Virus record (IMG/VR): IMGVR_UViG_3300050021_000500
Coordinates: 1-64,000 of that record
Length of the DNA stretch: 64,000 nucleotides
Source of the DNA: a virus
Reading direction: 5' to 3' (one strand)
Part shown: positions 1 through 64,000 of the stretch, piece after piece
Layout: each line of letters begins with the position of its first letter
Numbering within the stretch: position 1 is the stretch's first letter
Made by a program: the position numbers and the translations under genes
Notes under the pieces: generated by a model
Told to the model about the DNA's origin: nothing
Databases searched by the model: none
Seen by the model: only the letters and a program-made list of their open reading frames with translations

Positions 1-133
1 TCGTAATCGCGTTGCGGTAGGTCTGATTGGTGGTGCAGGCGCCCGGCTCGCGCTCGCGGAGCGGGATCTGGAGATCCTTGAGGTTCTGGCCCCAAAGGCC
101 GAAGGCGAAGAGGATGAGGATGAGGGCTTTCAT
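1..133 (-). CDS. Partial late protein with N-terminal signal peptide (MKALILILFAFGLWGQ...), runs off left edge
   Basis: ATG at 133 preceded by AAGGAG RBS; open frame to position 1. Confidence 0.7.
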   Translation of the reverse strand, partial: MKALILILFAFGLWGQNLKDLQIPLREREPGACTTNQTYRNAIT

Positions 134-143
134 GTGAAACTCC

Positions 144-1124
144 TTACGAGCGCTGAAGCATGTGCTGCCAACTAAAGTTGTAATCGCTCCATTGACCGGG
201 CTGCAGCCGATGGCCGCTCAAGACCGGCTTATCGGCCAGCGTGTAACTCGTGGTGCCAAGCGGAATCGGTGTGGCGTTCTGGAGGTACAGTGCGTCGGCG
301 GACAGGCCGCAATAGATCAGCCAGCCCACCGAAAGCATTCTTGTGTAGAGCCCTTCCGCCGTACCCACCGCTGGCGGGTCCAAGGTGGGCGGAGTCAGCC
401 CCGTGGTGGTCACCGTAATGAGTTGCGCTGCGGCAGTCGTCACCGCAACCTGCGCGCTCCCGGCCGACTCGGCATTGGCTTTGTTGGTGGGCGAAACGTA
501 CGGCTGTCCGACCCAGGTAATGGCCACCAGGTACTTGCCACCCGGGTCACTCGAGCCACTACCTGCAGCCGAAACGTTGGAAGCCCCAAACGTCCCCGCG
601 TCGAATTCCCGCAGGGCTCCCGGACAGGGCAAGGGAATCAATACCACGGGGATGCCCTGGGAACGCAAGGTGCGCCAGGCGGCGTCCTTTTCTTCGGCGT
701 ACATGATCATCTTGGCTTCGTAGCGATCACCATTCTTGGTCCCGACGAAGCGATGGAAGGCCGAGCGGTAGAGCTTTTCGAGGGCGGAGTATTCGATCCA
801 CCGGCGAACCGCATGCTTGCTTGGATCCGGCTCAATGGCCACCACCTGGTTCAGGCGAAAGCGCGGCCGGCTGATGGCGGCCGAGTAGACGTTCATCACC
901 GCGGCCACGTGGTTGATGTTCATCGACGGCGAGAGCAGGTAGCCCGAGAAGTTCTGAAACGCGGCCTTCAGTTCGTCTCCGCAGGTGGTGACGGCGCGGC
1001 GGATGATACTGTCCGGCCCCTCGATCTGGATGGGCGGGGTTTCGGCCGCCGCCACGCGGGAGCACTCCGAGTCCAGGGACTGCAATGTCGCCGTCGAAAT
1101 CACATCGCTGTCTGTGAGGAGCAT
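144..1124 (-). CDS. Putative virion structural / head-tail joining protein
   Basis: 326-aa ORF downstream of capsid; position only. Confidence 0.6.
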   Translation of the reverse strand: MLLTDSDVISTATLQSLDSECSRVAAAETPPIQIEGPDSIIRRAVTTCGDELKAAFQNFSGYLLSPSMNINHVAAVMNVYSAAISRPRFRLNQVVAIEPDPSKHAVRRWIEYSALEKLYRSAFHRFVGTKNGDRYEAKMIMYAEEKDAAWRTLRSQGIPVVLIPLPCPGALREFDAGTFGASNVSAAGSGSSDPGGKYLVAITWVGQPYVSPTNKANAESAGSAQVAVTTAAAQLITVTTTGLTPPTLDPPAVGTAEGLYTRMLSVGWLIYCGLSADALYLQNATPIPLGTTSYTLADKPVLSGHRLQPGQWSDYNFSWQHMLQRS

Positions 1125-1130
1125 GGTGGA

Positions 1131-1307
1131 TTACTCGGTTTCGGGAAGGGAGGGAGCGGGCTCGGCAGTCGGAGCTTCCGGCGCGTGCGGAGCGAACACC
1201 TGCTCCACGGCATCGAGATGCTTTTGCGCCTGCTTGGCGGTAGGGCCATCGGCGTGACTCGCCACATGGCGCAGCAGAAAGAGAATGGCGGCTTCGATTG
1301 GATTCAT
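1131..1307 (-). CDS. Small hypothetical protein (58 aa, MNPIEAAILFLL...)
   Basis: Manual translation; AAAGGA RBS; fills gap in operon. Confidence 0.6.
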   Translation of the reverse strand: MNPIEAAILFLLRHVASHADGPTAKQAQKHLDAVEQVFAPHAPEAPTAEPAPSLPETE

Positions 1308-1337
1308 GAGAGATTCCTTTGTCTACGAGAAAGAGCA

Positions 1338-1486
1338 CGGGCGCGGCCGGGGAGAAATGCCGGCGCGCGCCCGCGGCAATGGACGCTCCCGAGGACGAGT
1401 CGGAGGCGTCCTCCCGCCAGGAGGGGGGCCCGGCGGGGAACTGGAGAGGTGGTTGTGATTTGGGTGCGCGTGACAATACGCACCCG
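1338..1486. ncRNA. Candidate structured RNA: four tandem GC-rich hairpins in an intergenic gap
   Basis: Stems CGGGCGCG/CGCGCCCG (1338-1373), GGACGC/GCGTCC (1381-1411), CCCGCC/GGCGGG (1413-1437), GGGTGCG/CGCACCC (1462-1485). Confidence 0.4.
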
Positions 1487-1512
1487 CAAGTGTTAAGGCG
1501 TTGGAATGTGCG

Positions 1513-1896
1513 TCAATATTCCAGCCAAGCACGGAGCTTCAAACTGGAATTCGCATCGATTTCGGTCACATTCGCGCGAAGTACGGCGCCCGTGGTGCCG
1601 ATGGCGCTACCCGGGATCTGGTACTTGCGCACGCTCCAGATTTTGTCGGCCGCGGAGCTGACCGCTCCTTCACCGCCGACCACCAGGTCCGCGACCGGCG
1701 TTCCGGTGAACGCGTTGGTGGACTCTTCGATTTGAATTTGGAAGTTTTTCCCGGCGGTATCCGACTGGACCTGGAGGAACAAAGTGAAATCCTTTGTCAC
1801 TCCGGACACGTCGAGTCCCGCGGTCGGGGTGACGGCACCGGTCCCGGTGACCGTCTGTACCCCCGTGGTAACTGCACCGATTGTCATGTTGGCCAA
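1513..1896 (-). CDS. Putative head decoration / structural protein
   Basis: 127 aa, Thr/Gly/Val-rich beta-type composition, near capsid gene. Confidence 0.6.
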   Translation of the reverse strand: MANMTIGAVTTGVQTVTGTGAVTPTAGLDVSGVTKDFTLFLQVQSDTAGKNFQIQIEESTNAFTGTPVADLVVGGEGAVSSAADKIWSVRKYQIPGSAIGTTGAVLRANVTEIDANSSLKLRAWLEY

Positions 1897-1907
1897 TTTA
1901 GGCCTCC

Positions 1908-2318
1908 TTATTTGTCCTGTTTCGCGCGCTCGGGCTTGTTGCCGAGGGCGGCTTGAACCGCGGCGGCCACCACGATCGCCAGGCGCCCGTCGTCTTCGGG
2001 CGAACTGCGGATAATCATGGTATTCTTGCGCGATTCTTCGATCTTGGCGAGGCGTGCCACTTCCGTGGCTCGCTCCCGCGTGTAACGCTCGATCTCCTCG
2101 GGCGTGGATTTCTTGTGCGTCCCGTCGGCCAGGCGGCTGGCGGCATTATGAGCGCTGGCCGGGAACACCTGGCCTCCCACCATGCCGGTCCGGCGGTTTT
2201 CGATGGACGTGACGTAGAACGTTTTCTGGCCGGTGGCCGCGAGTTCGGCCTGGATGGCCATTTGGTCCTGCCAATAGGCACTCGTGCCTTGAGCGGATTG
2301 CGATGTCGTTGCGAACAT
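1908..2318 (-). CDS. Capsid-adjacent hypothetical protein (paralog of 6840..7262)
   Basis: Shares TSIEN.R.GMVGGQ.F.....NAA.R.ADGTH..ST with 6840..7262. Confidence 0.75.
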   Translation of the reverse strand: MFATTSQSAQGTSAYWQDQMAIQAELAATGQKTFYVTSIENRRTGMVGGQVFPASAHNAASRLADGTHKKSTPEEIERYTRERATEVARLAKIEESRKNTMIIRSSPEDDGRLAIVVAAAVQAALGNKPERAKQDK

Positions 2319-2384
2319 GAATGATCCTTTGTCCCGCCAGAAAATGTGGAATGGGAGGGGGTATGCCAGAGCCGCCGGGCGGGG

Positions 2385-3326
2385 TTACAGGCTCTGGACG
2401 TCGACGCCGTAGTTGTTGCGGAGGACGCCGACCCCGTAGAGGCAATCGACCGTGAACTGCTGCGCGAGAGTGCCGGGAGCGTAGGACATGACCACGCGTA
2501 CACCGAAGTTGCCCATCTCGGCGTACTCGGCAATGGCGCCGGTTCCGGGAAGAGGCTGCGGCAGACGACGAATCACGAGAGCCAGCGCGTTCCGGGCGAA
2601 TACCAGGTTGTGATACGTGGTGGTCGTCGTGGTCTGTACGTACTGCGAGCGGTAGATCGAAATACCCTTGAGGGTTCCGCCTACCGTGCCGGCCAGGCTT
2701 CCGCCGGGCAGCGCGCCGGTTTGGATCGGCGACGGCTGACCCGAGGGGCCGAGCATCTGGAACTCGCTGAAGCGCGGCAGTTGGCGGATGGCCGAATAGG
2801 CCGAAGTGCCGACCACAGCGAAACGGGGATCGCCCTGCGGGACGAGGCTGTTAGCCAGGGCCGTTTCGGCGGAATCCAGGCGGGCTTCGTCGAACGTGGA
2901 AGCGCCGCCCAGGGCCGTATTGGCCGTGAACAGCGTGTAGCAGGCCAGCAGATCGTTTTCGATGCGCGTGGCAATGGCGATGATGGCCGGACGCAGGTAG
3001 GTGTCGAGCAGATCGACCGAAGCCAGTACCTTGGTGGCGTCGGGAATATTGAAGGTGGACTCGACGTGCTGGTTGAGCACGATCTGGGCGTTGCCGAGAG
3101 ACGGATTCTGATTGGTGACCGTGCCGGCTTCCATGAGGTTGTTGGCACTCATGCTCGGGGGGATTGCCACGTTGACGGTGTCGCCGCCGGCGACCATGAC
3201 GGGGTCGAAGTCGCGGTTGACCAGATTGCCCATGACGAGATTTCCGACGAGCGGCTCAAGGGCGCGCGCCGCCACGAATTTGGCGATGGCCTGCGCGATA
3301 TTTACGGAGGTGATTTCGTTAGCCAT
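2385..3326 (-). CDS. Major capsid protein (P22 coat protein family, HK97 fold)
   Basis: LVGNLVMGNLVNRDF..GDTVNV..P motif, C-terminal TVDCLYGVGVLR, located after scaffold. Confidence 0.9.
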   Translation of the reverse strand: MANEITSVNIAQAIAKFVAARALEPLVGNLVMGNLVNRDFDPVMVAGGDTVNVAIPPSMSANNLMEAGTVTNQNPSLGNAQIVLNQHVESTFNIPDATKVLASVDLLDTYLRPAIIAIATRIENDLLACYTLFTANTALGGASTFDEARLDSAETALANSLVPQGDPRFAVVGTSAYSAIRQLPRFSEFQMLGPSGQPSPIQTGALPGGSLAGTVGGTLKGISIYRSQYVQTTTTTTYHNLVFARNALALVIRRLPQPLPGTGAIAEYAEMGNFGVRVVMSYAPGTLAQQFTVDCLYGVGVLRNNYGVDVQSL

Positions 3327-3405
3327 AAAGATGGCCTCCTGTGGGTTTGGATTGGTGGTGCGTCTGAATCACCCAGGAGGGGAACTGCCTGGCCAGTGGA
3401 GCGGA

Positions 3406-3430
3406 CCCCGTGATTATCCCCACGGCGGGG
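3406..3430 (-). repeat. Head-gene leader motif copy 3 (upstream of capsid)
   Basis: CCCGTG-N5-CCCCACGGCGGG on + strand; hairpin-forming. Confidence 0.7.
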
Positions 3431-3460
3431 GTTAGGAACAACGATGGGAAAACTGAGACG

Positions 3461-3658
3461 CTACACCAGAAGCGTCGTCAACGTGGTGGTGGGAGTGTGG
3501 CCGCCGGAAACGCGGTCGAGCGCGTCGCCGAGCTGCTTGAATTGCGCGACGGTCATGTTCTCGGGCGCGACTGCCAGCAGGGCGGTCAAGGTCGTGGCCG
3601 TAAGATGCGGGGCGAGATCGACGGTGCAGGTCTTGGGACTGGAAACTGAAGCAGACAT
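3461..3658 (-). CDS. Small head-module protein (65 aa)
   Basis: AAGGAGG RBS; between scaffold and capsid. Confidence 0.65.
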   Translation of the reverse strand: MSASVSSPKTCTVDLAPHLTATTLTALLAVAPENMTVAQFKQLGDALDRVSGGHTPTTTLTTLLV

Positions 3659-3692
3659 AAGGGGAAGGCCTCCTTGATTTGGATTTGTACGG

Positions 3693-3717
3693 CCCCGTGC
3701 TTGCCCCCACGGCGGGG
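3693..3717 (-). repeat. Head-gene leader motif copy 2
   Basis: CCCGTG-CTTGC-CCCCACGGCGGG. Confidence 0.7.
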
Positions 3718-3733
3718 AAACTTGTGGAAAAGG

Positions 3734-4465
3734 CTAGGTTACGTTGCCGTCCTTGATGTCCTGCAGCATGGCCTGGAGCTCAGCCGGCGTCTTCCCTGCC
3801 ATCTTTTGGGGCGTGATGTCGGACAGCTTGAGTGGGCCGCTGCTTTTGCGGGACGCATTGCCCGCGGCAGCGCCGGCGCCGCCGCCGCCTTTAGGTACCA
3901 GCATCTGAGCATAGTCCCTTTCCGCCAGATCTTTCAGATAGGCCTTCATGGGCAGGACACCGTTCTCGCTGTCGGCTACAAAACTGCCGTCGTCTTCGCG
4001 CCTGATGTCACTCTGGGTGGCGCGAAAGAAGAGCGTGCGGAGACCTTCGGTGTGAAACGGGATATCATTCAGGGCACCCCGAATGGCGGTCGCGCGCTCC
4101 GTATCGAGGCGGGACTTCCGTTCCGCGTCCTTATCCTCGTTGGCTTTTTTCTCGCGGGCTTCGACTTGCGACAGTTGGCGTTTCAGCGCCGCGAGTTCCG
4201 CATTGATTTCCGGTGCAATTTTCGGATTGGGCGGCGGATCCACCACCGGGGCGGCGGGGTCTGGCGGGGCGGCGGGGTCGGCGGATGCCGGCGCGGCCGG
4301 CGTGACGGATTTACTCAACGCTGCGAATTTCTTGTCCAGGGCGTTGATGCCTTTGTTGAACTCGCCCAAAATTCGGGCGGTGAAAGCCTCCGGGTCGAAG
4401 GGCGGTGGAGGCGTGGGGTTGGGGTTGGTGGGGTCCACGACGGGATCCCCGAGTTTTACGGCCAT
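3734..4465 (-). CDS. Capsid scaffolding protein
   Basis: Pro-rich N-terminus, coiled-coil core, GGGAG linker, upstream of capsid; start at MAVKLG. Confidence 0.8.
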   Translation of the reverse strand: MAVKLGDPVVDPTNPNPTPPPPFDPEAFTARILGEFNKGINALDKKFAALSKSVTPAAPASADPAAPPDPAAPVVDPPPNPKIAPEINAELAALKRQLSQVEAREKKANEDKDAERKSRLDTERATAIRGALNDIPFHTEGLRTLFFRATQSDIRREDDGSFVADSENGVLPMKAYLKDLAERDYAQMLVPKGGGGAGAAAGNASRKSSGPLKLSDITPQKMAGKTPAELQAMLQDIKDGNVT

Positions 4466-4510
4466 AAATGTTTTGCTTCCTTCCCGCGATTGAAGTGCGC
4501 GGCCACGTAA

Positions 4511-4537
4511 CCCGTGCTTCGATAGCCCCACGGCGGG
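4511..4537 (-). repeat. Head-gene leader motif copy 1 (upstream of scaffold)
   Basis: CCCGTG-CTTCGATAG-CCCCACGGCGGG. Confidence 0.7.
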
Positions 4538-4544
4538 CCTGTTG

Positions 4545-4808
4545 CTAATTCAATTTGAACTGCGGAACTTCGACCAGCTTCCGTCCCTGCGCGATGCGGC
4601 TGGCGTGTTGCGGACACAGATGCCGGTCGATGCCGATGGCCCACCCGGCTTCGATGGCGCCTTTCACAAAGGGCATCACGGCCGCGTTGCGCTCCTCTTC
4701 GGATAGCCCCGCCGGCAACACGGCTGTGGCGAAGCACCCGCAGTGGCGGTCATCGCAGAGCAGCAGTAGGTTCGGTTGCGGAACGAAGTCGGCGACGATA
4801 CGGAACAT
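4545..4808 (-). CDS. Small Zn-binding hypothetical protein
   Basis: CDDRHC...GW...HLCPQH motif; coupled to upstream stop. Confidence 0.65.
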   Translation of the reverse strand: MFRIVADFVPQPNLLLLCDDRHCGCFATAVLPAGLSEEERNAAVMPFVKGAIEAGWAIGIDRHLCPQHASRIAQGRKLVEVPQFKLN

Positions 4809-5290
4809 TAGCAGTCCTCGATCCGGGCCCCGATGTACCCGGATTCTTCCAACTTGGCCAGCAGCCGCAGCTCGCGGGCCAGTTTCACGGACTGCTTTTC
4901 CAGGCACTCGATGGCGTGTTCGTAGAGGTCCGGAGTATAGTCGGCCTGCTCTTCCCATGCCGCGCTGCGGTAATCCGTGAAGGTGGTGAGCGCCTTGTCG
5001 ACCAGCCCCTGCTCGGCCTTCAATATCCCGGCGATGGTTCCGGATCCCATGGCGGGAGCGCTACTTTTGTCTGGCTGGAAGGAGATCGGCACTTCAATGT
5101 AGAGCAGCCGGTCCAGGAAGATCATGGACTGGCACTCGGCCTTCTCGTGCCAGCCGTGGATATGCCGCGCCAGCCATTTGACGCCGAGGGCCTTCACCCA
5201 GCGGGCGTCCATCTGGAATTGGTCGGCCAGGCTGGCCAGGATCTGGGCACTTGCCTGTAGATTGGTAATTGTCTGTTTGGATGCGTCCAT
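4808..5290 (-). CDS. Degenerate bacterioferritin / ferritin-like four-helix protein
   Basis: Colinear with Bfr: DQFQMDAR~NQYFLHAR, LDRLLYIE~IERILFLE, ADY~HDY, ELRLLAKL..GY~ELDLIQKM..NY; most ferroxidase ligands appear missing. Confidence 0.65.
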   Translation of the reverse strand: MDASKQTITNLQASAQILASLADQFQMDARWVKALGVKWLARHIHGWHEKAECQSMIFLDRLLYIEVPISFQPDKSSAPAMGSGTIAGILKAEQGLVDKALTTFTDYRSAAWEEQADYTPDLYEHAIECLEKQSVKLARELRLLAKLEESGYIGARIEDC

Positions 5291-5317
5291 GGTTTTCAGA
5301 ACCTCAATTACTTAAAG

Positions 5318-5415
5318 CGGTGAAAGGCTTCGCGGATGGATGGCTGTGACGGTGCGGGCTCGTGATGCGCCGCCGGCCCAACCGTCGCCGTAGGACGGCG
5401 CTGGGCCGGCTCTGG
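5318..5415 (-). repeat. Paired hairpin element A (L-type; pairs with F)
   Basis: CCAGA GCCGGCCCAGC [GCCGT-CCT-ACGGC] GACG GTTGGGCCGGC GGCG..GAGC..CGAAGCCTTTC on - strand. Confidence 0.9.
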
Positions 5416-5493
5416 GGCCAACTGTCCACATGAAGTCCAAGGCAATTCTGACGCGCTATTGACAAAACACGCGAAAGCATGCGTAATGGAGTT

Positions 5494-5718
5494 ATGAATT
5501 CTGTGCAGGCGACACAACTCAGCGAGCGGCAAGTCGAAGAAGAATACGGCATCAACTCGCGTACTCTACAGGGGTGGCGAACCCGCAAGAAGGGGCCGCC
5601 GTACTTGAAAGTCGGCGGGACTTTGGTACGCTACAACCGCATCGAATTGGAGGCGTGGATAGAGTCGAGCCCGCATTATCTTTCAGTGCCCGGCGAACTG
5701 GCGAGCCGGGATGCCTAA
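5494..5718 (+). CDS. AlpA/excisionase-like winged HTH protein
   Basis: LSERQVEEEYGINSRTLQGWR..KGPPYLKVG..VRY; TTGACA-N17-TAATGG upstream at ~5459. Confidence 0.85.
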   Translation: MNSVQATQLSERQVEEEYGINSRTLQGWRTRKKGPPYLKVGGTLVRYNRIELEAWIESSPHYLSVPGELASRDA

Positions 5719-6238
5719 AATACGCCGGTGGCGTGAACGTAGAACAGTCAAACCACTTCCGGGTCCTATCCTCAAGGGGACCATGCATCTGTTGCTGGAA
5801 GTGTTTGACGTATGTCCGGAAAGCGGCTATGTGCCGCACGTCAATCCGAACATTGCGCGCAGGTATGAAGCCCTTAGCGAGGAAGCCTTGTCAACACTGT
5901 TGTCCCAATTCCCAGACGTCCTGCTGCACAGTGATTGGGAAAGTGACGATGGAGGCCAGGCCGTGGTGATGATGGTAATGGCCCTTCGCCAAATTACCCA
6001 TGGCGTTATCCAGGCAACCGATCATGAATTGGACATTTGGGCCAGGAACCTAACCGTCATGATGCCCCAGGAAGGTCTTCGCCGACTTCACTATGTGGAG
6101 ATTGATGACTTTCCGGGGCCTACGTCTGGGCTCTGGCGCGAAGATTTGAGCTTCCATCAACGCATGGGCTGGGCGGCCCCAACACTGGAATCCACTCTGG
6201 CTGAAGTAAAACGGCGTGGTCTGGACTTCCCTGTTTGA
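5711..6238 (+). CDS. Hypothetical protein
   Basis: 175-aa ORF overlapping the AlpA stop. Confidence 0.55.
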   Translation: MPKIRRWRERRTVKPLPGPILKGTMHLLLEVFDVCPESGYVPHVNPNIARRYEALSEEALSTLLSQFPDVLLHSDWESDDGGQAVVMMVMALRQITHGVIQATDHELDIWARNLTVMMPQEGLRRLHYVEIDDFPGPTSGLWREDLSFHQRMGWAAPTLESTLAEVKRRGLDFPV

Positions 6239-6504
6239 CAATGGATGACGACTTTACGGACGCCCTGCAATGTTTCGATAGAGGCCGTGTCCCGGACACG
6301 GAGAATCACTTCGGGGTCTCCATCGGATGAATGCGAAAGCTGCTGTTGTAAGCCGTTTTGAATTGCGTCGAGTACTGCTTCGTGACACGGCAAGTCGCCA
6401 GTCAGAACGACATGTATGGTTCTCGTTTTGTCGTGACAGTATACGCCCTCAGCGAGTTTGTGCATGCCCTTGAACGACGGCGTCAGTCGTGTGAGTTCTT
6501 TCAT
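6157..6504 (-). CDS. Hypothetical protein
   Basis: GGAG RBS, 115 aa. Confidence 0.45.
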   Translation of the reverse strand: MKELTRLTPSFKGMHKLAEGVYCHDKTRTIHVVLTGDLPCHEAVLDAIQNGLQQQLSHSSDGDPEVILRVRDTASIETLQGVRKVVIHCQTGKSRPRRFTSARVDSSVGAAQPMR

Positions 6505-6525
6505 AATGATTCTCCGGACAGCGCC

Positions 6526-6822
6526 TCAACCCCCGTCGGGCGGACGCTGATATCGACTGCCTTGTCCGAGTGTGACCAGGAAGCGCATCAGGCGGTCAAT
6601 AGAAAACTGGGTCAGGCGGCCGCGTTTCAGCGCGCTCACTTTCGGCTGGTTGATGCCGAGCAGTTTCGCCGCCTCTACCTGGGTAAGTCCCCGCTGTTCA
6701 ATGATCTTGTTGATGTGGCGCACGAGGTCCGACTTTGCCAGCATTTCGCCAGCATTAGCGAAGCCAATGTCAGCAAAGACATTCCCGCTCCCAGCGATAC
6801 TTTTAGCCATTCTCCCTTTCAT
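6526..6822 (-). CDS. XRE/HigA-like HTH antitoxin, no cognate toxin adjacent
   Basis: GSGNVFADIGF..A.E.LAK...RGLTQVEAAKLLGINQPKVSAL..GRL..FSIDRL. Confidence 0.85.
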   Translation of the reverse strand: MKGRMAKSIAGSGNVFADIGFANAGEMLAKSDLVRHINKIIEQRGLTQVEAAKLLGINQPKVSALKRGRLTQFSIDRLMRFLVTLGQGSRYQRPPDGG

Positions 6823-6839
6823 CCACTACGCCAAATGCT

Positions 6840-7262
6840 TCATGCTGCGGCGGAGCGCCCCACCCAGACGGCGGCCCTTCGCCGTGAAGTCGATGCCAGC
6901 CATTCGGCGTGCTCTAGCTCATCGGCCCGGAATTCAAGCACCTCAACCTCCGTCGATAATCGGTGCGTTCCGTCAGCGATTCGCATAGCGGCATTCCAGA
7001 AAACGCATTTGAAGGACTGACCCCCCACCATTCCCATGCGCTTGTTTTCGATGGAGGTGATGGTGCATTCCGTGAAACCCGGGAAGTCCGCACGGAGTTC
7101 CGATTCTAAGCGTTTCACTTCCGCCCAATACGGGGGGCATCCGGTGCCCTCCGGTATCACCCAATAAGGGTAGCATTCGGTTCCCTTCGGTTTCAGCTTC
7201 CCAATGAGAGGCAGCGCTCCCAGGAGAGGCAACAGGGCAAAAAGTTGGCGGCGATTCATCAT
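6840..7262 (-). CDS. Hypothetical protein with Tat-like N-terminus; C-terminal half paralogous to 1908..2318
   Basis: MNRRQLFALLPLLG; shared ~45-aa block. Confidence 0.65.
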   Translation of the reverse strand: MMNRRQLFALLPLLGALPLIGKLKPKGTECYPYWVIPEGTGCPPYWAEVKRLESELRADFPGFTECTITSIENKRMGMVGGQSFKCVFWNAAMRIADGTHRLSTEVEVLEFRADELEHAEWLASTSRRRAAVWVGRSAAA

Positions 7263-7280
7263 GGTTCAATCTTAGCTCCC

Positions 7281-7380
7281 CCAGAGCCGCTTCAGCGGGC
7301 CGTCTTCGGCCCGACGGTTAAAGCGGCGGCGCCGAGCAAGCGCCCCGCGCGCTGAGGCCAAGGCCCGATAGCTTTAAGCG
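7281..7380 (+). repeat. Paired hairpin element F (R-type; pairs with A)
   Basis: CCAGA GCCGCTTCAGC [GGGCCG-TCTT-CGGCCC] GACG GTTAAAGCGGC GGCG..AAGC..CCCGATAGCTTT. Confidence 0.9.
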
Positions 7381-9494
7381 TTAACGTTCGTTCTCCAGCG
7401 GATCCGGTCCACCTTGCCGCCCAGCGTGTCCGTTCGCAGATCCTTCCGTTCCGTGGGGACGGCGAGGATCATGGCCGACACGATGCCGCCGAATACGTTG
7501 ACCGGGTTGTTACGAAAATTGTTCGGGTTATAGAGCGGGATGTGGTGCTGATACAGCCGGTAATTGTGCTCCGTGAGCCAGAGGCCCAAGGCTTGCGTCG
7601 ATCCCTCGCGGTCGTTCTCCACGTAGATGAGCGGCCGGCAGCGCGCGATGGTCTGCTCCGCGCCTTTGAGGACGTCCAGCTCGTGACCTTCGCAGTCAGC
7701 CTTGAGGAAGTCCAGACATTGCAGTTGGAAACAATCGAGCGTATTCTGCATGACGGTGGGGCTCAACGGGTCGGTTGGCTGTTCTATAACGGCGCACCCG
7801 CCGGGGTTCCGTGCGTCGAATCCCTGCATCCGGATCTCGCGGCAACTGGCACCGAGAGCGGAGCGGAAACTATAGACGCCGGGGCGCCCCGCATTCTCAC
7901 ACAATATCTGGAAGACACCGAGTTGTGGCTCAAACGCGAAGACGCAACCGGTGGGGGCCACGATCTGCGCCAGCACCACGGTATGCGCGCCGATGTTGGC
8001 TCCGGCTTCCACGACCACATCGCCCGGCTTCAGCAGGCGGCGGAAGAGGCCGGCTTCACCTTCAGACCATTCCCCATAAAGGTCCAACGATCGGCCGAGC
8101 CATTGGTCTGTGGGGTAGAACGTCATCGGACCGTAGCGGCACTGGCGGGTGATGGTAGTTGCTCTTATAGGCTCGACACCAGTGTTCGTTTGCAGCGTCT
8201 GTACAGCGTCGGACAAGTCCCTCTTCACCCGCTCGATCACGGCCTGCCAATCGTTTGTCTCCTCCTGCCGGTAGAGCCGCATGGAGGGATACCATGGGGT
8301 CCGCGTCCCTTCCGCGCCCCACCGCCAGTCGCTCAACGTCGAAAGCAGCACCCACACCGGCTTGCCCAGCGCGCCCGCCAAGTGCGCCATACCGGTATCG
8401 ACCGAAATCACGAGGTCCAGATGGGCCATCTCGTCGGCTACGTCTGCCCAATCGTGGCAAAGGTCCCGCAGGTTATGCAGGCCCGATTCCGTGTCCTTCA
8501 TCTGAAGCGACACGAATTCGACGCCCGGAACCTCGAGCAGGGGCTTCAGGTGTTCGAAGGCCATGGAGCGGAACTCATCGCGCGCGTGCTTCGGGTTGCC
8601 CTTCCAGGAAAGACCCACGCGAAAGCTCGATGTCCGGGTGACCGCACGACCGAGATATGGCCCTGCGGTTTCGAGAATCCGAGCCGTACCCAGTTTCAGC
8701 GGCAAGCTGCTCATGCCCACCCAGCAATCCAGTTGCACGGTATGCGCCTCGGCATCCGAGGTCACAATTCGAGCCCAGGGAAACGCGCGGGCGAACAATC
8801 GCGCCAACTCCGGATAGCCGTAGACGATTACGTTGGCGCCCAGGTCATGCAGCAGCGGCAAATAGCGCGAGAACATGATCTCGTCGCCGAGCCCCTGCTC
8901 CCGGACCACCATGATGGTCTTGCCAGCGAGCGGCTCGCCATCCCACTCCGGGTATTCATCCATCGGGGCAACCAGGCTGATGCGGCTGGGCCGGTGCTCG
9001 TAGTCCTTCCACCCCTGCGCATAATCGCCTAGTTTCAACTTCAGGCAGGCGCGGGCGAAGAGCAGATCGTGGTTGCCGGGTTCGATCTGGAGCCCATCGC
9101 AGAGAGCCCAGCCGGCGCTTTCCACCAGGCCCTGTTGCTCGTAGATCGAATAGAGCTCGAGGTAGGCCGAGACGCACATCGGGTCGGCCATCAGGGCCTG
9201 CCCACACCAGTTGTTCGCCTGAGCAAAGTCTCTCAGGTGGTCGCACGCCAACGCCAGATTGATACACGGCAAGGGGTCCTTGCTATCCAGACTGGCCGCC
9301 TGGATGAAGCACTCACGCGCGCGTGTCCACTCTTTGGCTGCCATATGGCAGCGGCCGAGGCCGTTCCAGGCTTTGGCGTTGGCTTGGTCCAACTCCAGCG
9401 CCCATTCGTAGACCCGCCGGGTGATTTCCGACTCCTTGGGCTTGGCACCGGCCAGCTCGGCGAGGAAAGCGGCGAGTTCGGTGGCGCACGTCAT
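7374..9494 (-). CDS. TPR + glycosyltransferase (GT9-like) + FkbM methyltransferase fusion
   Basis: N-terminal TPRs; EQGLGDEIMFSRY, DLVISVDTGMAHLAGALG..WRW..TPWYPSMRL; then EAGANIGAHT, AFEP, FLKADCEGHE. Confidence 0.9.
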   Translation of the reverse strand: MTCATELAAFLAELAGAKPKESEITRRVYEWALELDQANAKAWNGLGRCHMAAKEWTRARECFIQAASLDSKDPLPCINLALACDHLRDFAQANNWCGQALMADPMCVSAYLELYSIYEQQGLVESAGWALCDGLQIEPGNHDLLFARACLKLKLGDYAQGWKDYEHRPSRISLVAPMDEYPEWDGEPLAGKTIMVVREQGLGDEIMFSRYLPLLHDLGANVIVYGYPELARLFARAFPWARIVTSDAEAHTVQLDCWVGMSSLPLKLGTARILETAGPYLGRAVTRTSSFRVGLSWKGNPKHARDEFRSMAFEHLKPLLEVPGVEFVSLQMKDTESGLHNLRDLCHDWADVADEMAHLDLVISVDTGMAHLAGALGKPVWVLLSTLSDWRWGAEGTRTPWYPSMRLYRQEETNDWQAVIERVKRDLSDAVQTLQTNTGVEPIRATTITRQCRYGPMTFYPTDQWLGRSLDLYGEWSEGEAGLFRRLLKPGDVVVEAGANIGAHTVVLAQIVAPTGCVFAFEPQLGVFQILCENAGRPGVYSFRSALGASCREIRMQGFDARNPGGCAVIEQPTDPLSPTVMQNTLDCFQLQCLDFLKADCEGHELDVLKGAEQTIARCRPLIYVENDREGSTQALGLWLTEHNYRLYQHHIPLYNPNNFRNNPVNVFGGIVSAMILAVPTERKDLRTDTLGGKVDRIRWRTNVNA

Positions 9495-9830
9495 TTATGC
9501 CGCCGCCTTTGTCGTCACGTTCCGCGCGGCGCCGCACCGGGCGCACACGTCCTCCAGCCAATCGTGCCGCATCCAAGGTGCCCGACACCGCGGAGCCTTA
9601 CGCGCGCGGCTCGCCTTTGAAGGCGAGGAGGTAACGGCGGCAAGCGTGCCGCGGAAGCTGCCGTCCGGAGCAACCCGGTACACGCGCTCCCGGTCCATTT
9701 CGATCACGTCGCCCGGCTTGCCGCGGTACAGCGTGCCACGCCCGCGCTCCGCGCTCCGGCGAACCGCCGCTTTGCTGGTCCCCCGAGCAAAGGTCCTCTC
9801 TGCCGCCAACTTCTGTAATCCCGTCATCAT
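9495..9830 (-). CDS. Basic hypothetical protein with C-terminal Zn-knuckle
   Basis: C...HDW...CARCG; translationally coupled. Confidence 0.55.
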   Translation of the reverse strand: MMTGLQKLAAERTFARGTSKAAVRRSAERGRGTLYRGKPGDVIEMDRERVYRVAPDGSFRGTLAAVTSSPSKASRARKAPRCRAPWMRHDWLEDVCARCGAARNVTTKAAA

Positions 9831-10048
9831 ATGAGTTTCTCCGTGAATCCCCCGTGCAGCGCCAGCAAGTCGTTTTCGACTTTCTGCGCGATCGCCGCCA
9901 CCGCTGGTGCCATGTACATCTTCAGTAGATCCGGTACCGCCAGCACCTTGGTCACATCCGAAATCTGGAACGTCGCTTCCGCATGAACTCCCGTTTCTTC
10001 CGCCATCGAAGTCCCCCTTACCAATTTCTCCAACACCAGCCGAGCCAA
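9827..10048 (-). CDS. Mini-protein homologous to an internal segment of the major capsid protein
   Basis: HAEATFQISDVTKVLAVPDLLKMYMAPAVAAIAQKVENDLLALHGGFT vs own capsid HVESTFNIPDATKVLASVDLLDTYLRPAIIAIATRIENDLLACYTLFT. Confidence 0.8.
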   Translation of the reverse strand: MARLVLEKLVRGTSMAEETGVHAEATFQISDVTKVLAVPDLLKMYMAPAVAAIAQKVENDLLALHGGFTEKLI

Positions 10049-10153
10049 TACGCCGTGAAGCGGCGCCGGCCATGCCAGTTGAATTGCGGCACTAACTGGA
10101 AGCCCGTGATCGCGCGCACCGAATGATGCGGGCGCGGCAACCGGAACGCGAAC

Positions 10154-11764
10154 TTACGCCACTGCCCCCACTTCATTTTTCGCCTGCTGTCGCGTGGCCA
10201 GCCGGTTGAAGCTCTGCGCAAAGGCCTGCTGCTGTTGAGCTACCTGCTGATCCTTCCCTTGCTGCTCGCGTTCCGCCGTGGTAGGCGATGCGTCGATTTC
10301 GTCGAAGATCGTTTGCTTGATGTCTTCGTTGCGGTCTTCGAGATAGTCCGCCGCCACTCGCTTCATACAGGCTTTTTCCAGCGTCTTGCTGGCTTCGAAG
10401 ATGCCAAGATCCAGCATCTCCTGGGCAGTCCCAATGGATTCGGTCACCGGCTCCGTGGTGAAGGTGAAACCAGAAACGTCCAGAGTGGTTGTCTCGTCGT
10501 CTCCCCCGCGGGCGACTACCACGTCGGCGAATACGTCCTGCATGACGTTGATGATGCGGTCGCCGAAGCCGTTGAGAATTTCGTTGGCCGGCATCATGTC
10601 TATCTCTTTCGAATAGCCGGAGGCTCCCGACGCCGAAGCGCTCGAAGATCGTCCCTGCGCCTGAAGGTAGAAACTTCGGTAGATTTCCTCGCGCAAGGTA
10701 TCGAGGCGGGCCTGCGAAAGCGCGTAACTGGCCGCCGGCGGCGCCGCCCATTCGAACTTGTCGTTCGGGCCGAACATCAGGTAGCCCACTTGCGAGATGG
10801 TCATCGGCCCGGGATCGCGGTCGCTGAACACAATCGGCATGGGGATGTTGCCCATGAACAAGCCCCAGGCCAGCGAATTGTCCTGGTTCAGGTGATCGAC
10901 CAATTGCAGGAAGCTGCGATTGCCCAGCCACAATTCCTCAGGCAACACGATACGGCGGATGGGCACCCGATTGACCGCGGCCAGGGCGTGCGTTCCCTCA
11001 TCTTCCAACTCGGCAAAGGCGCTTTCCTGCTGGATGTTTTTCCCGTTGGAATCGATCAGTTGAATGGTCTGACCGTCCGTGAATCCGTCCTGGTTCTTGC
11101 CCTGGATCGCCTTCTCGGTGCCGTCCCACTTGTAGACCTGGTATTTCTGCCGGTCGAAGTAATACCAGCGGATCACGGTCCCCGATGCTTCGAGAAACGT
11201 GCGCTGGTCCTCGATGGCTTTGATGACCACCCATTCCAGGTTGCCGGCTTCGTCCGTCGCCCAATTCAGCACGTCCTGCGGGGCGTACTGCACCACGTAG
11301 GGCTTGTCGAGGCCCATCTGCTGTTCATCGGCGCGGCTCTGCGGCTCCGCCAGGGCTTTCGGGCGGTCCGTCAGTATCCAGGCTCGGCCATAGAGCGCCA
11401 AGTTGCGGAACGTCGCCCGGTGAAAATCGCTGTAGGAGCTCGCGGCGCGGTCGCAATTGCCAAGGAACTCCTTGTACCAGGGATCGGCGCCATCCGGCTT
11501 GATGTTGATCTGTGGATTCCTGCGCCAGAGCTGCGAGGTATACCAGCCCAAGACGGTGCCCAGGATGTTCTGGTAGGTCAACCGGCGGATTCTTTCTGCG
11601 TATACATCAACGAGCTCCTTCGGCGCCCTCACCAGGAACTGCTCGGCCGCCTGCTTGAGCCGGATTCCCCCGGAGGCGAGAAGCTCGAACATCTCCCAGG
11701 CCTCAGAGTAAAGCACATGCTCAGGGGAGCGGCGGTTGAGTTTGGCAACGGGGACTTGGGGCAT
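10154..11764 (-). CDS. Portal protein
   Basis: 536 aa downstream of terL; Y..R..R..Y.N, YGRAWILTD, PY..QY.PQD.LNW, ASG.SKEID pattern of SPP1/DUF4055-like portals. Confidence 0.85.
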   Translation of the reverse strand: MPQVPVAKLNRRSPEHVLYSEAWEMFELLASGGIRLKQAAEQFLVRAPKELVDVYAERIRRLTYQNILGTVLGWYTSQLWRRNPQINIKPDGADPWYKEFLGNCDRAASSYSDFHRATFRNLALYGRAWILTDRPKALAEPQSRADEQQMGLDKPYVVQYAPQDVLNWATDEAGNLEWVVIKAIEDQRTFLEASGTVIRWYYFDRQKYQVYKWDGTEKAIQGKNQDGFTDGQTIQLIDSNGKNIQQESAFAELEDEGTHALAAVNRVPIRRIVLPEELWLGNRSFLQLVDHLNQDNSLAWGLFMGNIPMPIVFSDRDPGPMTISQVGYLMFGPNDKFEWAAPPAASYALSQARLDTLREEIYRSFYLQAQGRSSSASASGASGYSKEIDMMPANEILNGFGDRIINVMQDVFADVVVARGGDDETTTLDVSGFTFTTEPVTESIGTAQEMLDLGIFEASKTLEKACMKRVAADYLEDRNEDIKQTIFDEIDASPTTAEREQQGKDQQVAQQQQAFAQSFNRLATRQQAKNEVGAVA

Positions 11765-11774
11765 TCAGGGAGCC

Positions 11775-12107
11775 TTAATTTGAAACGAGCGTAACTTTCA
11801 CTTTTTGGCCCGAGGTGCCATGGACCCAGAAGACCGCGGGATCCACCAGGTATGCGCCGGACACCGGATCGTTGAAGCGGTCCAACGGCACGCCGGTCAC
11901 TGGGGCCGCGAGCTCCTGGATACTGACGCCCGTTCCATTGTTGGAAACATTGGCGAGTCCGACGTAGGCCGCGGCGCCGTTGCCGCGCAAGGGCTCGATC
12001 AGGACGCGCCGCGCCAGGGCATGTGCCGGCCAGTCGGTGACGCCGTTGGTGGGATCCGTCAATTGGATAGCGGTGGAACCGAAGGTAATCAAGGCTGAAA
12101 AGATCAT
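11775..12107 (-). CDS. Hypothetical small beta-rich structural protein
   Basis: AAGGAG RBS, 110 aa. Confidence 0.6.
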   Translation of the reverse strand: MIFSALITFGSTAIQLTDPTNGVTDWPAHALARRVLIEPLRGNGAAAYVGLANVSNNGTGVSIQELAAPVTGVPLDRFNDPVSGAYLVDPAVFWVHGTSGQKVKVTLVSN

Positions 12108-12153
12108 AAAACTCCTTTGCGCGAGAAACCGCTGGCTTCAGCCGCGCGGTTGC

Positions 12154-13137
12154 TTATGCCCCATACCCCACAAACGGGACCGCAGGGGCTGCCGGCGGGA
12201 CCACATCATCTCCGCGGCCTTCCAGATACGCGATAATCTCGTTTTCCATGTCCGGCTTGTTGCCCACGAACTGCCAGAGGCCCTGCGGATCCTTCACCAG
12301 GTCGGTTGACGCATCGAAGGCGTACTTGGTCAAAATCTGCCACCGCGTGCTGTAGCCGCGCTGGTTGATCGGCCCGTGATAGTAGTGGATCGCGTGATTG
12401 TCCACCACCCCGATGCGCCCGTGCAGCAGCGCGGCGCGTGCCGCCCATTGCTCGAGCGCCCGGCAGTATCCGGGGCTAACCATTTGCTTGCGCAGGTACG
12501 GATCCGTCAGCCCCAACAGGGCGAAAATCATGTGCCAGTCGGCGCTGCCCACGGGCTCGGTGTCCAGTAGGCCGCCCAGCGTCTGGTAGGCTGAACGCGT
12601 CATTGCCCATGCTCCGCCGGTGGCGCCCAGCCATCCGGTCCCCTCTGCATCGGGGCGCTTGCCCTGCCGCCAGGCTCCCATGAAACTGGGCATCGTGCTT
12701 TCGTGCCGGAACCCGGACTGCAAGGCGCTGTAGCTCGTGAACAACTGCACTACCGGATAACGCTGCATCAGGTGGATGGCCTCGTAGGGCCAGTCCGGCC
12801 GCGTCATCTGCATATCGGCGTCGATGAAGGCCAAGTACTGGCACTCCGGGCCCATGCGCTGCACGGCGATATTTTGCAGGTTCTCCTTGTACCACATGTC
12901 CTGATTGGTGCGCAGTTGGATATGCAGCGGGTTGCCGGCTTCGGTCAGTTCGAACGCCCGTCTGCCATAGGCCAGTTCCACGGTGTGGAGGACAACGCCC
13001 GACGCCGCCATGTGCTCCGCGAAACAGCGGTAGTGCATGTAGCGGCTACGGAAACGGTCCGGGTTGAATACGGCTGCGACCACGTGCAGACGGTCTTCGA
13101 TTGGTTTTACGTGAGGGGAAACGTGCGAGCAGTTCAT
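12154..13137 (-). CDS. Glycosyltransferase-like protein (GT-A fold)
   Basis: MWYKENLQNIA...YLAFIDAD (DxD), GGAWA, GSAD, HYYHG..RGY..RW. Confidence 0.7.
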   Translation of the reverse strand: MNCSHVSPHVKPIEDRLHVVAAVFNPDRFRSRYMHYRCFAEHMAASGVVLHTVELAYGRRAFELTEAGNPLHIQLRTNQDMWYKENLQNIAVQRMGPECQYLAFIDADMQMTRPDWPYEAIHLMQRYPVVQLFTSYSALQSGFRHESTMPSFMGAWRQGKRPDAEGTGWLGATGGAWAMTRSAYQTLGGLLDTEPVGSADWHMIFALLGLTDPYLRKQMVSPGYCRALEQWAARAALLHGRIGVVDNHAIHYYHGPINQRGYSTRWQILTKYAFDASTDLVKDPQGLWQFVGNKPDMENEIIAYLEGRGDDVVPPAAPAVPFVGYGA

Positions 13138-13505
13138 TTCTTTTTGATTCTGTTTTGGGGCTTTTGAAGCTGCTGTCCCGTCGCCGGATGTTCTTTGTCG
13201 AACCCAGTCAGCATCCCGTTGTCTGCCAGCACCTGATACATGCCAAAGGAAAGCGCGGTAACGATTTCTTCTTCGAGCTTGTCATCCTTCAATCGTTTCG
13301 ATAGCCCGGTCTGCCATGCGACCGCGTGCATGATCTCGTGCAGAAGACACTGTTTTTTCTTCTGGTCCGTGGTGTTGGGGTCGATGTAAATCGTCTGGGT
13401 CGCGTAGTGACAAGACCCGAAGACGCTGCCCTCTCTGGACACAGCGTCCGACTCCACCACCTTCCACTCGAACCCGTTGATCTTGAGCGTCGCCGGCAGT
13501 TTCAT
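13134..13505 (-). CDS. HEXXH zinc metallopeptidase-like protein
   Basis: G.CHY..QTIYID...CLLHEIMHA...EE.V. Confidence 0.75.
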   Translation of the reverse strand: MKLPATLKINGFEWKVVESDAVSREGSVFGSCHYATQTIYIDPNTTDQKKKQCLLHEIMHAVAWQTGLSKRLKDDKLEEEIVTALSFGMYQVLADNGMLTGFDKEHPATGQQLQKPQNRIKKK

Positions 13506-13801
13506 AGTGAGTTCCGTCGTTCTTTGATCTGTCGCACAATTTCGCCGGCCATCGCTTCGTCGTCTGCCCACTGCTCTGCGCCAGGGGAACGCCGCAGTGC
13601 CGCTAACGCGCTCCGCAGCCATTCGAATGCCTGCCTCACGTTCGATTGAAGGCCGGCCGGGCCATCGGACGCCAACAACGCCGCAATCTCGCCCACGCCG
13701 GCCTTGCCGTATTTCTCCTTGGCAGCTTCGACCTGGATTTGGGCGGCTCGCTCTGCAAGCAGGCGGCGCACGTTAGGTCCGAGGGGAGTTTTCGTGGTCA
13801 T
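13502..13801 (-). CDS. Hypothetical protein
   Basis: 99-aa coupled ORF. Confidence 0.55.
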   Translation of the reverse strand: MTTKTPLGPNVRRLLAERAAQIQVEAAKEKYGKAGVGEIAALLASDGPAGLQSNVRQAFEWLRSALAALRRSPGAEQWADDEAMAGEIVRQIKERRNSL

Positions 13802-13886
13802 AACGGGTGTGGTTGGCTGCCCTATCGTGTGGTTATGTGTTGGGCGGCATCACACCGCCCTGTCAGATTCAGCTCCGCTAGCGTTC

Positions 13887-14135
13887 TTACAGCTCAGATG
13901 CGGCGCCCATCAAGGCGCTCGCCACTGCCCGCGCCTGCGCCTTCGTCATGAGCACTATCGTCTCGATGAAATGCCGGTCTTCCATCGTGTCGCTCTCTGC
14001 CGGCTGCGCAATCCGAATGGCCGTCTTCTTCGACTCTTCGTGCTTCCCGCCCACTCCATGCGCTGGGTTATAAATCTCCAGCATCATTTCTTGCGCGTCT
14101 CCGGTACCCTGCAAAAACCTAAATGTGACGTTCAT
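13887..14135 (-). CDS. Hypothetical protein
   Basis: AAGGAG RBS before MNVTFRF. Confidence 0.55.
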   Translation of the reverse strand: MNVTFRFLQGTGDAQEMMLEIYNPAHGVGGKHEESKKTAIRIAQPAESDTMEDRHFIETIVLMTKAQARAVASALMGAASEL

Positions 14136-14207
14136 CGTTTTGCTCCTTGTACGTGGCCTTTCGGTCGCCACGAAACCGTGTTTTGAAAGTGCTATCCCGT
14201 GATCCCG

Positions 14208-15569
14208 TTAGATCAGCCGTTCCGGCCTCGCCCCGCCCGGCTGCCGTAGGCCCATCTCGCTTTCGATCAGATACCCGAGCGCGTCGGACACGTGCGTCAA
14301 CTGCGGATCCGAGGTCTGATCGAGCGATCCGGTACCCGGCTTGAACGTCACCCGCTCCAAGTCGCGCACCAGGTTCTTGCATCGCGGATCCACGAACACG
14401 CGGCGCTGCTGCTGGGAATTACAGAGCCCGGCATTCACCGCGGCGACGCGATCGCGCACCGATGGATTCGAGGACTTGTACTTGAAACTGACCTGGTATT
14501 CTCGCCGGTTGGCGAAGAACTGCCGGATCACCGCCCAATCGCTGTTGGCGCCGGCGCCCACCGCCCGCTGTCTCGCACTACCCGAGGCGTCACCGTAGAC
14601 GTAGACCTGGAGAGGAGTTCCGTGGTGAAAGAGCTTCGTGTGCTCCACAAACTCTTCGCAGGCTTCCGGGGTATTCGAATCCGGCAGAAACAATTCGTCG
14701 ATCACGTGCACCGCCAGGCGTCTGCGGCCCATCAGGACATCGCTGCGATCCGACTGGTCTTCGATCTGAGCGATTATCGAGCACATGGGGTTGATGTTGA
14801 AATCCAGAGACCAGTAAAGCGGGCTGCGCGGTTCGTATTCCAATTCGCGGACGTTCTGCCGGCGGTCGAAGGCGTAGTAGGCGGCTCCGCTGTTGAGCGA
14901 GAGGTACTCGCCCATCACCTCTTGCCGGTAGAGCCGTTCGTCGTAACCCGCTTGCAGGGCTTCGTACATCCCGGTCTCGGCCACGTACTTGTTCTCGCGC
15001 GGAGAAGCCAGGGTGGCTTTGTAGCCCGGCTTCGGATCCGCGATGAAGGTCTCGTAGACCCAATCGAAGCCCTTGGGCGTCCATGCGGCGAATCCGCATC
15101 TCCGGTTGGCCGCAGGATGCCGCAACCTGCCTTGTAACCGGCTCCAGGCGGCCGGCGGGCAGTAGGTCAGTTCATCCAGTCCGAACCATGCCAGGTTCGT
15201 GCCGCGCAACCGTTCGAAGTTGTCCAGGCTGCGAAACAGAATCTCGGAGCCATAGAAGGGCGGGTCCGGCAGCGTCAGGATGCTTTCGGTAACCCCAAAG
15301 TCGAAACGGATATCCTCGGAGTCCAGAATCTCGTAGACCGTCCGCAGGGTGGCATCGCGCAGCATCGGGTACGTCGGGGCTCCTATGAGCCCGGGCAACC
15401 CAGGATTCATCGCCGCCAGAAAGAGCGCCTCGTAAATCAGCGCATACGATTTTCCGCTGCCAATCGGCCCAGAGTAGCCCTTGTAGAGCGTGCTCAGGTC
15501 GGCGTGGAATCTTCGTTGACTGGGGAGAGGCTCATATCGCCAGCCGGTTTCAACTGCTTCAGCAACCAT
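14208..15569 (-). CDS. terL: Terminase large subunit
   Basis: Walker A GPIGSGKS, Walker B GLDE, TPKGFDW, nuclease DFNINPM and HVSDALGY. Confidence 0.95.
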   Translation of the reverse strand: MVAEAVETGWRYEPLPSQRRFHADLSTLYKGYSGPIGSGKSYALIYEALFLAAMNPGLPGLIGAPTYPMLRDATLRTVYEILDSEDIRFDFGVTESILTLPDPPFYGSEILFRSLDNFERLRGTNLAWFGLDELTYCPPAAWSRLQGRLRHPAANRRCGFAAWTPKGFDWVYETFIADPKPGYKATLASPRENKYVAETGMYEALQAGYDERLYRQEVMGEYLSLNSGAAYYAFDRRQNVRELEYEPRSPLYWSLDFNINPMCSIIAQIEDQSDRSDVLMGRRRLAVHVIDELFLPDSNTPEACEEFVEHTKLFHHGTPLQVYVYGDASGSARQRAVGAGANSDWAVIRQFFANRREYQVSFKYKSSNPSVRDRVAAVNAGLCNSQQQRRVFVDPRCKNLVRDLERVTFKPGTGSLDQTSDPQLTHVSDALGYLIESEMGLRQPGGARPERLI

Positions 15570-15910
15570 TCGGGTAGGACTGCCTTATGCGCGATTGCTC
15601 CGGAGTGATCGACGGCCCACTGGTCGCGCTGTCCCAGGAGCTGCTTGCCCAGCCAGATCTGGGCCGTGACGTTGCCGGCGTTGGCCGATTTCCACTGAAG
15701 GCGCCGCAACGTCGCGCGGCCGCGGGCCTTACCCCGCTCGATCGATTCCAGAAACTTCGGGTCTTTCTGCCGGCGCATCAGGGTGCGCTTAGAGATGCGC
15801 AGCTCGGCGGCGATCTCTTCCACCGTGCAGCCCATGGCCGCCATCAGCTCCACCTTCTCGATGTCTACGGCGACAGGGGGGCGGCCGGTAGGGTTCTTGG
15901 AAGGAGGCAT
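15494..15910 (-). CDS. terS: Terminase small subunit
   Basis: GRP..HTH (CTVEEIAAEL.IS..TL), LRRLQW..A..GN..AQIWLGKQ.LGQRD. Confidence 0.85.
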   Translation of the reverse strand: MPPSKNPTGRPPVAVDIEKVELMAAMGCTVEEIAAELRISKRTLMRRQKDPKFLESIERGKARGRATLRRLQWKSANAGNVTAQIWLGKQLLGQRDQWAVDHSGAIAHKAVLPEWLLKQLKPAGDMSLSPVNEDSTPT

Positions 15911-15916
15911 GGTTTA

Positions 15917-16022
15917 GGTTGAGAAGGCTTCGTGGTTGCGTGGCTTCTGCCAGGCGGCTCGTGCTCCGCCGCCGACGCTACCGTCATCGGGCAAAAGCGG
16001 CCCGATGCAGCATCGGCTCTGG
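15917..16022 (-). repeat. Paired hairpin element C (R-type stem, immediately upstream of terS)
   Basis: CCAGA GCCGATGCTGC [ATCGGGC..GCCCGAT] GACG GTAGCGTCGGC GGCG..GAGC..CCACGAAGCCTT. Confidence 0.9.
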
Positions 16023-16164
16023 GATAACGGCTAACCTATTGACTGCCTAGGCGGTAAAGTCCTTGTTTTCCTTACCTTGGCGTCCTATAGTTGTTTTGTA
16101 AGCAGGGTTCAGAAGCGGCCACTAACCGCCGCTGAACCCTTAAATCGAACACTGGAGACACCCA

Positions 16165-16996
16165 ATGTCCAACCTAACGAATAGTATCACCCGCGGTAAC
16201 CAGCACCTGACGAACGACCAACTGATGCGCACGGCGCCTTCCGTGTTCGCAACCCAGCCATGGGACCGGATGAGCGCGAAATACGCCTTCATCCCCACCA
16301 TCCAAGTGGTGGAGAAAATGCGCAGCGAGGGCTTCGTCCCGGTCGCCGCATCTCAATCCCGCACCCGTATCGAGGGCAAGCAGGATTTCACCAAGCACAT
16401 GATCCGCTTCCGCGACGTGCGCAACGGCGACGCCCCGGCCATCCGGACGCTGGGCTCGATCTACCCCGAGCTGGTTCTGACGAATTCCCACGACGGCGCG
16501 TCCGCTTACAAACTCGACGCGGGTCTGTTTCGCCTGGTCTGCCTCAACGGCATGGTTGTCAGCGACGGGACCGTGTCGCAGATCAACGTCCGCCACTCGG
16601 GATCGGTAGACGGCATCATCGACGCGCCGTACTCGATAGTCGAGGAGTTCCCGAAGATGCTCGAATCGGTCGAGAAGTTTTCCCAGCTCCGCCTGAACGA
16701 AGGCCAGCGCGCCGCGTTTGCCACGGCTGCCCTTGAACTTCGCTACGATGCCGGCGAATCGCCCATCACACCCGCGCAGGTGATGCGCCCGCGCCGGCTC
16801 GAAGACAACGACCCGACACTTCTGGAACACGTTCAACGTCGCCCAAGAGAACCTGGTCGGCGGAGGCCTGCGCGGCCGTAACAGCGAGACTCAGCGCCGC
16901 ATGCACACCCGCCCGGTCGCCGGGATCAGCGAGAACACCCGCCTGAACAAGGCGCTTTGGACCCTCACCGAGGAGATGCGCAAGCTCGTTGCGTAG
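16165..16996 (+). pseudogene. DUF932/DUF945-family protein with a 1-nt frameshift near 16821
   Basis: APSVFA..S.KY.FIPT, KHMIRF, NSHDG.SAY, FRLVCLNG; conserved tail WNTFNVAQENL..GG...LNKALW continues in the shifted frame to TAG 16996. Confidence 0.85.
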
Positions 16997-17052
16997 GGAT
17001 GGCGGGGGGGCTTTGACCCCCCTCCCCATTTTCACTGGAGAGATCAATCCCA

Positions 17053-17238
17053 ATGCAAACCAAAACAGAAGCGCCGCCGATCCCCGCTGCGGCTGACACC
17101 GAGCGCGCCGCCCGTCTGGACGCGGAGCGCGTCACATGGGAATTCCGCGCACCTTCCGCGCGCCGGCTGGATGCCGGGCGCCAACCCATTAACGAAAGCC
17201 CGCTCTTTGGTGGAGCGGCACAAGAGGAGATGTTCTGA
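17053..17238 (+). CDS. Hypothetical protein
   Basis: GGAG RBS; 61 aa. Confidence 0.55.
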   Translation: MQTKTEAPPIPAAADTERAARLDAERVTWEFRAPSARRLDAGRQPINESPLFGGAAQEEMF

Positions 17239-17531
17239 TGAACGAATTCTACGAAACCCGGAACCACCGAACGGCGGAAAGCCGCATCTATTCCAGCCTC
17301 GGCCATGCGATTATCGCCTGCCTGGCGTTCCGCTCCAAGCGCGTGGCGTACTCGGACTGCTGGTCCGTGTCCCGCGTTTCGGACGGCGCCACTTGGCATC
17401 AGCTCGTGTGGGATGGCCAGCAGTGGGTTCCCTGCGAAGGCTTCGGCCGTCGCGTCTACACCCCGTCGGGTGACGCAATCCGCCTGGAGCGCGCAGCCAA
17501 GCGCGCTCTGGAACTGGCGGAGGTGGCGTAG
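17238..17531 (+). CDS. Hypothetical protein
   Basis: Coupled TGATG start. Confidence 0.55.
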   Translation: MNEFYETRNHRTAESRIYSSLGHAIIACLAFRSKRVAYSDCWSVSRVSDGATWHQLVWDGQQWVPCEGFGRRVYTPSGDAIRLERAAKRALELAEVA

Positions 17532-17533
17532 CC

Positions 17534-17752
17534 ATGACATCCCCTATCCCTATCACCATCGGCAGTATGAACAATTGGAAGCCGGGCGACCGCGTGTACT
17601 ACGTGGCGCTGCCGGAACTCACTGGCACCGTGCGCACGGTAGACGGCGCGCACGGACAAGATGTATCGGTTCAATGGGATCAACCGGGGTGGGGCATCAC
17701 GCGCGAGGCGTCGGCTTTGCTCGAATGGTACACCCTGCCGGAGGCCGCATGA
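17534..17752 (+). CDS. Hypothetical SH3-like small protein
   Basis: WKPGDRV....GTV...V.V.WD. Confidence 0.55.
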   Translation: MTSPIPITIGSMNNWKPGDRVYYVALPELTGTVRTVDGAHGQDVSVQWDQPGWGITREASALLEWYTLPEAA

Positions 17753-18555
17753 CGCCCCTCGTTGAGAAGTACAAGCCCGCGACGATTGACGCCTTCGCCG
17801 GCCTGGATCGCCCGCGCGCCATCCTGGGCCACCTGGCCACGAACCCTTACGCCTCGGCCTGGCTGCTGCTCGGCCCGTCCGGCCTGGGTAAAACCACCAT
17901 GGCCCTGGCGCTCGCCCAACAAATCGGCGGGGAGGTCCATCATATCCCTTCCCGGCAATGCGACCTGGAAACCGTGGAGCGTATCACGGCGAGTTGCCAC
18001 TATGCGCCGATGTTCGGCCAGTCGCCGTGGCACGTCATTCTGTGCGACGAGGCCGATCAGATGAGCCGGCCCGCGGAGCTCGCGTTCCTGTCCAAGCTCG
18101 ATACCACCGCGGCACCGCCCAACACCATCTTCCTGTTCACCGCGAACGCCACGAATCTGCTGGAGGATCGCTTCCTGAGCCGCTGCCGTGTGGTGAAGTT
18201 CAGTCATGAGGGGCTACTCGGGCCGGCCTGCGCGCTACTGGCAACCATCTGGCAAACCGAAGCGCCGGACGTTCGCGCGCCGGACTTCGCCGGGATCGTG
18301 AAGGCGGCCGAATACAACATCCGCCAGGCGATTATGAACCTGGAACTCGAATTGATAGCGCCCACTCGCGCTACGGTGACGCCAGTTGCATCCGAACGCG
18401 TCAAGCGATGCGAACCTATCGACATCGACACCCGGACGCGGGCTATCGCATTGCGACGGCAGCACGTGCCCCTGGCCGCCATCGCTCGCCAATTGAACGC
18501 CCCGCAGTCTTCCGTGTGGCGTTGGACGCGGGAGGCCTCTCGTGTTGCTGTTTGA
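17749..18555 (+). CDS. Clamp-loader/RarA-like AAA+ ATPase with C-terminal HTH
   Basis: LVEKYKP, GPSGLGKTT, ILCDEAD, SRC motif; IARQLNAPQSSVWRW. Confidence 0.85.
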   Translation: MTPLVEKYKPATIDAFAGLDRPRAILGHLATNPYASAWLLLGPSGLGKTTMALALAQQIGGEVHHIPSRQCDLETVERITASCHYAPMFGQSPWHVILCDEADQMSRPAELAFLSKLDTTAAPPNTIFLFTANATNLLEDRFLSRCRVVKFSHEGLLGPACALLATIWQTEAPDVRAPDFAGIVKAAEYNIRQAIMNLELELIAPTRATVTPVASERVKRCEPIDIDTRTRAIALRRQHVPLAAIARQLNAPQSSVWRWTREASRVAV

Positions 18556-18862
18556 AGGGGCTCCATTGCTTCCCATTTTCGGCATGCTGCTATTCGTCAA
18601 GCAGCGCTTCGTCGATCAGATCCAGGCCGGCACGAAGACCTGGGAAATTCGCTACGGTGCTCGGTATCGCAACGTCCGCCCCGGCGATTCGCTCTCTATC
18701 AACGGGCGATTGCGACTCAACGTGGAGCGCGTGGACGTTCACGCGCGCGCATCCTTGCTTGCGGCCGGCCTGGTGTCCGCAATCGATCTAGCCGACTGCT
18801 ACGGCGCCGCCGAGGGGCCGTTCTACGTGTTCCACTTCACGCCACCGACAGCCCGAACATAA
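18542..18862 (+). CDS. ASCH/PUA domain protein
   Basis: FVDQIQAGTKTWEIR...VRPGD. Confidence 0.8.
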   Translation: MLLFEGAPLLPIFGMLLFVKQRFVDQIQAGTKTWEIRYGARYRNVRPGDSLSINGRLRLNVERVDVHARASLLAAGLVSAIDLADCYGAAEGPFYVFHFTPPTART

Positions 18863-19958
18863 GCGCTTCCCGTCTCTCCGCCGGCGGCCCGATGTACTCG
18901 AAGCCTGCCGTGAATCTACCGGATGCCGTGGTTTTCATTTTCACCGTGCTGGTTTTCCCTTGCGGCCCCACTCTGCTCATTTCACGATTGACTCGCCAGA
19001 TTTGTGACTTCCGGCAATGCGCAACAACTGCGGGATGCGCAGCCGTCCGGAACACAGGCCGCCCCGTGGCCTTGAGAAGGCTGGATACGTAATCAGCGAG
19101 CGCAACCCCAATCCCTACGCCCTGGTAGTCCGGTAAACACACCAGCCGATGCAGACGCCATCCCGGCCGCACAGCGTGGGGGAACGGTAGGTAGGCGACA
19201 AACCCCACGGGCGAATCGTCGATGAATGCGGCGAAGCATTGAGCTACTGGCGAGAGATCCGTGTCTAGATAGTGATGGTGACGGAAAATGGCCCAAGCTT
19301 TTTTATGCACTCTGCGTATGGTGAGATTGATGCTTGGCCTTCGCTGAAGCTCCCTCCACTGGAACGTATCTGTCCCCGGTTCGAACACCCAATCCGGCTG
19401 AAGCCATTCGGCAATATCGTAATGGCACGAAACCGCGATAAACTGCGCGTCACGCTTGCGAACCGTTCGCGCGATGGCGCATGAGCCCAACTGCGCCACG
19501 CGCCGGTCCACCACGCTGCTGAATTCGTCTATCACAAAAAGGCCGCTGGCTTGCGCAATGGCCCGCGCGACGGTAACGCGAAATTGCTCTCCATTGGACA
19601 GCACGGAAAAGGGCCGAAGCCACGACGGCGGGTCACTGAATCCTACCGAGTTCAGAATCTCGACCACTTCTTTCACTGGCATCTGCGCGGGGAAATCGTC
19701 AACAATAGCCCGCTGCGGAGCCCACTGAAACCCGGGAATCATTTGCGCGCCAAACAGTTCCCGCGCGACGGTTGTCTTCCCGCTGCCCGATGCCCCGACA
19801 ATAAGCCCGACGTTCCACTTTCGCTGCTCAATCGGCAGATGAACGGCCCATTTGACTTCGCTGTGTTGCGAGGGCGGGACGGCGAACAGCCCCTCCAGTT
19901 GCATCACGCGGCCGGAACGGTTTATCTCCGTTCGTCTTACGATATCAACGCACGGCAT
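18837..19958 (-). CDS. ABC-type ATPase fused to GNAT (Mom-like) acetyltransferase
   Basis: GASGSGKTT, LSNGEQFR, IDEFSSVVDR; C-terminal FRHHHYL, RLVCLPDYQGVGIG. Confidence 0.9.
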   Translation of the reverse strand: MPCVDIVRRTEINRSGRVMQLEGLFAVPPSQHSEVKWAVHLPIEQRKWNVGLIVGASGSGKTTVARELFGAQMIPGFQWAPQRAIVDDFPAQMPVKEVVEILNSVGFSDPPSWLRPFSVLSNGEQFRVTVARAIAQASGLFVIDEFSSVVDRRVAQLGSCAIARTVRKRDAQFIAVSCHYDIAEWLQPDWVFEPGTDTFQWRELQRRPSINLTIRRVHKKAWAIFRHHHYLDTDLSPVAQCFAAFIDDSPVGFVAYLPFPHAVRPGWRLHRLVCLPDYQGVGIGVALADYVSSLLKATGRPVFRTAAHPAVVAHCRKSQIWRVNREMSRVGPQGKTSTVKMKTTASGRFTAGFEYIGPPAERREALMFGLSVA

Positions 19959-20470
19959 GAAACCCCTTCGTCAACAAGAATTTCGTATTTATCGGGAATC
20001 TTGCCGCCCTTCGGCGCATCCTCCGGGGCTTCCCAACCCTCGGCCGCGAACATCGTGCCCAATTCGTCCGAATCGAAACCCGTCAGTTTCAGATCCATGC
20101 CCAGAGCCTTGCTTTCGAACAATTCCAGCCCGAGCAGCTCGAAATCGAAACTGGTTTCCTCGTGCACCCGGTTGTCCATCAGCCGGTATGCCTTCACCTG
20201 CCCCGGCGTCAGGTCTGCCGCCACGTGCACCGGCACTTCGGCCATGCCCAGTTTCTTCGCGGCCATCAGGCGCGTGTGGCCCACGACGATCACGTCCTGG
20301 GCGTCGACCACGATGGGCTGCTGCCAGCCGAATTCCTTTAGGGATGCGGCGACCTTGTCGACCGCGGAGGCGGAGAGCTTGCGGGCGTTCCGCGCGTACG
20401 GGACGGGCCGGTCAATCGGCCACATCTCGATCTGCATGGCGCCGGGGAGCGCGGGAGGGGATGACTTCAT
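19937..20470 (-). CDS. ParB/Srx N-terminal domain protein
   Basis: PY.RNAR...SLKEFGW.QPIVVD...IVVGHTRL.AA...YRL.DN. Confidence 0.9.
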   Translation of the reverse strand: MKSSPPALPGAMQIEMWPIDRPVPYARNARKLSASAVDKVAASLKEFGWQQPIVVDAQDVIVVGHTRLMAAKKLGMAEVPVHVAADLTPGQVKAYRLMDNRVHEETSFDFELLGLELFESKALGMDLKLTGFDSDELGTMFAAEGWEAPEDAPKGGKIPDKYEILVDEGVSCRALIS

Positions 20471-20497
20471 AAGGTGGGGCTCTTTTTTAATGCAGTG

Positions 20498-20582
20498 CCA
20501 AAAGCCGGGGAAGGGCCGGCGGCCGGGAAACAGCGCCCGGTGGAATCAATGGGGCCGGTGAACTCAGCGGCGCCTTTCAGCC
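20498..20582 (+). repeat. Degenerate paired element P (probable partner of C; inner hairpin lost)
   Basis: CCAAAA GCCGG..CCGGC GGC-N8-AGCGCC...GCCTTTCAGCC. Confidence 0.4.
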
Positions 20583-20614
20583 CGTTCATTCTGTTGGTTT
20601 TAGCTGCCATAGCC

Positions 20615-20712
20615 GTGTCTAAACCAATTGGTTGCGACACACCCGAAACCGGCTCCGCTGTCCTATTGTTTGCAACGCGCATATTGCCTTCTGAAAAGAC
20701 GGTTTTGACACA
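20615..20712. promoter_or_regulatory. Putative resolvase res site
   Basis: GTGTC-TAAACCAATTGGTTGC-GACAC dyad plus GGTTTTGACAC half-site directly after the recombinase gene. Confidence 0.45.
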
Positions 20713-20721
20713 GGCTCGCGC

Positions 20722-21288
20722 CTATGCCGCCACGGCCCGCCGGACGGTTGCGAAATTGACGCCCAACTCCGCGGCAATCTTCCGCCAGCTCATTCCCTGC
20801 TTGCGGAGCTCCTTGGCGCGGTCGCGCCGGAACACCTTCGCTGGCCGGCCGCAGTGCTTGCCCTGCCGCTTAGCCTCTGCCAGGCCGGCGTTCACCCGCT
20901 CCACGATGATGTTGCGCTCCAGTTCGGCCAGGAGCGCCAGGAGCCCGAGCATGAATTTGGCGAACGGGTTCTCATTGCCCGAGTCGACGCCTTCCGTGAT
21001 CGAGATCAGCCGCACTCTCCAGGAGGAGAGTTGCAGGGTAGTCGAAACGAAGTCCTTCATCGACCGCGCAAAGCGATCAATGCGCCACACCAGCACCACA
21101 TCCATCTTGCCGGCCTGTGCGTCCTTGAGCATCGACTCGAAGACGGGCCGCTTCTTGACGCTCGACGCCTTCTCAACGTACTCGACCGTTTCCCATTCCT
21201 GCCGGCCAGCATATTTGCGGAGATCGGTCAACTGCATTTCGCAGTGCTGATCTTTGGTCGACACCCGAGCGTAGATGGCCGCCTTCAT
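20722..21288 (-). CDS. Serine resolvase/invertase 1
   Basis: YARVST..Q...Q, DRFARS, LAELER..I.ERV.AG, GRP, C-terminal HTH. Confidence 0.95.
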   Translation of the reverse strand: MKAAIYARVSTKDQHCEMQLTDLRKYAGRQEWETVEYVEKASSVKKRPVFESMLKDAQAGKMDVVLVWRIDRFARSMKDFVSTTLQLSSWRVRLISITEGVDSGNENPFAKFMLGLLALLAELERNIIVERVNAGLAEAKRQGKHCGRPAKVFRRDRAKELRKQGMSWRKIAAELGVNFATVRRAVAA

Positions 21289-21590
21289 TGTTCCCGCACT
21301 TCCGCAATGAGCTTTTCCAACGGCACGTTCACCGGCCGGGCGCCGCCGCGCGCGCTATGTGCCAGAAGGCCGGCGGTCTTGCGAGCGCACCGCGCGGCCG
21401 CGGCGTGGATATCCAACAGCATCGGATGGGCGTAATGCAAGAGACCCACGTCGGCCAGCAGTTCTGCGGTGCCGTTGAGGATGATGGTCAATTCGTCGTT
21501 GACGTCATGCGCCGCCGCGGCTGCTACCGAACAGGCTCTCTCAGCATGGGTTCTGCGCTCGACGTTGGACATCCGAGACATGGCAAACAT
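21285..21590 (-). CDS. Stand-alone HisKA (DHp) domain protein
   Basis: AAAAAHDVNDELTIILN..ELL...LDI..AAARC...T..LLA.S matches the hybrid-kinase H-box AGGVAHDFNNLLT; no ATPase domain. Confidence 0.7.
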   Translation of the reverse strand: MFAMSRMSNVERRTHAERACSVAAAAAHDVNDELTIILNGTAELLADVGLLHYAHPMLLDIHAAAARCARKTAGLLAHSARGGARPVNVPLEKLIAEVREQ

Positions 21591-21692
21591 AGAACTATTT
21601 CAACAAACGGAAAGGCGGAGTGCGCTCCCACCGCGTCGACGGGGTAGGAGCGCCCATAGAGGAAGACTCCGCTCTCTGCTGCAAAGATCGTT

Positions 21693-22217
21693 TTACTTCA
21701 GCAGGCGCCGCAATTGCTTCAACGCCTGCGCCCTGCTTTGACCAATCGATTCGACCGAACGCCCCATAGCGGCCGCCAGATCCTTGTAGGTCCGGTCTTC
21801 GAAATACAGACCTATCAGAACCCGGGTCCGCAATGGGCTTAATCTGCACATGGCCGATCTCAGCCGGTACCCCGCTTCGTTGCGAAGATATTGGGCCTCC
21901 GGCGACGGCTCGGGACTTGCGTGATTCCGTAGGACGCGCGTGGTTCGGAAGGCGATCCCCGTGGCATCCCCGGCTTTGATCGCGCGGCGATGCGACCGGG
22001 TGGCCGGGTCCTCGCGGCGCCACCAATCCGCGACCGCCCCCGCCGCACGATAGCCAAGGAAGGTATGCGATCTTGTACCTCGGCTCGGGTCGAATCGCGC
22101 CATCGCTACAAGCACGGCGAGCGCCGCTTCCTGCTCCGCATCTTCTCGTAGATAACCGGGCACCCGCCGTACAGCATAAGTGATCCTCTTCGTGATTTCC
22201 GCAGGGATCGATTCCAC
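21693..22217 (-). CDS. RNA polymerase sigma factor (FliA/WhiG-like, sigma70 family)
   Basis: EDAEQEA.LA..ARFDPSRG..F..YR..GA..D..R..D; region 4 L..LYFEDRT.KDLA..MG.S. Confidence 0.85.
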   Translation of the reverse strand: MESIPAEITKRITYAVRRVPGYLREDAEQEAALAVLVAMARFDPSRGTRSHTFLGYRAAGAVADWWRREDPATRSHRRAIKAGDATGIAFRTTRVLRNHASPEPSPEAQYLRNEAGYRLRSAMCRLSPLRTRVLIGLYFEDRTYKDLAAAMGRSVESIGQSRAQALKQLRRLLK

Positions 22218-22219
22218 TT

Positions 22220-22462
22220 CTATTTCCGGGAGGTGCGCACTTTTTTTTGTTCGAGGGCTGCCAGCCGCAATTCCAGATTCTCTTTACTCACGTATTTGCC
22301 GTTCACCAGGCTAAAAAACTGAATCTGCGCGGCGGCCAGTGCCACGTGAAATTCATTGCGCAATGCTTCCAATTGGGTCTTGAGCCCGAAGCCGATGAGG
22401 GCCAGGATAATGGTCGTCAGAATGGCAAAAATCGCGGAGATATACGGAACAATGTTTGGCAT
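22220..22462 (-). CDS. Small membrane protein (single TM + coiled coil; holin-like)
   Basis: N-terminal hydrophobic helix; AAGGAG RBS. Confidence 0.55.
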   Translation of the reverse strand: MPNIVPYISAIFAILTTIILALIGFGLKTQLEALRNEFHVALAAAQIQFFSLVNGKYVSKENLELRLAALEQKKVRTSRK

Positions 22463-22515
22463 GGCTATACTCCTTGTTCTTGTTGGATTTCTTTGGTACT
22501 CCGCGCAAAACTCAG

Positions 22516-22618
22516 CGGTTAAAGGGTTCGAGGTTTGGTGGCTTCAGGGTGCGCGCTCGTGATGCGCCGCCTGGCCCAACCGTCGCCGTGGGACGGCGCT
22601 GGCCCGGCTCTGAAGTCA
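22516..22618 (-). repeat. Paired hairpin element B (L-type; pairs with G)
   Basis: TGACTTCAGA GCCGGGCCAGC [GCCGT-CCC-ACGGC] GACG GTTGGGCCAGGC GGCG...CTTTAACCG. Confidence 0.9.
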
Positions 22619-22632
22619 GCTACCGGAGAGCC

Positions 22633-22938
22633 TTATTTGTTCTCGATGCGCTGTGCGATAGTGGCGGCAAAACCGCAGAGGCATGCCAGCCGCAAACCCA
22701 GGGCGGCGATTTTTTCTTCGATGGTGCTGAGTTCAGTTAGTTCGGGATCACCGGCTCTTGGCCCGAAGAGATTCGCGTGAATGGCGCACAGATGGCGTTC
22801 GAGTTCGCCGCTCCACTTCAATGCCTCATCGGTCCTGGTGGTGAGACTGGCTTCTTTGAGCGGAGCCCGTGGGCCTTCCGCTGCGATCCGCGTCACCTGG
22901 GCAGGGGCGCGATTCGTGTTTTGCTGGTTGGGTCGCAT
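22633..22938 (-). CDS. Hypothetical protein, sole cargo between elements B and G
   Basis: 101-aa ORF filling the space between the element heads. Confidence 0.6.
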   Translation of the reverse strand: MRPNQQNTNRAPAQVTRIAAEGPRAPLKEASLTTRTDEALKWSGELERHLCAIHANLFGPRAGDPELTELSTIEEKIAALGLRLACLCGFAATIAQRIENK

Positions 22939-22948
22939 AAATCTGTTT

Positions 22949-23048
22949 TGACTTCAGAGCCGCTTCAGCGGCCGTAGGCCGACGGTTGAAGCGGCGGCGT
23001 GGAGCGAGCGCCTCGCACAAAAGGGCAGGACCCCGATAGCTTTAACCG
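22949..23048 (+). repeat. Paired hairpin element G (R-type; pairs with B)
   Basis: TGACTTCAGA GCCGCTTCAGC [GGCC-GTA-GGCC] GACG GTTGAAGCGGC GGCG...CTTTAACCG. Confidence 0.9.
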
Positions 23049-23205
23049 GAGCGGAATTCAGGCCGTCTATTGGATCGCTCCATGCTTCATACACGCGATC
23101 TGAACCGACAGCGGAGGTTTCGAACTTCTCGCGCTTTACGGGACCATAGGCGCGAATGAAGCCGAGCGGGCGCCGCAACTCTCTGCCGTCGGGGCCAAGG
23201 ATCAT
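22954..23205 (-). CDS. Hypothetical protein reading into element G
   Basis: Coupled to nusG-like stop (ATGA). Confidence 0.45.
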   Translation of the reverse strand: MILGPDGRELRRPLGFIRAYGPVKREKFETSAVGSDRVYEAWSDPIDGLNSAPVKAIGVLPFCARRSLHAAASTVGLRPLKRL

Positions 23206-23702
23206 GCGACCTTCCGCTCAATCACTTGGATATCTTCAATTGCAACCCGAGTGCGAATTGACCGCTGGAACATCGTGACCGAAACCACCACAAGGGCCTC
23301 GCCTTTCATTTCGATTACGTACCCTTCGAGGCCGACAAGCGGCCCACACCTGATTCTGATTTGTTCGCCGGCAGCCACATACGGGCAGGCGGTGACATCC
23401 GCTGTTGCGAATAGGGTCATGGTGCGAATCGCGTCGACCTCGGAGGTTGGGATGATCACCGGAGAATGGGCGCATCCCAAAATTGAGATAACCTGGGGAA
23501 TTCGAATGACCGGGGTGCGCTCGGCCAGGTCGAAATTGGCGAACACGTACCCAGGAAAGAATTTGCGGGTGATGTCACGGCGCTTATCGCGCGACTTCGC
23601 CATCACGTGAGGGAAGAAGCTGTCGATGCGGGCCTCGGAGAGCCGGTCGACGACCTGGCCTTCGGTGTTGGAAGCGACGTGCAAGGCATACCACGGCAGC
23701 AT
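23202..23702 (-). CDS. NusG/RfaH/UpxY-family transcription antiterminator
   Basis: WYALHV..N.E, FFPGYVF, KOW GEQIRI..GPL.GLEG. Confidence 0.9.
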   Translation of the reverse strand: MLPWYALHVASNTEGQVVDRLSEARIDSFFPHVMAKSRDKRRDITRKFFPGYVFANFDLAERTPVIRIPQVISILGCAHSPVIIPTSEVDAIRTMTLFATADVTACPYVAAGEQIRIRCGPLVGLEGYVIEMKGEALVVVSVTMFQRSIRTRVAIEDIQVIERKVA

Positions 23703-23767
23703 CGAGACACACTCCGCGCCCTTACTTACTTTTTGGGGCTGCTAAAACCGGTCTAACGCCGGGCTGT

Positions 23768-24196
23768 TTACGCCGCTACGGGCGTCTGTAGAAGGCCGCC
23801 GGAGACGTCGCGCGAGCCGGTACGCTCGCTGGTGACGAAGCCGGTCTGTTTGTCCGCGGGGATCTCCGCGTCGAGCAGCTTGAATGGAATCGTGAGTTTC
23901 GAGAGCAGGCCATCGAGACCCATGGCTTTGCGTAGCAGCGCAAGCGCTTTGGGCCTGTTGGTTATTTCGCGCCGGAATTCGCGCGCCGTGAGATCGAGAT
24001 AGTAGAGGCGCCCGGTGAGCCGTATCGGCAGGTTGGCCGGGCGGGTCTCACACTGCTGCTGGAGTTTGGCTTTGAGCTTCGCCAGTTCGTCCCGCTCGGG
24101 CTTCTGCTCGCGCTCTCTGGCCAAGAGGTAGGCACACCGATCGATGTCGCAAGCGGAGGGGGAATCGATAGCCGGAGCAGTTTTGGTAGCCATCAA
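23768..24196 (-). CDS. Hypothetical protein
   Basis: 142-aa ORF heading the leftward late unit. Confidence 0.6.
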   Translation of the reverse strand: MMATKTAPAIDSPSACDIDRCAYLLAREREQKPERDELAKLKAKLQQQCETRPANLPIRLTGRLYYLDLTAREFRREITNRPKALALLRKAMGLDGLLSKLTIPFKLLDAEIPADKQTGFVTSERTGSRDVSGGLLQTPVAA

Positions 24197-24304
24197 AATC
24201 CATGGTGCCCTGGATCCTTGGGCTTGCCAAGACTGAATTCCGTGCCAAATTAAACAAAAGCGGATATATTATAATCAGGTACTTAGGTATGTTTTGACCG
24301 TGAC

Positions 24305-24691
24305 ATGGTTTTTAATCGCACAGAACGCCTAGTCTGCCGCGCACTGACAAACGGTCACAGCGCTACGGAAATTGCCGAGGATTTGGAAATGGCGGTTTCG
24401 AGCGTCGGCCGGCACATGCGTAGTGCAATCCGCAAGGCGGCGTTGCACAGCCGATACGAACTCCTCGTGTTTTTGTTCCAATCGCCGGCCTCGCTGTCCA
24501 AGGGCGGCCGTTTCATGCCGGGGCTCCACAATTCAGCGACTTGCGCGTGCCCCTGCTGCTGCTATATGAGGGCCACAAGCCTGTCCCCGGATGTGCCAAC
24601 CGCGCGAGAACTCGTAACTCAGTTGAGGGATCCGATGGACTGGAAAGATCTACCACCAGCGGCTCCCCCACCGTCCGCCTCTCCAGACTAA
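24305..24691 (+). CDS. LuxR/GerE-like HTH regulator with Cys cluster
   Basis: TE..V...L..G.S..EIAE.L.....SV..H......K..L.SR.EL; C.CPCC. Confidence 0.75.
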   Translation: MVFNRTERLVCRALTNGHSATEIAEDLEMAVSSVGRHMRSAIRKAALHSRYELLVFLFQSPASLSKGGRFMPGLHNSATCACPCCCYMRATSLSPDVPTARELVTQLRDPMDWKDLPPAAPPPSASPD

Positions 24692-24724
24692 CTCGTATTA
24701 GACTGAGGTAAGGAGAATCAACTT

Positions 24725-25126
24725 ATGGGCAGACTTGCCTTAGAACTACCAACACAGACACCAACCTTCCTGGTTGAGCGCTTCGAAAACGGATATTACC
24801 GCATTGGCGGGGTATCCCTCCAGCAGATCCAGATCAACCTCAACGAGATGATGCAGACCGCGAGTGCCGCGCCCTCCGTGACGGGTGCGCCGCTGCCGGC
24901 TCTGAGACGCCAGCGACGCAAAACAATCACCGCAACTTTCACGCCCGCGCGCAAGCCACGCACGTTGAGCGCCGCCGGCAGGAAGAGGATCGCCGCTGCG
25001 CAAAAGGCGCGCTGGGCGAAGAAACGGGAAGCAGAAGCAATCGCAGGCGAGACTGCGCCGGTACCGACAGCGCAGAAACGGCACCGCGCCAAGCGGCAGC
25101 CGAAGACGATGACGGCCGCCGGATAA
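24725..25126 (+). CDS. Basic nucleoid-associated-like protein
   Basis: RTLSAAGRKRIAAAQKARWAK motif. Confidence 0.65.
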   Translation: MGRLALELPTQTPTFLVERFENGYYRIGGVSLQQIQINLNEMMQTASAAPSVTGAPLPALRRQRRKTITATFTPARKPRTLSAAGRKRIAAAQKARWAKKREAEAIAGETAPVPTAQKRHRAKRQPKTMTAAG

Positions 25127-25131
25127 CAAAA

Positions 25132-25166
25132 CAAAAAACGGCGCCGTCCCGGACGAGGCGGCGCCA
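25132..25166. terminator. Intrinsic terminator between convergent genes
   Basis: GGCGCCG..CGGCGCC stem with A-tract on the left (U-tract on - strand). Confidence 0.6.
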
Positions 25167-25192
25167 TAAGCCTGTTCAGCCAAAGGAGTGTT

Positions 25193-25528
25193 CTACGATT
25201 CCAAGGTTACCACCCCGGCCCCGTCACGCGCCCGCGTCGGTGCTACCTGCTGCATCTCGTAGTCACAGTAGTAATCGTACGGCGGCCGGTAGTCCGGGTC
25301 ATCCTCCATCGCCTCCTGGACGTCATCCGGCGGGTCTTTGGGCACCTCGATGGCGCGGTGCGTCACCTGGCCGGCGTAGGTGATGTGCATATCGGTAACA
25401 CTGGCTGACCACCCGTCGCAGTCTAAATAGGCTTCAATGACCTCGGCAGCAGCTTCCAACGCGGACTCCAGGGTCGGACAATCGACGTTGTCTCCCGCCG
25501 GATCTACAACAGTCCACGTATCGCTCAT
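25193..25528 (-). CDS. Acidic hypothetical protein
   Basis: Asp-rich, ..YYCDYEM. Confidence 0.55.
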   Translation of the reverse strand: MSDTWTVVDPAGDNVDCPTLESALEAAAEVIEAYLDCDGWSASVTDMHITYAGQVTHRAIEVPKDPPDDVQEAMEDDPDYRPPYDYYCDYEMQQVAPTRARDGAGVVTLES

Positions 25529-25857
25529 CGCAGGACCTCCGCCACCGCACACCGAATGCAGTGTCGCGTCTCCGGTACCGCCTTTAACCGATTCTCCCTG
25601 ATCGCCTTGCCACATTCGATGCACTCGCCGTACGTCCCGTTATTTAGCCGCGCCAGAGCTTCCTCGACCATCGCCAGGCCCACTCCGGCGCACTCAATCT
25701 CTTTAGCGGTGTTATCTCGCGCGTAGAGGTTAACCGCGCTCTCCTGCGATTCTGCCGTTCGTTCTACTTCGATGTGACCGCGCAAGTGGGCTAAGTGATT
25801 GAGCGCCTCGCCGCGCTTGGCTTCGAGACGGGATCGGGGGCTCGTATTATCTGGCAT
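25525..25857 (-). CDS. TraR/DksA C4 zinc-finger protein
   Basis: EEALARL..GTYGECIECGKAI...RL.AVP..RHCIRC. Confidence 0.9.
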   Translation of the reverse strand: MPDNTSPRSRLEAKRGEALNHLAHLRGHIEVERTAESQESAVNLYARDNTAKEIECAGVGLAMVEEALARLNNGTYGECIECGKAIRENRLKAVPETRHCIRCAVAEVLR

Positions 25858-26197
25858 CGGATTCTCCTCGGGCTTTTGCCATCGCCGGTGCGAAAGCAAA
25901 TACGTGATGGGTCTTGCCCTCTTCGTCAATGACGGGTTGAGGGTTGAGCCGAAAGAGGCCGCCTCCGGCATAGTTGCAGGGGCCGGTGCCTTCTCCGAAC
26001 GCCTGACGGCCGCCGGTCCACCGCCCGACGCATGAGAAGGCAGCTTCTCCTTCGGTGGCACCAGCGGCTTTCCAGTCGGACACCGAAGCAACGTGGTGGC
26101 AGACCGGACAGGCGAAGCGCCAGTTCAGCGGATCTGGGCCGAAGCGCCTTATGGCTTCGGTCCGCCATTCGACTACGGTCATCGGATCAAGCGGCAT
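25847..26197 (-). CDS. VVA0879-family-like phage protein
   Basis: WRFACPVC...FSCVGR...CNYAGGGLF. Confidence 0.7.
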   Translation of the reverse strand: MPLDPMTVVEWRTEAIRRFGPDPLNWRFACPVCHHVASVSDWKAAGATEGEAAFSCVGRWTGGRQAFGEGTGPCNYAGGGLFRLNPQPVIDEEGKTHHVFAFAPAMAKARGESDAR

Positions 26198-26552
26198 CGG
26201 ATTCTCCTCGTGCTTTCTTCGCGGCGGCCCGCAGCATGTCCCAGTCCGGAGGGGCACCATCGCCATCCACCATGTTGAGCGCAGCCATGACGGCGGCGTA
26301 CAGATCCTGAGCCGCAACAATGAGGTGGGCGTCAGCCGGGTTGACGATGCCGCCTTCCGGGTAGTTGTAGTCCCGGTCGCAGGAGACTTCCACTACGTCA
26401 ATTTCATCGGTCTCGCCATGAGTTCCGCTCGGGTAGGAGTATGGTATCTTGCCACCCGCCGCTATCCCGTAGTGAGTCGGCGCATCGAGCGCATCCCGAT
26501 GCTCGGTGATGCGCCACGGTCCAGGTGTCCACTTCGGTGTCCTATTTGGCAT
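26187..26552 (-). CDS. Phage TPGPW-family hypothetical protein
   Basis: KWTPGPW...DAHLIVAA.DL.AA. Confidence 0.65.
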   Translation of the reverse strand: MPNRTPKWTPGPWRITEHRDALDAPTHYGIAAGGKIPYSYPSGTHGETDEIDVVEVSCDRDYNYPEGGIVNPADAHLIVAAQDLYAAVMAALNMVDGDGAPPDWDMLRAAAKKARGESDAA

Positions 26553-27192
26553 CAGTTTGTTCTCCTTGAATCGGTTCGTACCGGAACATGATGGTGTCGT
26601 AGGTGGCCTCAAGGTGAATTGGCTTTCCTGTCGTATTCAACCAGGAAGCGATTTTCAGATTGAGCATATTATCCGAATCGAGCAAGATGTTGATCTGCTT
26701 ATCGTAGGGCAACCTGGTTTTCGGCTCCTTCTCCACCACGGCATCCTGCAGGTAGAGCAGGCATCCGCTGGCGCAGTAGTCGCATTCTTGAGTACCCCCC
26801 ATGGAAGTCGTCTGGAATCCCATGAGCACGCCCGCGCCGCTTTCCAATGGCGTCGGCGGGTCACCCGGCAAGCTCTTGATCCAGGCCACCAGGTCACCCC
26901 GCAGCGCGAGGATGCGAACCCGATAGCCCGCCGGCGGGTAGAACGGGATTGGCAGCATGGCGGAGTCGGCATGGCCCCAGATGCAAGGGCCGACGCTGCA
27001 GGATACGTTCGCCATCCGGGTATCCACCGGGCCGTAGAGATCCCGCGGGAAGTTTCCCGATGCGGTGTGTGTGTCGGCTCCTTGCGCCGAAGCTACCCGG
27101 GCGAGTAGCGCAAAGCCGATCACCAGAACAAGCCCCGGCCATCCTCCAGCCAGTGCTTTCAATGTAAGACAGATTTCTCGCTTGAGCATCAC
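26542..27192 (-). CDS. Exported/membrane-anchored hypothetical protein
   Basis: Hydrophobic N-terminus ending ASA-Q; Cys pairs. Confidence 0.6.
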   Translation of the reverse strand: MMLKREICLTLKALAGGWPGLVLVIGFALLARVASAQGADTHTASGNFPRDLYGPVDTRMANVSCSVGPCIWGHADSAMLPIPFYPPAGYRVRILALRGDLVAWIKSLPGDPPTPLESGAGVLMGFQTTSMGGTQECDYCASGCLLYLQDAVVEKEPKTRLPYDKQINILLDSDNMLNLKIASWLNTTGKPIHLEATYDTIMFRYEPIQGEQTDAK

Positions 27193-27871
27193 CGGGGCTC
27201 CTCCAGGATCATGCGTTCTCCTTGGCGCATGCGCCGGCTCTCAGTTTTGAGCGCCTGCATTCGTTTGTACATCCGGTTCGGTTTTTTCCACTGCCGGCTG
27301 TCCTCCTCGGTAAACATCACGTCCAATTCGTCCCAGGCATCTACAAACGGCTTCCACCAGGGATACCTATCGCTGACGAGTGAGAGCTGGCTTCGCCACT
27401 CCGGGATCAGCACCAGGAGCGCGCGGCAGCGGCTGAAGTCGTCCGGGTCGTGCGGTATATCGGGATTCTGTATTCGGTGACCCACAAGAAGCGTGGCCCA
27501 TATCGTCTCGCTACTCACCCCCACATCTCCGCGCCTCTTCCACCACGCAGCTCGAATCTCGATGGATTTGGTGAGCGGCGGAGCGTCACCAAACGCGCCG
27601 CCAAAGCCGAGGCGACAAGCTCCGGCGCCGCACTTCGGACAATGAACCGCATTGACGGAAGCAATCCAGACCTCAATGGGCGATTCAGCCACCGTCTCCG
27701 CTTCGAAGACGCGCTTGCAAACCATGCAGGTCAAACGTTGAACTTGTATTTTCAATGGTTACCTCCCATTTACAAACCAGGTGACCAGCGCGAAGCCGAT
27801 CACCAGAACAAGCCCCGGCCATGCTCCGGCCAGAGCCTCCAATGTAAGGCGGATCTCTCGCTTGAGCATCA
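27107..27871. repeat. 85-bp direct repeat (27107-27191 and 27787-27871) flanking one gene
   Basis: Both copies encode MMLKREI.LTL.ALAG.WPGLVLVIGFAL. Confidence 0.9.
27189..27755 (-). CDS. Hypothetical protein with Zn ribbon
   Basis: CMVC..CPKC; GDVGVSSETI..PHDPDDF.RC..L. Confidence 0.65.
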   Translation of the reverse strand: MKIQVQRLTCMVCKRVFEAETVAESPIEVWIASVNAVHCPKCGAGACRLGFGGAFGDAPPLTKSIEIRAAWWKRRGDVGVSSETIWATLLVGHRIQNPDIPHDPDDFSRCRALLVLIPEWRSQLSLVSDRYPWWKPFVDAWDELDVMFTEEDSRQWKKPNRMYKRMQALKTESRRMRQGERMILEEPR

Positions 27872-27872
27872 T
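27759..27872 (-). CDS. 37-aa membrane peptide
   Basis: Manual translation; second repeat copy. Confidence 0.5.
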   Translation of the reverse strand: MMLKREIRLTLEALAGAWPGLVLVIGFALVTWFVNGR

Positions 27873-28084
27873 CGCGCCTCCTCGGACAATTGCGCCCGCC
27901 GCGCCTTGCGGCCCCGGTCAAATTCGCGCAGGCCAGTCGCCAGGATCGTCGCCTCGCGCGCCAGGGTCTCCAGCGCCCAGACGGCGAAACCGACGCAGCC
28001 CCGGAACCCGGCAGCGCGGGACAGGGTGATGGCGCGGGCGAGCGGGATGCAGCCGGCGAACAGGATGATGGTCAGGGTCGTCAT
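27869..28084 (-). CDS. Small hydrophobic protein
   Basis: Coupled ORF. Confidence 0.5.
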   Translation of the reverse strand: MTTLTIILFAGCIPLARAITLSRAAGFRGCVGFAVWALETLAREATILATGLREFDRGRKARRAQLSEEAR

Positions 28085-28284
28085 GCAGCACCTCGCAGGA
28101 ATTGGAGCGCGATCATGTAGGCTCCTTCGTATCCATCGCGCAGGTGTTTATACAGCGCGTTTTGCATGACCACGGGCAACCGCTCGTAACACTCCACGCA
28201 GAAGGCTTGTTTCTGGAATTTATGGGCGCCGCACTGGCAGACCTCGCCGCTCAATTCGCGCATGAGAACGCCGGCACGGGTCAT
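28081..28284 (-). CDS. Zn-finger mini-protein (paralog of 29092..29301)
   Basis: REL.GEVCQCG..K...Q.FC..CYERLP. Confidence 0.7.
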   Translation of the reverse strand: MTRAGVLMRELSGEVCQCGAHKFQKQAFCVECYERLPVVMQNALYKHLRDGYEGAYMIALQFLRGAA

Positions 28285-28670
28285 AATGCCTCCAAGGAAG
28301 TCCGCACGGAGTTCCGGCCGCGCCGAGTCTGGGCGTCGGACCATTCCGTGAATAACGCTTCGATGACGATGGCGAAATCGATGATGTACTTCGCCTGGAA
28401 CTTCGCAGGGCCAATCCGATGCAACTCCATGTGCTCGTCGTGTGTGAGAGGGATGCAGGTGAACCCACTGGACTTTTGCGAGAGTCCGTGGGGCCCGGTG
28501 TGCGCAGCTTCGATGTAGCGGGTCGATCCGGACACGACCGAAGCCTGCTGGCGGATCCAGGCGCGGTAGCCTTCGGCCCGATCCGGCCCCCGGCGGGGCT
28601 TGCGGCGCCGGCGAGGGTTGAGCGTCTTGCTGCCGAAAATGGTATAGGAGAGCCAGCGTCCGAGGTTCAT
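28281..28670 (-). CDS. DUF968/HNH-like nuclease
   Basis: Y.AWIR.Q...EAAH...G...K....CIPL...H.E.H..G...F. Confidence 0.7.
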   Translation of the reverse strand: MNLGRWLSYTIFGSKTLNPRRRRKPRRGPDRAEGYRAWIRQQASVVSGSTRYIEAAHTGPHGLSQKSSGFTCIPLTHDEHMELHRIGPAKFQAKYIIDFAIVIEALFTEWSDAQTRRGRNSVRTSLEAL

Positions 28671-29095
28671 AGGGCACGCTCCCATTCCCAAAGTCCCAGC
28701 GCGCCCGTGGCGGGAATCGGCTCGGGCAGTTGCTCCACGTCTTCGAGAATCCATGCAAAACGACCTGGCGAATAGTCCCCGAAGGCGCGCTCTCTGGCAT
28801 CGAGTCGTTCTTCGAATGCGAGCGATGTCAGGGTACACGCGACAAGGCGGCATGTTGCCAAAATGCAGCCAAGAGGATAGGCGGCGTAAATCTTGCCGAT
28901 CGGCGTGGCGAAGATTCGCGCGGCATCGTAGCAAACTGGCTCCAAAGTAAACTCGCGCGCCCACCTTGGAAACCCCTTCGCCGCATGGATAGCCAGCGGA
29001 CCACGGTAGGATGTGCGCCATGAGCGTGTCTCAATCTTCTTGGCCGAAATCGCGATCAAGGTCGCGTAGGGCTGGGTGAGGGTAAGGGCCTTCAT
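28667..29095 (-). CDS. ASCH domain protein
   Basis: MKALTLTQPYATLI..AKKIETRSW.T.YRGPLAIHA; G.LGLWEW. Confidence 0.9.
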   Translation of the reverse strand: MKALTLTQPYATLIAISAKKIETRSWRTSYRGPLAIHAAKGFPRWAREFTLEPVCYDAARIFATPIGKIYAAYPLGCILATCRLVACTLTSLAFEERLDARERAFGDYSPGRFAWILEDVEQLPEPIPATGALGLWEWERAL

Positions 29096-29301
29096 ACCGG
29101 CCTCCGTAGAAACTGGAGCGCCGCGGTGTAGGCTTGCTCGTAGCCATCCCCGAGGTGCTTCCATAGGGGTAGCTGCAGGGCGCGCGGCAGGCGTTCGTAG
29201 CACGTGCGGCAAAAAGTCTGACCCTTCGACTTTTCCCCGCCACATTGGCAAACTTCGCCGCGCAGTTCGCGCAGGATGGGGACGTTGATAGGGCTGCTCA
29301 T
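29092..29301 (-). CDS. Zn-finger mini-protein (paralog of 28081..28284)
   Basis: Same motif plus KHL.DGYE.AY..ALQFLR. Confidence 0.7.
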   Translation of the reverse strand: MSSPINVPILRELRGEVCQCGGEKSKGQTFCRTCYERLPRALQLPLWKHLGDGYEQAYTAALQFLRRPV

Positions 29302-30086
29302 TCTGCAACCTTCCCGCCGAATTCCTGAGTGCACGCGCGCCAGAACGCGCAGTACTTGCGAGAGCACAAATTAGAATTACGGTTTGGCAGAAACATGCCC
29401 GCGCGGATTGCCTGCTGCACGAGGGGGTACATCTTAGTCGTCTGGTCCACGTCGGCCTGGGACACCGTGAAGTCCTGGGATATCAGGGCCGGCACTTTGG
29501 TCTTGGTCAGCGTATCGACCTGCACTTTGCCGCTGGCACCCGGCGTGATCTGCACATATGTCGACGTCTGAAACCGATAGTCCGGGCTGATCTCGGACGG
29601 CTTGCGCGCGGCCGTTTTGAAGTCCCGGATGCGCCCGTTGACCTCCAACAGATCCACATAACCCTGCACCAGCACGCCGCCGATGCGACCGGACACGGGG
29701 AGTTCGACCGCCGCCGGCTCGATCTCCGGGCAGGTTTCATCCAGGTACTTCAGCACAAGTGCTTCGCCTTGCGCTTTGAGATCCGCGGGGATTTCATCGT
29801 CACGGAATTCGGCCTCGGCCGATTTTTCCGCCCACGCCTGGCGATAGATTGCAATTACGCCAGTGGCCGGCAGGTCCCGCTTGGTTTCGATCTTCTGTTC
29901 CAGGTTGGCACCGATTGCGGCGTGGACGGCCGATCCCAGCGTCAGCGCTCCCGTGGGCGGATCCGGTAACTTCGCAATTTTCCGGAAGTACCACTTGGCG
30001 CCGCAACCCAAAAATTGATTAGCGCTGCTGGGGGACAGGATGTCCCCCGGAGCGTCGTAGAGAATCGCCGTGCGGGCGGCGCTCAC
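29298..30086 (-). CDS. Cas4/RecB-like PD-(D/E)XK exonuclease
   Basis: LSPSS...C; GSAVH; GYVDL; DFKT; Q...Y; terminal C....C.....C. Confidence 0.85.
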   Translation of the reverse strand: MSAARTAILYDAPGDILSPSSANQFLGCGAKWYFRKIAKLPDPPTGALTLGSAVHAAIGANLEQKIETKRDLPATGVIAIYRQAWAEKSAEAEFRDDEIPADLKAQGEALVLKYLDETCPEIEPAAVELPVSGRIGGVLVQGYVDLLEVNGRIRDFKTAARKPSEISPDYRFQTSTYVQITPGASGKVQVDTLTKTKVPALISQDFTVSQADVDQTTKMYPLVQQAIRAGMFLPNRNSNLCSRKYCAFWRACTQEFGGKVAE

Positions 30087-30811
30087 CTCGCACCGCCGCG
30101 CTGCCAGCAGGACAGAAAACCGTCGCGGGCCGCCTGAATCAACAGGGTAGAGACGGCGTCCTGCTTGGCCGCATCGCTCCATTGCTCGCCGGCCGCCTTC
30201 AGCGCGTCGACCACAACCTGGAGCAACTCGCGGAAGGCCACGTCGTAGGGAATCTTCACCGGCGGTGCCGGGATGCCTGCGGTGAGGTACGGCTTGGGAG
30301 CGCCGTTGCTGCCGTTGGGTGGCGGCGCGCCGTTGCCGTTACCGTTTGTGGATTTGATACCATCGCCGTATGCGTTGTTGTTAGGAGCGGCACGCACGAT
30401 AGCCGCTTCGACCGGGGCGGGCGCTGATACGCTCGCTCCGGCCCTTGCCTTACGCGCCAGTATCCCCGCGCGGACTTCGGCTTCGATGTCGCTTTCCGGG
30501 ATGCCGGCCAGTGCGGCGGGAGAAGGCGCGGTAGCGGTGTTGACCTCGCCAGTCTGCGGTCTCCAGATATCCCATTGCACGGGATCACCCTTTTTGCCAG
30601 TCCAGCGCTTGCAGATTGCGATGGTTTCATTTCTGTGCGGCTCCAATAGATTCAACTTGGCCGACACATCCAGGTTGAGGTACATGCAGCGACCATCTGC
30701 CAGCGAGTAAAACATCTGATCGCCAAAACGACCGGTCTGGTCGAGCTTGCCTTCGGGGAATTTGAGGGCAATAGTTTCGATCACGTTGGGCTGAAATAAC
30801 ACCTTATTCAT
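30083..30811 (-). CDS. Hypothetical protein (possible ssDNA-binding/recombination partner of the nuclease)
   Basis: Adjacent to exonuclease; beta-rich N-terminus, low-complexity linker. Confidence 0.55.
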   Translation of the reverse strand: MNKVLFQPNVIETIALKFPEGKLDQTGRFGDQMFYSLADGRCMYLNLDVSAKLNLLEPHRNETIAICKRWTGKKGDPVQWDIWRPQTGEVNTATAPSPAALAGIPESDIEAEVRAGILARKARAGASVSAPAPVEAAIVRAAPNNNAYGDGIKSTNGNGNGAPPPNGSNGAPKPYLTAGIPAPPVKIPYDVAFRELLQVVVDALKAAGEQWSDAAKQDAVSTLLIQAARDGFLSCWQRGGAR

Positions 30812-30946
30812 ACGTTCCTTTCTGGCGGTTTAGAGCCCGCCACGGCTTTGTAAAATCTGTAGGCGAAAACGGGGCGCCGCGAACGGGGCCGCAGGGGCGC
30901 CGCAGTGCGATGGGGGAAGGAACCCGCGGCCTGACATTCACCCCTC

Positions 30947-31129
30947 CTATACCTTCGTTTTGTAAATCCAAACTTTTTCGTGCTTCCGTCCCGGTTTCCC
31001 CAGGAGTCCTCTACGCTGTGCCTCCAGGGCCACGGGGCAAATCCACTCCTTCCCCTCACCCGGCTTGGTGCCGACCGGCCGCAACAGGGTGTTGCAGACC
31101 GGGCAGCGGGGCTGAGGGGGTTCCGGCAT
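30947..31129 (-). CDS. Small Zn-ribbon protein
   Basis: CPVC...WICP. Confidence 0.5.
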   Translation of the reverse strand: MPEPPQPRCPVCNTLLRPVGTKPGEGKEWICPVALEAQRRGLLGKPGRKHEKVWIYKTKV

Positions 31130-31389
31130 TTACGCTTCCATCCTTCGTTTGTCGTGCGTGCTGTAGCCGCGCTCGTTGCACGGGGTCACCGACAGGATGG
31201 CCGCCGGCATGATCCGTTCTTCTTCGTCGTTAAGGTATGCTGCGTGTTCTCACGGGAGAAGCCATTGGCCTGCAACCGCTTGACAGTCTCGTCAAGAGAA
31301 GCAACCACCTCCATGACGTACGAATCGAAGACGGGGGCCGCGTCGCCCCTCCGACGCAAGTATTGGATTCTCACAAACTGTGGCATGGC

Positions 31390-31734
31390 CTACGCTTCCA
31401 TCCTGCGTTTGAGATTTTGCAAAGTCGCCTTTGCAGCTTTTACGTGGTGCAGGTTGATCTGGTCGTCGCTGGGCAGCGAGTAGCGGTCCACCACCTCCAG
31501 TTCCGCAATCGCGTCTGAGAGCCCTTCCATGTGCAACTTCGCTTCGCGGTCCTGGTCCGCCGCCCAGCTCAATTCGTCGGGCTCGTAATCGTCGGCGCTG
31601 TCGTTGATGGTCTTCACCGCGGAGCGCATCTCCTGGTACAGCGCTGGCACGAAGCGGTCCAGGTCGAGGTGCTCCTCTCTGAGCGATTCCACCACCTGGG
31701 CGGCCATGGTCGAATAGAACTTGTCGAGTCGCAT
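31390..31734 (-). CDS. Hypothetical protein
   Basis: GAGG RBS; operon context. Confidence 0.55.
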   Translation of the reverse strand: MRLDKFYSTMAAQVVESLREEHLDLDRFVPALYQEMRSAVKTINDSADDYEPDELSWAADQDREAKLHMEGLSDAIAELEVVDRYSLPSDDQINLHHVKAAKATLQNLKRRMEA

Positions 31735-31755
31735 AACGATATTCCCTCGCAGCAT

Positions 31756-32229
31756 CTACGCCACCTCACTTTGCCGCCGTCTAAGATCTCTGTTGTCCGC
31801 TTCCAGTTTGTTGACTTGAAGTACGAGACTGCGGACCTGATCCTCCAAGTCCATAATTCGCTCGCTTTTCAGCAATTCGGCGTGCGCATCTACGATCTTC
31901 TTTCGCAATTCGATACAGCCTGTTTCGAACAGCGCACCATGAATGACTGGGTGCTCCTTTCCCCTGCCCGTATACCAGCGTTCATCGCACGACAGGTAGC
32001 CGCGCATCATCTCGTCGTTACCGGCCAGTAGAGCTTCAACCGCATTCGTGGCCATGCGCTCGACGTGAGAAGCGAGATTATACGCCAGCGAGCCTTTGAT
32101 GCCGTATTCGATGGATTCGGTAAGGGTATCCGCGATGCTTCGGGCCTGCTTATTGGCCGCCGCGAGCGCTTCATCCGAGAATCCGGCCTGTAGGACCTCT
32201 TCGAGTTTCGATCTGAGTAGTTTCATCAT
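31756..32229 (-). CDS. Hypothetical coiled-coil protein
   Basis: Operon context. Confidence 0.6.
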   Translation of the reverse strand: MMKLLRSKLEEVLQAGFSDEALAAANKQARSIADTLTESIEYGIKGSLAYNLASHVERMATNAVEALLAGNDEMMRGYLSCDERWYTGRGKEHPVIHGALFETGCIELRKKIVDAHAELLKSERIMDLEDQVRSLVLQVNKLEADNRDLRRRQSEVA

Positions 32230-32240
32230 CGTCCCTTCTT

Positions 32241-32447
32241 TTAAAATGGGCATTCTTGAGCCACAACGGGCTCGTACTGTTCGTAGCGCTCTGCCGGCGT
32301 CACCGCGCGAAGGGCTACATTCCACCAACTCTCAGGGTCGTGCAACTCGCAGCCGCGGGCGTCGAACAGATCGACGTCCGTCTGCGTGCAGGTGCATCGC
32401 GGCTCCTGGTCTTCCATCTCGATGAGGCGGCGGCCCAAGCGGTTCAC
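32241..32447 (-). CDS. Small Cys-containing protein
   Basis: CTC...C.LH. Confidence 0.5.
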   Translation of the reverse strand: MNRLGRRLIEMEDQEPRCTCTQTDVDLFDARGCELHDPESWWNVALRAVTPAERYEQYEPVVAQECPF

Positions 32448-32728
32448 CTTGCCTCCTCGAGGCGGATCATCAAATCCGCCACTGCGGAAGCCTTCGTCGG
32501 GCCGTATCCGTACGGCCCATATTCTTCGTGGCCGTCAATCACCGCCGCCCAATCGAACTGGCATGTGGGGATAGGCGGACGTACGTAGTCCACGGAGATC
32601 AGCAGATTACCTTCGCCGTTACAGGCGCGGCACTTCGGATCGGCCTCCAGGCGCGTCTGCGTATTCGGGCTGGGCCGGATACCTTGCGGCTGTTCGCTCA
32701 GGCAGATGCAGCGTTCGCTGATTGTCAT
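32444..32728 (-). CDS. Hypothetical protein with CxxCxGxG
   Basis: CRACNGEG; PPIP..FDW.A...G.G.T...A. Confidence 0.55.
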   Translation of the reverse strand: MTISERCICLSEQPQGIRPSPNTQTRLEADPKCRACNGEGNLLISVDYVRPPIPTCQFDWAAVIDGHEEYGPYGYGPTKASAVADLMIRLEEAR

Positions 32729-32949
32729 AAACTCCTCCGTCCTTTCCGTGCTTGCCGCTTCTCCTTGCGCTGTTCCTCGATCACCCGCTTCACGGCCAGC
32801 CAGAGGCAGGCGTCGTAGCTGATGGTGTAGCGCTGCCGGGTGCCCTTCGGCCGCACCTCGAGGTGTCTCGGGTGCAGGGTGACAATCAGAGGCTTGCCGC
32901 GGTCCATGCAGGTTGATTCGCGGGTCACTGGTTTGGTGAGTAGGGTCAT
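32725..32949 (-). CDS. Hypothetical protein
   Basis: LIVTL.P..LEVRPKGTR..Y. Confidence 0.6.
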   Translation of the reverse strand: MTLLTKPVTRESTCMDRGKPLIVTLHPRHLEVRPKGTRQRYTISYDACLWLAVKRVIEEQRKEKRQARKGRRSL

Positions 32950-33218
32950 GGGCGCCCGTCCGTTTCGTCGATCGCCTTGCGGAGATCTGTCCAGCCATCC
33001 GGTAGCCCGAGCGACTCCGATACTTCCTCCGGAGCCTGCATAAGCCGATTGTGCAGGTCATCCAGCCGGCGCGTGTCCTCATTGCCTGCATCGCGGGCGC
33101 GCTCGTAGCGGATTACAAGCCCTTCCATGAAAGGAGCCAGGTCCCCCTGGCTCGGCTTCCAACCACGATCTAAAGCGAAACCCAACATACGTTGAGCAAA
33201 TACATCATTCTTTGTCAT
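32946..33218 (-). CDS. Hypothetical protein
   Basis: Coupled ORF. Confidence 0.5.
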   Translation of the reverse strand: MTKNDVFAQRMLGFALDRGWKPSQGDLAPFMEGLVIRYERARDAGNEDTRRLDDLHNRLMQAPEEVSESLGLPDGWTDLRKAIDETDGRP

Positions 33219-33333
33219 GGCCGCACCGCCGATCCGCTCCACGGCAAGGGCGTGCCGCACAACCAAGCGAAAACGAACGCCAACAGAATGCCCAGCAGAA
33301 TCCCTACAATTGCGGAGCTCGCTCTATTCAGCA

Positions 33334-33702
33334 TCACGCCACCTCTTGCATAAATGCCGCTGCTTCTTCCAGCGTGCAGCCGGCCTCGGCCAGCATGACA
33401 TACCGCCGGATGACCGGTTCCGGCGCCATCTCGATCCCGGCGGCGCAGATTGCGCAGCACTTCAACGGACGGTCGGCGCCATCGGGGATCAGGATCAGGT
33501 GCGCCAGGCAGAAGCGGTGGCCGCATCCATCGCAGTGGAAGCCGAAGTGTTCCAAGCAGACGGACAAGCAGAGCCAGGTGTCGCAACTCGGATCGGCGCA
33601 CTTTACGGAGGGGATGGACGCGCGGCCGTCTTCGTCGCGGTCCAGGTGGTGGAAGGTGGTTTGGCAGGTATTGCAGGTTTCGGTAGTGGCGGCGTACTGC
33701 AT
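33334..33702 (-). CDS. Cys/His-rich multi-zinc-finger protein, first gene of leftward early operon
   Basis: Multiple CxxC/CxxH pairs; GGAGG RBS. Confidence 0.65.
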   Translation of the reverse strand: MQYAATTETCNTCQTTFHHLDRDEDGRASIPSVKCADPSCDTWLCLSVCLEHFGFHCDGCGHRFCLAHLILIPDGADRPLKCCAICAAGIEMAPEPVIRRYVMLAEAGCTLEEAAAFMQEVA

Positions 33703-33805
33703 ATAGGAACCTCCGTTCCCGGGTCACAACTCTCTTCTTTCCCTGCGAGGAAGCCCCCGCGGGGGGTAGGGTTGGCAGGTGCGTCTCGTACACCCGTCCA
33801 ACCCT

Positions 33806-33895
33806 AAAAACATATTATCATTGTCAATATGTTGTGTCAAGGGAAATCTACTGGCTTTCTCAATATATTTTATGGTAGAGTGAATATGTTACGAT
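33806..33895. promoter_or_regulatory. Divergent promoter/operator region
   Basis: AT-rich; leftward TTGACA-N17-TAATAT; dyad AACATATT-N9-AATATGTT and a second similar site. Confidence 0.7.
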
Positions 33896-33902
33896 TGCGA
33901 AC

Positions 33903-34079
33903 ATGCCGATAGACCCAAAAATGGTTTGCGACTGCCTACGATGCGGACACGGCTGGATCAAGCGGATAAAGCGTAGGCCGTTCAGTTGTCCGAAGTGCAA
34001 GCAGCCGAAGTGGGACACCCCATCGCCTGGCGTTGGGCGCCCTAAGGCGGCGAAAGCGAAGGCAAAGGCGGGCAGGTAA
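33903..34079 (+). CDS. 58-aa zinc-finger + AT-hook DNA-binding protein (Cro position)
   Basis: CLRCGHGW......P..CPKCKQPKWD...GRPK (manual translation). Confidence 0.7.
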   Translation: MPIDPKMVCDCLRCGHGWIKRIKRRPFSCPKCKQPKWDTPSPGVGRPKAAKAKAKAGR

Positions 34080-34144
34080 AAGCCGGGTCGGGGAAAGGGT
34101 AGACTCCTTCCCCACGGCCCTAAATCAAACACGAGGAGACTCTC

Positions 34145-34765
34145 ATGGATGATCTGAAAACGACGGTAGCACGAAACGAAACGCCAGGCCGGCAGGAATT
34201 GGCCAAGGCAACCGTGACCGACGCCATCAAAAAAGACCTGCGGGATAATCCCCCTGGCCGCCTCTACGATCCCGGCGCCCGCGCTTTCAACCTGATGCAG
34301 GAATTGGACCCCTCAACTCAGGCACACGTACTTTTGGGAGTGATCGCCGGCATGTACCAACAGCAGGGGGATCAGGTCGTCAGGAAGAAGATGGAGTCCG
34401 AACCCCGGCAGGGATGGCTGGCCATGTCGGAGTACGCGCACGTTCCGCAGGTGCTCAAGGTTAAGGCTGGGTTCGTGTCCACGGATGATGCCTCGCCGGA
34501 ACAATACACCGAATCTCTGGAAGGGGCGGAAGCGCGGCTTCGGGCGTGGCTGCTACCGCGAGTTTCGGCGGACAACCTGCGGCTCCAAAGGCAGAAGATC
34601 CGCGAGATGAAGAAGGCCCGGCGCGGCGCGGCACTTCAGTACGCTGGCGCGCCGGAAATGAGCATCGGGCAGGCCATGGCGCTGCACTTGGCGAACTTGG
34701 AAAGCCCGAGAGCCAAGCACTACCGTGCAATCGCCTCGAAGGGCGGAAAGGCGAAAAACCGGTGA
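34145..34765 (+). CDS. Hypothetical protein
   Basis: GAGGAG RBS; 206 aa. Confidence 0.6.
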   Translation: MDDLKTTVARNETPGRQELAKATVTDAIKKDLRDNPPGRLYDPGARAFNLMQELDPSTQAHVLLGVIAGMYQQQGDQVVRKKMESEPRQGWLAMSEYAHVPQVLKVKAGFVSTDDASPEQYTESLEGAEARLRAWLLPRVSADNLRLQRQKIREMKKARRGAALQYAGAPEMSIGQAMALHLANLESPRAKHYRAIASKGGKAKNR

Positions 34766-34923
34766 ACGAAGAATCAACAACTTACTGGCACTACACGATG
34801 TGGCTGCGCAACCACGAAACGGGACCGTGGGGCCAAACGAATAATCAAGAAGATCCCGGAACAGAAAAAGCCCGCATTGTGTTGCGGGGCTGACACACCT
34901 CAGGAAAAAGTAGAAGGAGAACA

Positions 34924-35319
34924 ATGCGAACACGAAACGTCCTCGCCGCCTTAATGGGGCTGATACTCACGGCTGTCATTGCCACCGCTCAGATCCAAGC
35001 CAGTCCGGCGCCGGTGGCACCGAAGCACCATCACAAGGCGCTCGGCACATTGCTATTTGTCGGCGGCGTCGGCTTGGTGGCTCTGGGCGCTATCGCTTTA
35101 TCGCGGCCCTGCCCCGCTGTGGACCGCTCTCAGCAAATATCCCTGCAAACCGGGAGCCTGGCAGGCGCGGGCTCCTGTGGATCCTCGTGGTTTCAGAAGG
35201 ACAAAACGGCCATCGGCGCTTCGGGAATCGGGGCTGGAGCGGTCTTGGTGGTGGCCGGCATCGCCGTCATGCGTAAATCGGAGAAACCCGAAGTCTCTAC
35301 GGCAGGTGTAATCAAATAG
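34924..35319 (+). CDS. Signal-peptide, two-TM membrane protein (possible superinfection exclusion)
   Basis: Three hydrophobic segments. Confidence 0.6.
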   Translation: MRTRNVLAALMGLILTAVIATAQIQASPAPVAPKHHHKALGTLLFVGGVGLVALGAIALSRPCPAVDRSQQISLQTGSLAGAGSCGSSWFQKDKTAIGASGIGAGAVLVVAGIAVMRKSEKPEVSTAGVIK

Positions 35320-35322
35320 GCG

Positions 35323-35505
35323 GTGATCATGAGTTGGGAAGCATGGGGCAGCGATGAATCGGTCGATATCGACCAACTCTACAACCGGGGTTGGGAGTCG
35401 GATTCGGACTGCGACAAATGGTGGAAGGCTGGAGAGCCAGAGACTGTATACACGATGGCTGAAGCTATCCAAGCCTACGAGGATTGGCTCTATGCCGAAG
35501 ACTGA
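35323..35505 (+). CDS. Small acidic Trp-rich protein
   Basis: 60 aa, very acidic. Confidence 0.5.
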   Translation: MIMSWEAWGSDESVDIDQLYNRGWESDSDCDKWWKAGEPETVYTMAEAIQAYEDWLYAED

Positions 35506-35558
35506 GCGGCGGCGAATTCCGTGGACTCAACCACAGCGTGTGGCGGCGGTTTAAAGCT

Positions 35559-36173
35559 ATGCGCGCCGCCGTCTATGCCCGCGTCTCCACCACCGATCAA
35601 ACGTGCGCGCTCCAACTCGCCGAGCTGCGAACTTACGTGCAGGCCCGCGGTTGGGATCTCGCCGGTGAGTACGTCGACACCGGCTGGTCTGGTGCCAAAG
35701 CATCCCGGCCGGAATTGGACCGGCTCATGCGGGACGCGCGCAAGCGCAGCGTGGACTGCGTCCTGGTCTGGAAACTTGACCGGTGGGCGCGCTCCGTCTC
35801 CCACCTGGTGAGCAGCCTCGAGGAGTTGAAAGGCCTCGGCGTGCGTTGGATTGCCGCGACGCAGAATCTGGATACCGACGAGTCCAACCCTGTGGGCCGG
35901 CTCATGACGCACCTCTTGGGAGCGGTGGCGGAGTTCGAGCGGGAGATGATTCGCGAGCGCACCTTAGCGGGGCTGGCCTACGCGCGGTCCAAGGGTCGTG
36001 TGGGGGGCCGGCCGGCAAAAGTCTTCGACCGCCAGCGTGCCCGGGATATGCGCAGCCAGAATCCACCGGTGAGCTGGCGCACTATCGCCCGCGAGTTGGG
36101 GATACCTCAGTCCTCGATCCGGCAGGCGCTCGGGGGTGTGCGTAAAACCCCTCCGCAAAAACCGCGAAAGTGA
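35559..36173 (+). CDS. Serine resolvase/invertase 2
   Basis: YARVST.DQ, WKLDRWARS, AEFERE.IRERT.AG, GRP, HTH. Confidence 0.95.
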   Translation: MRAAVYARVSTTDQTCALQLAELRTYVQARGWDLAGEYVDTGWSGAKASRPELDRLMRDARKRSVDCVLVWKLDRWARSVSHLVSSLEELKGLGVRWIAATQNLDTDESNPVGRLMTHLLGAVAEFEREMIRERTLAGLAYARSKGRVGGRPAKVFDRQRARDMRSQNPPVSWRTIARELGIPQSSIRQALGGVRKTPPQKPRK

Positions 36174-37213
36174 GCGCCAGTTAAAGCCTGACGTTTGGCC
36201 GGTTGCGGGGTGCGGTCCTTACCGTTTGTCGCACACCTGGAAACTCCGGCATCCGCGATCGCTGCGAGAAGCGCTCGTTTCTTCAGTGGCGGCATGCGTT
36301 CGAGCTTTCCGGCCCAGCTTGCGATCTGCCGCTTGAGGTCCTGGCGCTGGCGCGTGTTCTCGCCCAAAAATTGGTAATCGTGCAACTCCACGGGTTCGGC
36401 AAAGTTGAACCAGAGCCATTCGGTTGCCATCCCGCCCCGCGTCATCGCCTCGAAGTGGATGCAGTTCCACCGTTTCAGCCTGAAGGTGTACATCTCAGAC
36501 CAATACCCCGAAATCATCACCCGGCACGGCAATTCCAGAATGGTGGCCAACAACTCCGCGTGCTGCTCGTCGCTCATTTCGTGGCGGTAGAGTCGCCCAC
36601 CGGAACGCGTTTCCATCAAGTAGGGTGGATCGCAATAGATTAGGTCGGTAGGCTGGAACGGGTACGACGCCAGGAAGGTGAGGCCGTCGCCGCGGAGGAA
36701 CCGAAAGCTCGATCGACCAGCGGCGGATCCACAATCGGCGAGACTGCCGCCGGAGTACTCCGGTACCGGAGCGGCGATTGCGCCGCCGACGGCAGCCGTC
36801 CTTGATCGGCCAGCGGTGAACCTACCGCCGGAGGCCTTCAGCGGCGGATATGCCGCCTGGTGATGGGCACCGCTTCCTGGAACTGACGGCGGACCAACCG
36901 CTCCCGGATACAGCGGCAAACCTGCCGCGCCCACCAGGTCGCGCCAAGCTGCTCCCCCCGGCTTTTCCGCCGTTCCTCGAGCCCCGGCGCTTTCGCCGCT
37001 CAGGTCCTTGACGGCGTTTTCGCCCGTATGCGATCGCCACGACGCGATTACCTCCGCATCCAGGTCCACGCCGATGTTGTACGCCGCCGGCCGCTTTAGC
37101 CGCATTACCGCACCCCCGCCGAGGAACGGTTCGCAGTAAACCGGATGCGGCGGCATAAGATTGATCAGCCGGTGATAGACCCCCGGTCCGGATTTTCCAC
37201 CTGGATAGCCCAT
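36107..37213 (-). CDS. Dam-type (D12 class) N6-adenine DNA methyltransferase with central low-complexity insertion
   Basis: YPGGK, EPFLGGG, DPPY. Confidence 0.9.
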   Translation of the reverse strand: MGYPGGKSGPGVYHRLINLMPPHPVYCEPFLGGGAVMRLKRPAAYNIGVDLDAEVIASWRSHTGENAVKDLSGESAGARGTAEKPGGAAWRDLVGAAGLPLYPGAVGPPSVPGSGAHHQAAYPPLKASGGRFTAGRSRTAAVGGAIAAPVPEYSGGSLADCGSAAGRSSFRFLRGDGLTFLASYPFQPTDLIYCDPPYLMETRSGGRLYRHEMSDEQHAELLATILELPCRVMISGYWSEMYTFRLKRWNCIHFEAMTRGGMATEWLWFNFAEPVELHDYQFLGENTRQRQDLKRQIASWAGKLERMPPLKKRALLAAIADAGVSRCATNGKDRTPQPAKRQALTGAHFRGFCGGVLRTPPSACRIED

Positions 37214-37285
37214 GGGATCCAGAATCGGCGAAAACGCCGCTGATGTCAAGTAGGCAGGTTCCCGCACACCGCTCACGCCGCCCTG

Positions 37286-38500
37286 CTATTGCACCGGGTG
37301 GATCGTCGGCACGGTTTCCAATTCATCCTCCACATTGACCGCCATCGGCGGCAACCACTTCAGCACCAGTTTGCGATCCGGCGCCAGCATCCCCACCTTG
37401 GCCTTCGGGCCAGTCCAGAACGAATGCCAGTGCGCGCGCCGGATATGGGCCCGCGGACTGGCATGAGTGCCGTCGCCTGGTTTCCTCTGCTCCTGTTCGC
37501 GGGCATGGCGGATAGCGGCGCCCAGGCGGAAGCCGACATCCCACGCCGCGGGCTTCTCGGCCGGGAACATCCGCATGCCGTCCTTGGTCTTCGTCAGCGT
37601 CGGCTTCGAGGGCCGCAAGCGTCCGGTGTCCCGCTGGCACATCTCGGCGTTGGTCGAGCAGAGGTAGAGGACCAGGCTGATGAGCGGGGCGAGATCGGCC
37701 GCGCCATATTGCATCTCGTGGGCGATGCGGTCCGTCTCCTCGTTGATGGGCGAGTACTTTTCCCGATAGGCGCGATAATCCGCCTCCATGTCGGCAAGCG
37801 CCTCTGGGAGCGACCCGCGCAAGGTCAGGGGGATGATTTTCAGCGCGGATCCTGCGATATCCAGGCCCAGGCGCAAATGATGCTCGCCCTTGTTGACGTA
37901 ATCCAGATGCGCGAAAAATCCGTCGATAGGCTCGCCCGTCGATGAAAGCCTGCGGGCCGGCGTCTCAATGTATACGCACCACTCCGGAATCTGGTGCAAC
38001 GCTTCCACCGGGAGTTGGCCGTCGATTGGCGTCTCCCACAGCGCCTCAAAAATGGTCGGGTCATAACGGTAGATGCCCTGCGTCGTCCGCCATGCGCCGA
38101 AAAGTGCAAGCCCGTGGACGTGGCCGGCGAGGGAAGGGCTGAGTGGGGTGAGCCTCGGGACGGCTCCCGTGGCGCTTTGCTGAACCTGCATGTAGGCGCC
38201 CAGCACCGACACGGGAAGAAAGCACCAGGACGGCCAATCGCTGATACGATTCCGCCGCATCGCATCCAGTGCGCGCCAGGTGTTCGGAGACACCCTAGAA
38301 TAATCGGCGACCATCCGGCAAAGTCGCTCGGCGGTTTCGTCCCGTTTGGGCGGCTTGGGCACCTCGGGTGCGACCGGCCCCGCCTGGAGCGCTTTCCGCT
38401 CCGCGCGCATCTTCGTGCAGGCCGGGCAGAGGCCTCCGATCCACTGCCCGGCTATCGGCTCCATCAGTTTGCAATCAATGCAGCCGTGGCGCTTCACCAT
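37286..38500 (-). CDS. AcrVA2/FinQ-family protein (anti-CRISPR-like)
   Basis: LFGAWRTTQGIY, IPEWCVYI, GF.A..D, LYLC, VG.RLG..IR, PRAHIRRAHWHSFW. Confidence 0.85.
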   Translation of the reverse strand: MVKRHGCIDCKLMEPIAGQWIGGLCPACTKMRAERKALQAGPVAPEVPKPPKRDETAERLCRMVADYSRVSPNTWRALDAMRRNRISDWPSWCFLPVSVLGAYMQVQQSATGAVPRLTPLSPSLAGHVHGLALFGAWRTTQGIYRYDPTIFEALWETPIDGQLPVEALHQIPEWCVYIETPARRLSSTGEPIDGFFAHLDYVNKGEHHLRLGLDIAGSALKIIPLTLRGSLPEALADMEADYRAYREKYSPINEETDRIAHEMQYGAADLAPLISLVLYLCSTNAEMCQRDTGRLRPSKPTLTKTKDGMRMFPAEKPAAWDVGFRLGAAIRHAREQEQRKPGDGTHASPRAHIRRAHWHSFWTGPKAKVGMLAPDRKLVLKWLPPMAVNVEDELETVPTIHPVQ

Positions 38501-38654
38501 CCACCGCCTTCCCAATCGCTCCAGAAGCCGGGCACCTGGGGGACGCACGCCATCTTGCGCCGTTGCGCCAGATCGCGCAGCCGGACGGCTTGCGCCTCCA
38601 CGATGAGCGCAAGCCGAAATGCGAAGTACCAGAAGAAGTAGGACCGCCGCATAA

Positions 38655-39755
38655 TCAGACCTTGATCCGCCGGGTAAACTGGAACGGCCCTGAGGGGATC
38701 GTCACCAGCGCGTGGTACTCGGTCGGGCCGGGTTGGTCTTCGGGATCCATGACCCCATCCTCATCCCGCGTGCAATTGAGAACCTTGCGGAATTCGACGG
38801 TGGACCCATCCGGCAACATCAGACGTGGGTTAGGGAGATTTACTTCCGGGTCCGGAGGGGCCTGCATGTGCTTCCATCGCGCGTATACGGCGGGCGGGAT
38901 GCAATCGACGCCAGAGTCACCGCACGGGCAATCGTTATCCTGGCAGACCACGGAATCCGGGCACTCCGCCGGCAGCCCGGCGGCATCCAGCGCGGCGTTG
39001 GCCATGCGGCTGATGACGGTCTTGCGGCAGAGGAGATCCTCGGCGTACTGCTGCTGGAGTAGCGCGTCACCGGAGGCGGCGACGAATGCGGCGATGGCGT
39101 CGGTCTTGGCTTGCTCCAGAGCAGCGTCAGCCGCGTCCTTGCGCGCTTTCTCTTCGGCGCACTTCCGGGCATAGATCGCGCTCTTCTCTTTTTCGGCCGC
39201 CAGAAACTCCGCGAAGCGGCGCGACGCTTCGGCGACATAAGCTGTCGCCATATCATCCGTCCGGTCGCTGATGTCGGTATAGGCGACGTGGCGGCGATCA
39301 TACTCGGAGGTGACCGGCTTGTCCGACGCCAGGAATTCCCGGATCGCGGCATCGGTCTTATCCACCTTGGCCTGTTCCGCCGCGGCCAATTTCGAGATGC
39401 CGCTCTTGACCAGCGCCAGGATGTCGGCTTGTGCATCCGGGATCAGGGGGATATCCAAGCCGTAATGGCTCCCCGAGGCTCCCTTGTACCACTGCCGGCC
39501 TTCCTCGCAGCCAGCCGCCAGAAGCGCTTTGTACTGCGGGACGGTCACGTTGATGACTTGCGCGTCTTCCTTCCGCGTGGCAGCGGGGCAGAGGTTGAGG
39601 TACGGCATGCCGTCGTCGGTGACCTGCATGAGCGCGAGGTCCTCAGTGGGCACCTCTACACTAATGGATTGTTTGCGCGCTACCGGCTGGCCAGTGGCCG
39701 CCATCTGCGCTCTCTGTGCCTGCTCGGTGAGCAGATAAGTGATCGTTGCTTGCAT
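38655..39755 (-). CDS. Hypothetical protein
   Basis: 366 aa; AAGGAG RBS just downstream of the ribozyme cut site. Confidence 0.7.
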   Translation of the reverse strand: MQATITYLLTEQAQRAQMAATGQPVARKQSISVEVPTEDLALMQVTDDGMPYLNLCPAATRKEDAQVINVTVPQYKALLAAGCEEGRQWYKGASGSHYGLDIPLIPDAQADILALVKSGISKLAAAEQAKVDKTDAAIREFLASDKPVTSEYDRRHVAYTDISDRTDDMATAYVAEASRRFAEFLAAEKEKSAIYARKCAEEKARKDAADAALEQAKTDAIAAFVAASGDALLQQQYAEDLLCRKTVISRMANAALDAAGLPAECPDSVVCQDNDCPCGDSGVDCIPPAVYARWKHMQAPPDPEVNLPNPRLMLPDGSTVEFRKVLNCTRDEDGVMDPEDQPGPTEYHALVTIPSGPFQFTRRIKV

Positions 39756-39768
39756 GGTGTTGCTCCTT

Positions 39769-39828
39769 TGGGCTGTGCCCGACGCCTCACGGCGTTTCGT
39801 CCCCGGCCCAGGGGGACTCGTCAGGGGC
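39769..39828 (-). ncRNA. Hammerhead ribozyme (type I, with loop-II pseudoknot)
   Basis: GCCC-CUGACGA-GUCCCC(CUGGGCC)GGGGAC-GAAA-CGCC(GUGA)GGCG-UC^GGGC; loop UGGGC complementary to downstream GCCCA. Confidence 0.9.
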
Positions 39829-40094
39829 TATGCGGCACAGGCGAGCGCGATCCAATCCGCTCCGACCTGCACGCGCCTGGTGCTCGCGTGGTACCACGTC
39901 GGCCAGCGATAGGCCGAGGGGTGCCGTACGATGGTCTTGCCGCTCGGGGTCGTCCAGTAGTAGGACTCGCCGGCCGTGCGCGGTGCGAGCGCGATGCCGG
40001 GGATAACCTCGATGTGGATGTTGGCTTGGGGCTGGTTTGCCGAGCGCAGGATCGCGCGGCGAATGGTGGGGGTAATCGTCGAATTATTGGTCAC
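39828..40094 (-). CDS. Hypothetical protein
   Basis: AAGGAG RBS; first gene of cassette. Confidence 0.6.
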   Translation of the reverse strand: MTNNSTITPTIRRAILRSANQPQANIHIEVIPGIALAPRTAGESYYWTTPSGKTIVRHPSAYRWPTWYHASTRRVQVGADWIALACAA

Positions 40095-40164
40095 TGTGTG
40101 ACTCCTTTTTGCGGCCGATGGCCGCGGGGTGCTTCTGGCCGGGTGTCCCGGTCCCTTATTGCAT

Positions 40165-40246
40165 TTTCAGAATATCAGCTTCCGGCACACTTTGTCAAGC
40201 ACAAAATTAATAATTATTTTTGCCTCTCCTGGCCTATACTGGGGGC
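40165..40246. promoter_or_regulatory. Divergent promoters
   Basis: Leftward TTGACA...TATTCT; rightward TATACT 6 nt before ATG (leaderless); AT-rich dyad between. Confidence 0.6.
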
Positions 40247-40564
40247 ATGGCCAGGCCATCCACCCTCACCCCCGCGCAGCTCGCCAAAATCCACGCCATG
40301 GGCCGGCGCGGCGTCCTCCAGCGGGATATCGCGCAGGCGGTCGGGCTGACGGCCCCGCGCATCTCCCAGATCCTGGCCGGCACCGGGAAACGGGCCAAGC
40401 GCGGCGGTGCGGCGGCGGTCGAGCGTGATCGGGCCATCCGGCTCGCGGCGGCGATAGTTCCAGTCCGCGACCTGGCGGACCAGCACCACCTCACCCGAGC
40501 CCGGATCTACCAGATCCTCGCCCCTCACGCCGCCGCAGCCAGGCGCCCCGCCATCCGGTCGTAG
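40247..40564 (+). CDS. Double-HTH repressor (Aca-like position)
   Basis: QRDIAQAVGLTAPRISQIL and RDLADQHHLTRARIYQIL. Confidence 0.75.
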   Translation: MARPSTLTPAQLAKIHAMGRRGVLQRDIAQAVGLTAPRISQILAGTGKRAKRGGAAAVERDRAIRLAAAIVPVRDLADQHHLTRARIYQILAPHAAAARRPAIRS

Positions 40565-41038
40565 ACGGCGCAGAGTACGGCCTTCCTCACTGCCGGCGGC
40601 TCCGGCGCCAGCGCCGACTCGATGGCCGCCAGGACCTGTTCGCTGACTTCCCGGCCGCGGTTGTAAGGCCCGAATAGCCGGCTCACGCAAAATCAAGGCC
40701 CACTCGGAACCCACAGCCAGCGCCCGCGCGATCTCCCGCCAGTCTCTGGCCACCCGGTCGTAGCGCCACAGAATCCAGAGATTCTCCCGCTCCCGGTTGC
40801 GTTGGCGCCAAGTGCCTTGCGGGCCGGCAAACTCCAGCGCGGCGGGATGCTCTCGGAGTTCGGCGGCTAGAATCTGGCCGCCCGGCTGAAATAGGGCGCC
40901 GTGGAAGCCCGCCGCGCTCCAGGCGTCTGGTTCGACCTGGGTGAGCATTCGGACGTGGGTGAATTGCCGCCGGTTCTCAGGGCACGTATTCGGTAATCGG
41001 ATCATTTTGTCGATTTCGGTGATATTGTTGTTTTGCAT
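40525..41038 (-). pseudogene. Frameshifted hypothetical gene
   Basis: Frame runs into antisense junk after LQPRP; plausible helical C-terminus (RGREVSEQVLAAIES...AAAA*) in another frame. Confidence 0.45.
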
Positions 41039-41139
41039 GATCGCCACCTCATTGGCGTCCTGCTGGGGTCCGTGCTGTTGATAGCAGCGCGGGCCCCGCT
41101 TCGTTTTCGATATTCCACCCAAACAGGCATTCGGTCAAG

Positions 41140-41460
41140 CGGGTAGTGTACCGGGTGGGGTGTACCAGGTACGTACTCCCGGTGCTGGGTTGGTTTTAAA
41201 AGAAACGAACAAAAAGAGGGAAGGGATCTTCTCTCATCATCTTCGGGGTTGGATTGGAAATGATAATGATGAGAGAAGAGCGCCCCCTCTTTCTTCTTAT
41301 TACTTCTTCTTCTGTCCGACGCGCGCGTTCCTTATATATAGGGCCGGAGAAAGCGTTCTGTACAATTTGAAATCGGACTTCGTACGAAGTGGAAAAGGGT
41401 CTGTACGAAGTCCCTTATTTTTTCTCTTGACGATTAGCATCAATCGGACGTACTATACCG
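41140..41460. promoter_or_regulatory. AT-rich non-coding region with dyads and GTAC repeats (origin/operator candidate) and rightward promoter
   Basis: 14-bp IR TCTTCTCTCATCAT/ATGATGAGAGAAGA; ACTTCGTACGAAGT palindrome; TTGACG-N18-TACTAT. Confidence 0.5.
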
Positions 41461-41465
41461 ATTGG

Positions 41466-41651
41466 ATGTCTACCCCCACCAAACACCCAAAACGCCGCTG
41501 GAGGAAAGTTCCCCTGGCGGAGCGCCGGCGCCTGATGGCGGAGCTGAATCAGATCCGTACCGATCGCGCCACAGCGCGCAAATTGGCCGAAGCCCTAGAG
41601 CGCGTGCGAGCGGCGGGGTATGAAGTGAAACAGGAAGGGGCGGCGAGTTGA
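41466..41651 (+). CDS. Small basic protein, first of rightward operon
   Basis: Directly after promoter. Confidence 0.55.
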   Translation: MSTPTKHPKRRWRKVPLAERRRLMAELNQIRTDRATARKLAEALERVRAAGYEVKQEGAAS

Positions 41652-41926
41652 GAACTTCGAAATCTGCTTCCGATAACAAACGGACTTTCGGATGTCGGAT
41701 GCGGATGACGAATATTATGTCAACTTTTGGCGCAATATCCGTTACCAGAAGCATTGGCCGCGCGAGACCGCCTCCCAATGCTTTCTCGTCGCTGCTTCTA
41801 TCTTGGCGGAACGGAGCAGCAATAAGCCAACGCGCTGGAGAGACGACGCGACCTACCTTGATTGTGCCGTAGAACCCCTCCAAGCGCAAACCTTTTCTAA
41901 TGGTCCTGAAAGGAGTTTGCATTCCC

Positions 41927-42175
41927 ATGAGTTCCAAGAGATCCATTGCGCCTGTACGCCCCCGCTACAGCGTCCGCACTGACGGCCCCGCGGGTATCGA
42001 AGAAATCGGCATCGGCACCGACCTGAACGCGGAGATCGCGTTCGCCCGAAGGCATCACGGCGCCACCCGGCAGAAAACCTGGATCTGGGACATCCGCACG
42101 GGTATGACGGTGCATCGGATCGAGCGCGGTGAGGCCACACAGCAGTTTTTCCCAGCGCGAGGAGCCACCATATGA
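41927..42175 (+). CDS. Hypothetical protein
   Basis: AAGGAG RBS. Confidence 0.5.
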   Translation: MSSKRSIAPVRPRYSVRTDGPAGIEEIGIGTDLNAEIAFARRHHGATRQKTWIWDIRTGMTVHRIERGEATQQFFPARGATI

Positions 42176-42263
42176 CGACGTTGGCGGTGGAAAACTTAAA
42201 TATTGGAAACAAAGCACTTATTTTTAAAAGCGTATCTGTACAGACGCTTTTGGGGCCAAGTAA

Positions 42264-43568
42264 ATGAGCGAATTCACGACCCACAAAGAGCTGATGTTGG
42301 CTATGGGGTCCACCAGCGGGACCTACGATCCCACGGCTCCGGAGTGGTATATGCGGCTCATGACCAGCCGCGATCCGGTGGAGCAGGTGATGGGATGGCT
42401 CCAATACCGAACGATTAGGTACCCGATCCACACCCCGTATGCTTCGGACGAATTGGGACGGGTGCTGACGCTGAAAGATGTCGCAGCATTCTTTAAGTGG
42501 ACGACGCGGCATACCCAGAGGGTCTGGGCGCGCATCGAGGCGAAACACTACGCCCGAAAGACCGAAGGCAAACTCTGGCTACGGGCCGATTTCAAGGTCA
42601 AGTACCCGATCCTCACTGAAGACGCGCCCACCGCGAATGTCGTCTCAATCAACCCTACCGAATCCTACCTGGACTCCCTGGCGCCGTACCTGCGCGAGCA
42701 GGTGGCCCAACTCCCGGCCGGCCGCATCGCGGAGCTGGCAGCCCGTTGGACGGCATGGGACCATGCCCGCAAGGATGTGGAGGCGGACGCTATGCAGGCC
42801 GCCCGCGAGAAGATGAAGCCCTACGAGACAGCGCTCTACGGCGAGTACAAGGTCACCGTAAAGAGCCTTCCGGAACGTCAAGAGAGGCGCGCCAAAACGG
42901 CCCACGTCAAGGTGCAGATCGACCTTTTCGACTTCTCGCCACTCCCTCAGAATTCAGCAGTCCAAGATTCGGCGGCCCTAAATCCACTCGGCGCAGAGCA
43001 GGTCTATACCTCCTCGGCTCCCGCTCCCCGCCGTAGGACCGTCGATACCCCTCCAGTGGCCCCAAATCCAAATACTCAGGAGCGAGTTACCAAGGCACCC
43101 AAAGCACCCAAAACCTCCAATAAACGAACTCCTGAGCATGGGGCCACTGAGAAATCTTCCACCATGGGGCGGAGCACCGGCGGAAGCTCGCCTCAGGCGG
43201 GAATCTCGAAGGTCCGGGAGGAAGCGGCGGCCGACTTCCACGACGTGCTGGCTATTCGATTCCACGATGTGGGCGCTGGCATACCGAGCAGAAAGCATAC
43301 CGATCCCCTTTTTGACGCCCTGGGATCGGCCACCGGAGATTTTCTGGACTGGCTTTCGCCGCTTGAATTACAGAGCCGCAAGCCGCGGCACGGCGGAGTG
43401 CTCCCGTCGCTGCTCGAAGAGTTCCAGAAACTGGCGACCATGGGGCCCCGCAGGCCGCTAGCCATGGCCGCTCAGGCAGAGACGCAGCCGAGGGCACGCA
43501 AGCTCGGTTTCGCGGAGGGAGTCATGGCCGAGGCGGAGAGACGCCTCAAAAAATACGGGAGGATCTGA
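42264..43568 (+). CDS. Putative replication initiator (N-terminal winged HTH)
   Basis: LTLKDVAAFFKWTTRHTQR HTH, disordered linker, lambda-O-like layout. Confidence 0.6.
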   Translation: MSEFTTHKELMLAMGSTSGTYDPTAPEWYMRLMTSRDPVEQVMGWLQYRTIRYPIHTPYASDELGRVLTLKDVAAFFKWTTRHTQRVWARIEAKHYARKTEGKLWLRADFKVKYPILTEDAPTANVVSINPTESYLDSLAPYLREQVAQLPAGRIAELAARWTAWDHARKDVEADAMQAAREKMKPYETALYGEYKVTVKSLPERQERRAKTAHVKVQIDLFDFSPLPQNSAVQDSAALNPLGAEQVYTSSAPAPRRRTVDTPPVAPNPNTQERVTKAPKAPKTSNKRTPEHGATEKSSTMGRSTGGSSPQAGISKVREEAAADFHDVLAIRFHDVGAGIPSRKHTDPLFDALGSATGDFLDWLSPLELQSRKPRHGGVLPSLLEEFQKLATMGPRRPLAMAAQAETQPRARKLGFAEGVMAEAERRLKKYGRI

Positions 43569-44116
43569 TGCTCGATACGCCGCGGGTCTTGGAACTGCTC
43601 GGAGGTCTCACGTTGCTAAACTTCTTCCCCTCCGACGTAGGTTCCCGGTTGGAACTCGCAAAGTTGGTCGGGCGCATGGCGGCCTCGGAAGATCAGGTCG
43701 AATGGTTGGTCCATCGGACCTTGGGCCTGTGCAATGAGTGGCCGGGTCCGTTGGTACTCCGGCAGATTTTCTGCGCCAGGTTTCGGCCACAGGACGGGAT
43801 CGAAGCCGGAAGTACGGCGGCATTCCCGGATGGTCCGCCACCGGAGAGAAGGATTGAGGCTCCATCCTATGCCCAGTTGCCGCCCGGGCGTAAAGTGAGT
43901 GCCGATCCTGAATTGGATCGCTTGGTCTGCGAACTGGCGAGGGGAAAAGATCTCAACGCGGTCGTGCGGATAGAGCGAAAGCCGTTCACTGATGCGGATA
44001 TGGAGGAATTGCGGCGGCGCCGGCGGGAATGGCTGCAAGAGGAGCGCCGCCGCGACCCGATCGTGAACCCGTTGACCGAGGCGGATATCCTAACTGCCGG
44101 GGGGAGACCTCGATGA
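43568..44116 (+). CDS. Putative helicase-loader/inhibitor-like protein
   Basis: Coupled to initiator; ..C.EWP...LRQ motif. Confidence 0.5.
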   Translation: MLDTPRVLELLGGLTLLNFFPSDVGSRLELAKLVGRMAASEDQVEWLVHRTLGLCNEWPGPLVLRQIFCARFRPQDGIEAGSTAAFPDGPPPERRIEAPSYAQLPPGRKVSADPELDRLVCELARGKDLNAVVRIERKPFTDADMEELRRRRREWLQEERRRDPIVNPLTEADILTAGGRPR

Positions 44117-44319
44117 TTGAGCCCCTTCGCCCCACCGAAAGGTACATTGAGCGCCGGGTTGAGTTCCACGAATCGGGCGCCGAGTTTTACCGCCAACATC
44201 AGCAGAGCGTGCTTGAGGCCTGGTCGCGGCAGATGGCCGCAGACTGGCGCCGGAAGTTGCCCCAAGAACCGCGGCCAGCACATGACGGTAAGATGCTTGC
44301 CGCCGGGGAGGCTGCCTGA
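44113..44319 (+). CDS. Hypothetical protein
   Basis: Ends HDGKMLAAGE like 47252..47515. Confidence 0.55.
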   Translation: MIEPLRPTERYIERRVEFHESGAEFYRQHQQSVLEAWSRQMAADWRRKLPQEPRPAHDGKMLAAGEAA

Positions 44320-44374
44320 TGCCCCGCCCAGCCAAATGCATCACGATTCTTCGGGCGGGGAAACCGGGGAAACG

Positions 44375-45049
44375 ATGAGCGTCCAAGTGTTCTTTGCATT
44401 TTCCAGTGGCCTGTCACGGCCATTGCGCTGCCCGAAGGGCACGTTCGTAAGCATCCTGGCTGCGGTGGCCGAGACGGAACGACGGCTCGGGATCGAGCCC
44501 GGAAAGGAGGGCTGGCACTGGAGTCCGCGCGATAAGGCTCTGGCGGCAATAGAGGATGACAAGTACCTCTGCCAGACCATCGAGCAACATAACGCGTGGG
44601 TACGCCGGCTCTACGAACAGTTCGGCGAATGGGGACGCAAGCCGATAAAGGGCGGTGACTGTATCACGCCCGAGCAAGCACAGTCGTTCTGGCACGCCCT
44701 GGTGGAACTGTTTGTCCCAACTGATCGATGGACGGGCGACTACTATCGCACCCGCATGGACAGCCTCTACAACGTCATGCGGGGGCGAGAGTCGGAAGGT
44801 ATGTCGTTCGACGAGAAGCCGTTGGCCCCAAAGCAAGCGGGCAACGTGATCCGATTGTTTGAGCAATACCTCGATCCCGATGATTTGCGGCTAGACGTGC
44901 CCGTGGGCCACGACGCTCTGTACAGTTCGAGTGACGGAGGCTATGACTGGTGCTCCACCCACGGTCCGATCCACAGCGACGACCTGCCAGCGCACAGCCG
45001 GAAACGCTGCGAACTCGGCAAGGAGCTGAGAGAGGAGTACCGTTCATGA
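44375..45049 (+). CDS. Hypothetical protein
   Basis: 224 aa, operon context. Confidence 0.6.
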   Translation: MSVQVFFAFSSGLSRPLRCPKGTFVSILAAVAETERRLGIEPGKEGWHWSPRDKALAAIEDDKYLCQTIEQHNAWVRRLYEQFGEWGRKPIKGGDCITPEQAQSFWHALVELFVPTDRWTGDYYRTRMDSLYNVMRGRESEGMSFDEKPLAPKQAGNVIRLFEQYLDPDDLRLDVPVGHDALYSSSDGGYDWCSTHGPIHSDDLPAHSRKRCELGKELREEYRS

Positions 45050-45327
45050 AATATCGGAGTAAAACGAAACGCCCGTCACCGAAAGAGCAGGAGCAAGCCT
45101 GCGAGATCTGGAACCTAAAGTATCCAATCGGCACGCCAGTGACCGTGGAAATGGATTCTGGCGAGATCCGCGCCACTACGACGCGCTCTGTCGCCTGGAT
45201 GTTGGGGGCCGAGCCATCACGCAAGGACCCCGGCCACTCGGCGGTGGTTCTGATGGATGGAATCTCGGGATGCTATCTGGTGTCACGCGTGAGAGCCAAG
45301 GTCAACGCCGCCGGGGAGGTTGCCTGA
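45046..45327 (+). CDS. Conserved phage hypothetical protein
   Basis: WN..YP.GTPV...T.TRS.AW...GH.AVV..DG.SG. Confidence 0.65.
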   Translation: MKYRSKTKRPSPKEQEQACEIWNLKYPIGTPVTVEMDSGEIRATTTRSVAWMLGAEPSRKDPGHSAVVLMDGISGCYLVSRVRAKVNAAGEVA

Positions 45328-45539
45328 TGCCCCGCCGATCTACCTCCGGGGAAGAAGAGCCGCGCTGGATGCGGCCGAGCATGGATTTCCACTTTCGCGG
45401 ACGATGCTTGCGTGTGTTCTGGCGCGGGGTGAAAGGGGTTCGGCACCCACTGCCGTATGCGTGGCACAAATGGGGCTTCTACGCTTTTGGGGTGGCGCTG
45501 ATCGGGTTCATGTACTGGCCAACGACGGAGGCAAACTGA
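45327..45539 (+). CDS. Small protein with C-terminal TM
   Basis: Starts MPRRSTS like the next gene. Confidence 0.5.
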   Translation: MPRRSTSGEEEPRWMRPSMDFHFRGRCLRVFWRGVKGVRHPLPYAWHKWGFYAFGVALIGFMYWPTTEAN

Positions 45540-45838
45540 TGCCACGCCGATCTACCTCCGATGCTCCGGTCATCCGTCAACATGGCCAGAGCAACGCCGA
45601 GAAGTACGTCATCGCCTTACGCAATGCGCAGGCGCTGTGGAGCAACCTGTCCGCCGAGGAGCGGAAGGAAGCCGAAGAGGGATTGCGGTGGGCTGAAGTC
45701 TTCGGCCAGATTTACACTGGCCCGAAGTTGCGCGGCCGGCCGCCGGGCAGTAAGAATCGGCTGGCCGAGGTTCCGATTCCCGAAGAGTTGGCCACGAATA
45801 ACGCGGCGGCGCCGATGTTTGAGGAGCGCGAACCGTGA
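45539..45838 (+). CDS. AT-hook protein
   Basis: RGRPPGSKN. Confidence 0.6.
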   Translation: MPRRSTSDAPVIRQHGQSNAEKYVIALRNAQALWSNLSAEERKEAEEGLRWAEVFGQIYTGPKLRGRPPGSKNRLAEVPIPEELATNNAAAPMFEEREP

Positions 45839-46527
45839 ACGGCAACGCGTGGACCGCGGACGAATTGAGAATTGTGCGGGAGCTATATCCGACTCGCACT
45901 ACGCGCGCGCTCGGGGAAAGACTGCGGCGGTCCGTGCGCAGCGTCTACAACGCCGCATACAACCTCGGTCTGCGCAAGTCAAAGGAATTCCTGCAGAGCG
46001 AGGAATCAGGCTTGCTGCGCAAAGGACAGACGCGGCCCGAGAGCGTTGCCACCCAATTCAAGAAGGGGCAAGCCCCTGCGAACAAAGGCGTGCGACGCCC
46101 GGGATGGTCCACCGGGCGGATGAAAGAGACGCAGTTCAAAAAAGGCTGCAGAACTGGGATAGCTCAGAAAAACTGGAAGCCAATCGGCACGGTCCTTCTC
46201 GACGGCGATGGGTATCCCCGGATCAAAGTGCGCGAGGCGGTACACGGAGTTGAGCCCACCGGATTCGGCAATCAGAAATGCTGGCCCTTTCTCAGCCGGC
46301 GCACCTGGGAAGAAAGCAACGGACCGATACCGCCCGGGCACGTAATCGTCTTCCGTGATGGCCAGCGCGACAACTGCGCAATAGGGAATCTGGAGTGCAT
46401 CTCACGGGCCGACCTGGCACGCCGGAACTCGATGTGGGGCCGCTTGCCACAGGAGCTAGCGGAAGTTATCCAGTTGAATGGGGCATTGAAGCGAAAGCTG
46501 AGGAGACTGACCGATGGCAAGGAATAG
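45835..46527 (+). CDS. HNH endonuclease with QFKKG repeats
   Basis: WT.DE; QFKKG x2; W...GPIP.GH...F.DG...N....NLE. Confidence 0.85.
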   Translation: MNGNAWTADELRIVRELYPTRTTRALGERLRRSVRSVYNAAYNLGLRKSKEFLQSEESGLLRKGQTRPESVATQFKKGQAPANKGVRRPGWSTGRMKETQFKKGCRTGIAQKNWKPIGTVLLDGDGYPRIKVREAVHGVEPTGFGNQKCWPFLSRRTWEESNGPIPPGHVIVFRDGQRDNCAIGNLECISRADLARRNSMWGRLPQELAEVIQLNGALKRKLRRLTDGKE

Positions 46528-46774
46528 GATGTCGGACCTACGTAATCATCTGTTCGAAACGCTGGAAGCGCTCAAGGACGCCGATGCGCCAATGGACCTG
46601 GCGCGAGCAAAGGCGATCAGCGACGTCGCACAGACCATCATCAACTCGGCCAAGGTCGAAGTGGATCTGGTCAAACAAATTGGTGCGCCGCAGGGTATTG
46701 AATTCTTCGGCCACCCGATGGAAGTTTCGGCGCCTCACGGCCCACGGATGATCGCAAGGGGCGGTGCCTCATGA
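46514..46774 (+). CDS. Conserved HNH-partner protein
   Basis: DLRNHLFE.LE.L.D....RAKAI..VA..IINSAK. Confidence 0.75.
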   Translation: MARNRMSDLRNHLFETLEALKDADAPMDLARAKAISDVAQTIINSAKVEVDLVKQIGAPQGIEFFGHPMEVSAPHGPRMIARGGAS

Positions 46775-46997
46775 GCACTCCCCGACTGAACTACCGGACA
46801 CCGGGACCTGCCGCCACCTGCCAGTGCGGCGCCTGCAAATGCTGCAATGCCCGCCAATCCAATCGCCGGTGCTATCTCACGCACAAAGCGATAATCGTGC
46901 CAAAAAACAGCGAGACCAAACGGAGACGGAACTGCCTTAGCCCCAAAGTCTCTGATGCGGAACTCGACCGCAGAGCCCTTGCTATGGGAGGCTGCGG

Positions 46998-47255
46998 ATG
47001 AATTCAACCGGCAGAAAGCGATCAACGGAGACGCAACTTCGAGAGGTGAAGCACGACTTGAAACTAGTGAGAGCCTCGATTGCCCAACTTCGACAGGAGG
47101 TTGAACAGCGCCGCCGGATCGGCGCTCAGATGGCAAACTTCTGTTTCAACCTGGGCCAGGAGAACACAAGCCTCCCAAGCGATTGGTCGCGCGCCAAGGC
47201 CACCATGCGCGACATGCAGGCCAACTGGGACGCGATCAAGATGCAACCCTCATGA
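46998..47255 (+). CDS. Hypothetical coiled-coil protein
   Basis: Coupled ORF. Confidence 0.55.
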   Translation: MNSTGRKRSTETQLREVKHDLKLVRASIAQLRQEVEQRRRIGAQMANFCFNLGQENTSLPSDWSRAKATMRDMQANWDAIKMQPS

Positions 47256-47515
47256 CCATCCGCGAACTGGCCATCCGCCGCGTCCAGCAGTGCGGTATGA
47301 GCGCACGAGAGGCTGCGCTGATGCTTGAAGGCTTCGCCCGTGGGCCAGGCCGCGACATCAAGTTTAACGATTGTGTGCAATCGCTATCGGAGACGCTGGC
47401 CCAGCGCATCGATCAGGCTGCCATCGGCTACCGGATGCGCAATGGGATACCCCAACCACCTGTCGAAACAGCACCTCACGATGGCAAGATGCTGGCTACC
47501 GGAGAGACGACATGA
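47252..47515 (+). CDS. Hypothetical protein
   Basis: Ends HDGKMLATGE. Confidence 0.55.
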   Translation: MTIRELAIRRVQQCGMSAREAALMLEGFARGPGRDIKFNDCVQSLSETLAQRIDQAAIGYRMRNGIPQPPVETAPHDGKMLATGETT

Positions 47516-47844
47516 CGGAGAGAATGCCGGACGTATTTATTGGCGTTATAGACGATGTGAAACATGCAATCGCGTTCGCCCGGATGATCCAGCCGGCCTA
47601 CCAGCGACAGCAATGGAAATGGATTGCCGGCGGATTTAAGCGGGTTCCGACCGTCGCCGATATTGCCGAGACGATTGAGTTACTCGCTCGCGGAGTAGCC
47701 GATGGAGAAGCATTCGCTTCCACCGGAGGATTGACGGTGCGACGCGGAAATCGCCTCTATGTCAGTCCAGTGCTGAAGCCGGACAAACTGGTCTTCAGGC
47801 AGCGTGCGCAGAGGCTGTTGGCCAATGGGGAGACAACATCATGA
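47512..47844 (+). CDS. Hypothetical protein
   Basis: W.W....VPT..I......L.......STGGL.V. Confidence 0.6.
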   Translation: MTERMPDVFIGVIDDVKHAIAFARMIQPAYQRQQWKWIAGGFKRVPTVADIAETIELLARGVADGEAFASTGGLTVRRGNRLYVSPVLKPDKLVFRQRAQRLLANGETTS

Positions 47845-48674
47845 CGGAGAAAATGTCGAAGGGTTCCGCGCGGAAGGGCGAGTTGCCCGCCCTCCCGCCA
47901 GCCCAACCGTCGCCCGCAAAGCCGGGCGCTGGGCCGGCTCTAGAGAATACCGTCCTGATCCTGCGTACATGCAGTGCCGACATGCTGAGCCACGGCGGCT
48001 TTCGGTGGCCGGAGAGCGGCCCAGTGGAGGTACCTGACTGGAATCCAAAGCATGTATGCGGCGGTGGCTTGCACGGTCTGCTGTGGGGTGAGGGCTCCGT
48101 CTCGTACCTCAATTTGGATGAGTTGGCCAAGTGGATCGTGTTCCGCGCCCAGATGGCCGATTTGGCGCATGGCACCGGCGAACTGATCGACAAGTGTAAG
48201 GCCCGCGCGGGAACGGTGGAATACTGCGGATGTCGCGACGGGGCAATCAGCTACCTCATGGCCAATGGTGCCGCAGGAAAAGCGGTTGTCTTCGGCACGG
48301 CGACGGCGGGCGACAGCGGCACGGCGACGGCGGGCTACAGCGGCGTGATTACCATCCTGTACTGGAATGACAAGCGCTATAAGGCTCGCATCGCGCAGGT
48401 CAAGGACGAAGACGGATACGGCGAGCTGGAGCCCAACACGCCGTATAGGCTGAACGTTCAAGGGAACTTTACCAGAGCCGATGCTGCGCCGCGCTCTGGC
48501 GGCGACGGTAGCATCGGCGGCGTGGAGCGAGCGGGGACGGGCACGGTAGAACAGCCACGGAGCCTTTCTCCGTTGAATCCTACCGGGGATATTTTTATGA
48601 TTGCTGACATCATCTTTGCATCTGGTTGGCTGGTAGTTGGACTGGCTCTAATTTTCAGGAGACGCCTGCGATGA
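47841..48674 (+). CDS. Phage protein (HGGF.WP/CG.GLHG family); both termini are translated hairpin elements
   Basis: SHGGFRWPESG.V..PDW...CGGGLHG; GTATAG repeats. Confidence 0.7.
   Translation: MTEKMSKGSARKGELPALPPAQPSPAKPGAGPALENTVLILRTCSADMLSHGGFRWPESGPVEVPDWNPKHVCGGGLHGLLWGEGSVSYLNLDELAKWIVFRAQMADLAHGTGELIDKCKARAGTVEYCGCRDGAISYLMANGAAGKAVVFGTATAGDSGTATAGYSGVITILYWNDKRYKARIAQVKDEDGYGELEPNTPYRLNVQGNFTRADAAPRSGGDGSIGGVERAGTGTVEQPRSLSPLNPTGDIFMIADIIFASGWLVVGLALIFRRRLR
47844..47943 (-). repeat. Paired hairpin element I (L-type; pairs with D)
   Basis: TAGA GCCGGCCCAGC [GCCCG..CGGGC] GACG GTTGGGCTGGC...TTTCTCCGT. Confidence 0.9.
48472..48573 (+). repeat. Paired hairpin element D (R-type; pairs with I)
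   Basis: CCAGA GCCGATGCTGC [GCCGC..GCGGC] GACG GTAGCATCGGC GGCG...TTTCTCCGT. Confidence 0.9.
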
Positions 48675-48863
48675 TTCTGAACGAAAACACCGCCTCGCAT
48701 CCCTTCTACCAGCCGAACGTCCGCGTTCGCACGCCGAAGCAAGTACGGCCCCACTCTACGGTGGCCACCGGGGACTGTCCGGGTAATCCCGAAGGAAGAT
48801 TCGAATGGATGCGCCGTCGGCAGAAGTGGAAGCGAGAACAGAAGAGGCTGAGGAGAATATCCA

Positions 48864-49325
48864 ATGCAGTTTGAATTTGAAGGCGAACTTTACCGGATCG
48901 CGTTCCACCACCCGGTCCCCACGGATTTGTACTACCACGCAGGCCACGAGGCGCAGCTCGTGCGCGACTCCACGAACCAAAAGCCAGGGCACGGGCCGAT
49001 GCGAATATTCTGCGCGGAGTGCGAAGCGCGTACTCATCACGAGGTGCAACTCTTCCCCGCCCCGAAAAACAGGGGCGTCGAGTGCGGGATCTACATGGCC
49101 CATTTCGGCGAAAACTCGAAGCCGGAATGGAAACTCATAACTCGCGGCGTTGCCAGGCTGAACCGGAAAGCCAAGGACCAGTACACGCGCGAGGGGGGGC
49201 GTGTGGCCGCGCTCAATAATGCGCTCTCTCGCAGCCACTGGGAAGCTGGGGAGTTCTGCGCCGCGGTGGTGACGGCATACAACAGGCGCAAGGATTACCG
49301 GGCGCAGGCTGGGGTGACCCTGTGA
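48864..49325 (+). CDS. Hypothetical protein
   Basis: G.A.....DQY.R..GR..AL..AL. Confidence 0.6.
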   Translation: MQFEFEGELYRIAFHHPVPTDLYYHAGHEAQLVRDSTNQKPGHGPMRIFCAECEARTHHEVQLFPAPKNRGVECGIYMAHFGENSKPEWKLITRGVARLNRKAKDQYTREGGRVAALNNALSRSHWEAGEFCAAVVTAYNRRKDYRAQAGVTL

Positions 49326-49885
49326 CACCTATCCAGTACGCGATCGCTAAAGTGAACAAGCAACGCGCCAGAAAGGGGCTGGGACCGGTTCCCAACACCA
49401 TAGAAAAACCCGCGCTCCCGCTAAATGCAGACGCCCCGGCGCCGTCGACGGAGGCCACGCGACCGAGCAAGTCGCGGGCATCCGTAAATTCCTACGATAT
49501 GCACCTTTCTGACAAGCGGGCGAAGAGGACAGTGCCTCCCCTCTACGATGCAGTTGAGCCGAAACCCAAAAGCGAGAGGAAGCCTTGGGGCGGCGCCGCA
49601 ATGTCGAAAGACGAGGAGAACAGGCTGCGCGCGGTTCTCGCGGCAGACCGCTTGATCGAAACCCGCAATTTTATAAATTCCGCCCAATACGAAGCGCAGC
49701 TCGTGCAGGAAGCCGAAGACGAAGCCCGGCGGCGCCGGATTGCGCGGTGCGAAGAAGAGATCCAGCGCCTGGAGGCGTTGCCCGCCAATATCAAAGACCG
49801 GGCGTACCTGGTCGCTATGGGCACCGAAGACTGGCGAGCGGAGAAAGTGCTGGAAGAGTACGGGCCACGAGAGGTCACCCAATGA
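49322..49885 (+). CDS. Hypothetical protein
   Basis: Coupled ORF. Confidence 0.55.
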   Translation: MTPIQYAIAKVNKQRARKGLGPVPNTIEKPALPLNADAPAPSTEATRPSKSRASVNSYDMHLSDKRAKRTVPPLYDAVEPKPKSERKPWGGAAMSKDEENRLRAVLAADRLIETRNFINSAQYEAQLVQEAEDEARRRRIARCEEEIQRLEALPANIKDRAYLVAMGTEDWRAEKVLEEYGPREVTQ

Positions 49886-50286
49886 CGCACGCCGATGCAG
49901 CGCGCGCGTATGCCGCAGCCTACGCCAAAGCCAGCGACGCCCAGTTGATGAATCCGCCCGATGCGATTCGCGCGCATGCCCTGGGCATCTCGATTCCAGA
50001 AACATCGCCATTATCGACCGTGGAGTATACGTGTCCGGTGGTACCGGACAGCCGGACATCCGGCGACAGCCGGTCCTACAACCATGACGGATGCGTCACG
50101 AGATGGTTGCAGGAACGGGATGCCCGGGAGCGGGCCGAACGGGCAGCGTCCGACTGGCGCGAGGCCGCCAACGACTGGTGCAACCGGGCTGAGAGGGCGC
50201 GAAAAAGAGTTCGCGCTCTGACCTGGGTGACTTGCCTGGCTATCTTTGCGGCGGGTCTGGCATGGTGGATCAATGCCCATCCGTAA
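49882..50286 (+). CDS. Hypothetical protein with C-terminal TM
   Basis: Coupled ORF. Confidence 0.55.
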   Translation: MTHADAARAYAAAYAKASDAQLMNPPDAIRAHALGISIPETSPLSTVEYTCPVVPDSRTSGDSRSYNHDGCVTRWLQERDARERAERAASDWREAANDWCNRAERARKRVRALTWVTCLAIFAAGLAWWINAHP

Positions 50287-50854
50287 GGAGTTTCGGAAGT
50301 TCTACCGCGGTGCCGCCTGGAGGGATGCGCGGCACCGCATCCTCGCCCGGGCCGGTGGGAAGTTCAATCTCTCGGGCAACTACCTGGGATCAGCCAGGTG
50401 CGAGGCCTGCGGGAAGCCAGATAGGACGAGGGTTGAAACGTTCAGCGATCACGCCATGGGCTTCCTGGGGCACCGCGGCCTACCGGTGATGTTCTGGCGC
50501 ACCGCAGGATCACCCTGGCGCGATTGGGATGGCGTGGACGACGGCCAGGACCACCGTAATCACCCGCATCTTGTGCCCGAAGGAGATGGTTGCCTCGTCG
50601 CGAATACCGATTTGCGCGCTTTCTGGGTGGCTGAAAGGAAAGCCATGAAGTCCCGCGTCTGGTTTCTCTCTACTCCTCACGCCACGGGCGCCTGTGCGAC
50701 TTGTACGGCGCCCGCCAGGGGCTTCGACTCCCAGGCAGTGACCCGATGCTGTGGGGAGTGCGAGAAGGGCTGTCAGTGCGGCTTCCAGGCCCGACAGCGG
50801 GAGATTGTACGTGAGATGCCAATTCAGCACAAGGCGAGGAGGGCTACGGCATGA
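50273..50854 (+). CDS. HNH-like N-terminus fused to Cys-rich tail
   Basis: FY.G..W...R..IL.RA....CE.CG. Confidence 0.5.
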   Translation: MPIRKEFRKFYRGAAWRDARHRILARAGGKFNLSGNYLGSARCEACGKPDRTRVETFSDHAMGFLGHRGLPVMFWRTAGSPWRDWDGVDDGQDHRNHPHLVPEGDGCLVANTDLRAFWVAERKAMKSRVWFLSTPHATGACATCTAPARGFDSQAVTRCCGECEKGCQCGFQARQREIVREMPIQHKARRATA

Positions 50855-51135
50855 AGTCCGAAATCGAGAAACTATCCGCGCTGGTGGAGCGCCAGCGGCA
50901 GACCATTGCGCGCCTGTCGGCTCCCGGCATCGAGCGGGCGCCCTGGTTTTACGCGCCCTGCTCCAACTGCGGAGCCATCGAAGGCATGGGGCTGACGACG
51001 CCAGAAATCGATGGGGCGCGAAAGCCCGGATACAGCTCGCTCTGGTGCATCCGGGTGTTTTGGTGTTGGTCAAGTTGCTAAACCGCTGTAAGCCGCGGGA
51101 GATTGTTCGCGAGATGCCAATTCAGCACAAGGCGA
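50797..51135 (+). repeat. 41-bp direct repeat (50797-50837 and 51095-51135) flanking one gene
   Basis: GCGGGAGATTGT(A/T)CG(T/C)GAGATGCCAATTCAGCACAAGGCGA. Confidence 0.9.
50851..51081 (+). CDS. Small Zn-ribbon protein inside the direct repeat
   Basis: CSNCG..WC..C. Confidence 0.5.
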   Translation: MKSEIEKLSALVERQRQTIARLSAPGIERAPWFYAPCSNCGAIEGMGLTTPEIDGARKPGYSSLWCIRVFWCWSSC

Positions 51136-51151
51136 TGCCGGAGGTAAAGCG

Positions 51152-52030
51152 ATGACGACAGAAGAAGCTGTACAAGCGATCACGGTGGCGCTGGATCGCC
51201 GGTGCTGCCATCAGTGCCACGGCGCGGGGACGGTTAGCGTGATGGGTGGGCAGGTGTTCGAGACGGATTCGGATGAAGAGGCCCAACTGGCGTACCAAAC
51301 TGTGGCTTGCCCGACATGCATCAAGGTCCGAGCCGACGCTCTCGCCGCGCTGGAGGAGATGCGGAAGGACTCGGAGCAAACGGCAGAAGAGCCGACGCAT
51401 ATCTACCACGCTTGTGGCTATATCGATGAGGGCGGTCCTGGATTCCCTTGCACAAATTCTGTTGAGCTTGGGAAACATTGTGAAGGCCATACAGATCCGG
51501 CAGAGCAGAAGACCGCTAATGCCGACGCTGCCATCGAACAGGCCGAGGATGAGCATATACGACGATTTGGCGGCGAATGGGGAGATGAGCATACGGAAGA
51601 TCGTAAGGCTTGGGCGGCACAGAGGGCTGGGGCCGCTTGCCAGTGCCCGGCGCGGATAGCGATCCGGTTATTTCTATCCGGGCTCGCGCCAGCCTCCCTT
51701 GGTAGACAGATGTATTTTTTGAAAGATCGGACGGAACTTGAATCCGCCCTCTCCGCCCGCTGCCCATGCTGCGCGGAGCGGGATGAAGCGATCCACACGC
51801 GCAGCCTGGCTCAAGCGGCGAGCACGCGGGATCTGGAGGCGAAGCGGGCAGTGGAAGAAAAATTACGGCTTGCGCTGGACATAAATGACCTCCTGCGGGC
51901 GCGGGTGCCGTTGGAGCCTGGCGCGAACACAAATACGGCGCCGGTAAATCCGCTATTGGTGGGGACTAATGCGCCGAAAGCGTTAAAGCCGCAGGGCCTG
52001 GCGGGCATTGAGAGCGGAGGGAAAAGCTGA
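51152..52030 (+). CDS. Mosaic Cys-rich hypothetical protein
   Basis: CHQCHGAG and other Zn motifs. Confidence 0.55.
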   Translation: MTTEEAVQAITVALDRRCCHQCHGAGTVSVMGGQVFETDSDEEAQLAYQTVACPTCIKVRADALAALEEMRKDSEQTAEEPTHIYHACGYIDEGGPGFPCTNSVELGKHCEGHTDPAEQKTANADAAIEQAEDEHIRRFGGEWGDEHTEDRKAWAAQRAGAACQCPARIAIRLFLSGLAPASLGRQMYFLKDRTELESALSARCPCCAERDEAIHTRSLAQAASTRDLEAKRAVEEKLRLALDINDLLRARVPLEPGANTNTAPVNPLLVGTNAPKALKPQGLAGIESGGKS

Positions 52031-52719
52031 TGCCTGAGAAGTTGCTGAAGCCCCCCGCGCTGAGGAGCGACCCGCTCGCGATCCCGCCGGCCCAGCCGTC
52101 GTCCGCAAAGCCGGGCGCTGGACCGACTCTGAGCCATGAGGAGTTGCGGAAACGTGCAGTCCAGTGGTTGACCAATACCAAGCGCTGTGGCGTCGTCTTG
52201 TCGGAGATCGTTACAGGTTGCTCCGAGATCCCCGACGCCATCGGGTGGCGCGGCCACACCTCCTACATTGTGGAATGCAAAACAAGCCGTTCCGACTTCC
52301 GTGCGAATAAAACCAAAATTCACGCGCGCTGTAACCGTGGCGTCGGACAGTTCCGCTACATCATGGTGCCGAGATGCCTGACGGATCAGGTATTGAAATC
52401 AGAAGCGCCGGTACGGCCTGAAGACCTGGAAGGTTCGGACTACGGATTACTCTGGTGCTCGGCAGAATCCGGCACGGTTCGAGTGATGAAGGAAGCGACC
52501 GTGCGCGAACAATGCCAGGATGACGAGATCACGATGCTAGTGTCGGCATTGCGGCGCGTGCGCGCAAGAGAGTTCTTAATTCTTGTCCAAGAAACGCAGC
52601 AGGACTCCAGAGCCGATGCTGCGCCGCGTTCCGGCGGCGACGGTAGCATCGGCGGCGTGGAGAGAGCGCCCCGAACCACAGAGCAACCCGCCCCAGCACC
52701 TTCTCAGGAGAACGCTTAA
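52030..52719 (+). CDS. PD-(D/E)XK (MmcB-like) nuclease; both termini are translated hairpin elements
   Basis: EIPDAIGW...VECKTSRSDF...G..RY..P. Confidence 0.75.
   Translation: MPEKLLKPPALRSDPLAIPPAQPSSAKPGAGPTLSHEELRKRAVQWLTNTKRCGVVLSEIVTGCSEIPDAIGWRGHTSYIVECKTSRSDFRANKTKIHARCNRGVGQFRYIMVPRCLTDQVLKSEAPVRPEDLEGSDYGLLWCSAESGTVRVMKEATVREQCQDDEITMLVSALRRVRAREFLILVQETQQDSRADAAPRSGGDGSIGGVERAPRTTEQPAPAPSQENA
52033..52131 (-). repeat. Paired hairpin element J (L-type; pairs with E)
   Basis: CAGA GTCGGTCCAGC [..] GACG GCTGGGCCGGC...CAGCAACTTCTCAGG. Confidence 0.9.
52607..52708 (+). repeat. Paired hairpin element E (R-type; pairs with J)
   Basis: CCAGA GCCGATGCTGC [..] GACG GTAGCATCGGC...CAGCACCTTCTCAGG. 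Confidence 0.9.
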
Positions 52720-52971
52720 ATGCACTGTGAACACATGAACTTGCCCGGCGGTGGTTCCGTCATCGTCTGTGGGCCGAAGAAGGCAACGAAGAAATGCTCG
52801 GTATGTGGAAGGGGAAGCCGGGAGTATCGGCTCTGCGACTTCCCAATGCAGGCTGGGAAAACTTGCGACCGGATCTTGTGCCCAGCATGCGCAACGCACC
52901 AGAAACCGAATCTTGATTACTGTCCTCAGCACGCGGCGCTGTTGACGCCGGAAGGGAGACTGAAGCTGTGA
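52720..52971 (+). CDS. Cys-rich zinc-finger protein
   Basis: CSVC..LCD.P..TCD..LC..CA...DYCP.H. Confidence 0.7.
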   Translation: MHCEHMNLPGGGSVIVCGPKKATKKCSVCGRGSREYRLCDFPMQAGKTCDRILCPACATHQKPNLDYCPQHAALLTPEGRLKL

Positions 52972-53171
52972 CGGATGTTGAATTCTTCGAGCAGATTGCC
53001 AACCAGGCGGAGACCGTGCGCCAAGAGGTGCGGGCGCGGAACGTCCCCGGTGATGCGAGTATCGGCGTGGAGATGCTGTGCTACTACCTCCGCGAGGTGC
53101 ACAATAAGGCGCTGATGGCAGCCCGGCGGATCGAGGAAGTAGCGGCGGTGGCCAAGGCTGCGGGGGATTGA
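52968..53171 (+). CDS. Hypothetical protein
   Basis: Coupled ORF. Confidence 0.5.
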   Translation: MTDVEFFEQIANQAETVRQEVRARNVPGDASIGVEMLCYYLREVHNKALMAARRIEEVAAVAKAAGD

Positions 53172-53557
53172 AACAGATGAGCAAGATTCCTGAGAAACCG
53201 GTGAGCGAGTATGTCCCTTCTCCAGGCCGTGCCGACGCTCCTGGAAGCGGGCGAACCCGCCTGATCGGAGCCCTGGTCCCAACTTTCCAGGTCGAGTGCG
53301 GTATGTGCGAACGCCACTCAATCGGCACGATCGCGGACGGTGTGGACTACGCGGCAAATAGTAAACGAGTGGCCGGACGGATACTGCGCCGCGCGGGCTG
53401 GGGCCGGTCCTCCGTCTGGGGGTGGATTTGCCCCAGGTGCGTGAAGGTCGGTTGCGCCAGCCGACAGCCTGGATTCGAGCCGCACTCGATCAAGAAAAGC
53501 GAACCACGCTCCCCCAACTGTTCACTAATGCCGGAGACTATACCGTGCCTAGGCTGA
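53168..53557 (+). CDS. Zn-ribbon protein; N-terminus overlaps possible divergent element M
   Basis: CGMC...GW....WICPRC. Confidence 0.55.
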   Translation: MKQMSKIPEKPVSEYVPSPGRADAPGSGRTRLIGALVPTFQVECGMCERHSIGTIADGVDYAANSKRVAGRILRRAGWGRSSVWGWICPRCVKVGCASRQPGFEPHSIKKSEPRSPNCSLMPETIPCLG

Positions 53558-54261
53558 AATCCTGGATTTCGCGGGTTCCTTATATTCTGGAACAACTTAA
53601 CTCGGTTACCCCGACCGTCTATACCAGGCGGGAAGTGGAGCAACTGTTCACTATCCGAAAGGTGAAAGCCATCGATTTGATGCGCGTTGCCGGCGCGAGG
53701 ATTGAGCACGGAATGGAGGCGGAAGTCACCCGCGAGAACCTCAAATTCTACGTCGAGCACTGCCCGGAGGCGATCTCCTATTACGCCGAGCAGGCCCGCC
53801 GAAAGCGGATGGCGAGGGATCTGCTGGAGAAGGAATCGGCGCGGGACGCTATTGTCCGGTTCAGCCAGATGATTGCCAGCCGGCTGAAGCCCGCAGACCA
53901 ACGCATCGAGTTCGACAGCAAGAAACTGGCCGAGTGCCTTTCGATTGGCCCGGGGATTCTGACGCTCCGGTTTAGCGATTCCCACGACTTGGCCTACAAG
54001 ATGGCTCTGCTGGCCATGGCAGGGCATAACGACGGCGAGACGCTCTGGGGAAAATGCGACCCACCGCGGGGAGTGCCCTTCGCCGGCGAACCGAAGTACA
54101 CCCTGCTCAACCATCCGTTCACCACGCACCCGACGTACACCGGCAAGGGATGCGCCATGTGCGGGAGGCCTGAAGCGGTTCATGTGGACATGACAGGCGC
54201 GCTCCGCTTGGCCACCCCGGAAGAAAGAGCACGGATTATGTCAGAGGAGTTGGTGGCATGA
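53545..54261 (+). CDS. Hypothetical DNA-binding protein
   Basis: GGAG RBS + GTG; YTRREVEQLF HTH-like. Confidence 0.55.
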   Translation: MPRLKSWISRVPYILEQLNSVTPTVYTRREVEQLFTIRKVKAIDLMRVAGARIEHGMEAEVTRENLKFYVEHCPEAISYYAEQARRKRMARDLLEKESARDAIVRFSQMIASRLKPADQRIEFDSKKLAECLSIGPGILTLRFSDSHDLAYKMALLAMAGHNDGETLWGKCDPPRGVPFAGEPKYTLLNHPFTTHPTYTGKGCAMCGRPEAVHVDMTGALRLATPEERARIMSEELVA

Positions 54262-55375
54262 GGGCACCGCTCTGCGTCGAACTGTTTGCTGGCCGATTTG
54301 GTTGGGGCCGCGGCTTTGTGTCTGAAGGCTTCCGAGTGGTCGGATTCGACATCGTTCACGAACCCTATCACGGTGAGGTTCCAAACGGCTGCCAACTCGT
54401 GCTTCAGGATGTGCTCACCCTCCATGGCTCACAGTTTAGGGACGCAACGTGCATCGTGGCTTCGCCGCCCTGCCAACGCTTCAGCTATATGGCGATGCCC
54501 TGGACGCGAGCGAAAGCACAAGCCGCTGAGATCCGCGCGGATAAAAGCGGCGCCGCGATGGCAGAATTGACTGCCTTGTTCGACTCTTGCTTCCGTATCC
54601 AGCACGAAGCCAGCGAAGCGGCTGGCCGCCATATCCCGCTGGTGGTAGAAAACGTGAAAGGTGCCCAACCTTGGGTTGGGAGGGCGAGGGCTCACTTTGG
54701 AAGCTACTATTTATTCGGCGATGTGGAATCGGTTAGCGGCGCCATCGTGGCATCGGTTCCCCGGTTCGGGCAAGTGCTGCGCGTCAAGCGGTCGCAGAAA
54801 TTCAACCCGGACGGATCGCAGCATGGTCAAGGCTCATGGTTTGCCATTGCCGACTCCAAGAATAGGGGCGCGCAGAAACGTGATGGCCGCGACTCCCACG
54901 CCTTTGAAAACGGGCTCGAGTCATCACCGAGTTTCAACGGCGCGGAACATGAAACGCGGCACGTGAAAGTGCCGGGCATGAATTGGAGCGGGTCGGATCA
55001 GCCAGGATATAAGGCTGTATGTTTCCGAGATGAAGGCGCGCGGCAACGAAAGAACGACGGTGGCTCCTGGTTCGCAGTGGCGCACAATACCAAAAGCGGC
55101 ACAGGGCAGAATCCGGTGAACGGACTGAAAACGGTCGGCCACGTGAACAAGCGAGATGGATTCGACCACACGCGACGCCTGACGAACCAGAGGGAATCGG
55201 ACGCCGTGAAGCAGCATCTATCCGGGCCGGAGTGGGCGCGGCATCCGTATCCTCCAAATCAGACAGCCGCAAAGCGGCCTCGGCCATGATCGCGGAGATT
55301 CCCTTCGACCTGGCGCGATACATCGCGCGATGTTTCAAGCCCGCAACAGCGGGTAGATCGGAGACCACTGCATGA
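54258..55375 (+). pseudogene. C5-cytosine DNA methyltransferase-like gene, frameshifted near 55235
   Basis: ELFAG..G, ASPPCQ.FS, VENV; C-terminal SKSDSRKAASAMIAEIPFDLARYIA lies in another frame ending at an ATGA junction (55375). Confidence 0.75.
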
Positions 55376-55689
55376 CGCCCCAACAATTTGCCGACCGCAT
55401 GAACCGGATGACGGGTGAGGAGATCGCCCAAGCGATGGAATCGCTGCCTACAGACGCGCTGGAGTGGGGTGTGAAGTTCGAGGCACTGGGCAACATGCCT
55501 GAAAAGCTGCCGAAGGGTTCCACGCTGAAACGTGACCCGTGCGTGATCCCGCCAGCCCAACCGTCGCCAGCAGAGCCCGGCGCTGGGCCGGCTCGGAAAT
55601 ACTGTAACTGCATCCACGGCACCGATGCCGGCCGGTACTGCGTGATCCGGCACGCTCCGTACTGCGCGCTCCATGGGGAGCACGCTTGA
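55372..55689 (+). CDS. Hypothetical protein containing translated element K
   Basis: Coupled on both sides. Confidence 0.45.
   Translation: MTPQQFADRMNRMTGEEIAQAMESLPTDALEWGVKFEALGNMPEKLPKGSTLKRDPCVIPPAQPSPAEPGAGPARKYCNCIHGTDAGRYCVIRHAPYCALHGEHA
55498..55596 (-). repeat. Paired hairpin element K (L-type; pairs with H)
   Basis: CCGA GCCGGCCCAGC [GCCGG..CTGGC] GACG GTTGGGCTGGC...TTTTCAG. Confidence 0.9.
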
Positions 55690-57080
55690 GCTATCGGATC
55701 ATCTGCGGTGACGCGCTGACAGTGCTGAAGACGATGCCCGAGGAAAGCGTGCAGTGCTGTGTGACGAGTCCGCCGTACTGGGGCCTCCGCGATTACGGCG
55801 TGGTCGGGCAACTTGGCTTGGAGCCCACCATCGAACTGTACATCGCCCATATCGTCGAGGTGTTCCGTGAAGTGCGGCGGGTGCTCAAGAACGATGCGAC
55901 GCTCTGGCTGAACATGGGGGATTCCTACTGCTCCGATGCCGGCGCCGATAGAAAACCCACCACGCTTGCCGGAGCCCGTGTCCCTTCTGGATGGACAAAT
56001 AGAGCGCAGCCACATCGGGTTCATGCACTCCGTAAGGGCAAAGATAAAGACCCGAAGCGCGGGGCGTCCGCCGACAGCGCCGTGATTTCTGCGGTAACCG
56101 GCCTAAAACCGAAAGACCTCTGCATGATCCCGGCGCGCGTCGCGTTGGCGCTGCAAGCGGATGGCTGGTGGCTCCGCTCAGAGATTGTGTGGCACAAGCC
56201 CAACCCGATGCCTGAGAGCATCCGGGATCGTCCGACCAAAAGCCACGAGATGCTCTACCTACTGTCGAAGAGCGAGAGGTACTTCTACGACGCGGACGCC
56301 ATCAAGGAGCCGACTACGGGCAGCGCCCACGATAGAGCGCGTAAGAACCGCGCCGCCGATGGGCAGAAGACGCTGCCGACAGCGGAACGAAACGGGGTGC
56401 GACCGGCATTTGAGCGCCTCGGACGCGAAGGCCTGAACAGTCGCATGCACCAAGACCGCGACGCCAATCATTCGAGCGAGCGGAAGGTCCGCGCGCCCGG
56501 CGTGAACCCGAAGGCGCAGAAGTGGCCCAACGCATGGAGTGCTGAAGACGGCCGCCACGATGGAATCGGCAACGGTCGTTTCCGCCCGAGCGGCAACAAA
56601 GAGCGCAAACTCGCGGGCCCGGCGAATGGACGCCTGGAGACGCACATGGGCAGCGGCGTGCCCTGGCCGCCGCAGATTCGTCCCAAGCAGAACGAATCAT
56701 TTTCGGCAGCGGTAGTGCGAACAGTGGAGCGGCGCAACCGGCGCACCGTCTGGACCATCGCAACGAAGCCATTCAGCGGCGCCCACTTCGCCACCTTCCC
56801 ACCGAAGCTGATCGAGCCCTGCATCCTGGCAGGCTCCCGGCCCGGTGACGTGGTGCTGGATCCGTTTGGGGGCGCGATGACCACGGCCCTGGTGGCGCAA
56901 GAGCATGGCAGGGATTCAGTGATGATCGAATTGAAGCCCGAGTACGTGAAGATGGGCGACGCGCGACTCGCTGACGCCAGAGCCGGTTCAGCGCCGGTCC
57001 TCCGGCGACGGTTTGAACCCGGCGGTGTGGAGCAAGCGGACACGGGCGCGGCGAAGAAACCACGGAGCCTTTTTCAGTAA
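55686..57080 (+). CDS. N4-cytosine/N6-adenine DNA methyltransferase (beta class)
   Basis: TSPPYWGLRDY, IVWHKPNPMPES, HFATFP, VLDPFGG. Confidence 0.92.
   Translation: MSYRIICGDALTVLKTMPEESVQCCVTSPPYWGLRDYGVVGQLGLEPTIELYIAHIVEVFREVRRVLKNDATLWLNMGDSYCSDAGADRKPTTLAGARVPSGWTNRAQPHRVHALRKGKDKDPKRGASADSAVISAVTGLKPKDLCMIPARVALALQADGWWLRSEIVWHKPNPMPESIRDRPTKSHEMLYLLSKSERYFYDADAIKEPTTGSAHDRARKNRAADGQKTLPTAERNGVRPAFERLGREGLNSRMHQDRDANHSSERKVRAPGVNPKAQKWPNAWSAEDGRHDGIGNGRFRPSGNKERKLAGPANGRLETHMGSGVPWPPQIRPKQNESFSAAVVRTVERRNRRTVWTIATKPFSGAHFATFPPKLIEPCILAGSRPGDVVLDPFGGAMTTALVAQEHGRDSVMIELKPEYVKMGDARLADARAGSAPVLRRRFEPGGVEQADTGAAKKPRSLFQ
56977..57077 (+). repeat. Paired hairpin element H (R-type; pairs with K)
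   Basis: CCAGA GCCGGTTCAGC [GCCGG-TCCT-CCGGC] GACG GTTTGAACCCGGC...TTTTCAG. Confidence 0.9.
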
Positions 57081-57128
57081 ATGGCCGCGCGCCCAGCGGG
57101 GAATGGGCGGAAGGAAGGATGACAAATC

Positions 57129-57353
57129 ATGAAAACGCGATGCAAGTTTCAGGTTGAAAAGGTCACGAAGTACAGTGGAGACTTTGAGCAAATCACGCTC
57201 AACGCCGTATATGGGGGATCGGCCGAAAATGTGAGCTTTGCTCAAGCCACGCCAACGGGGAAACTGGAAATCACGGTCAATAACCCGGCGGTAGTTGGGC
57301 AGATCACACCAGGGCAGTACTATTATCTGGATCTGATTCCAGCGGAAGCATAG
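57129..57353 (+). CDS. Conserved phage hypothetical protein
   Basis: R.KF.V...L.AV....EN..F..ATP.G.L...V.N......G..YY.D. Confidence 0.7.
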   Translation: MKTRCKFQVEKVTKYSGDFEQITLNAVYGGSAENVSFAQATPTGKLEITVNNPAVVGQITPGQYYYLDLIPAEA

Positions 57354-57474
57354 CGGGCCCCGAATCTTTCAACGTTGAGTCCAAAGAACAGAGATTCTTT
57401 GGGCAAATAAATCGAATTCAGCCGCATCGCCTTGGCGGACAATAAAGGCAGCAATCGGTGAAGGAGAACAGACA

Positions 57475-57897
57475 ATGATTCAAATGCAGAACCAGACGAT
57501 GAAGGTAATCAATGGGCAGGGGGTAACGACCATAACGGTTCCCGTGTGGGACAACCCAAGCTGCCAGATCCTGCTCGGCACACTGAACAAACAATCGGAC
57601 GCCGAAGCGGCGAACAACGCGGCGCTGGCGGAGTACACGCGCGAGGCCGTGAAGTACCAGACCGCGGCGGATGACGGGCGGCTGGAAACGACGGTACCGG
57701 CGCTGGTGTGGCCGGTGAAACCGAAGATGCAGATGGTGGGCGATCCGTACCTCTTGAACGGCGTGCTGATGCCCGGGGTGGCGACGGAGATCGACTTCTA
57801 TCCGCCGCTGGTGGATTTTGTGGCGCCGAAGACGGTCGGTACGTCGGGGCCCAAGACCGCAACGGATTTCGCCGCATCGGGTCAGGTGACCAGGTAG
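57475..57897 (+). CDS. Hypothetical protein
   Basis: AAGGAG RBS. Confidence 0.6.
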   Translation: MIQMQNQTMKVINGQGVTTITVPVWDNPSCQILLGTLNKQSDAEAANNAALAEYTREAVKYQTAADDGRLETTVPALVWPVKPKMQMVGDPYLLNGVLMPGVATEIDFYPPLVDFVAPKTVGTSGPKTATDFAASGQVTR

Positions 57898-57965
57898 GAA
57901 AAAGAAAAGACGTGACGAACGGGCAGAGCGGCATGTAGAGTAAAAGTAAAGGAGAATCAAGCTCT

Positions 57966-58052
57966 ATGAAATCGACGACCACAAAGACGAAGGCGCCCGC
58001 CAAGGGCAACAAGGTAGCCGGGAAAATTCCAGCGAAACGGAAGGCGAAGTAG
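57966..58052 (+). CDS. 28-aa Lys-rich peptide
   Basis: MKSTTTKTKAPAKGNKVAGKIPAKRKAK; AAGGAG RBS. Confidence 0.45.
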   Translation: MKSTTTKTKAPAKGNKVAGKIPAKRKAK

Positions 58053-58067
58053 CATCCCGGCAAACAC

Positions 58068-58101
58068 AAATGGCCCGCACTCGGGAAGAGCGCGGGCCAT
58101 A
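58068..58101. terminator. Terminator hairpin at convergence of early and late units
   Basis: ATGGCCCGC..GCGGGCCAT. Confidence 0.6.
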
Positions 58102-58134
58102 GCTGCGTTTGTCAGGCTGAAAATACGGAGAGGT

Positions 58135-58599
58135 TCAACGCTGGGGTTGGGGTGCGCGGCGGTCGAGATCGAGGAGCGCCCCGGCCATGTGGTTGACGAC
58201 GCGTTCTTCTTCCGCACGGTAGGACTCCGTGCGCTGCAACCCCGGAAGCATCCGCATCATTTCCAGGTGGATCAATTCATGGACCACGGTGACCTCGATG
58301 TCGCGCAGTATTGCGTCCAACGGTAGACGGTAGTCCGCGGGGTCGAGGACCTGAATCGCCGCGCTTTTCCTGGCTCGGTCCCAGCCGATGTGGCCCAGGG
58401 TTTTCGGCTTCATCTCTCCGGCGCGCGCCACCGCCACGGAGATGTCCCAGTCTTCGAGGTGCAGCCGCTTCTGCCATACCCAAACCTTTTCGGCGGCGAA
58501 GCTTTGGGCCATCACGGAGCGCTCAACCGGCTGGACAGATTGCGCGCGCACACTGCCCAGTAGAATCAGGGCCAGTACGGCATGCGCTGGGATGGTCAC
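58135..58599 (-). CDS. Exported HEXXH metallopeptidase-like protein
   Basis: Signal-like N-terminus; WQKRL.L.DW.I; VVHELIHL..EE. Confidence 0.65.
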   Translation of the reverse strand: MTIPAHAVLALILLGSVRAQSVQPVERSVMAQSFAAEKVWVWQKRLHLEDWDISVAVARAGEMKPKTLGHIGWDRARKSAAIQVLDPADYRLPLDAILRDIEVTVVHELIHLEMMRMLPGLQRTESYRAEEERVVNHMAGALLDLDRRAPQPQR

Positions 58600-58823
58600 A
58601 GCAATTTGCCGGCGAACAGATCCTTGAACCACTGGGCTCCCTTGCCAAGGGCTGCGTTCCAGGCTGTGGAACTGGCCCGCCAGGCTGCGCAGGCTGCTTG
58701 ACCTTCCGGGGTGCACAGGAAAGTGCAGAGGGATTCTGCCGCTTTGCAGATAGCTTGGATATCCGCGCTCACTGGATCGGATACGGAAACATTTACGGTT
58801 GGGTTTACAGATGGAGTTGCCAT
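58596..58823 (-). CDS. Small hypothetical protein (lysis region)
   Basis: 75 aa, amphipathic C-terminus. Confidence 0.5.
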   Translation of the reverse strand: MATPSVNPTVNVSVSDPVSADIQAICKAAESLCTFLCTPEGQAACAAWRASSTAWNAALGKGAQWFKDLFAGKLL

Positions 58824-58857
58824 AAAAAGCAGATTCCTAGTGGAAAAGGGTTCGCGG

Positions 58858-59478
58858 TTATACCGTGTTGAAGCGGGACAGTTTGGGATTGCCAAGCAGC
58901 GGAGCCGAGTTTTCGTAGATGCCCATCTCGACCAAATCCTGGGGGGTGCACTTCGTCCAATTCACCCCACAGAGCAGGCCGCACCGGGTGAGCGTCGAGC
59001 ACACGAAGGCCGAGCACACCATGGCATCCAACTTCTCGCCCTGCGCCACACGTGCGCCGATGACCGGGATGTCCCGCAGCAGGAACTCGAACAGGCCGTC
59101 CACGTCATAGGCTACATGACCGTCGCAGGCCCCCAGCCACGCGTAGAACTTCTCCCAGTCGATACGCCCGCGGCTTGCCTGCGACAGGCGTAGACCGGCC
59201 GCCTGGCCCCCCGGCGCGTACTCAGTGGAGATGACCGTGCCGAGCGGATTGGTTTGGACTCCATTGCGGTCGCCCTTCTCCAGGATGAAGGGCCGGGTGG
59301 ATTCGGAGATCAGCACGTCGCTGCCCTGGTGAACGGATTGCCGCACGATGGCGCAATGGCTCGGCCCGGCACCGAATAATTCAATCAACAGGGGTAGCGG
59401 TTTCCGGCCCCAGAACATCACCAGATCACCGGGGCGCAACTGCGCGCGGACGGCATTGTATTGCGCAAGATTGTTCAT
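58858..59478 (-). CDS. Permuted papain-like NlpC/P60 (YiiX/YebB-like) amidase
   Basis: LRPGDL..F, SHCAI, YD, CSAFV, TPQDL. Confidence 0.8.
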   Translation of the reverse strand: MNNLAQYNAVRAQLRPGDLVMFWGRKPLPLLIELFGAGPSHCAIVRQSVHQGSDVLISESTRPFILEKGDRNGVQTNPLGTVISTEYAPGGQAAGLRLSQASRGRIDWEKFYAWLGACDGHVAYDVDGLFEFLLRDIPVIGARVAQGEKLDAMVCSAFVCSTLTRCGLLCGVNWTKCTPQDLVEMGIYENSAPLLGNPKLSRFNTV

Positions 59479-59923
59479 AACGCTGTTTGCTCCACTTGGG
59501 ATGTCCCGGTTTGTCGAGGCGGATCATCGGCGCCCCGGGCCGGTTTCGATGGTGCGCGGCGCTTCTTGGGACTTTTCAGCCCGGGTAGGTCCCAGCCCGG
59601 CAGTTCATAGATGGGCGGCTCCTCATCGTCCAATTCGAAGAACGGTTGTCGGCGCATGGGGGAACCTCCAGGAAAAGCAGGATTCACAAATCGGCGTAGC
59701 CCACCATCGGCTTGTCGTCGAGCAACTCGAGCCTGACGAAATGCGAGCAGGCTCCCAGAATGCGGATCTTGCCTGCTACCACGCGGATGAGGGGCTCGAT
59801 ACCGCAATCTTCGATAGGGCAGGCCGGATGGGAAAGCGGCACGTAAAGGATGTTCAGATTCAGATGGGACACGAGGTTGAAAGAAAGCGAGGATGGAGCG
59901 AACGTCTTTGGGGATTGTTTAAC

Positions 59924-60253
59924 TTACTGCGCCGTGGGCTTCTCCGGCGTGGCCTTCGGGGAGCAGGTAGGCTCGCCATCGGGGCCGGCTACCAACTGCT
60001 GATCGCCGCACGCTTTCGCCAGTTCTGCCTGGATTGAATCCATTGCAGACTTCGCTTTTTGCGCCTGCATGCTGGCGCTGATCCACTCTGCCTGTGCCCT
60101 CCAGAATCGTGCGCGCTGCTCTGGCGTGATCGGTGTGATCCTGGCGAGCCTTGTGGCGAGAGCTTCGGCGGGGATGGGCGGCTTAGTGGCGGGAGGCGCA
60201 GTTTGGGCAAAAGCCAATCCGGCCAGCGCCATGATGATGAGAATCGTTTTCAT
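59924..60253 (-). CDS. Secreted coiled-coil protein
   Basis: MKTILIIMALAGLAFA-Q. Confidence 0.65.
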   Translation of the reverse strand: MKTILIIMALAGLAFAQTAPPATKPPIPAEALATRLARITPITPEQRARFWRAQAEWISASMQAQKAKSAMDSIQAELAKACGDQQLVAGPDGEPTCSPKATPEKPTAQ

Positions 60254-60312
60254 ATTTACTGAAGCTCCTGTGTTCCTTGACTTTTTGGTACGTACGCACG
60301 TAGTATCAGAAT

Positions 60313-60462
60313 GTGGACGCGAAAATCACCCTACTGGCCGATGCGGAAACCTGGAGACGCTTCCGCGTTGCCTGCCTGGAACGCGGGATAGTAGCCGGGC
60401 GCGCGTTTGAGAAATTCATGAAACAGCAACTCGCCCAACAGGCGAAGGAGAAAAACAGATGA
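60313..60462 (+). CDS. Ribbon-helix-helix (ParG-like) protein
   Basis: MDAKITLLADAETWRRFRVACLERGI...FEKFM; TTGACT-N18-TAGTAT promoter just upstream. Confidence 0.6.
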   Translation: MDAKITLLADAETWRRFRVACLERGIVAGRAFEKFMKQQLAQQAKEKNR

Positions 60463-60635
60463 TACCGTTTCTCGGACTTCCGGGAGTTCCCGCAATTGAG
60501 GTGATGTACTGGACACTCGTGCAGCAGGTTGACAAGATTCTGCTGCTCGTCGCTGGCACGCCGGCCGCTGCGTACCTGGAACAGTTGCGCGAGACATTCC
60601 TTACCATCTTGCGCGCTTACGGATGGTCGGTGTAA
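60459..60635 (+). CDS. 58-aa hydrophobic protein coupled to the RHH gene
   Basis: ATGA overlap, AAGGAG RBS; manual translation. Confidence 0.5.
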   Translation: MIPFLGLPGVPAIEVMYWTLVQQVDKILLLVAGTPAAAYLEQLRETFLTILRAYGWSV

Positions 60636-60656
60636 GGGGGGAGCCGGGCGGGTTCT

Positions 60657-62987
60657 TTACTGAACGCAAAAGTAATGCACTGGCCCGGACCCAGAATCAG
60701 TGATTATTAAATTAGTGGTGCTGGTAGATACCAGCACACTTGTGGCTGCTGAGGTTTGGCTGAAAACACAAACTGGCGCGGTCGCGTAAGCGGTTGCGAA
60801 TGTGATCGTGACCGATACCGGAATAGACCCGCTACAAGTGAAAGACCCCCGCACGTCACTACTCGCCGAACTCAGGGTACACCCGCTCCCTGTGATTGAC
60901 ATACCGGTAGGGTTGTCACTGCCACTGAGATGCCCGGCGCCGAAGGCCATTCCACTTCCAGCTGCGATTCCCCCAGTAGTTGTGATGCTAGTTGGATCTA
61001 TGATGGTTAGGTTCGCTCCGTCAAATAGTTCTATCTCCCGGAACACGCTGAACGCGAAACGGTGGGTAAGATCCCCTAGGCCAACTGTGTTGTCGGTATA
61101 CGGTTGCCATTCAGTCGATCCAAACGTAACCATTCCAGAGTTAAGGGAATTGACAGTTTCCGTTCCTTTCACGTACAGCGTATCAATCGTATTTATTCCC
61201 GTAAATGTATTGTTGGCGGATAGCGAGGCCCCGCACCCGGTCGTTGACACCACGCCGCTGGTGGCCTGCAAGCATCCCGTGAGGGAGCCAATACTCAATG
61301 CAGTAACGGCGGCAACTCCGCTATTTAGCACCAGCGTATTAGCAACCGCCCCAGACCGCACGGACTGAAATACTCCCGACGCCCCGCCATAAAAGCCCTG
61401 AGAGAAATCCCCGCCTGACGATCCAACCAACTCTACAGGCGTTGAACCGGGTCCCAGCTCCAGGTAACTCCCATACCCGGAAGGAGATGACAGCCAACTC
61501 TGCAAATTGCTCCCCGCGACCCCCGTCACGGTTAGACTCGTCAATGCTCCCCCGACCGTCTTCCATGACCACGCGCCCGAACCGTTGGTCTGAAGCACCT
61601 GCCCGTTCGTGCCGTCCGCGTCGGGAAGGACGAAAGTGACGGAACTGGAGATGGCGTCCGGGGCTTTCAGCGAGATCGAATCCGTCCCATTGCTGGATCC
61701 CTCGCGGAATTGCAGACTGGCAGCGGTGGAAGTGCTGTATGGGCCGATGACGACGTGCCCCCCTTGGGTGTGCAGCCTCCCCGCCGGTGAATTGGTTCCA
61801 ATACCGACCAGCCCATCGTTGGTGATCCGCATTTTTTCGGTCGGCGTTCCTGATGGCCCACTAGAATTAGTGGTCGTGAGAAATGCCAGGCTGCCACCCT
61901 GAGCGGCGGAATCTATCCCCCGTATGGCCGCCATCCCGTAATCCCCTGCATTCCAGTAGCTGTTTTTGAAAAGGACTCCGCCGCCATAATAGGCGGTTCT
62001 GCCGCCCGAAACCACTAAAGCATCGGCTGCTCCAGCGTCGCCTGTATTTATTACCGTGCCGCTTGATCCGACAACCATGCTGTCCTGCACACCCAACGAC
62101 CCATTAGGAGTCGTCTGAAACAAGATCTGGGCACCGTGCGCGGATCCTGTCCAGTTTTCCGTGGTCTGAATCTTCACCGCGGCCTGCCCATCGGACCAGC
62201 CAAGGGTATATTCGCCATGGTCTACGCTGCTGCCGTCATAGCCTCGCCCGTCAAGGATAAACAGATTGTCGCCTGATTGCACGGCGGCGGGCGAACCGAC
62301 CGTGCCCCGCGCGACGATCCCAGTCAGCACCGCCTCTGGATAATTCGATCCGCTGAAATGCTGAAATCGGCTGAGATTAGAGACGGAACCATACCCGGTA
62401 TAACCCACGCCAGAGGCGCTCTCGCGACGTGTCCAGAGCACCCAGTCCGACTGCCCGAAATCGTCGTTTGAATTGACGGAAAGCGTTCCACCGCTAGCTG
62501 GTGGACCAATTGCTACCACCGGGCCAGCGCCGATAGTGATGGAGGCCACCCCTCCTTGCCCCGGCGAATACCCGCCGCCGATTTTGAGCTTACTGGAATC
62601 TGCATCATCGACACCGAAATAGTAGTTATGCGTGGACGTGTGGTCCATGACTTCGAACGATGCCTGATACCCCTGTACTTGTACTTGATTTGCACTACTC
62701 GCAGTGCTCCCTACCCCCACAGTAAGCGCCCGGGTGAGTCCAGACGTGCCGATGGAAACCTTTCCAGTCGCCCGATAGATGTCACTGCCGCTGGTCGTCC
62801 ACTGTGCCGCCCCTGCCGCGCACGTCCCGAAGTCTGTGGTGCCGAGTTCGCAGATCACATTACCGGGAAACGTCGCCGGAGCCTTGATGGTCATGCAGTG
62901 CTTACTGCTCTGCTGGTCACATAGTTGGAGCGCGTTTGACTGCGCGAACAGCGGAAGGCAAAGGAGAAAAGTTGTTATGAGTTTCAT
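60657..62987 (-). CDS. Tail-fibre/adhesin-like protein with signal peptide
   Basis: Gly/Ser/Thr-rich; G.VGIGT..P...L repeats, EKMRIT.DG, LP.ADGTNGQVL.TNGSG..SW; C-terminal TITFA.AYA..P.C. Confidence 0.8.
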   Translation of the reverse strand: MKLITTFLLCLPLFAQSNALQLCDQQSSKHCMTIKAPATFPGNVICELGTTDFGTCAAGAAQWTTSGSDIYRATGKVSIGTSGLTRALTVGVGSTASSANQVQVQGYQASFEVMDHTSTHNYYFGVDDADSSKLKIGGGYSPGQGGVASITIGAGPVVAIGPPASGGTLSVNSNDDFGQSDWVLWTRRESASGVGYTGYGSVSNLSRFQHFSGSNYPEAVLTGIVARGTVGSPAAVQSGDNLFILDGRGYDGSSVDHGEYTLGWSDGQAAVKIQTTENWTGSAHGAQILFQTTPNGSLGVQDSMVVGSSGTVINTGDAGAADALVVSGGRTAYYGGGVLFKNSYWNAGDYGMAAIRGIDSAAQGGSLAFLTTTNSSGPSGTPTEKMRITNDGLVGIGTNSPAGRLHTQGGHVVIGPYSTSTAASLQFREGSSNGTDSISLKAPDAISSSVTFVLPDADGTNGQVLQTNGSGAWSWKTVGGALTSLTVTGVAGSNLQSWLSSPSGYGSYLELGPGSTPVELVGSSGGDFSQGFYGGASGVFQSVRSGAVANTLVLNSGVAAVTALSIGSLTGCLQATSGVVSTTGCGASLSANNTFTGINTIDTLYVKGTETVNSLNSGMVTFGSTEWQPYTDNTVGLGDLTHRFAFSVFREIELFDGANLTIIDPTSITTTGGIAAGSGMAFGAGHLSGSDNPTGMSITGSGCTLSSASSDVRGSFTCSGSIPVSVTITFATAYATAPVCVFSQTSAATSVLVSTSTTNLIITDSGSGPVHYFCVQ

Positions 62988-62992
62988 AGTCT

Positions 62993-64000
62993 TCACATTG
63001 CTAACGTAGCGTGATCGAATTCCCAATTTCCGCCGAAGCCGACGAAACTGATGATGGAGGTAGAGTTCGCGGCGGAGTTGGTCGCCGCATCAACCAGCGG
63101 TCCAAACAACACGCCAGTGCCCCAGGTCACCGCCCACCCTCCGGTGCCATCCTGTTTGATGCGGGCCTTCCAGATCCACCCATCGGAAGGCGTGCCAGGG
63201 GAACTGATGGTCGTAGCAGCCGTGAGCGTCTGGTTGGTAGTGAGGACAACGGCTGGAGTTGCCGATGACGGCAACGGGCCAAATAAAACCCTATCGTAGG
63301 CGGCAGCAGACCAAGCGCCGGTTTGCAGAACCGACTTCCCGTTTGCCGGCACCCAGTCTGCCGTCGAGGTGGCGTTTCGGTTCATCACATAGAACCGGTA
63401 CTGCATGTAAACGTAGGTGGTCCCGGTATTGTAATCGAACTCCAACGGGTCAGTGGACCGTGCCATGCCCGCGCTCACGGTATCGCCTATAGGATCGTTG
63501 GGACCGTAGAACACTACCTCAGTACCACCCATGTTAGATGGCGCGGGCGTCCCACTTGCGTCGGTGCATTGCACCGTGATGCGGGTAAATGATGCGTTCA
63601 CATCCGTGGGGTCGGTCCATGTGACTCCAGGAATGCGAACAAAATGCGAACCATCTGCCCGCGTCACATCATAAGGATTTGGACCGCTTACGCCAGCAGC
63701 AATAGTCGCCGTGGTAACGCACGTCGCAGAGGGAAGCCCAAGTCCGCCCACGCTGAACGCCGAAGATGCCGTAGCACCCAACCCCACCAAATCAGACGCA
63801 GAGTACAGCCGGTTTGGATCTCCCAGGATGGCTCCGGTCATGCAGTACGCGTACCAATTGGTCGTTGTCGCCGGGACAAGCCGCATGAAAGGGAAAGACT
63901 GGCTGGCACCCACCATGACGTTCCACCCGACGCCCTGATACTTGGTTGGGTCGGTAGCCAGGGGGAGCCAGAAGGTGACGTTCTGCGGAACCTGGTTTCC
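62993..64000 (-). CDS. Partial tail protein (C-terminal part)
   Basis: Open to right edge; C-terminal IKQDGTGG..VTW module typical of phage tail proteins. Confidence 0.7.
   Translation of the reverse strand, partial: GNQVPQNVTFWLPLATDPTKYQGVGWNVMVGASQSFPFMRLVPATTTNWYAYCMTGAILGDPNRLYSASDLVGLGATASSAFSVGGLGLPSATCVTTATIAAGVSGPNPYDVTRADGSHFVRIPGVTWTDPTDVNASFTRITVQCTDASGTPAPSNMGGTEVVFYGPNDPIGDTVSAGMARSTDPLEFDYNTGTTYVYMQYRFYVMNRNATSTADWVPANGKSVLQTGAWSAAAYDRVLFGPLPSSATPAVVLTTNQTLTAATTISSPGTPSDGWIWKARIKQDGTGGWAVTWGTGVLFGPLVDAATNSAANSTSIISFVGFGGNWEFDHATLAM

Follow-up and report, generated by a model that had tools for sequence, protein, structure and literature searches.

Why should a phage genome carry a family of hairpins that stand in inverted pairs around its accessory genes? 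The 83,914-bp contig of an 83.9-kb peat phage (G000) holds 13 copies of such a unit, 11 of them in the window analysed here (bases 1-64000, the whole stretch of 64,000 nucleotides). We posit that these ~105-nt units are structured terminal modules of cassettes that are mobile or exchangeable within a small group of peat phages, a tentative reading to which we give a probability of about 0.4.

A folded unit in inverted pairs

The unit is a previously undescribed, ~105-base folded DNA/RNA element. The 11 copies and five head-inward pairs named in a preliminary description of the window are all present, the foot-and-stem pattern being exact in eight copies and carrying one mismatch in three, and a regular-expression search of the whole contig adds a sixth pair beyond the window, whose heads lie at 67101(-) and 67454(+). 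A covariance model (CM) trained on 18 copies recovers 13 copies from G000 at E <= 4e-20, the next match lying at E 0.07. Their strand order along the contig (-,+,-,-,+,-,+,-,+,-,+,-,+) resolves into six head-inward pairs, each with 343-1868 bp between its heads, and the solo unit C; when 13 elements were placed at random 200,000 times, six such pairs never arose and at least three arose in 2.3%. Five other IMG/VR or metagenome contigs contribute a further 12 or 13 copies, and single copies account for 1 of 13 in G000, 4 of 8 in a second phage contig (G001) and the only copy in a third (G002). Upstream ends score 74-88 bits and downstream ends 79-96 bits in the CM, so that both end types are kept equally well.

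Each copy has a 4-nt CAGA foot, followed by an 11-bp outer stem on an invariant GCCG/CGGC base, an inner hairpin that varies in length and sequence, and a 3' GACG bulge, all of which were recovered in folds of the copies; the 3' part is a ~45-nt spacer and a pyrimidine-rich tip. GGCGG directly follows the stem, and the T-rich motif described earlier is indeed present 43-47 nt away, with one invariant T. An intrinsic terminator was considered and rejected, since it is GGCGG, and not a T-run, that stands directly 3' of the stem.

With 25 copies aligned to the CM, an alignment itself fitted to the structure, pairing is seen in 96.7% of cells versus 77.4% in shuffles, and 66 cells are changed on both sides versus 18.6 (0 of 500 shuffles as high in either measure). 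Compensatory change affects 9 of 16 pairs, while slid partners, as a control, are 21-51% paired; the covariation proposed for the stem core thus holds. Deviating pairs are mostly G.T, as had been noted (33 against 4 A.C), with 23 of the 33 supplied by a single G.T (G.U) pair kept in 23 of the 25 copies and 10 against 4 without it. The strand specificity that had been read from these deviations is suggestive only, the sense fold being stabler than the antisense in 20 of 25 copies with RNA parameters and hardly so with DNA parameters. Run over the entire window at E <= 1, an Rfam cmscan returned three weak matches, none overlapping a unit, in keeping with the earlier view that this is not an Rfam family.

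The two hairpins of one pair have different stem cores in all eight independent pairs, and the tail tips match within pairs (summed longest common substrings of 46, a value reached by 30 of 720 permutations). G000 has two "chassis" types, at three loci each, with distinct left and right hairpin clusters, and tail-only and hairpin-only forms of the unit exist. Hairpin and tail are modules that reassort separately.

Cargo and translation through the units

The units and their cargo in the window are as follows (scores in bits from the CM).

5311..5414, minus strand: unit A, left end of A/F; 91.7 bits, GSCCA-type stem; tail runs into the Shine-Dalgarno sequence and start of gene 5290-4808
5415..7281: A/F cargo block (Pfam), within the stretch 5305-7394 that is missing in relative L003
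5494-5718, plus strand: A/F cargo, HTH_17 (AlpA-like)
5783-6238, plus strand: A/F cargo, ORF
6526-6810, minus strand: A/F cargo, HTH_37/XRE
6840-7262, minus strand: A/F cargo, ORF with its own Shine-Dalgarno sequence and ATG
7282..7387, plus strand: unit F, right end of A/F; 82.3 bits, CTTCA-type stem; tail holds the stop codon of a 706-aa gene (7374-9494, minus strand)
15911..16021, minus strand: unit C, solo; 74.2 bits; in the leader of a leftward structural operon (HTH protein, terminase, portal, head; PHROGs)
22509..22612, minus strand: unit B, left end of B/G; 83.1 bits
22613..22954, minus strand: B/G cargo, one ORF (22633-22938, minus strand) of 101 aa with no Pfam family
22955..23055, plus strand: unit G, right end of B/G; 78 bits; translated on the minus strand by ORF 23205-22954, which ends at the unit's head
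47838..47942, minus strand: unit I, left end of I/D; 88.5 bits; its reverse complement holds an ATG (47841) overlapping the upstream stop, as well as the codons for the cargo ORF's first 34 aa
47943..48472, plus strand: I/D cargo, DUF7666-like core without its own start codon
48473..48579, plus strand: unit D, right end of I/D; 96.3 bits; translated within ORF 47841-48674
52027..52131, minus strand: unit J, left end of J/E; 83.2 bits; its reverse complement gives an ATG (52030) and N-terminal leader
52132..52607, plus strand: J/E cargo, small PD-(D/E)XK nuclease core
52608..52714, plus strand: unit E, right end of J/E; 95.4 bits; C-terminal tail, stop (52719) and AGGAG ahead of the next ATG (52720)
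55492..55596, minus strand: unit K, left end of K/H; 81.9 bits; within ORF 55372-55689
55597..56977, plus strand: K/H cargo, a 31-aa Cys/His-rich ORF end, then an N6/N4 DNA methyltransferase (55686-57080)
56978..57084, plus strand: unit H, right end of K/H; 78.6 bits; the methyltransferase ORF has its final 33 aa and its stop here

The cargo is diverse, comprising a DNA methyltransferase, a PD-(D/E)XK nuclease, a DUF7666-like protein, HTH regulators and a tRNA-Met, the last in a cassette that lies antisense between tail genes and is bounded by the same unit ends. Pfam confirms the methyltransferase (PF01555, 4e-47) and both A/F regulators; the DUF7666 match is below cut-off (21 bits vs 27). 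The nuclease proposed for J/E has no Pfam match, but its PD...ExK residues are invariant across 16 aligned homologs. Of these homologs, 14 come from outside P0001; in the eight shortest of the 14 (145-167 aa), just 0-12 residues of their own precede the conserved core.

In the plus-strand block the units are translated, being open in the reading frames used: one orientation supplies a start codon and N-terminal leader, the other a C-terminal tail with stop and Shine-Dalgarno sequence. Thus, insertion at a gene junction stays translatable. The same unit-encoded leader opens three unrelated ORFs in G000, two in G001 and one in L229, and unit-encoded tails close three ORFs. Upstream ends, antisense to the operon mRNA, are translated through, and units B, F, C, L and M, in minus-strand blocks, are untranslated.

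Gain, loss and transplantation among relatives

Both the empty sites and the cargo swapping that were sought in relatives were found, and they support the gene-cassette system of the preliminary description. L003 joins window position 5305 to 7394, so that the entire A/F cassette is absent; this is the only high-identity empty site, and not a clean one. In the distant relative L231, the two tail genes that flank L/M abut directly, and no unit is present. The J/E cargo together with both of its hairpins (window 52076-52660) matches L004 4916-5500 at 99.66% identity, and there the flanks on both sides are unrelated to those in G000; sequencing run X9 shows the same flanks as L004. Similarly, one contig of a peat metagenome (run X3) diverges exactly before base 48473, with other cargo adjoining the head of D, and in L229 an I-like unit is fused in frame to a different cargo family. 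A variant contig at unit H joins 57068 to 57366 within the T-run. On these comparisons, cassettes bounded by units are gained, lost or transplanted as blocks. Most of what the preliminary description named as refuting is not seen: no Rfam family matches, cargo varies and covariation is significant, but single copies do occur.

Breakpoints are scattered, falling at the head, ~10 nt past the stem, in the T-run or at the tip, a scatter more in line with general recombination than with a single precise cut. We saw no target-site duplication, and the contigs of four runs, which cannot exclude such forms, held no inverted form or excised circle; none of 13 listed joints in these contigs, which cannot show minor forms, changes strand. 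The units themselves stand out against their surroundings: the first 72 nt of unit C (hairpin and next ~16 nt) are identical in L003 amid DNA that is 90.7% identical, and G000 and G001 units share 73-88% identity over 48-109 nt (blastn pieces), with the shared proteins 25-36% identical apart from one at 53%. By these measures, the units are better conserved than the genomes carrying them.

Cassette ends and competing readings

Paired units point outwards, and therefore each cassette strand bears a correctly oriented hairpin near its 3' end. If the units are indeed terminal modules, they would be cis-acting sites for cassette movement or swapping, with cargo exchanged through recombination inside shared units or at their edges. 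New insertion at a gene junction would need a factor that reads the folded hairpin and conserved bulge on the outward-running strand, with joining likely at the tip or T-run and at small palindromes at gene junctions. Such a factor would probably be of host or helper origin, since no candidate enzyme is common to the carrier phages: the search for genes accompanying the CM found no recombinase, HUH enzyme, primase or NusG paralog common to all carriers. A Y1 HUH enzyme (PF01797) is absent from all three phage contigs (G000, G001, G002), a tyrosine integrase occurs only in G001, and two small serine recombinase genes of the resolvase family (20722-21288 and 35559-36173) occur only in G000. The single-stranded DNA recombination site suggested in the preliminary description is thus not established.

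Parts of this anatomy recur in known systems. As in integron attC cassettes, cargo is varied and promoter-less, and the hairpin is imperfect and bulged, with extrahelical bases (here the 4-nt GACG), a variable terminal structure, a fold conserved more than its sequence and strand asymmetry. In attC, conserved core sites pair at the stem base; the unit stem base lacks them, each cassette has two inverted sites in contrast to one direct site in integrons, whose sites stand beside a gene for the tyrosine recombinase IntI, and PF00589 is absent from G000 and G002. REP/BIME, RAYT REPtrons and IS200/IS605 ends share the conserved 5' tetranucleotide foot before an imperfect hairpin (CAGA here) and inverted pairs that can bracket a gene; unlike REP and IS200/IS605, the units are of greater length and carry a distal tail, and paired units occupy opposite strands, whereas IS200/IS605 ends or PATE use one strand. 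Unlike REPtrons and IS200/IS605, no Y1 HUH gene accompanies the units in the phage contigs. Pack-MULE and MITE-like non-autonomous elements have ~100-bp terminal inverted repeats around captured ORF cores expressed as chimeras, an arrangement that the units resemble; in contrast to these elements, no transposase was found and no target-site duplication seen, the repeats are selected for their internal fold, and stem sequence is not the same at the two ends.

A more specific form of the cassette-end reading is doubtful, and we think it rather unlikely: a cassette-integration system of a new kind in phages, in which single-stranded hairpin ends, one per strand near the 3' end, are read by a structure-specific enzyme that joins cassettes into small palindromes at gene junctions, the ends doubling as translation adaptors. 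Were it true, bare ORF cores, even a tRNA, could be plugged into an operon without polar effects.

The strongest competitor to the cassette-end reading, possible though on the unlikely side, is that the units punctuate RNA: the sense unit would pause, terminate, process or re-license RNA polymerase leaving the cassette, perhaps with a NusG paralog taking part, and shuffling would be a by-product of repeated homology. The solos are sense to local transcription in five of six cases, just upstream of gene starts, and together with the G.U-tolerant, sense-stable stems they favour an RNA role against the cassette-end reading. A recruitment site of ops/RfaH or LoaP type would go with a NusG paralog and stand in the leader of the regulated operon; among the units, C alone is in an operon leader, and the bulge region may resemble the ops consensus. 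Genes for a full-length NusG/RfaH-family protein and an ECF-like sigma factor occur in both G000 and G002, and in G000 these two genes flank cassette B/G. Outward-facing insulators would account for the symmetry, including that of the antisense tRNA cassette. Precedent comes from the promoter-early stem-loop cassettes (PeSLs) of T4-type phages, where a sigma-70 promoter and terminator stem-loop form a repeated short structured intergenic motif that flanks non-essential genes, marks insertion, deletion and replacement boundaries between related phages, and drives modular shuffling of regulatory cassettes (PMC2839356). The present units differ in forming inverted outward-facing pairs, in being longer (~105 nt) and often translated, and in having a conserved bulge and foot. 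Unlike PeSLs, they have no detectable promoter or terminator: unit C has no sigma-70-like promoter or terminator-like site, and none of 22 terminator-like sites in 44001-64000 overlaps any of the six units there, while a canonical terminator (hairpin and T-run) lies at 58070-58100. The RNA 3'-end structure suggested earlier is therefore not borne out, no unit being followed by a T-run. Further against RNA punctuation, the upstream ends are conserved equally although antisense and translated, neither a NusG paralog nor a sigma factor occurs in the 76.6 kb (73% complete) of G001, which has eight units, and no Rfam family matches.

Three other readings are each improbable. Inverted pairs with short matched tips, in a phage with two serine recombinases, could be sites of a serine invertase or resolvase that switches cassettes on and off, as in invertible segments of the Hin/Gin/Mpi type, a reading of very low probability given that G001 and G002 encode no serine recombinase, that stem cores differ between the hairpins of a pair, and that relatives differ by insertion, deletion and transplant, never by inversion. 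Priming signals that face each other, each hairpin directing primer synthesis at its distal T-rich site so that cargo is copied inwards, would suit a hairpin 5' of a conserved distal site, one per strand near the 3' end, and in G001 a Prim-Pol/D5 helicase gene is found directly downstream of the array; yet Prim-Pol occurs in one of three contigs (G001), no primase was identified in G000, solo, tail-only or hairpin-only forms exist, and nothing explains why cassettes should need private origins, so that this proposal of the preliminary description is not substantiated and we rate it highly unlikely.

Similarly slim are the chances of a selfish palindromic repeat (REP/ERIC/RPE-like) that spreads by itself, is tolerated when translated and pairs around cargo only secondarily. 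Palindromic elements within Rickettsia genes are translated in frame, as the units are, REP anatomy is likewise a foot and bulged hairpin, and solo copies exist. Against this, of six and a half positions in G000, six hold closely spaced head-inward pairs with accessory cargo between them, and no Y1 transposase occurs in the three phage contigs. REP elements have many intergenic copies in a bacterial chromosome; among the bacterial-genome pattern matches listed here (at least 120), none scored like a true unit; the CM gave four weak matches of 22-32 bits on bacterial loci L062-L161, where true units reach 56-96 bits, and no match at E <= 0.001 on L162-L181 and 64 other loci; and the search suggested earlier in Acidobacteriota, a phylum that may not be the phage host's, gave matches in 0 of 156 genomes.

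Finally, almost no weight attaches to the idea that selection acts on the shared N- and C-terminal peptides themselves, for instance as targeting or processing signals: unit-encoded leaders and tails do recur on unrelated ORFs, but compensatory stem changes alter the peptides, five units are untranslated, and the tRNA cassette has the same ends.

Structure and distribution of the units

The carrier is a tailed phage whose source record spans 83,914 bp (the window being its bases 1-64000) at a CheckV completeness of 85%, with the following landmarks.

Landmark genes assigned by PHROGs
Window 2385-3326, major head protein
Window 10154-11764, portal
Window 14208-15569, terminase large subunit
Contig 73568-77191, tape measure protein

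All 11 copies of the ~105-nt unit counted in the preliminary description were recovered, the foot-and-stem pattern matching eight of them exactly and three with one mismatch, and a regular-expression search over the whole contig revealed a sixth pair beyond the window, copies L and M, with heads at 67101 (-) and 67454 (+). A covariance model trained on 18 copies finds 13 copies in this contig, G000, at E <= 4e-20, the next best match having an E of 0.07. The same model finds eight copies in a second carrier, G001 (76,583 bp), one in G002 (31,830 bp), two in G003 (5.8 kb, identical to locus L004) and one in G004 (11.9 kb, identical to the near relative L003). The solo copy C recurs on a fragment at 99% identity (L009), and scanning metagenomes for stems of the GSCCA class gave four stretches, one of them a true further copy on the 1,157-bp contig L229. 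Six tight head-inward pairs from 13 copies arose in 0 of 200,000 random placements.

Each copy folds from a CAGA foot into an 11-bp outer stem and an inner hairpin of variable length, with a 4-nt GACG bulge on the 3' side; 3' of the stem lie GGCGG and a semi-conserved C(G/A)AGC, ~45 nt in all, and then the pyrimidine-rich tip, whose consensus in G001 is CCTTCTCAGG. The proposed covariation is borne out: over 25 copies aligned to the model, an alignment that leans toward structure, 96.7% of cells pair compared with 77.4% in shuffles (reached by 0 of 500), cells altered on both sides number 66 compared with 18.6 (again 0 of 500), nine of 16 pairs show compensatory change, and slid partners give 21-51% pairing. 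The statement that most deviations are G-T pairs holds over all positions (33 G.T vs 4 A.C), but the G.T pair adjoining the bulge is itself conserved in 23 of the 25 copies, and without it the tally is 10 vs 4. The accompanying idea of a strand-specific fold is suggestive and unproven, because under RNA parameters 20 of 25 copies have a sense hairpin stabler than the complementary one, with the upstream ends most biased, and DNA parameters give only a small difference. As had been supposed, no Rfam family fits the units in an Rfam search. Two further ideas were dropped: a Rho-utilisation role for the spacer, whose C-minus-G balance runs from -10 to +12 with inconsistent sign, and the long-range pairing of cassette ends predicted in whole-cassette RNA folds, which is not evidence since any inverted repeat would give it.

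An IMG/VR scan anchored on bulge and tip gave 46 stretches, namely L010 and 45 new loci; of the latter, compared with the model, L198 alone matched, itself part of the already known G001. Flanking-protein searches of IMG/VR yielded just one mosaic fragment (L025) and one distant relative (L231), and the N-terminal 40 aa encoded by the unit, used as a peptide query, retrieved one protein. Among the matches listed for bacterial genomes (at least 120 stretches; 100 + 20 loci searched), the covariance model found no true unit. None of 156 Acidobacteriota genomes (5 + 151) matched, a result that does not show absence, as only 25-150 candidates were scored per genome and the host may belong to another phylum. 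A limited literature search found nothing relevant to the element.

Cassettes as exchangeable blocks

The six pairs enclose the following genes.

Cargo of the cassettes in G000
A/F: AlpA-like HTH protein, XRE-type HTH protein, two unknown proteins
B/G: 101-aa unknown protein
I/D: DUF7666-like protein, below the Pfam cut-off
J/E: small PD-(D/E)XK nuclease, named 'Holliday junction resolvase-like' by one source
K/H: N6/N4 DNA methyltransferase
L/M: contig 67125-67197 (L024 3125-3197), +, tRNA-Met (CAT), opposite strand to the tail genes

The tRNA is the sole recognisable gene in L/M and lies antisense between tail genes of 1,324 and 1,523 aa. Among the carrier contigs the J/E nuclease occurs in G000 and G003 only; lacking homologs in G001 and G002, it was dropped as a partner candidate. 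At G001 68968-70642 (L059 8968-10642), two near-identical direct units bracket a Dam-type methyltransferase and one ORF, and the unit array terminates at a Prim-Pol/D5 helicase gene.

The earlier reading of these elements as a gene-cassette system is upheld by comparison among relatives, where cassettes vary as blocks that are absent, transplanted or filled with new cargo. The near relative L003, syntenic and 89-92% identical to this phage, joins window position 5305 to 7394 and therefore is without the whole A/F cassette and both units; its 706-aa gene ends 3 nt ahead of the next ATG, and in this single case the empty site forms a small palindrome with tip-like arms, between which the cassette sits in G000. 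In the distant relative L231 (45% aa identity), two tail genes abut or overlap free of units, and their G000 equivalents are separated by a 587-nt cassette. Transplantation is seen at window 52076-52660, comprising the J hairpin, nuclease core and E hairpin, which is 99.66% identical to L004 4916-5500 within unrelated flanks; flanks of the L004 type appear as loose ends in peat metagenome run X9, and P0001, a homologous nuclease protein, shows a third flank combination around the same type of core. In run X3, one contig begins to match at the head of D (base 48473) and has different sequence ahead, and in L229 an I-like unit continues in frame into another cargo family, members of which have their own start codon in G001. 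A variant contig joins 57068 to 57366, dropping a 297-nt one-gene segment inside the T-run of H with CTTT repeated on both sides. A joint of 47940 to 48500 in X3 was left out, its shorter side having 21 letters only. Taken together, the data show that these structured terminal units form a family bounding exchangeable accessory-gene cassettes.

Within the units, hairpin and tail are separable modules. Hairpins occur without tails in L004, and a third copy in G001, at 71237 past the two direct units, has a tail only; in G000 the modules reassort, the hairpin of M being F-type but its tail J/K-type, and the stem of C being D/E-like but its tail A/B/L-type. Stem class differs between the two members of a pair in 8 of 8 independent pairs, and tips match more within pairs than across them, the observed longest-common-substring sum being reached by 30 of 720 permutations. 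Two 'chassis' types serve three loci each in G000, one with A/B/L and F/G/M ends and the other with I/J/K and D/E/H ends.

Reading frames across the units

In the + strand block, the reverse complements of I and J supply an initial ATG that overlaps the preceding gene's stop; K has the same ATG, but inside ORF 55372-55689, which starts upstream. The + strand frame crosses the hairpin into a cargo core without its own start codon, and D, E and H share a single reading frame with a stop at or past the tip. Among 14 nuclease homologs aligned outside P0001, the eight shortest (145-167 aa) have only 0-12 native residues ahead of the conserved core, which supports the suggestion that at J/E the unit took the place of the nuclease's natural start. 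The tip-encoded ATG starts two more ORFs in G001. In - strand blocks the units are mostly untranslated, and therefore translation, tolerated and exploited, is not the selected function; a role as protein tags is a minor alternative. Past D, the frame enters a 25-aa hydrophobic peptide (MIADIIFASGWLVVGLALIFRRRLR) at window 48609-48674 (+), which may represent an independent small membrane ORF starting at an ATG of its own.

Candidate mechanisms and factors

We suggest, at a probability of roughly 40%, that the units act at the DNA level and are what makes the cassettes move or swap. This reading is favoured because both ends are equally conserved whichever way transcription runs, the unit ends point outward, the same chassis occupies several loci, and the units are far better conserved than the carrier genomes: blastn pieces of 48-109 nt from the units of these two carriers, G000 and G001, match at 73-88%, whereas the shared proteins are 25-36% identical with one exception at 53%, and therefore the units either pass from phage to phage or are under a very strong shared constraint. 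Cargo exchange would proceed by recombination inside shared units, which would explain the scatter of the breakpoints, and a first insertion at a new gene junction would require an additional component. A strand change was seen in 0 of 13 listed joints and an excised form in none of the contigs of X3, X5, X7 and X9, in which minor forms are invisible; inversion of the cassettes is a minor alternative, as are roles as priming signals or as a selfish repeat.

The main rival, on balance unlikely, is that the units are PeSL-like RNA punctuation elements and recombination a mere by-product. It draws on the solo copies, which are sense-oriented in 5 of 6 cases and immediately upstream of genes, C sitting in the late-operon leader, as well as on the G.U tolerance of the stems and the presence of a NusG paralog. 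Arguing the other way, the units do not have the form of canonical terminators, and at the upstream ends they run antisense to the operon. No RNA run is listed as containing the stretch. RNA punctuation and a DNA-level role are not exclusive, and both can hold.

Phage uptake and shuffling of accessory genes is largely attributed to illegitimate or homologous recombination, and to our knowledge dedicated boundary elements are few, namely the PeSLs of T4-like phages and the attC sites of integrons. In function the element is closest to PeSLs and integron cassettes, and in hairpin form to REP or attC sites, but it fails the defining features of each testable family, and we therefore file it as a variant among the repeated elements that mark the borders of exchangeable gene cassettes. 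That it is a dedicated new integration system seems to us improbable. The unit described here is compact, strongly structured and covarying, in carriers whose proteins share so little identity. Should a dedicated mechanism use the units as its cis-acting sites, they would represent a new way for genes to move through soil viromes, with a portable design that permits operon insertion without polar effects; as RNA punctuation signals, they would be a new RNA motif that may link to the phage-encoded NusG paralog.

No factor common to all carriers was found in these contigs, which are 51-85% complete, so that gene absences are soft. The genes of note are as follows.

Candidate factors and other genes in the window
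20722-21288, -, small serine recombinase, resolvase/invertase type
21693-22217, -, ECF-like sigma factor
23202-23702, -, NusG/RfaH-family protein
29298-30086, -, PDDEXK_1 nuclease
34924-35319, +, 131-aa protein
35559-36173, +, small serine recombinase, resolvase/invertase type

The NusG/RfaH-family and sigma factor genes lie on either side of cassette B/G and are present in G000 and G002 (homologs at 33% identity) and not in G001. The former is full-length with NGN and KOW domains (PF02357, 1e-16), its best solved relatives being NusG (1.6e-9) and RfaH (3.7e-6). The two serine recombinases are confined to G000, a tyrosine integrase and Prim-Pol to G001, and a Y1 HUH enzyme is in none of the carrier contigs searched. 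The 131-aa protein, for which no family was found and which is better conserved between G000 and G001 (53% identity) than any other non-structural protein, was dropped as a partner, being membrane-like with a signal peptide and hydrophobic segments. Most early proteins have no family by PHROGs or Pfam. The PDDEXK_1 nuclease (4.5e-23) adjoins a 242-aa family-less protein common to G001, and the two may form a phage recombination module.

Three further structures lie in the window. On the - strand at 16100-16135, in the divergent control region ~80 nt upstream of C, GGGTTCAG...CTGAACCC forms a long hairpin that has a GC stem inside. At 39778-39827 (-), between two - strand genes, a match to Hammerhead_1 below threshold (22.7 bits against a gathering score of 34, E 0.58) has an intact CUGAnGA...GAAA core. 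Where + and - gene blocks converge, a 13-bp GC-rich hairpin at 58070-58100 has a T-rich tail (- strand) as well as an A-rich run (+ strand) and so resembles a canonical terminator acting in both directions.

Follow-up and report, generated by a model that had tools for sequence, protein, structure and literature searches.

A small open reading frame made of foreign capsid sequence upstream of a phage accessory gene

The mini ORF and its neighbours

The window analysed here comprises 64,000 nt (positions 1 to 64,000) of the 83,914-nt virus record IMGVR_UViG_3300050021_000500, which comes from a peat-soil phage. Between the portal gene and an accessory gene, orf112, it holds a small open reading frame (mini ORF) that carries a piece of capsid sequence. 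The features of the region are as follows:

2385..3326, minus strand: the phage's own major capsid gene, 313 aa, of the P22-coat family (PF11651, E=2.6e-10; phrog_283, E=3.6e-29)
7374..9494, minus strand: 706-aa TPR / glycosyltransferase-9 / FkbM-methyltransferase fusion gene (PF05050, 1.1e-12; TPR families; PF01075, 5.8e-6)
9495..9830, minus strand: orf112, a 111-aa accessory gene whose stop codon directly adjoins the start of the 706-aa gene
9827..9830, minus strand: ATGA overlap, in which the mini ORF stop TGA shares letters with the orf112 ATG; identical in the relative L003
9827..10006, minus strand: mini ORF, 59 codons from the ATG at 10006-10004 plus the stop TGA at 9829-9827; product P0001
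9832..9986, minus strand: foreign P22-type capsid patch, about 150 nt long and covering positions 85-134 of the 303-position profile
10012..10019, minus strand: Shine-Dalgarno-like (SD-like) site AAGGGGGA, 5 nt upstream of the mini ORF ATG
10018..10176, minus strand: candidate 52-codon ORF between the portal gene and the mini ORF, overlapping the portal 3' end
10154..11764, minus strand: portal gene (phrog_145, E=1.5e-39)

All rate comparisons below are between the window and L003, which is 11% diverged and is the sole diverged relative found with the mini ORF.

The first-pass annotation had placed a mini-gene at 9827-10048, right after the portal gene. The frame is indeed intact over this whole extent, but the TTG at 10048 is unlikely to be the start, as the 14 extra codons between this TTG and the ATG show a dN/dS of 1.45. 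The likely start is the ATG at 10006, which gives the 59-aa form (P0001) annotated by gene callers, with its coding codons at 9830-10006 on the minus strand. The position directly after the portal gene did not hold, since 147 nt separate the two, possibly with another small ORF. For the candidate in this interval (10018..10176), the comparison with L003, a single diverged lineage, gave a pS of 0.269 and a pN of 0.070, with a GC3 of 0.81, and the other two frames over the same positions had pS<=pN. The mini ORF lies in the portal frame, which is open from the portal stop, and a read-through extension of the portal protein was considered; this was rejected because pN (0.138) exceeds pS (0.083) in the 49 intervening codons.

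Of the three frames, the one used by the mini ORF shows substitutions between the window and L003 that look most like those of coding sequence, and the GC content of the mini ORF by codon position is 0.66/0.34/0.69. The G-run of the SD-like site is kept in L003. The proposed coupling to the next gene agrees with the sequence, in which the mini ORF stop overlaps the orf112 start (ATGA, 9827-9830). The anatomy is that of a coupled upstream ORF, with an SD-like site and start at one end and a stop overlapping the next start at the other, both kept in L003, and the mini ORF is probably translated.

Homologues of orf112 share 86, 85, and 64% identity with it, and its dN/dS is 0.26; no Pfam or PHROG family matched it. 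The 706-aa fusion gene closes the tightly packed run of mini ORF, orf112, and 706-aa gene, and the gene order in L003 is identical. Neither a promoter nor a terminator was found between the portal gene and orf112 or across 9300-10500. As this is a dense same-strand operon without a terminator, the region would at least be transcribed together with its neighbours.

Foreign origin of the capsid patch

When the mini ORF product was searched against the window with tblastn, there was a single significant match besides itself, with 28 of 48 residues identical (58%), ungapped, at 3068..2925 (E=5e-14), and the remaining matches had E>=1.1. The matched region corresponds to residues 87-134 of the 313-aa ORF at 2385..3326, in agreement with the earlier description of a 48-aa ungapped block about half identical to these residues of the phage's own capsid. 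In the whole virus record, the mini ORF and the own capsid gene are the only capsid-like places.

A segment resembling the capsid N-terminal helix had also been described upstream of the block. To examine this, we ran a profile of 52 unique full-length capsids of the family, with every filter off, over six-frame translations of 9780-10200 and of the corresponding region in L003. The profile matched at positions 85-134 only (81.9 bits in the window and 67.5 bits in L003), and no second match above 0 bits was obtained in either stretch, which speaks against an N-terminal remnant. The score of 81.9 bits with this 52-capsid profile establishes homology to capsids of the P22-coat/HK97 fold; Pfam and PHROG models gave no match to the 73-aa product at E<=0.01. 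Only 50 of the 303 profile positions are present, so that the complete capsid fold (N-arm, E-loop, P-domain, and A-domain) is lacking, and the mini ORF product is a capsid fragment, not a capsid protein.

To place the fragment in the fold, an AlphaFold model of the donor-type capsid was built from 61 diverse sequences (47 close sequences gave a pLDDT of 44 and were set aside). The model, with a pLDDT of 85.6 and a pTM of 0.81, matches HK97-fold capsids, and the patch positions in it form a strand (85-93), a helix (96-101), and a second helix (103-131). Judged by this model, the mini peptide covers a single beta-strand of the HK97 fold, the short helix that follows it, and the long 'spine' helix. 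A complex prediction of the mini peptide with the donor-type capsid gave a score of 0.01 (mark 0.32), which speaks neither for nor against binding.

The capsid block is foreign and not self-duplicated. In a blastn comparison with 159 capsid loci, every one of the 145 matches fell within 9986..9832 of the window, the best being 87% over 154 nt. The nucleotide identity of the patch to the nearest capsid genes of a chromosomal cluster, described below, is 85-87.5%, and that to the own capsid gene is 58%, at both the nucleotide and the amino acid level; the block likewise shares 69-88% of its amino acids with other Acidobacteriota capsids versus 58% with the own capsid. Over its whole length, the own capsid shares about 60% identity with the foreign capsid family. 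In the tree, the mini ORFs of the window and L003 form one clade (support 0.84, stem 0.022), nested with a support of 0.98 inside a 20-member clade of foreign capsids that includes the Candidatus Solibacter MAG loci L086 and L087. The parsimony ancestor of the two mini ORFs agrees with the nearest 15 capsids in almost all codons, even at synonymous positions. Both earlier judgements, that the block is too diverged for a recent self-duplication and that it is closer to other Acidobacteriota P22-type capsids, are thus supported. The homology ends abruptly, 21 nt after the mini ORF ATG on one side and at the orf112 start on the other, and the parent gene comes from another lineage, as in remnants at mosaic junctions.

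The donor-type capsid genes sit in a head-tail-only, GTA-like chromosomal cluster of about 17 kb that is widespread in Solibacter/Bryobacterales genomes, which accords with the GTA-like element suggested in the first-pass annotation. This cluster may be an undescribed gene-transfer-agent-like system of Acidobacteriota; the partial texts returned by our literature search describe no GTA-like cluster in Acidobacteria. Within the 64-kb window, the only DNA resembling the cluster is the own capsid gene (median 69.5% nucleotide identity), the terminase gene (71%), and the patch (up to 87%). A paralogue of the post-capsid gene lies at 6840-7262, and we considered it and the capsid patch as the remains of one second head module; this idea was rejected because the 5300-7380 block is missing entirely from L003, in which the patch is present.

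Since the similarity is as strong in nucleotides (up to 87.5%) as in protein and the patch is the only high-identity island common to the window and the cluster, the patch could act as DNA or RNA, either by providing homology through which the phage recombines with the capsid gene of the host cluster or as an RNA interfering with expression of that gene. We regard such a role as very improbable. Neither strand of the patch region showed a promoter-like site, and its folding energy is no better than that of shuffled sequences (z=+0.98). The patch reads in the same direction as the phage operon, which means that its mRNA cannot pair with capsid mRNA, and stretches as short as 150 nt at 80-87% identity are poor substrates for homologous recombination.

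The resemblance to the host-cluster type of capsid, not to the phage's own, is also what a selected capsid mimic would show, and capsid genes of the cluster are present in the same peat runs as the phage (on contigs continuing as capsid sequence). Here the 59-aa peptide would copy the strand and spine helix of the host cluster capsid and be selected for a function. It might bind capsid subunits of the GTA-like particle, or of rival phages with this type of capsid, while these fold or assemble, and thereby spoil particle formation; alternatively, it might tie up a host sensor responding to this capsid element. Either way, its benefit as an accessory gene would be confined to some hosts. The first-pass annotation had proposed a dominant-negative poison, a decoy for capsid-sensing defences, or a size modulator, all of which are hypothetical roles. 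We consider such selection possible, though on the unlikely side. An SD-like site in a tight operon is in keeping with it, but a lone strand plus helix would be unlikely to fold alone, and the papers found, in the parts accessible to us, contain none on such a mechanism. A decoy for a capsid sensor of the CapRel type fits poorly, as the fragment resembles the host cluster capsid instead of the phage's own.

Selection on the mini ORF and its natural loss

Relative L003 retains the mini ORF intact despite a 9-nt deletion, which is in-frame. The dN/dS between the two mini ORFs is 0.38, with a nonsynonymous divergence of 0.079-0.085 and a synonymous divergence of 0.20-0.21. A dN/dS check had been proposed in the first-pass annotation, and its outcome was mixed. 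By tests internal to the ORF, dN/dS was not clearly below 1: the binomial test gave p=0.055, the comparison of nonsynonymous with the ORF's own synonymous sites (0.20) gave p=0.047, and a neutral simulation given the number of changes (6 synonymous versus 11 nonsynonymous) gave p=0.28. Compared with the neighbours, the nonsynonymous divergence was lower than that at the synonymous sites of orf112 (0.26; Fisher p=0.0008) and at pooled flanking synonymous sites (0.34; p=7e-10), and at 0.085 it equals that of the real gene orf112 (0.080). The total divergence of the mini ORF (19/168) was below that at pooled four-fold sites (0.235; p=4e-5). As just two diverged lineages exist, every one of these rate tests is low-powered.

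A nonsynonymous rate of about one third of the neighbouring synonymous rates, together with a frame intact in both diverged lineages, favours a selected mimic, and the weak internal tests count against it. The residues themselves point both ways. In the window lineage, P16S (invariant in 120/120 capsid patches) and Y51H (118/120) replace near-invariant capsid residues; in the L003 lineage, T19-K20-V21 are deleted and L22V and A23V have arisen at residues invariant in 120/120 capsid patches. Both lineages have thus lost invariant residues, including by a deletion in the strand-helix linker, which is unfavourable to a mimic. In its favour, the helix part (codons 24-49) is the best-kept segment, unchanged in the L003 lineage and, in the window lineage, changed only at sites that are also variable among capsids.

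The same data bear on whether the patch is an untranslated scar, that is, inert filler from repair or recombination whose open frame is a leftover of the capsid frame that has not yet decayed. The acquisition is young, with an ancestor nearly identical to donor-type capsids, and both mini ORFs remain open in 31% of neutral simulations, as a scar would allow; no Rfam match at E<=1 and no unusual RNA structure were found for the patch region, and a variant lacking the ORF exists (see below). We nevertheless judge a scar improbable, considering the good SD-like site 5 nt before the ATG, the ATGA overlap kept in L003, the probable co-transcription within a dense operon, the total divergence well below that of four-fold sites, and an L003 indel that is a multiple of three.

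A natural phage variant lacks the mini ORF:

9835..10011, no strand assigned: deletion in the natural variant, 177 nt absent with 4 other letters instead

In run X7, a 561-nt contig of this variant has 386 and 171 letters flanking the joint, with 0 mismatches to the window in 557 nt, and the identical joint was also found in run X18 (side 70). The variant was thus seen in two of four peat metagenome runs compared; in runs X14 and, partly, X11, phage-type cover is missing over parts of the stretch. Roughly 20 peat runs hold the phage. Because a natural variant with identical flanks is without exactly this ORF, the mini ORF is dispensable, which weighs against a mimic. The earlier expectation of conservation as a mini-ORF is therefore borne out in L003, the only diverged relative found, but not in this variant with window-identical flanks. 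Presence/absence polymorphism is equally typical of useful accessory genes.

In the variant, the SD-like site lies 8 nt upstream of the orf112 ATG (positions worked out by hand), as expected if selection protects the expression of orf112. We also considered the variant as an ancestral empty site. This was judged unlikely, because its flanks equal the window whereas L003, which has the ORF and the same junctions, differs by 11%, though recombination may have been involved.

Among 5.8 billion proteins, the mini ORF product occurs in no more than two clusters at 90% identity. Searches of viral contigs with orf112 gave 23 stretches and one relative, on L003's own contig, and those with P0012, encoded on a 70-kb contig, gave 16 stretches and no relative. 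This 70-kb contig and an 843-nt contig encoding P0010 are candidate further lineages of the phage group. Among metagenome contigs, the orf112 alignment returned 56 stretches without a relative, and a degenerate pattern of the first codons of the mini ORF returned 2 stretches, both chance matches. Both this narrow distribution and the failure of the junction-specific and orf112-based metagenome scans to find the mini ORF are points against a selected mimic.

Origin of the mini ORF and comparison with known systems

We consider, with moderate confidence, that the mini ORF is a by-product of illegitimate recombination kept as a translated, coupled upstream ORF, rather than a proven capsid-directed weapon. 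Some 150 nt of the central part of the major capsid gene in a Solibacter-type GTA-like head-tail cluster would have been inserted just upstream of orf112, before the window phage split from L003. The sequences directly show the foreign origin, the sharp borders of the patch, the layout of the ORF, its retention in one relative, and its natural loss; that the insertion arose by illegitimate recombination, that the ORF is translated, and that the peptide has no role are what we infer from them. The insertion may have survived because orf112 stayed expressible: the SD-like site and ATG would now open a 59-codon ORF running through the patch, and since this ORF ends on the ATGA that starts orf112, ribosomes could be handed on by translational coupling. 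The peptide, though probably made, is dispensable and at most weakly constrained. This by-product reading draws on the abrupt ends of the homology, the loss of invariant capsid residues in both lineages, the neutral simulations, the variant without the ORF, and the place of the SD-like site in that variant. Against it, the peptide may be under purifying selection, given its low nonsynonymous and total divergence, the well-kept helix part, and the frame-preserving deletion in L003. That the phage keeps an optional peptide copy of the host GTA-like capsid element in order to sabotage this particle, or rival phages sharing its capsid type, during assembly, or else to blind a host defence keyed to the element, seems doubtful to us.

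The locus cleanly documents the birth of a phage mini-gene, in which a 150-nt foreign capsid piece was captured beside a ribosome-binding site, became an open, apparently coupled ORF, and persisted while the sequences diverged by about 11%, although part of the wild population is now losing it. It also uncovers the likely donor, a head-tail-only cluster of about 17 kb conserved across Solibacter/Bryobacterales genomes. Should the peptide be functional, a capsid fragment directed against the host GTA-like particle would be a weapon or decoy of a new type. Used to sabotage assembly, it would act as a virus-encoded 'fragment poison' against a host-domesticated virus-like particle. The literature retrieved, as far as its text was available, describes no phage-encoded foreign capsid fragment.

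In T4, the Gol peptide of gp23 activates the Lit protease. CapRel SJ46 is reported to be activated by a major capsid protein (PMC9712102). Both cases support the premise of a decoy, namely that host systems can recognise short segments of a capsid. They sense the capsid of the infecting phage itself, whereas the fragment here resembles the capsid of the host cluster (58% identity to the own capsid).

Capsid-interference proteins of satellites include P4 Sid, CpmA/CpmB of SaPI, and the capsid homologue Ccm of cf-PICIs, all of them satellite-encoded, whole folded proteins with demonstrated binding to the helper capsid. The mini ORF product would be similar, if it is a mimic, in being a small protein acting on the capsid assembly of another element. 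It differs in being a phage-encoded fragment of 59 aa.

Translationally coupled upstream ORFs with overlapping stop and start (ATGA) occur in many phage and bacterial operons. The mini ORF shares with them the SD-like site and ATG, the stop overlapping the downstream start, and conservation in a relative, and the natural deletion variant shows that orf112 can sit directly behind the same SD-like site; unlike them, it is made of captured capsid sequence. At the mosaic junctions of tailed phages, illegitimate recombination followed by selection leaves gene remnants and small novel ORFs, 'moron' insertions among them. Sharp homology borders, foreign origin, a fragment of a parent gene, a position at the border of an accessory cassette, and presence/absence among close relatives are common to such remnants and the mini ORF. 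Unlike them, the fragment comes from the GTA-like capsid gene of a host chromosome, and it retains the original frame, has acquired a start codon with an SD-like site, and appears coupled to the next gene.

The mini ORF and its surroundings in the phage genome

The virus record totals 83,914 nt, of which the window is the first 64 kb. The head genes of the window all lie on the minus strand, in the order large terminase, portal, accessory genes, scaffold-like gene and capsid.

Genes around the mini ORF and of the head module
14208-15569, minus strand, large terminase
10154-11764, minus strand, portal (phrog_145, E=1.5e-39)
9498-9830, minus strand, orf112, 111 aa, with its ATG overlapping the mini ORF TGA
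3734-4531, minus strand, scaffold-like gene
2385-3326, minus strand, the phage's own P22-coat-type capsid, 313 aa (PF11651, E=2.6e-10; phrog_283, E=3.6e-29)

The mini ORF reported at 9827-10048 by the first-pass annotation was found there on the minus strand, and tblastn of its product against the window recovered the reported capsid-like block as 28/48 ungapped identities with own-capsid residues 87-134 (E=5e-14). This was the single significant non-self match, the remainder having E>=1.1, and the whole 83,914-nt record held just two capsid-like places, the mini ORF and the own capsid. The remnant of the capsid N-terminal helix that had been described ahead of the block was not recovered, as a profile built from 52 unique full-length capsids and searched without filters against all six frames matched at positions 85-134 only.

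The frame is open continuously from the portal stop codon, and TTG 10048 is the classical start met first. ATG 10006 is the more probable start, because the resulting 59-aa product (P0001) is recorded on 9 contigs of a public protein collection, AAGGGGGA lies 5 nt upstream of this ATG, and nonsynonymous change exceeds synonymous change in the mini ORF frame, over the 14 codons that separate TTG from ATG as well as over the 49 codons reaching back as far as the portal stop. The coupling to the next gene holds as described, with the TGA of the mini ORF overlapping the ATG of orf112 (ATGA).

Homologues of orf112 show 86, 85 and 64% identity, and P0010 and P0012 are homologues from further lineages. 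The family is small, with 4 clusters among 5.8 billion proteins, and occurs in this phage group only; it has an invariant Cys-containing motif at the C-terminal end, and comparison with Pfam and PHROG gave no match. The ATG of a 706-aa TPR/glycosyltransferase-9/FkbM-methyltransferase fusion abuts the orf112 stop. The stretch 9300-10500 showed no site resembling a promoter or terminator, no match to an Rfam family and no unusual RNA folding.

Origin of the capsid patch and its donor-type cluster

The block had been judged too diverged for a self-duplication and nearer to other Acidobacteriota capsids. Both statements were upheld over a 144-nt core, where the patch is 58% identical to the own capsid and 87.5% identical to the closest of the others compared, the median pairwise identity within the capsid family being 82%. 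Scanning IMG/VR with the mini peptide returned at least 568 capsid-encoding loci; among the 80 examined, 79 matched residues 8-55, some as far as 58, with identities of 76-88%, and only L003, a relative phage contig carrying an intact mini ORF, matched residues 1-59. The scan of GTDB species genomes returned at least 178 loci, and nearly all of the 80 examined bear the label Bryobacterales, Bryobacteraceae, Candidatus Solibacter, Terriglobia or Acidobacteriota, with one labelled Verrucomicrobiia.

Nucleotide homology begins and ends abruptly, being confined to a patch at window 9986..9832 (top match 87% over 154 nt), and the only other DNA-level likeness to the capsid loci within the window is that of the own capsid gene and the terminase, at about 70%. 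A tree built from 123 patch sequences placed the mini ORFs of the window and L003 as sisters (support 0.84, stem 0.022) within a 20-member capsid clade (support 0.98) that includes Candidatus Solibacter MAG loci, in line with the affinity proposed earlier, and the own capsid was about 1.0 substitutions per site distant. Judged by sequence comparison, the capsid block was not copied from the capsid gene of the phage itself. Nearly every codon of the parsimony ancestor reconstructed for the two mini ORFs, down to its synonymous positions, agrees with the nearest 15 capsids, which places the capture shortly before the split of the window and L003 lineages. Past the patch, the capsid sequence aligns with loose similarity to the start region of orf112, which may be a sign of junction microhomology, though it is not strong enough for such a claim to be made.

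The AlphaFold model of a donor-type capsid (61-sequence alignment; pLDDT 85.6, pTM 0.81) matched HK97-fold capsids with E down to 1e-13, including the mycobacteriophage Douge capsid, cyanophage A4 and the P22 procapsid. The captured segment, one sixth of the capsid protein, is modelled as a strand (85-93), a short helix (96-101) and a long helix (103-131), which we take to be what is usually named the strand leading into the 'spine' helix. Such a segment would be unlikely to fold on its own.

The donor-type capsids, of 303 aa, belong to a tightly packed, collinear cluster that encodes the large terminase, portal (phrog_145), scaffold and capsid, proteins of head-closure-like and minor-tail-like type, and tail proteins with DUF2460, Phage-tail_3 (J-like) and TIM-barrel (TIM-barrel_NCTSP) domains.

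Loci of the donor-type cluster
L076:1-13980
L089:6398-20144 with L167:11356-15501 (G001:C14, about 989355-1006323)

In a Bryobacterales MAG contig of 1.3 Mb the cluster is about 17 kb long, directly preceded at the terminase by cellular genes (HAMP sensor, Ser/Thr kinase) and followed beyond the last tail gene by a convergent OEP-HlyD-ABC2 efflux operon. No integrase was seen among the scanned ORFs of this locus, and the MAG has a single capsid copy. With this locus as reference, 34-37 of 37 other 20-kb genome loci preserved the order of its head-tail ORFs, and only 2-11 of the 37 also had the upstream cellular genes. The cluster looks GTA-like in being head-tail-only, chromosomal and conserved across an order; a literature search found no paper on a GTA-like cluster of Acidobacteriota. 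As the own capsid is about 60% identical to the donor-type family over its full length, phage and cluster are distant relatives.

Conservation, selection and natural loss

L003 is an 11.9-kb IMG/VR contig with 83-92% nucleotide identity to the window in aligned blocks and the same gene order (portal, mini ORF, orf112, TPR-GT-MT fusion). Its mini ORF product, P0002, has 56 aa owing to an in-frame 9-nt deletion, shares the first 7 and last 4 residues with P0001, and is identical at 45/56 aligned residues. Conservation of the ORF, proposed as a check by the first-pass annotation, was thus only partly borne out: the ORF is kept in L003 with a dN/dS of 0.38 (8 synonymous and 11 nonsynonymous changes; Nei-Gojobori), and it is absent from a natural mini-less form. 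The corresponding values were 0.06 for portal, 0.08 for p160, 0.14 for p110 and 0.26 for orf112.

Tests that use the mini ORF itself only are weak (binomial test, p=0.055; Fisher test against its own synonymous sites, p=0.047; both on two lineages), and in a neutral simulation conditioned on the change count p was 0.28, with both mini ORFs open in 31% of runs. Comparisons with outside yardsticks are suggestive of constraint. Nonsynonymous divergence, at 0.085, falls below the 0.26 of orf112 synonymous sites (p=0.0008) and the 0.34 of pooled synonymous sites (p=7e-10), and total divergence, at 19/168, falls below the pooled four-fold value of 0.235 (p=4e-5), but four-fold rates are lower locally (orf112 0.18; mini ORF 3/22). 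All these tests are fragile, because only two diverged lineages carry the mini ORF. The peptide evolves at the rate of orf112 (0.080), about three times faster than the core head genes.

The window lineage carries P16S, and the L003 lineage a T-K-V deletion with L22V and A23V, at residues invariant in 120/120 capsid patches; Y51H falls at a site conserved in 118/120. Across the helix part (codons 24-49), L003 shows no change, and the changes in the window fall only at capsid-variable sites. On balance, the mini ORF is no longer under capsid-type constraint, and it may be under weak constraint of a different kind.

The stretch 9400-11800 was present in about 20 peat-metagenome runs, and Logan contigs were compared for four of them (X7, X11, X14 and X18). 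A 561-nt contig of X7 joins 9834 to 10012 through four other letters, with 386 and 171 letters on its two sides and no mismatch, and X18 has the same joint with the same four letters (side 70). Window-identical contigs across the mini ORF occurred in X11 (9936-10115) and X18 (9821-9971); X14 was uninformative there. The deletion runs from 5 nt before the mini ORF ATG to 4 nt before the orf112 ATG, placing the AAGGGGGA motif 8 nt before the latter (positions by hand), so that a putative ribosome-binding site ahead of orf112 is common to both forms. Since the 11%-diverged L003 shares the ORF and its junctions and the mini-less flanks are identical to the window, secondary loss is the parsimonious reading. 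The occurrence of this variant marks the mini ORF as dispensable in nature.

Several further features of the window and L003 stood out. A candidate Trp/Arg-rich 52-codon ORF (10018-10176, minus strand; GC3 0.81) lies between portal and mini ORF, overlapping the portal's last codons, with pS 0.27 and pN 0.07 against L003, on one lineage only. In L003 the fusion has 890 aa (7724-10396) versus 706 aa in the window (7374-9494), through an N-terminal extension and an internal insert. L003:4588-5388 (minus strand), between the 110-aa gene and portal, is an HNH-endonuclease-like ORF (motif judged by eye); in the window a gap of just 10 nt takes its place, so the ORF may be a homing-type insertion. 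Intergenic repeats of about 50-100 nt, 78-87% identical, lie at 5316-5414, 7282-7380, 22514-22612 and 22955-23048, with shorter copies near 15924, 47895, 52074, 52607, 55549 and 56977. They may mark cassette borders, because the 5316/7282 pair brackets a 2-kb block wholly absent from L003. Within this block, a 140-aa ORF (6840-7262, minus strand) is a paralogue, at 42% identity over 71 aa, of the 136-aa gene after the capsid gene (1908-2318, minus strand).

Proposed account and known systems

We give an even chance to the following account as a whole. Illegitimate recombination would have put a piece of the capsid gene of a Solibacter-type cluster just upstream of orf112, where the upstream start with its SD-like site and the terminal ATGA would keep orf112 translated; the insertion would have survived because that translation was preserved. 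The predicted 59-aa peptide is probably made, dispensable and at most weakly constrained. Selection as a capsid mimic, whether an assembly poison of the host GTA-like particle or rival phages or a decoy, we consider rather doubtful: the outside-yardstick rates, the kept helix part and the kept reading frame favour it, but invariant capsid residues are lost, the mini ORF is naturally deleted, and its distribution is narrow (two 90% clusters in 5.8 billion proteins). An untranslated scar fits the data less well and is improbable, and a role at the DNA or RNA level, which also fits less well, is very improbable.

In a literature search, no description of a foreign capsid fragment encoded by a phage was found. 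Satellite capsid-redirecting proteins and the known anti-defence families are defined by target binding, and the mini ORF is not classed with the former or assigned to any of the latter. It is homologous to the P22-coat/HK97 family, yet it is no capsid protein, covering 50/303 positions. In its working it would resemble a coupled upstream ORF, and in its origin the gene remnants at phage mosaic junctions.
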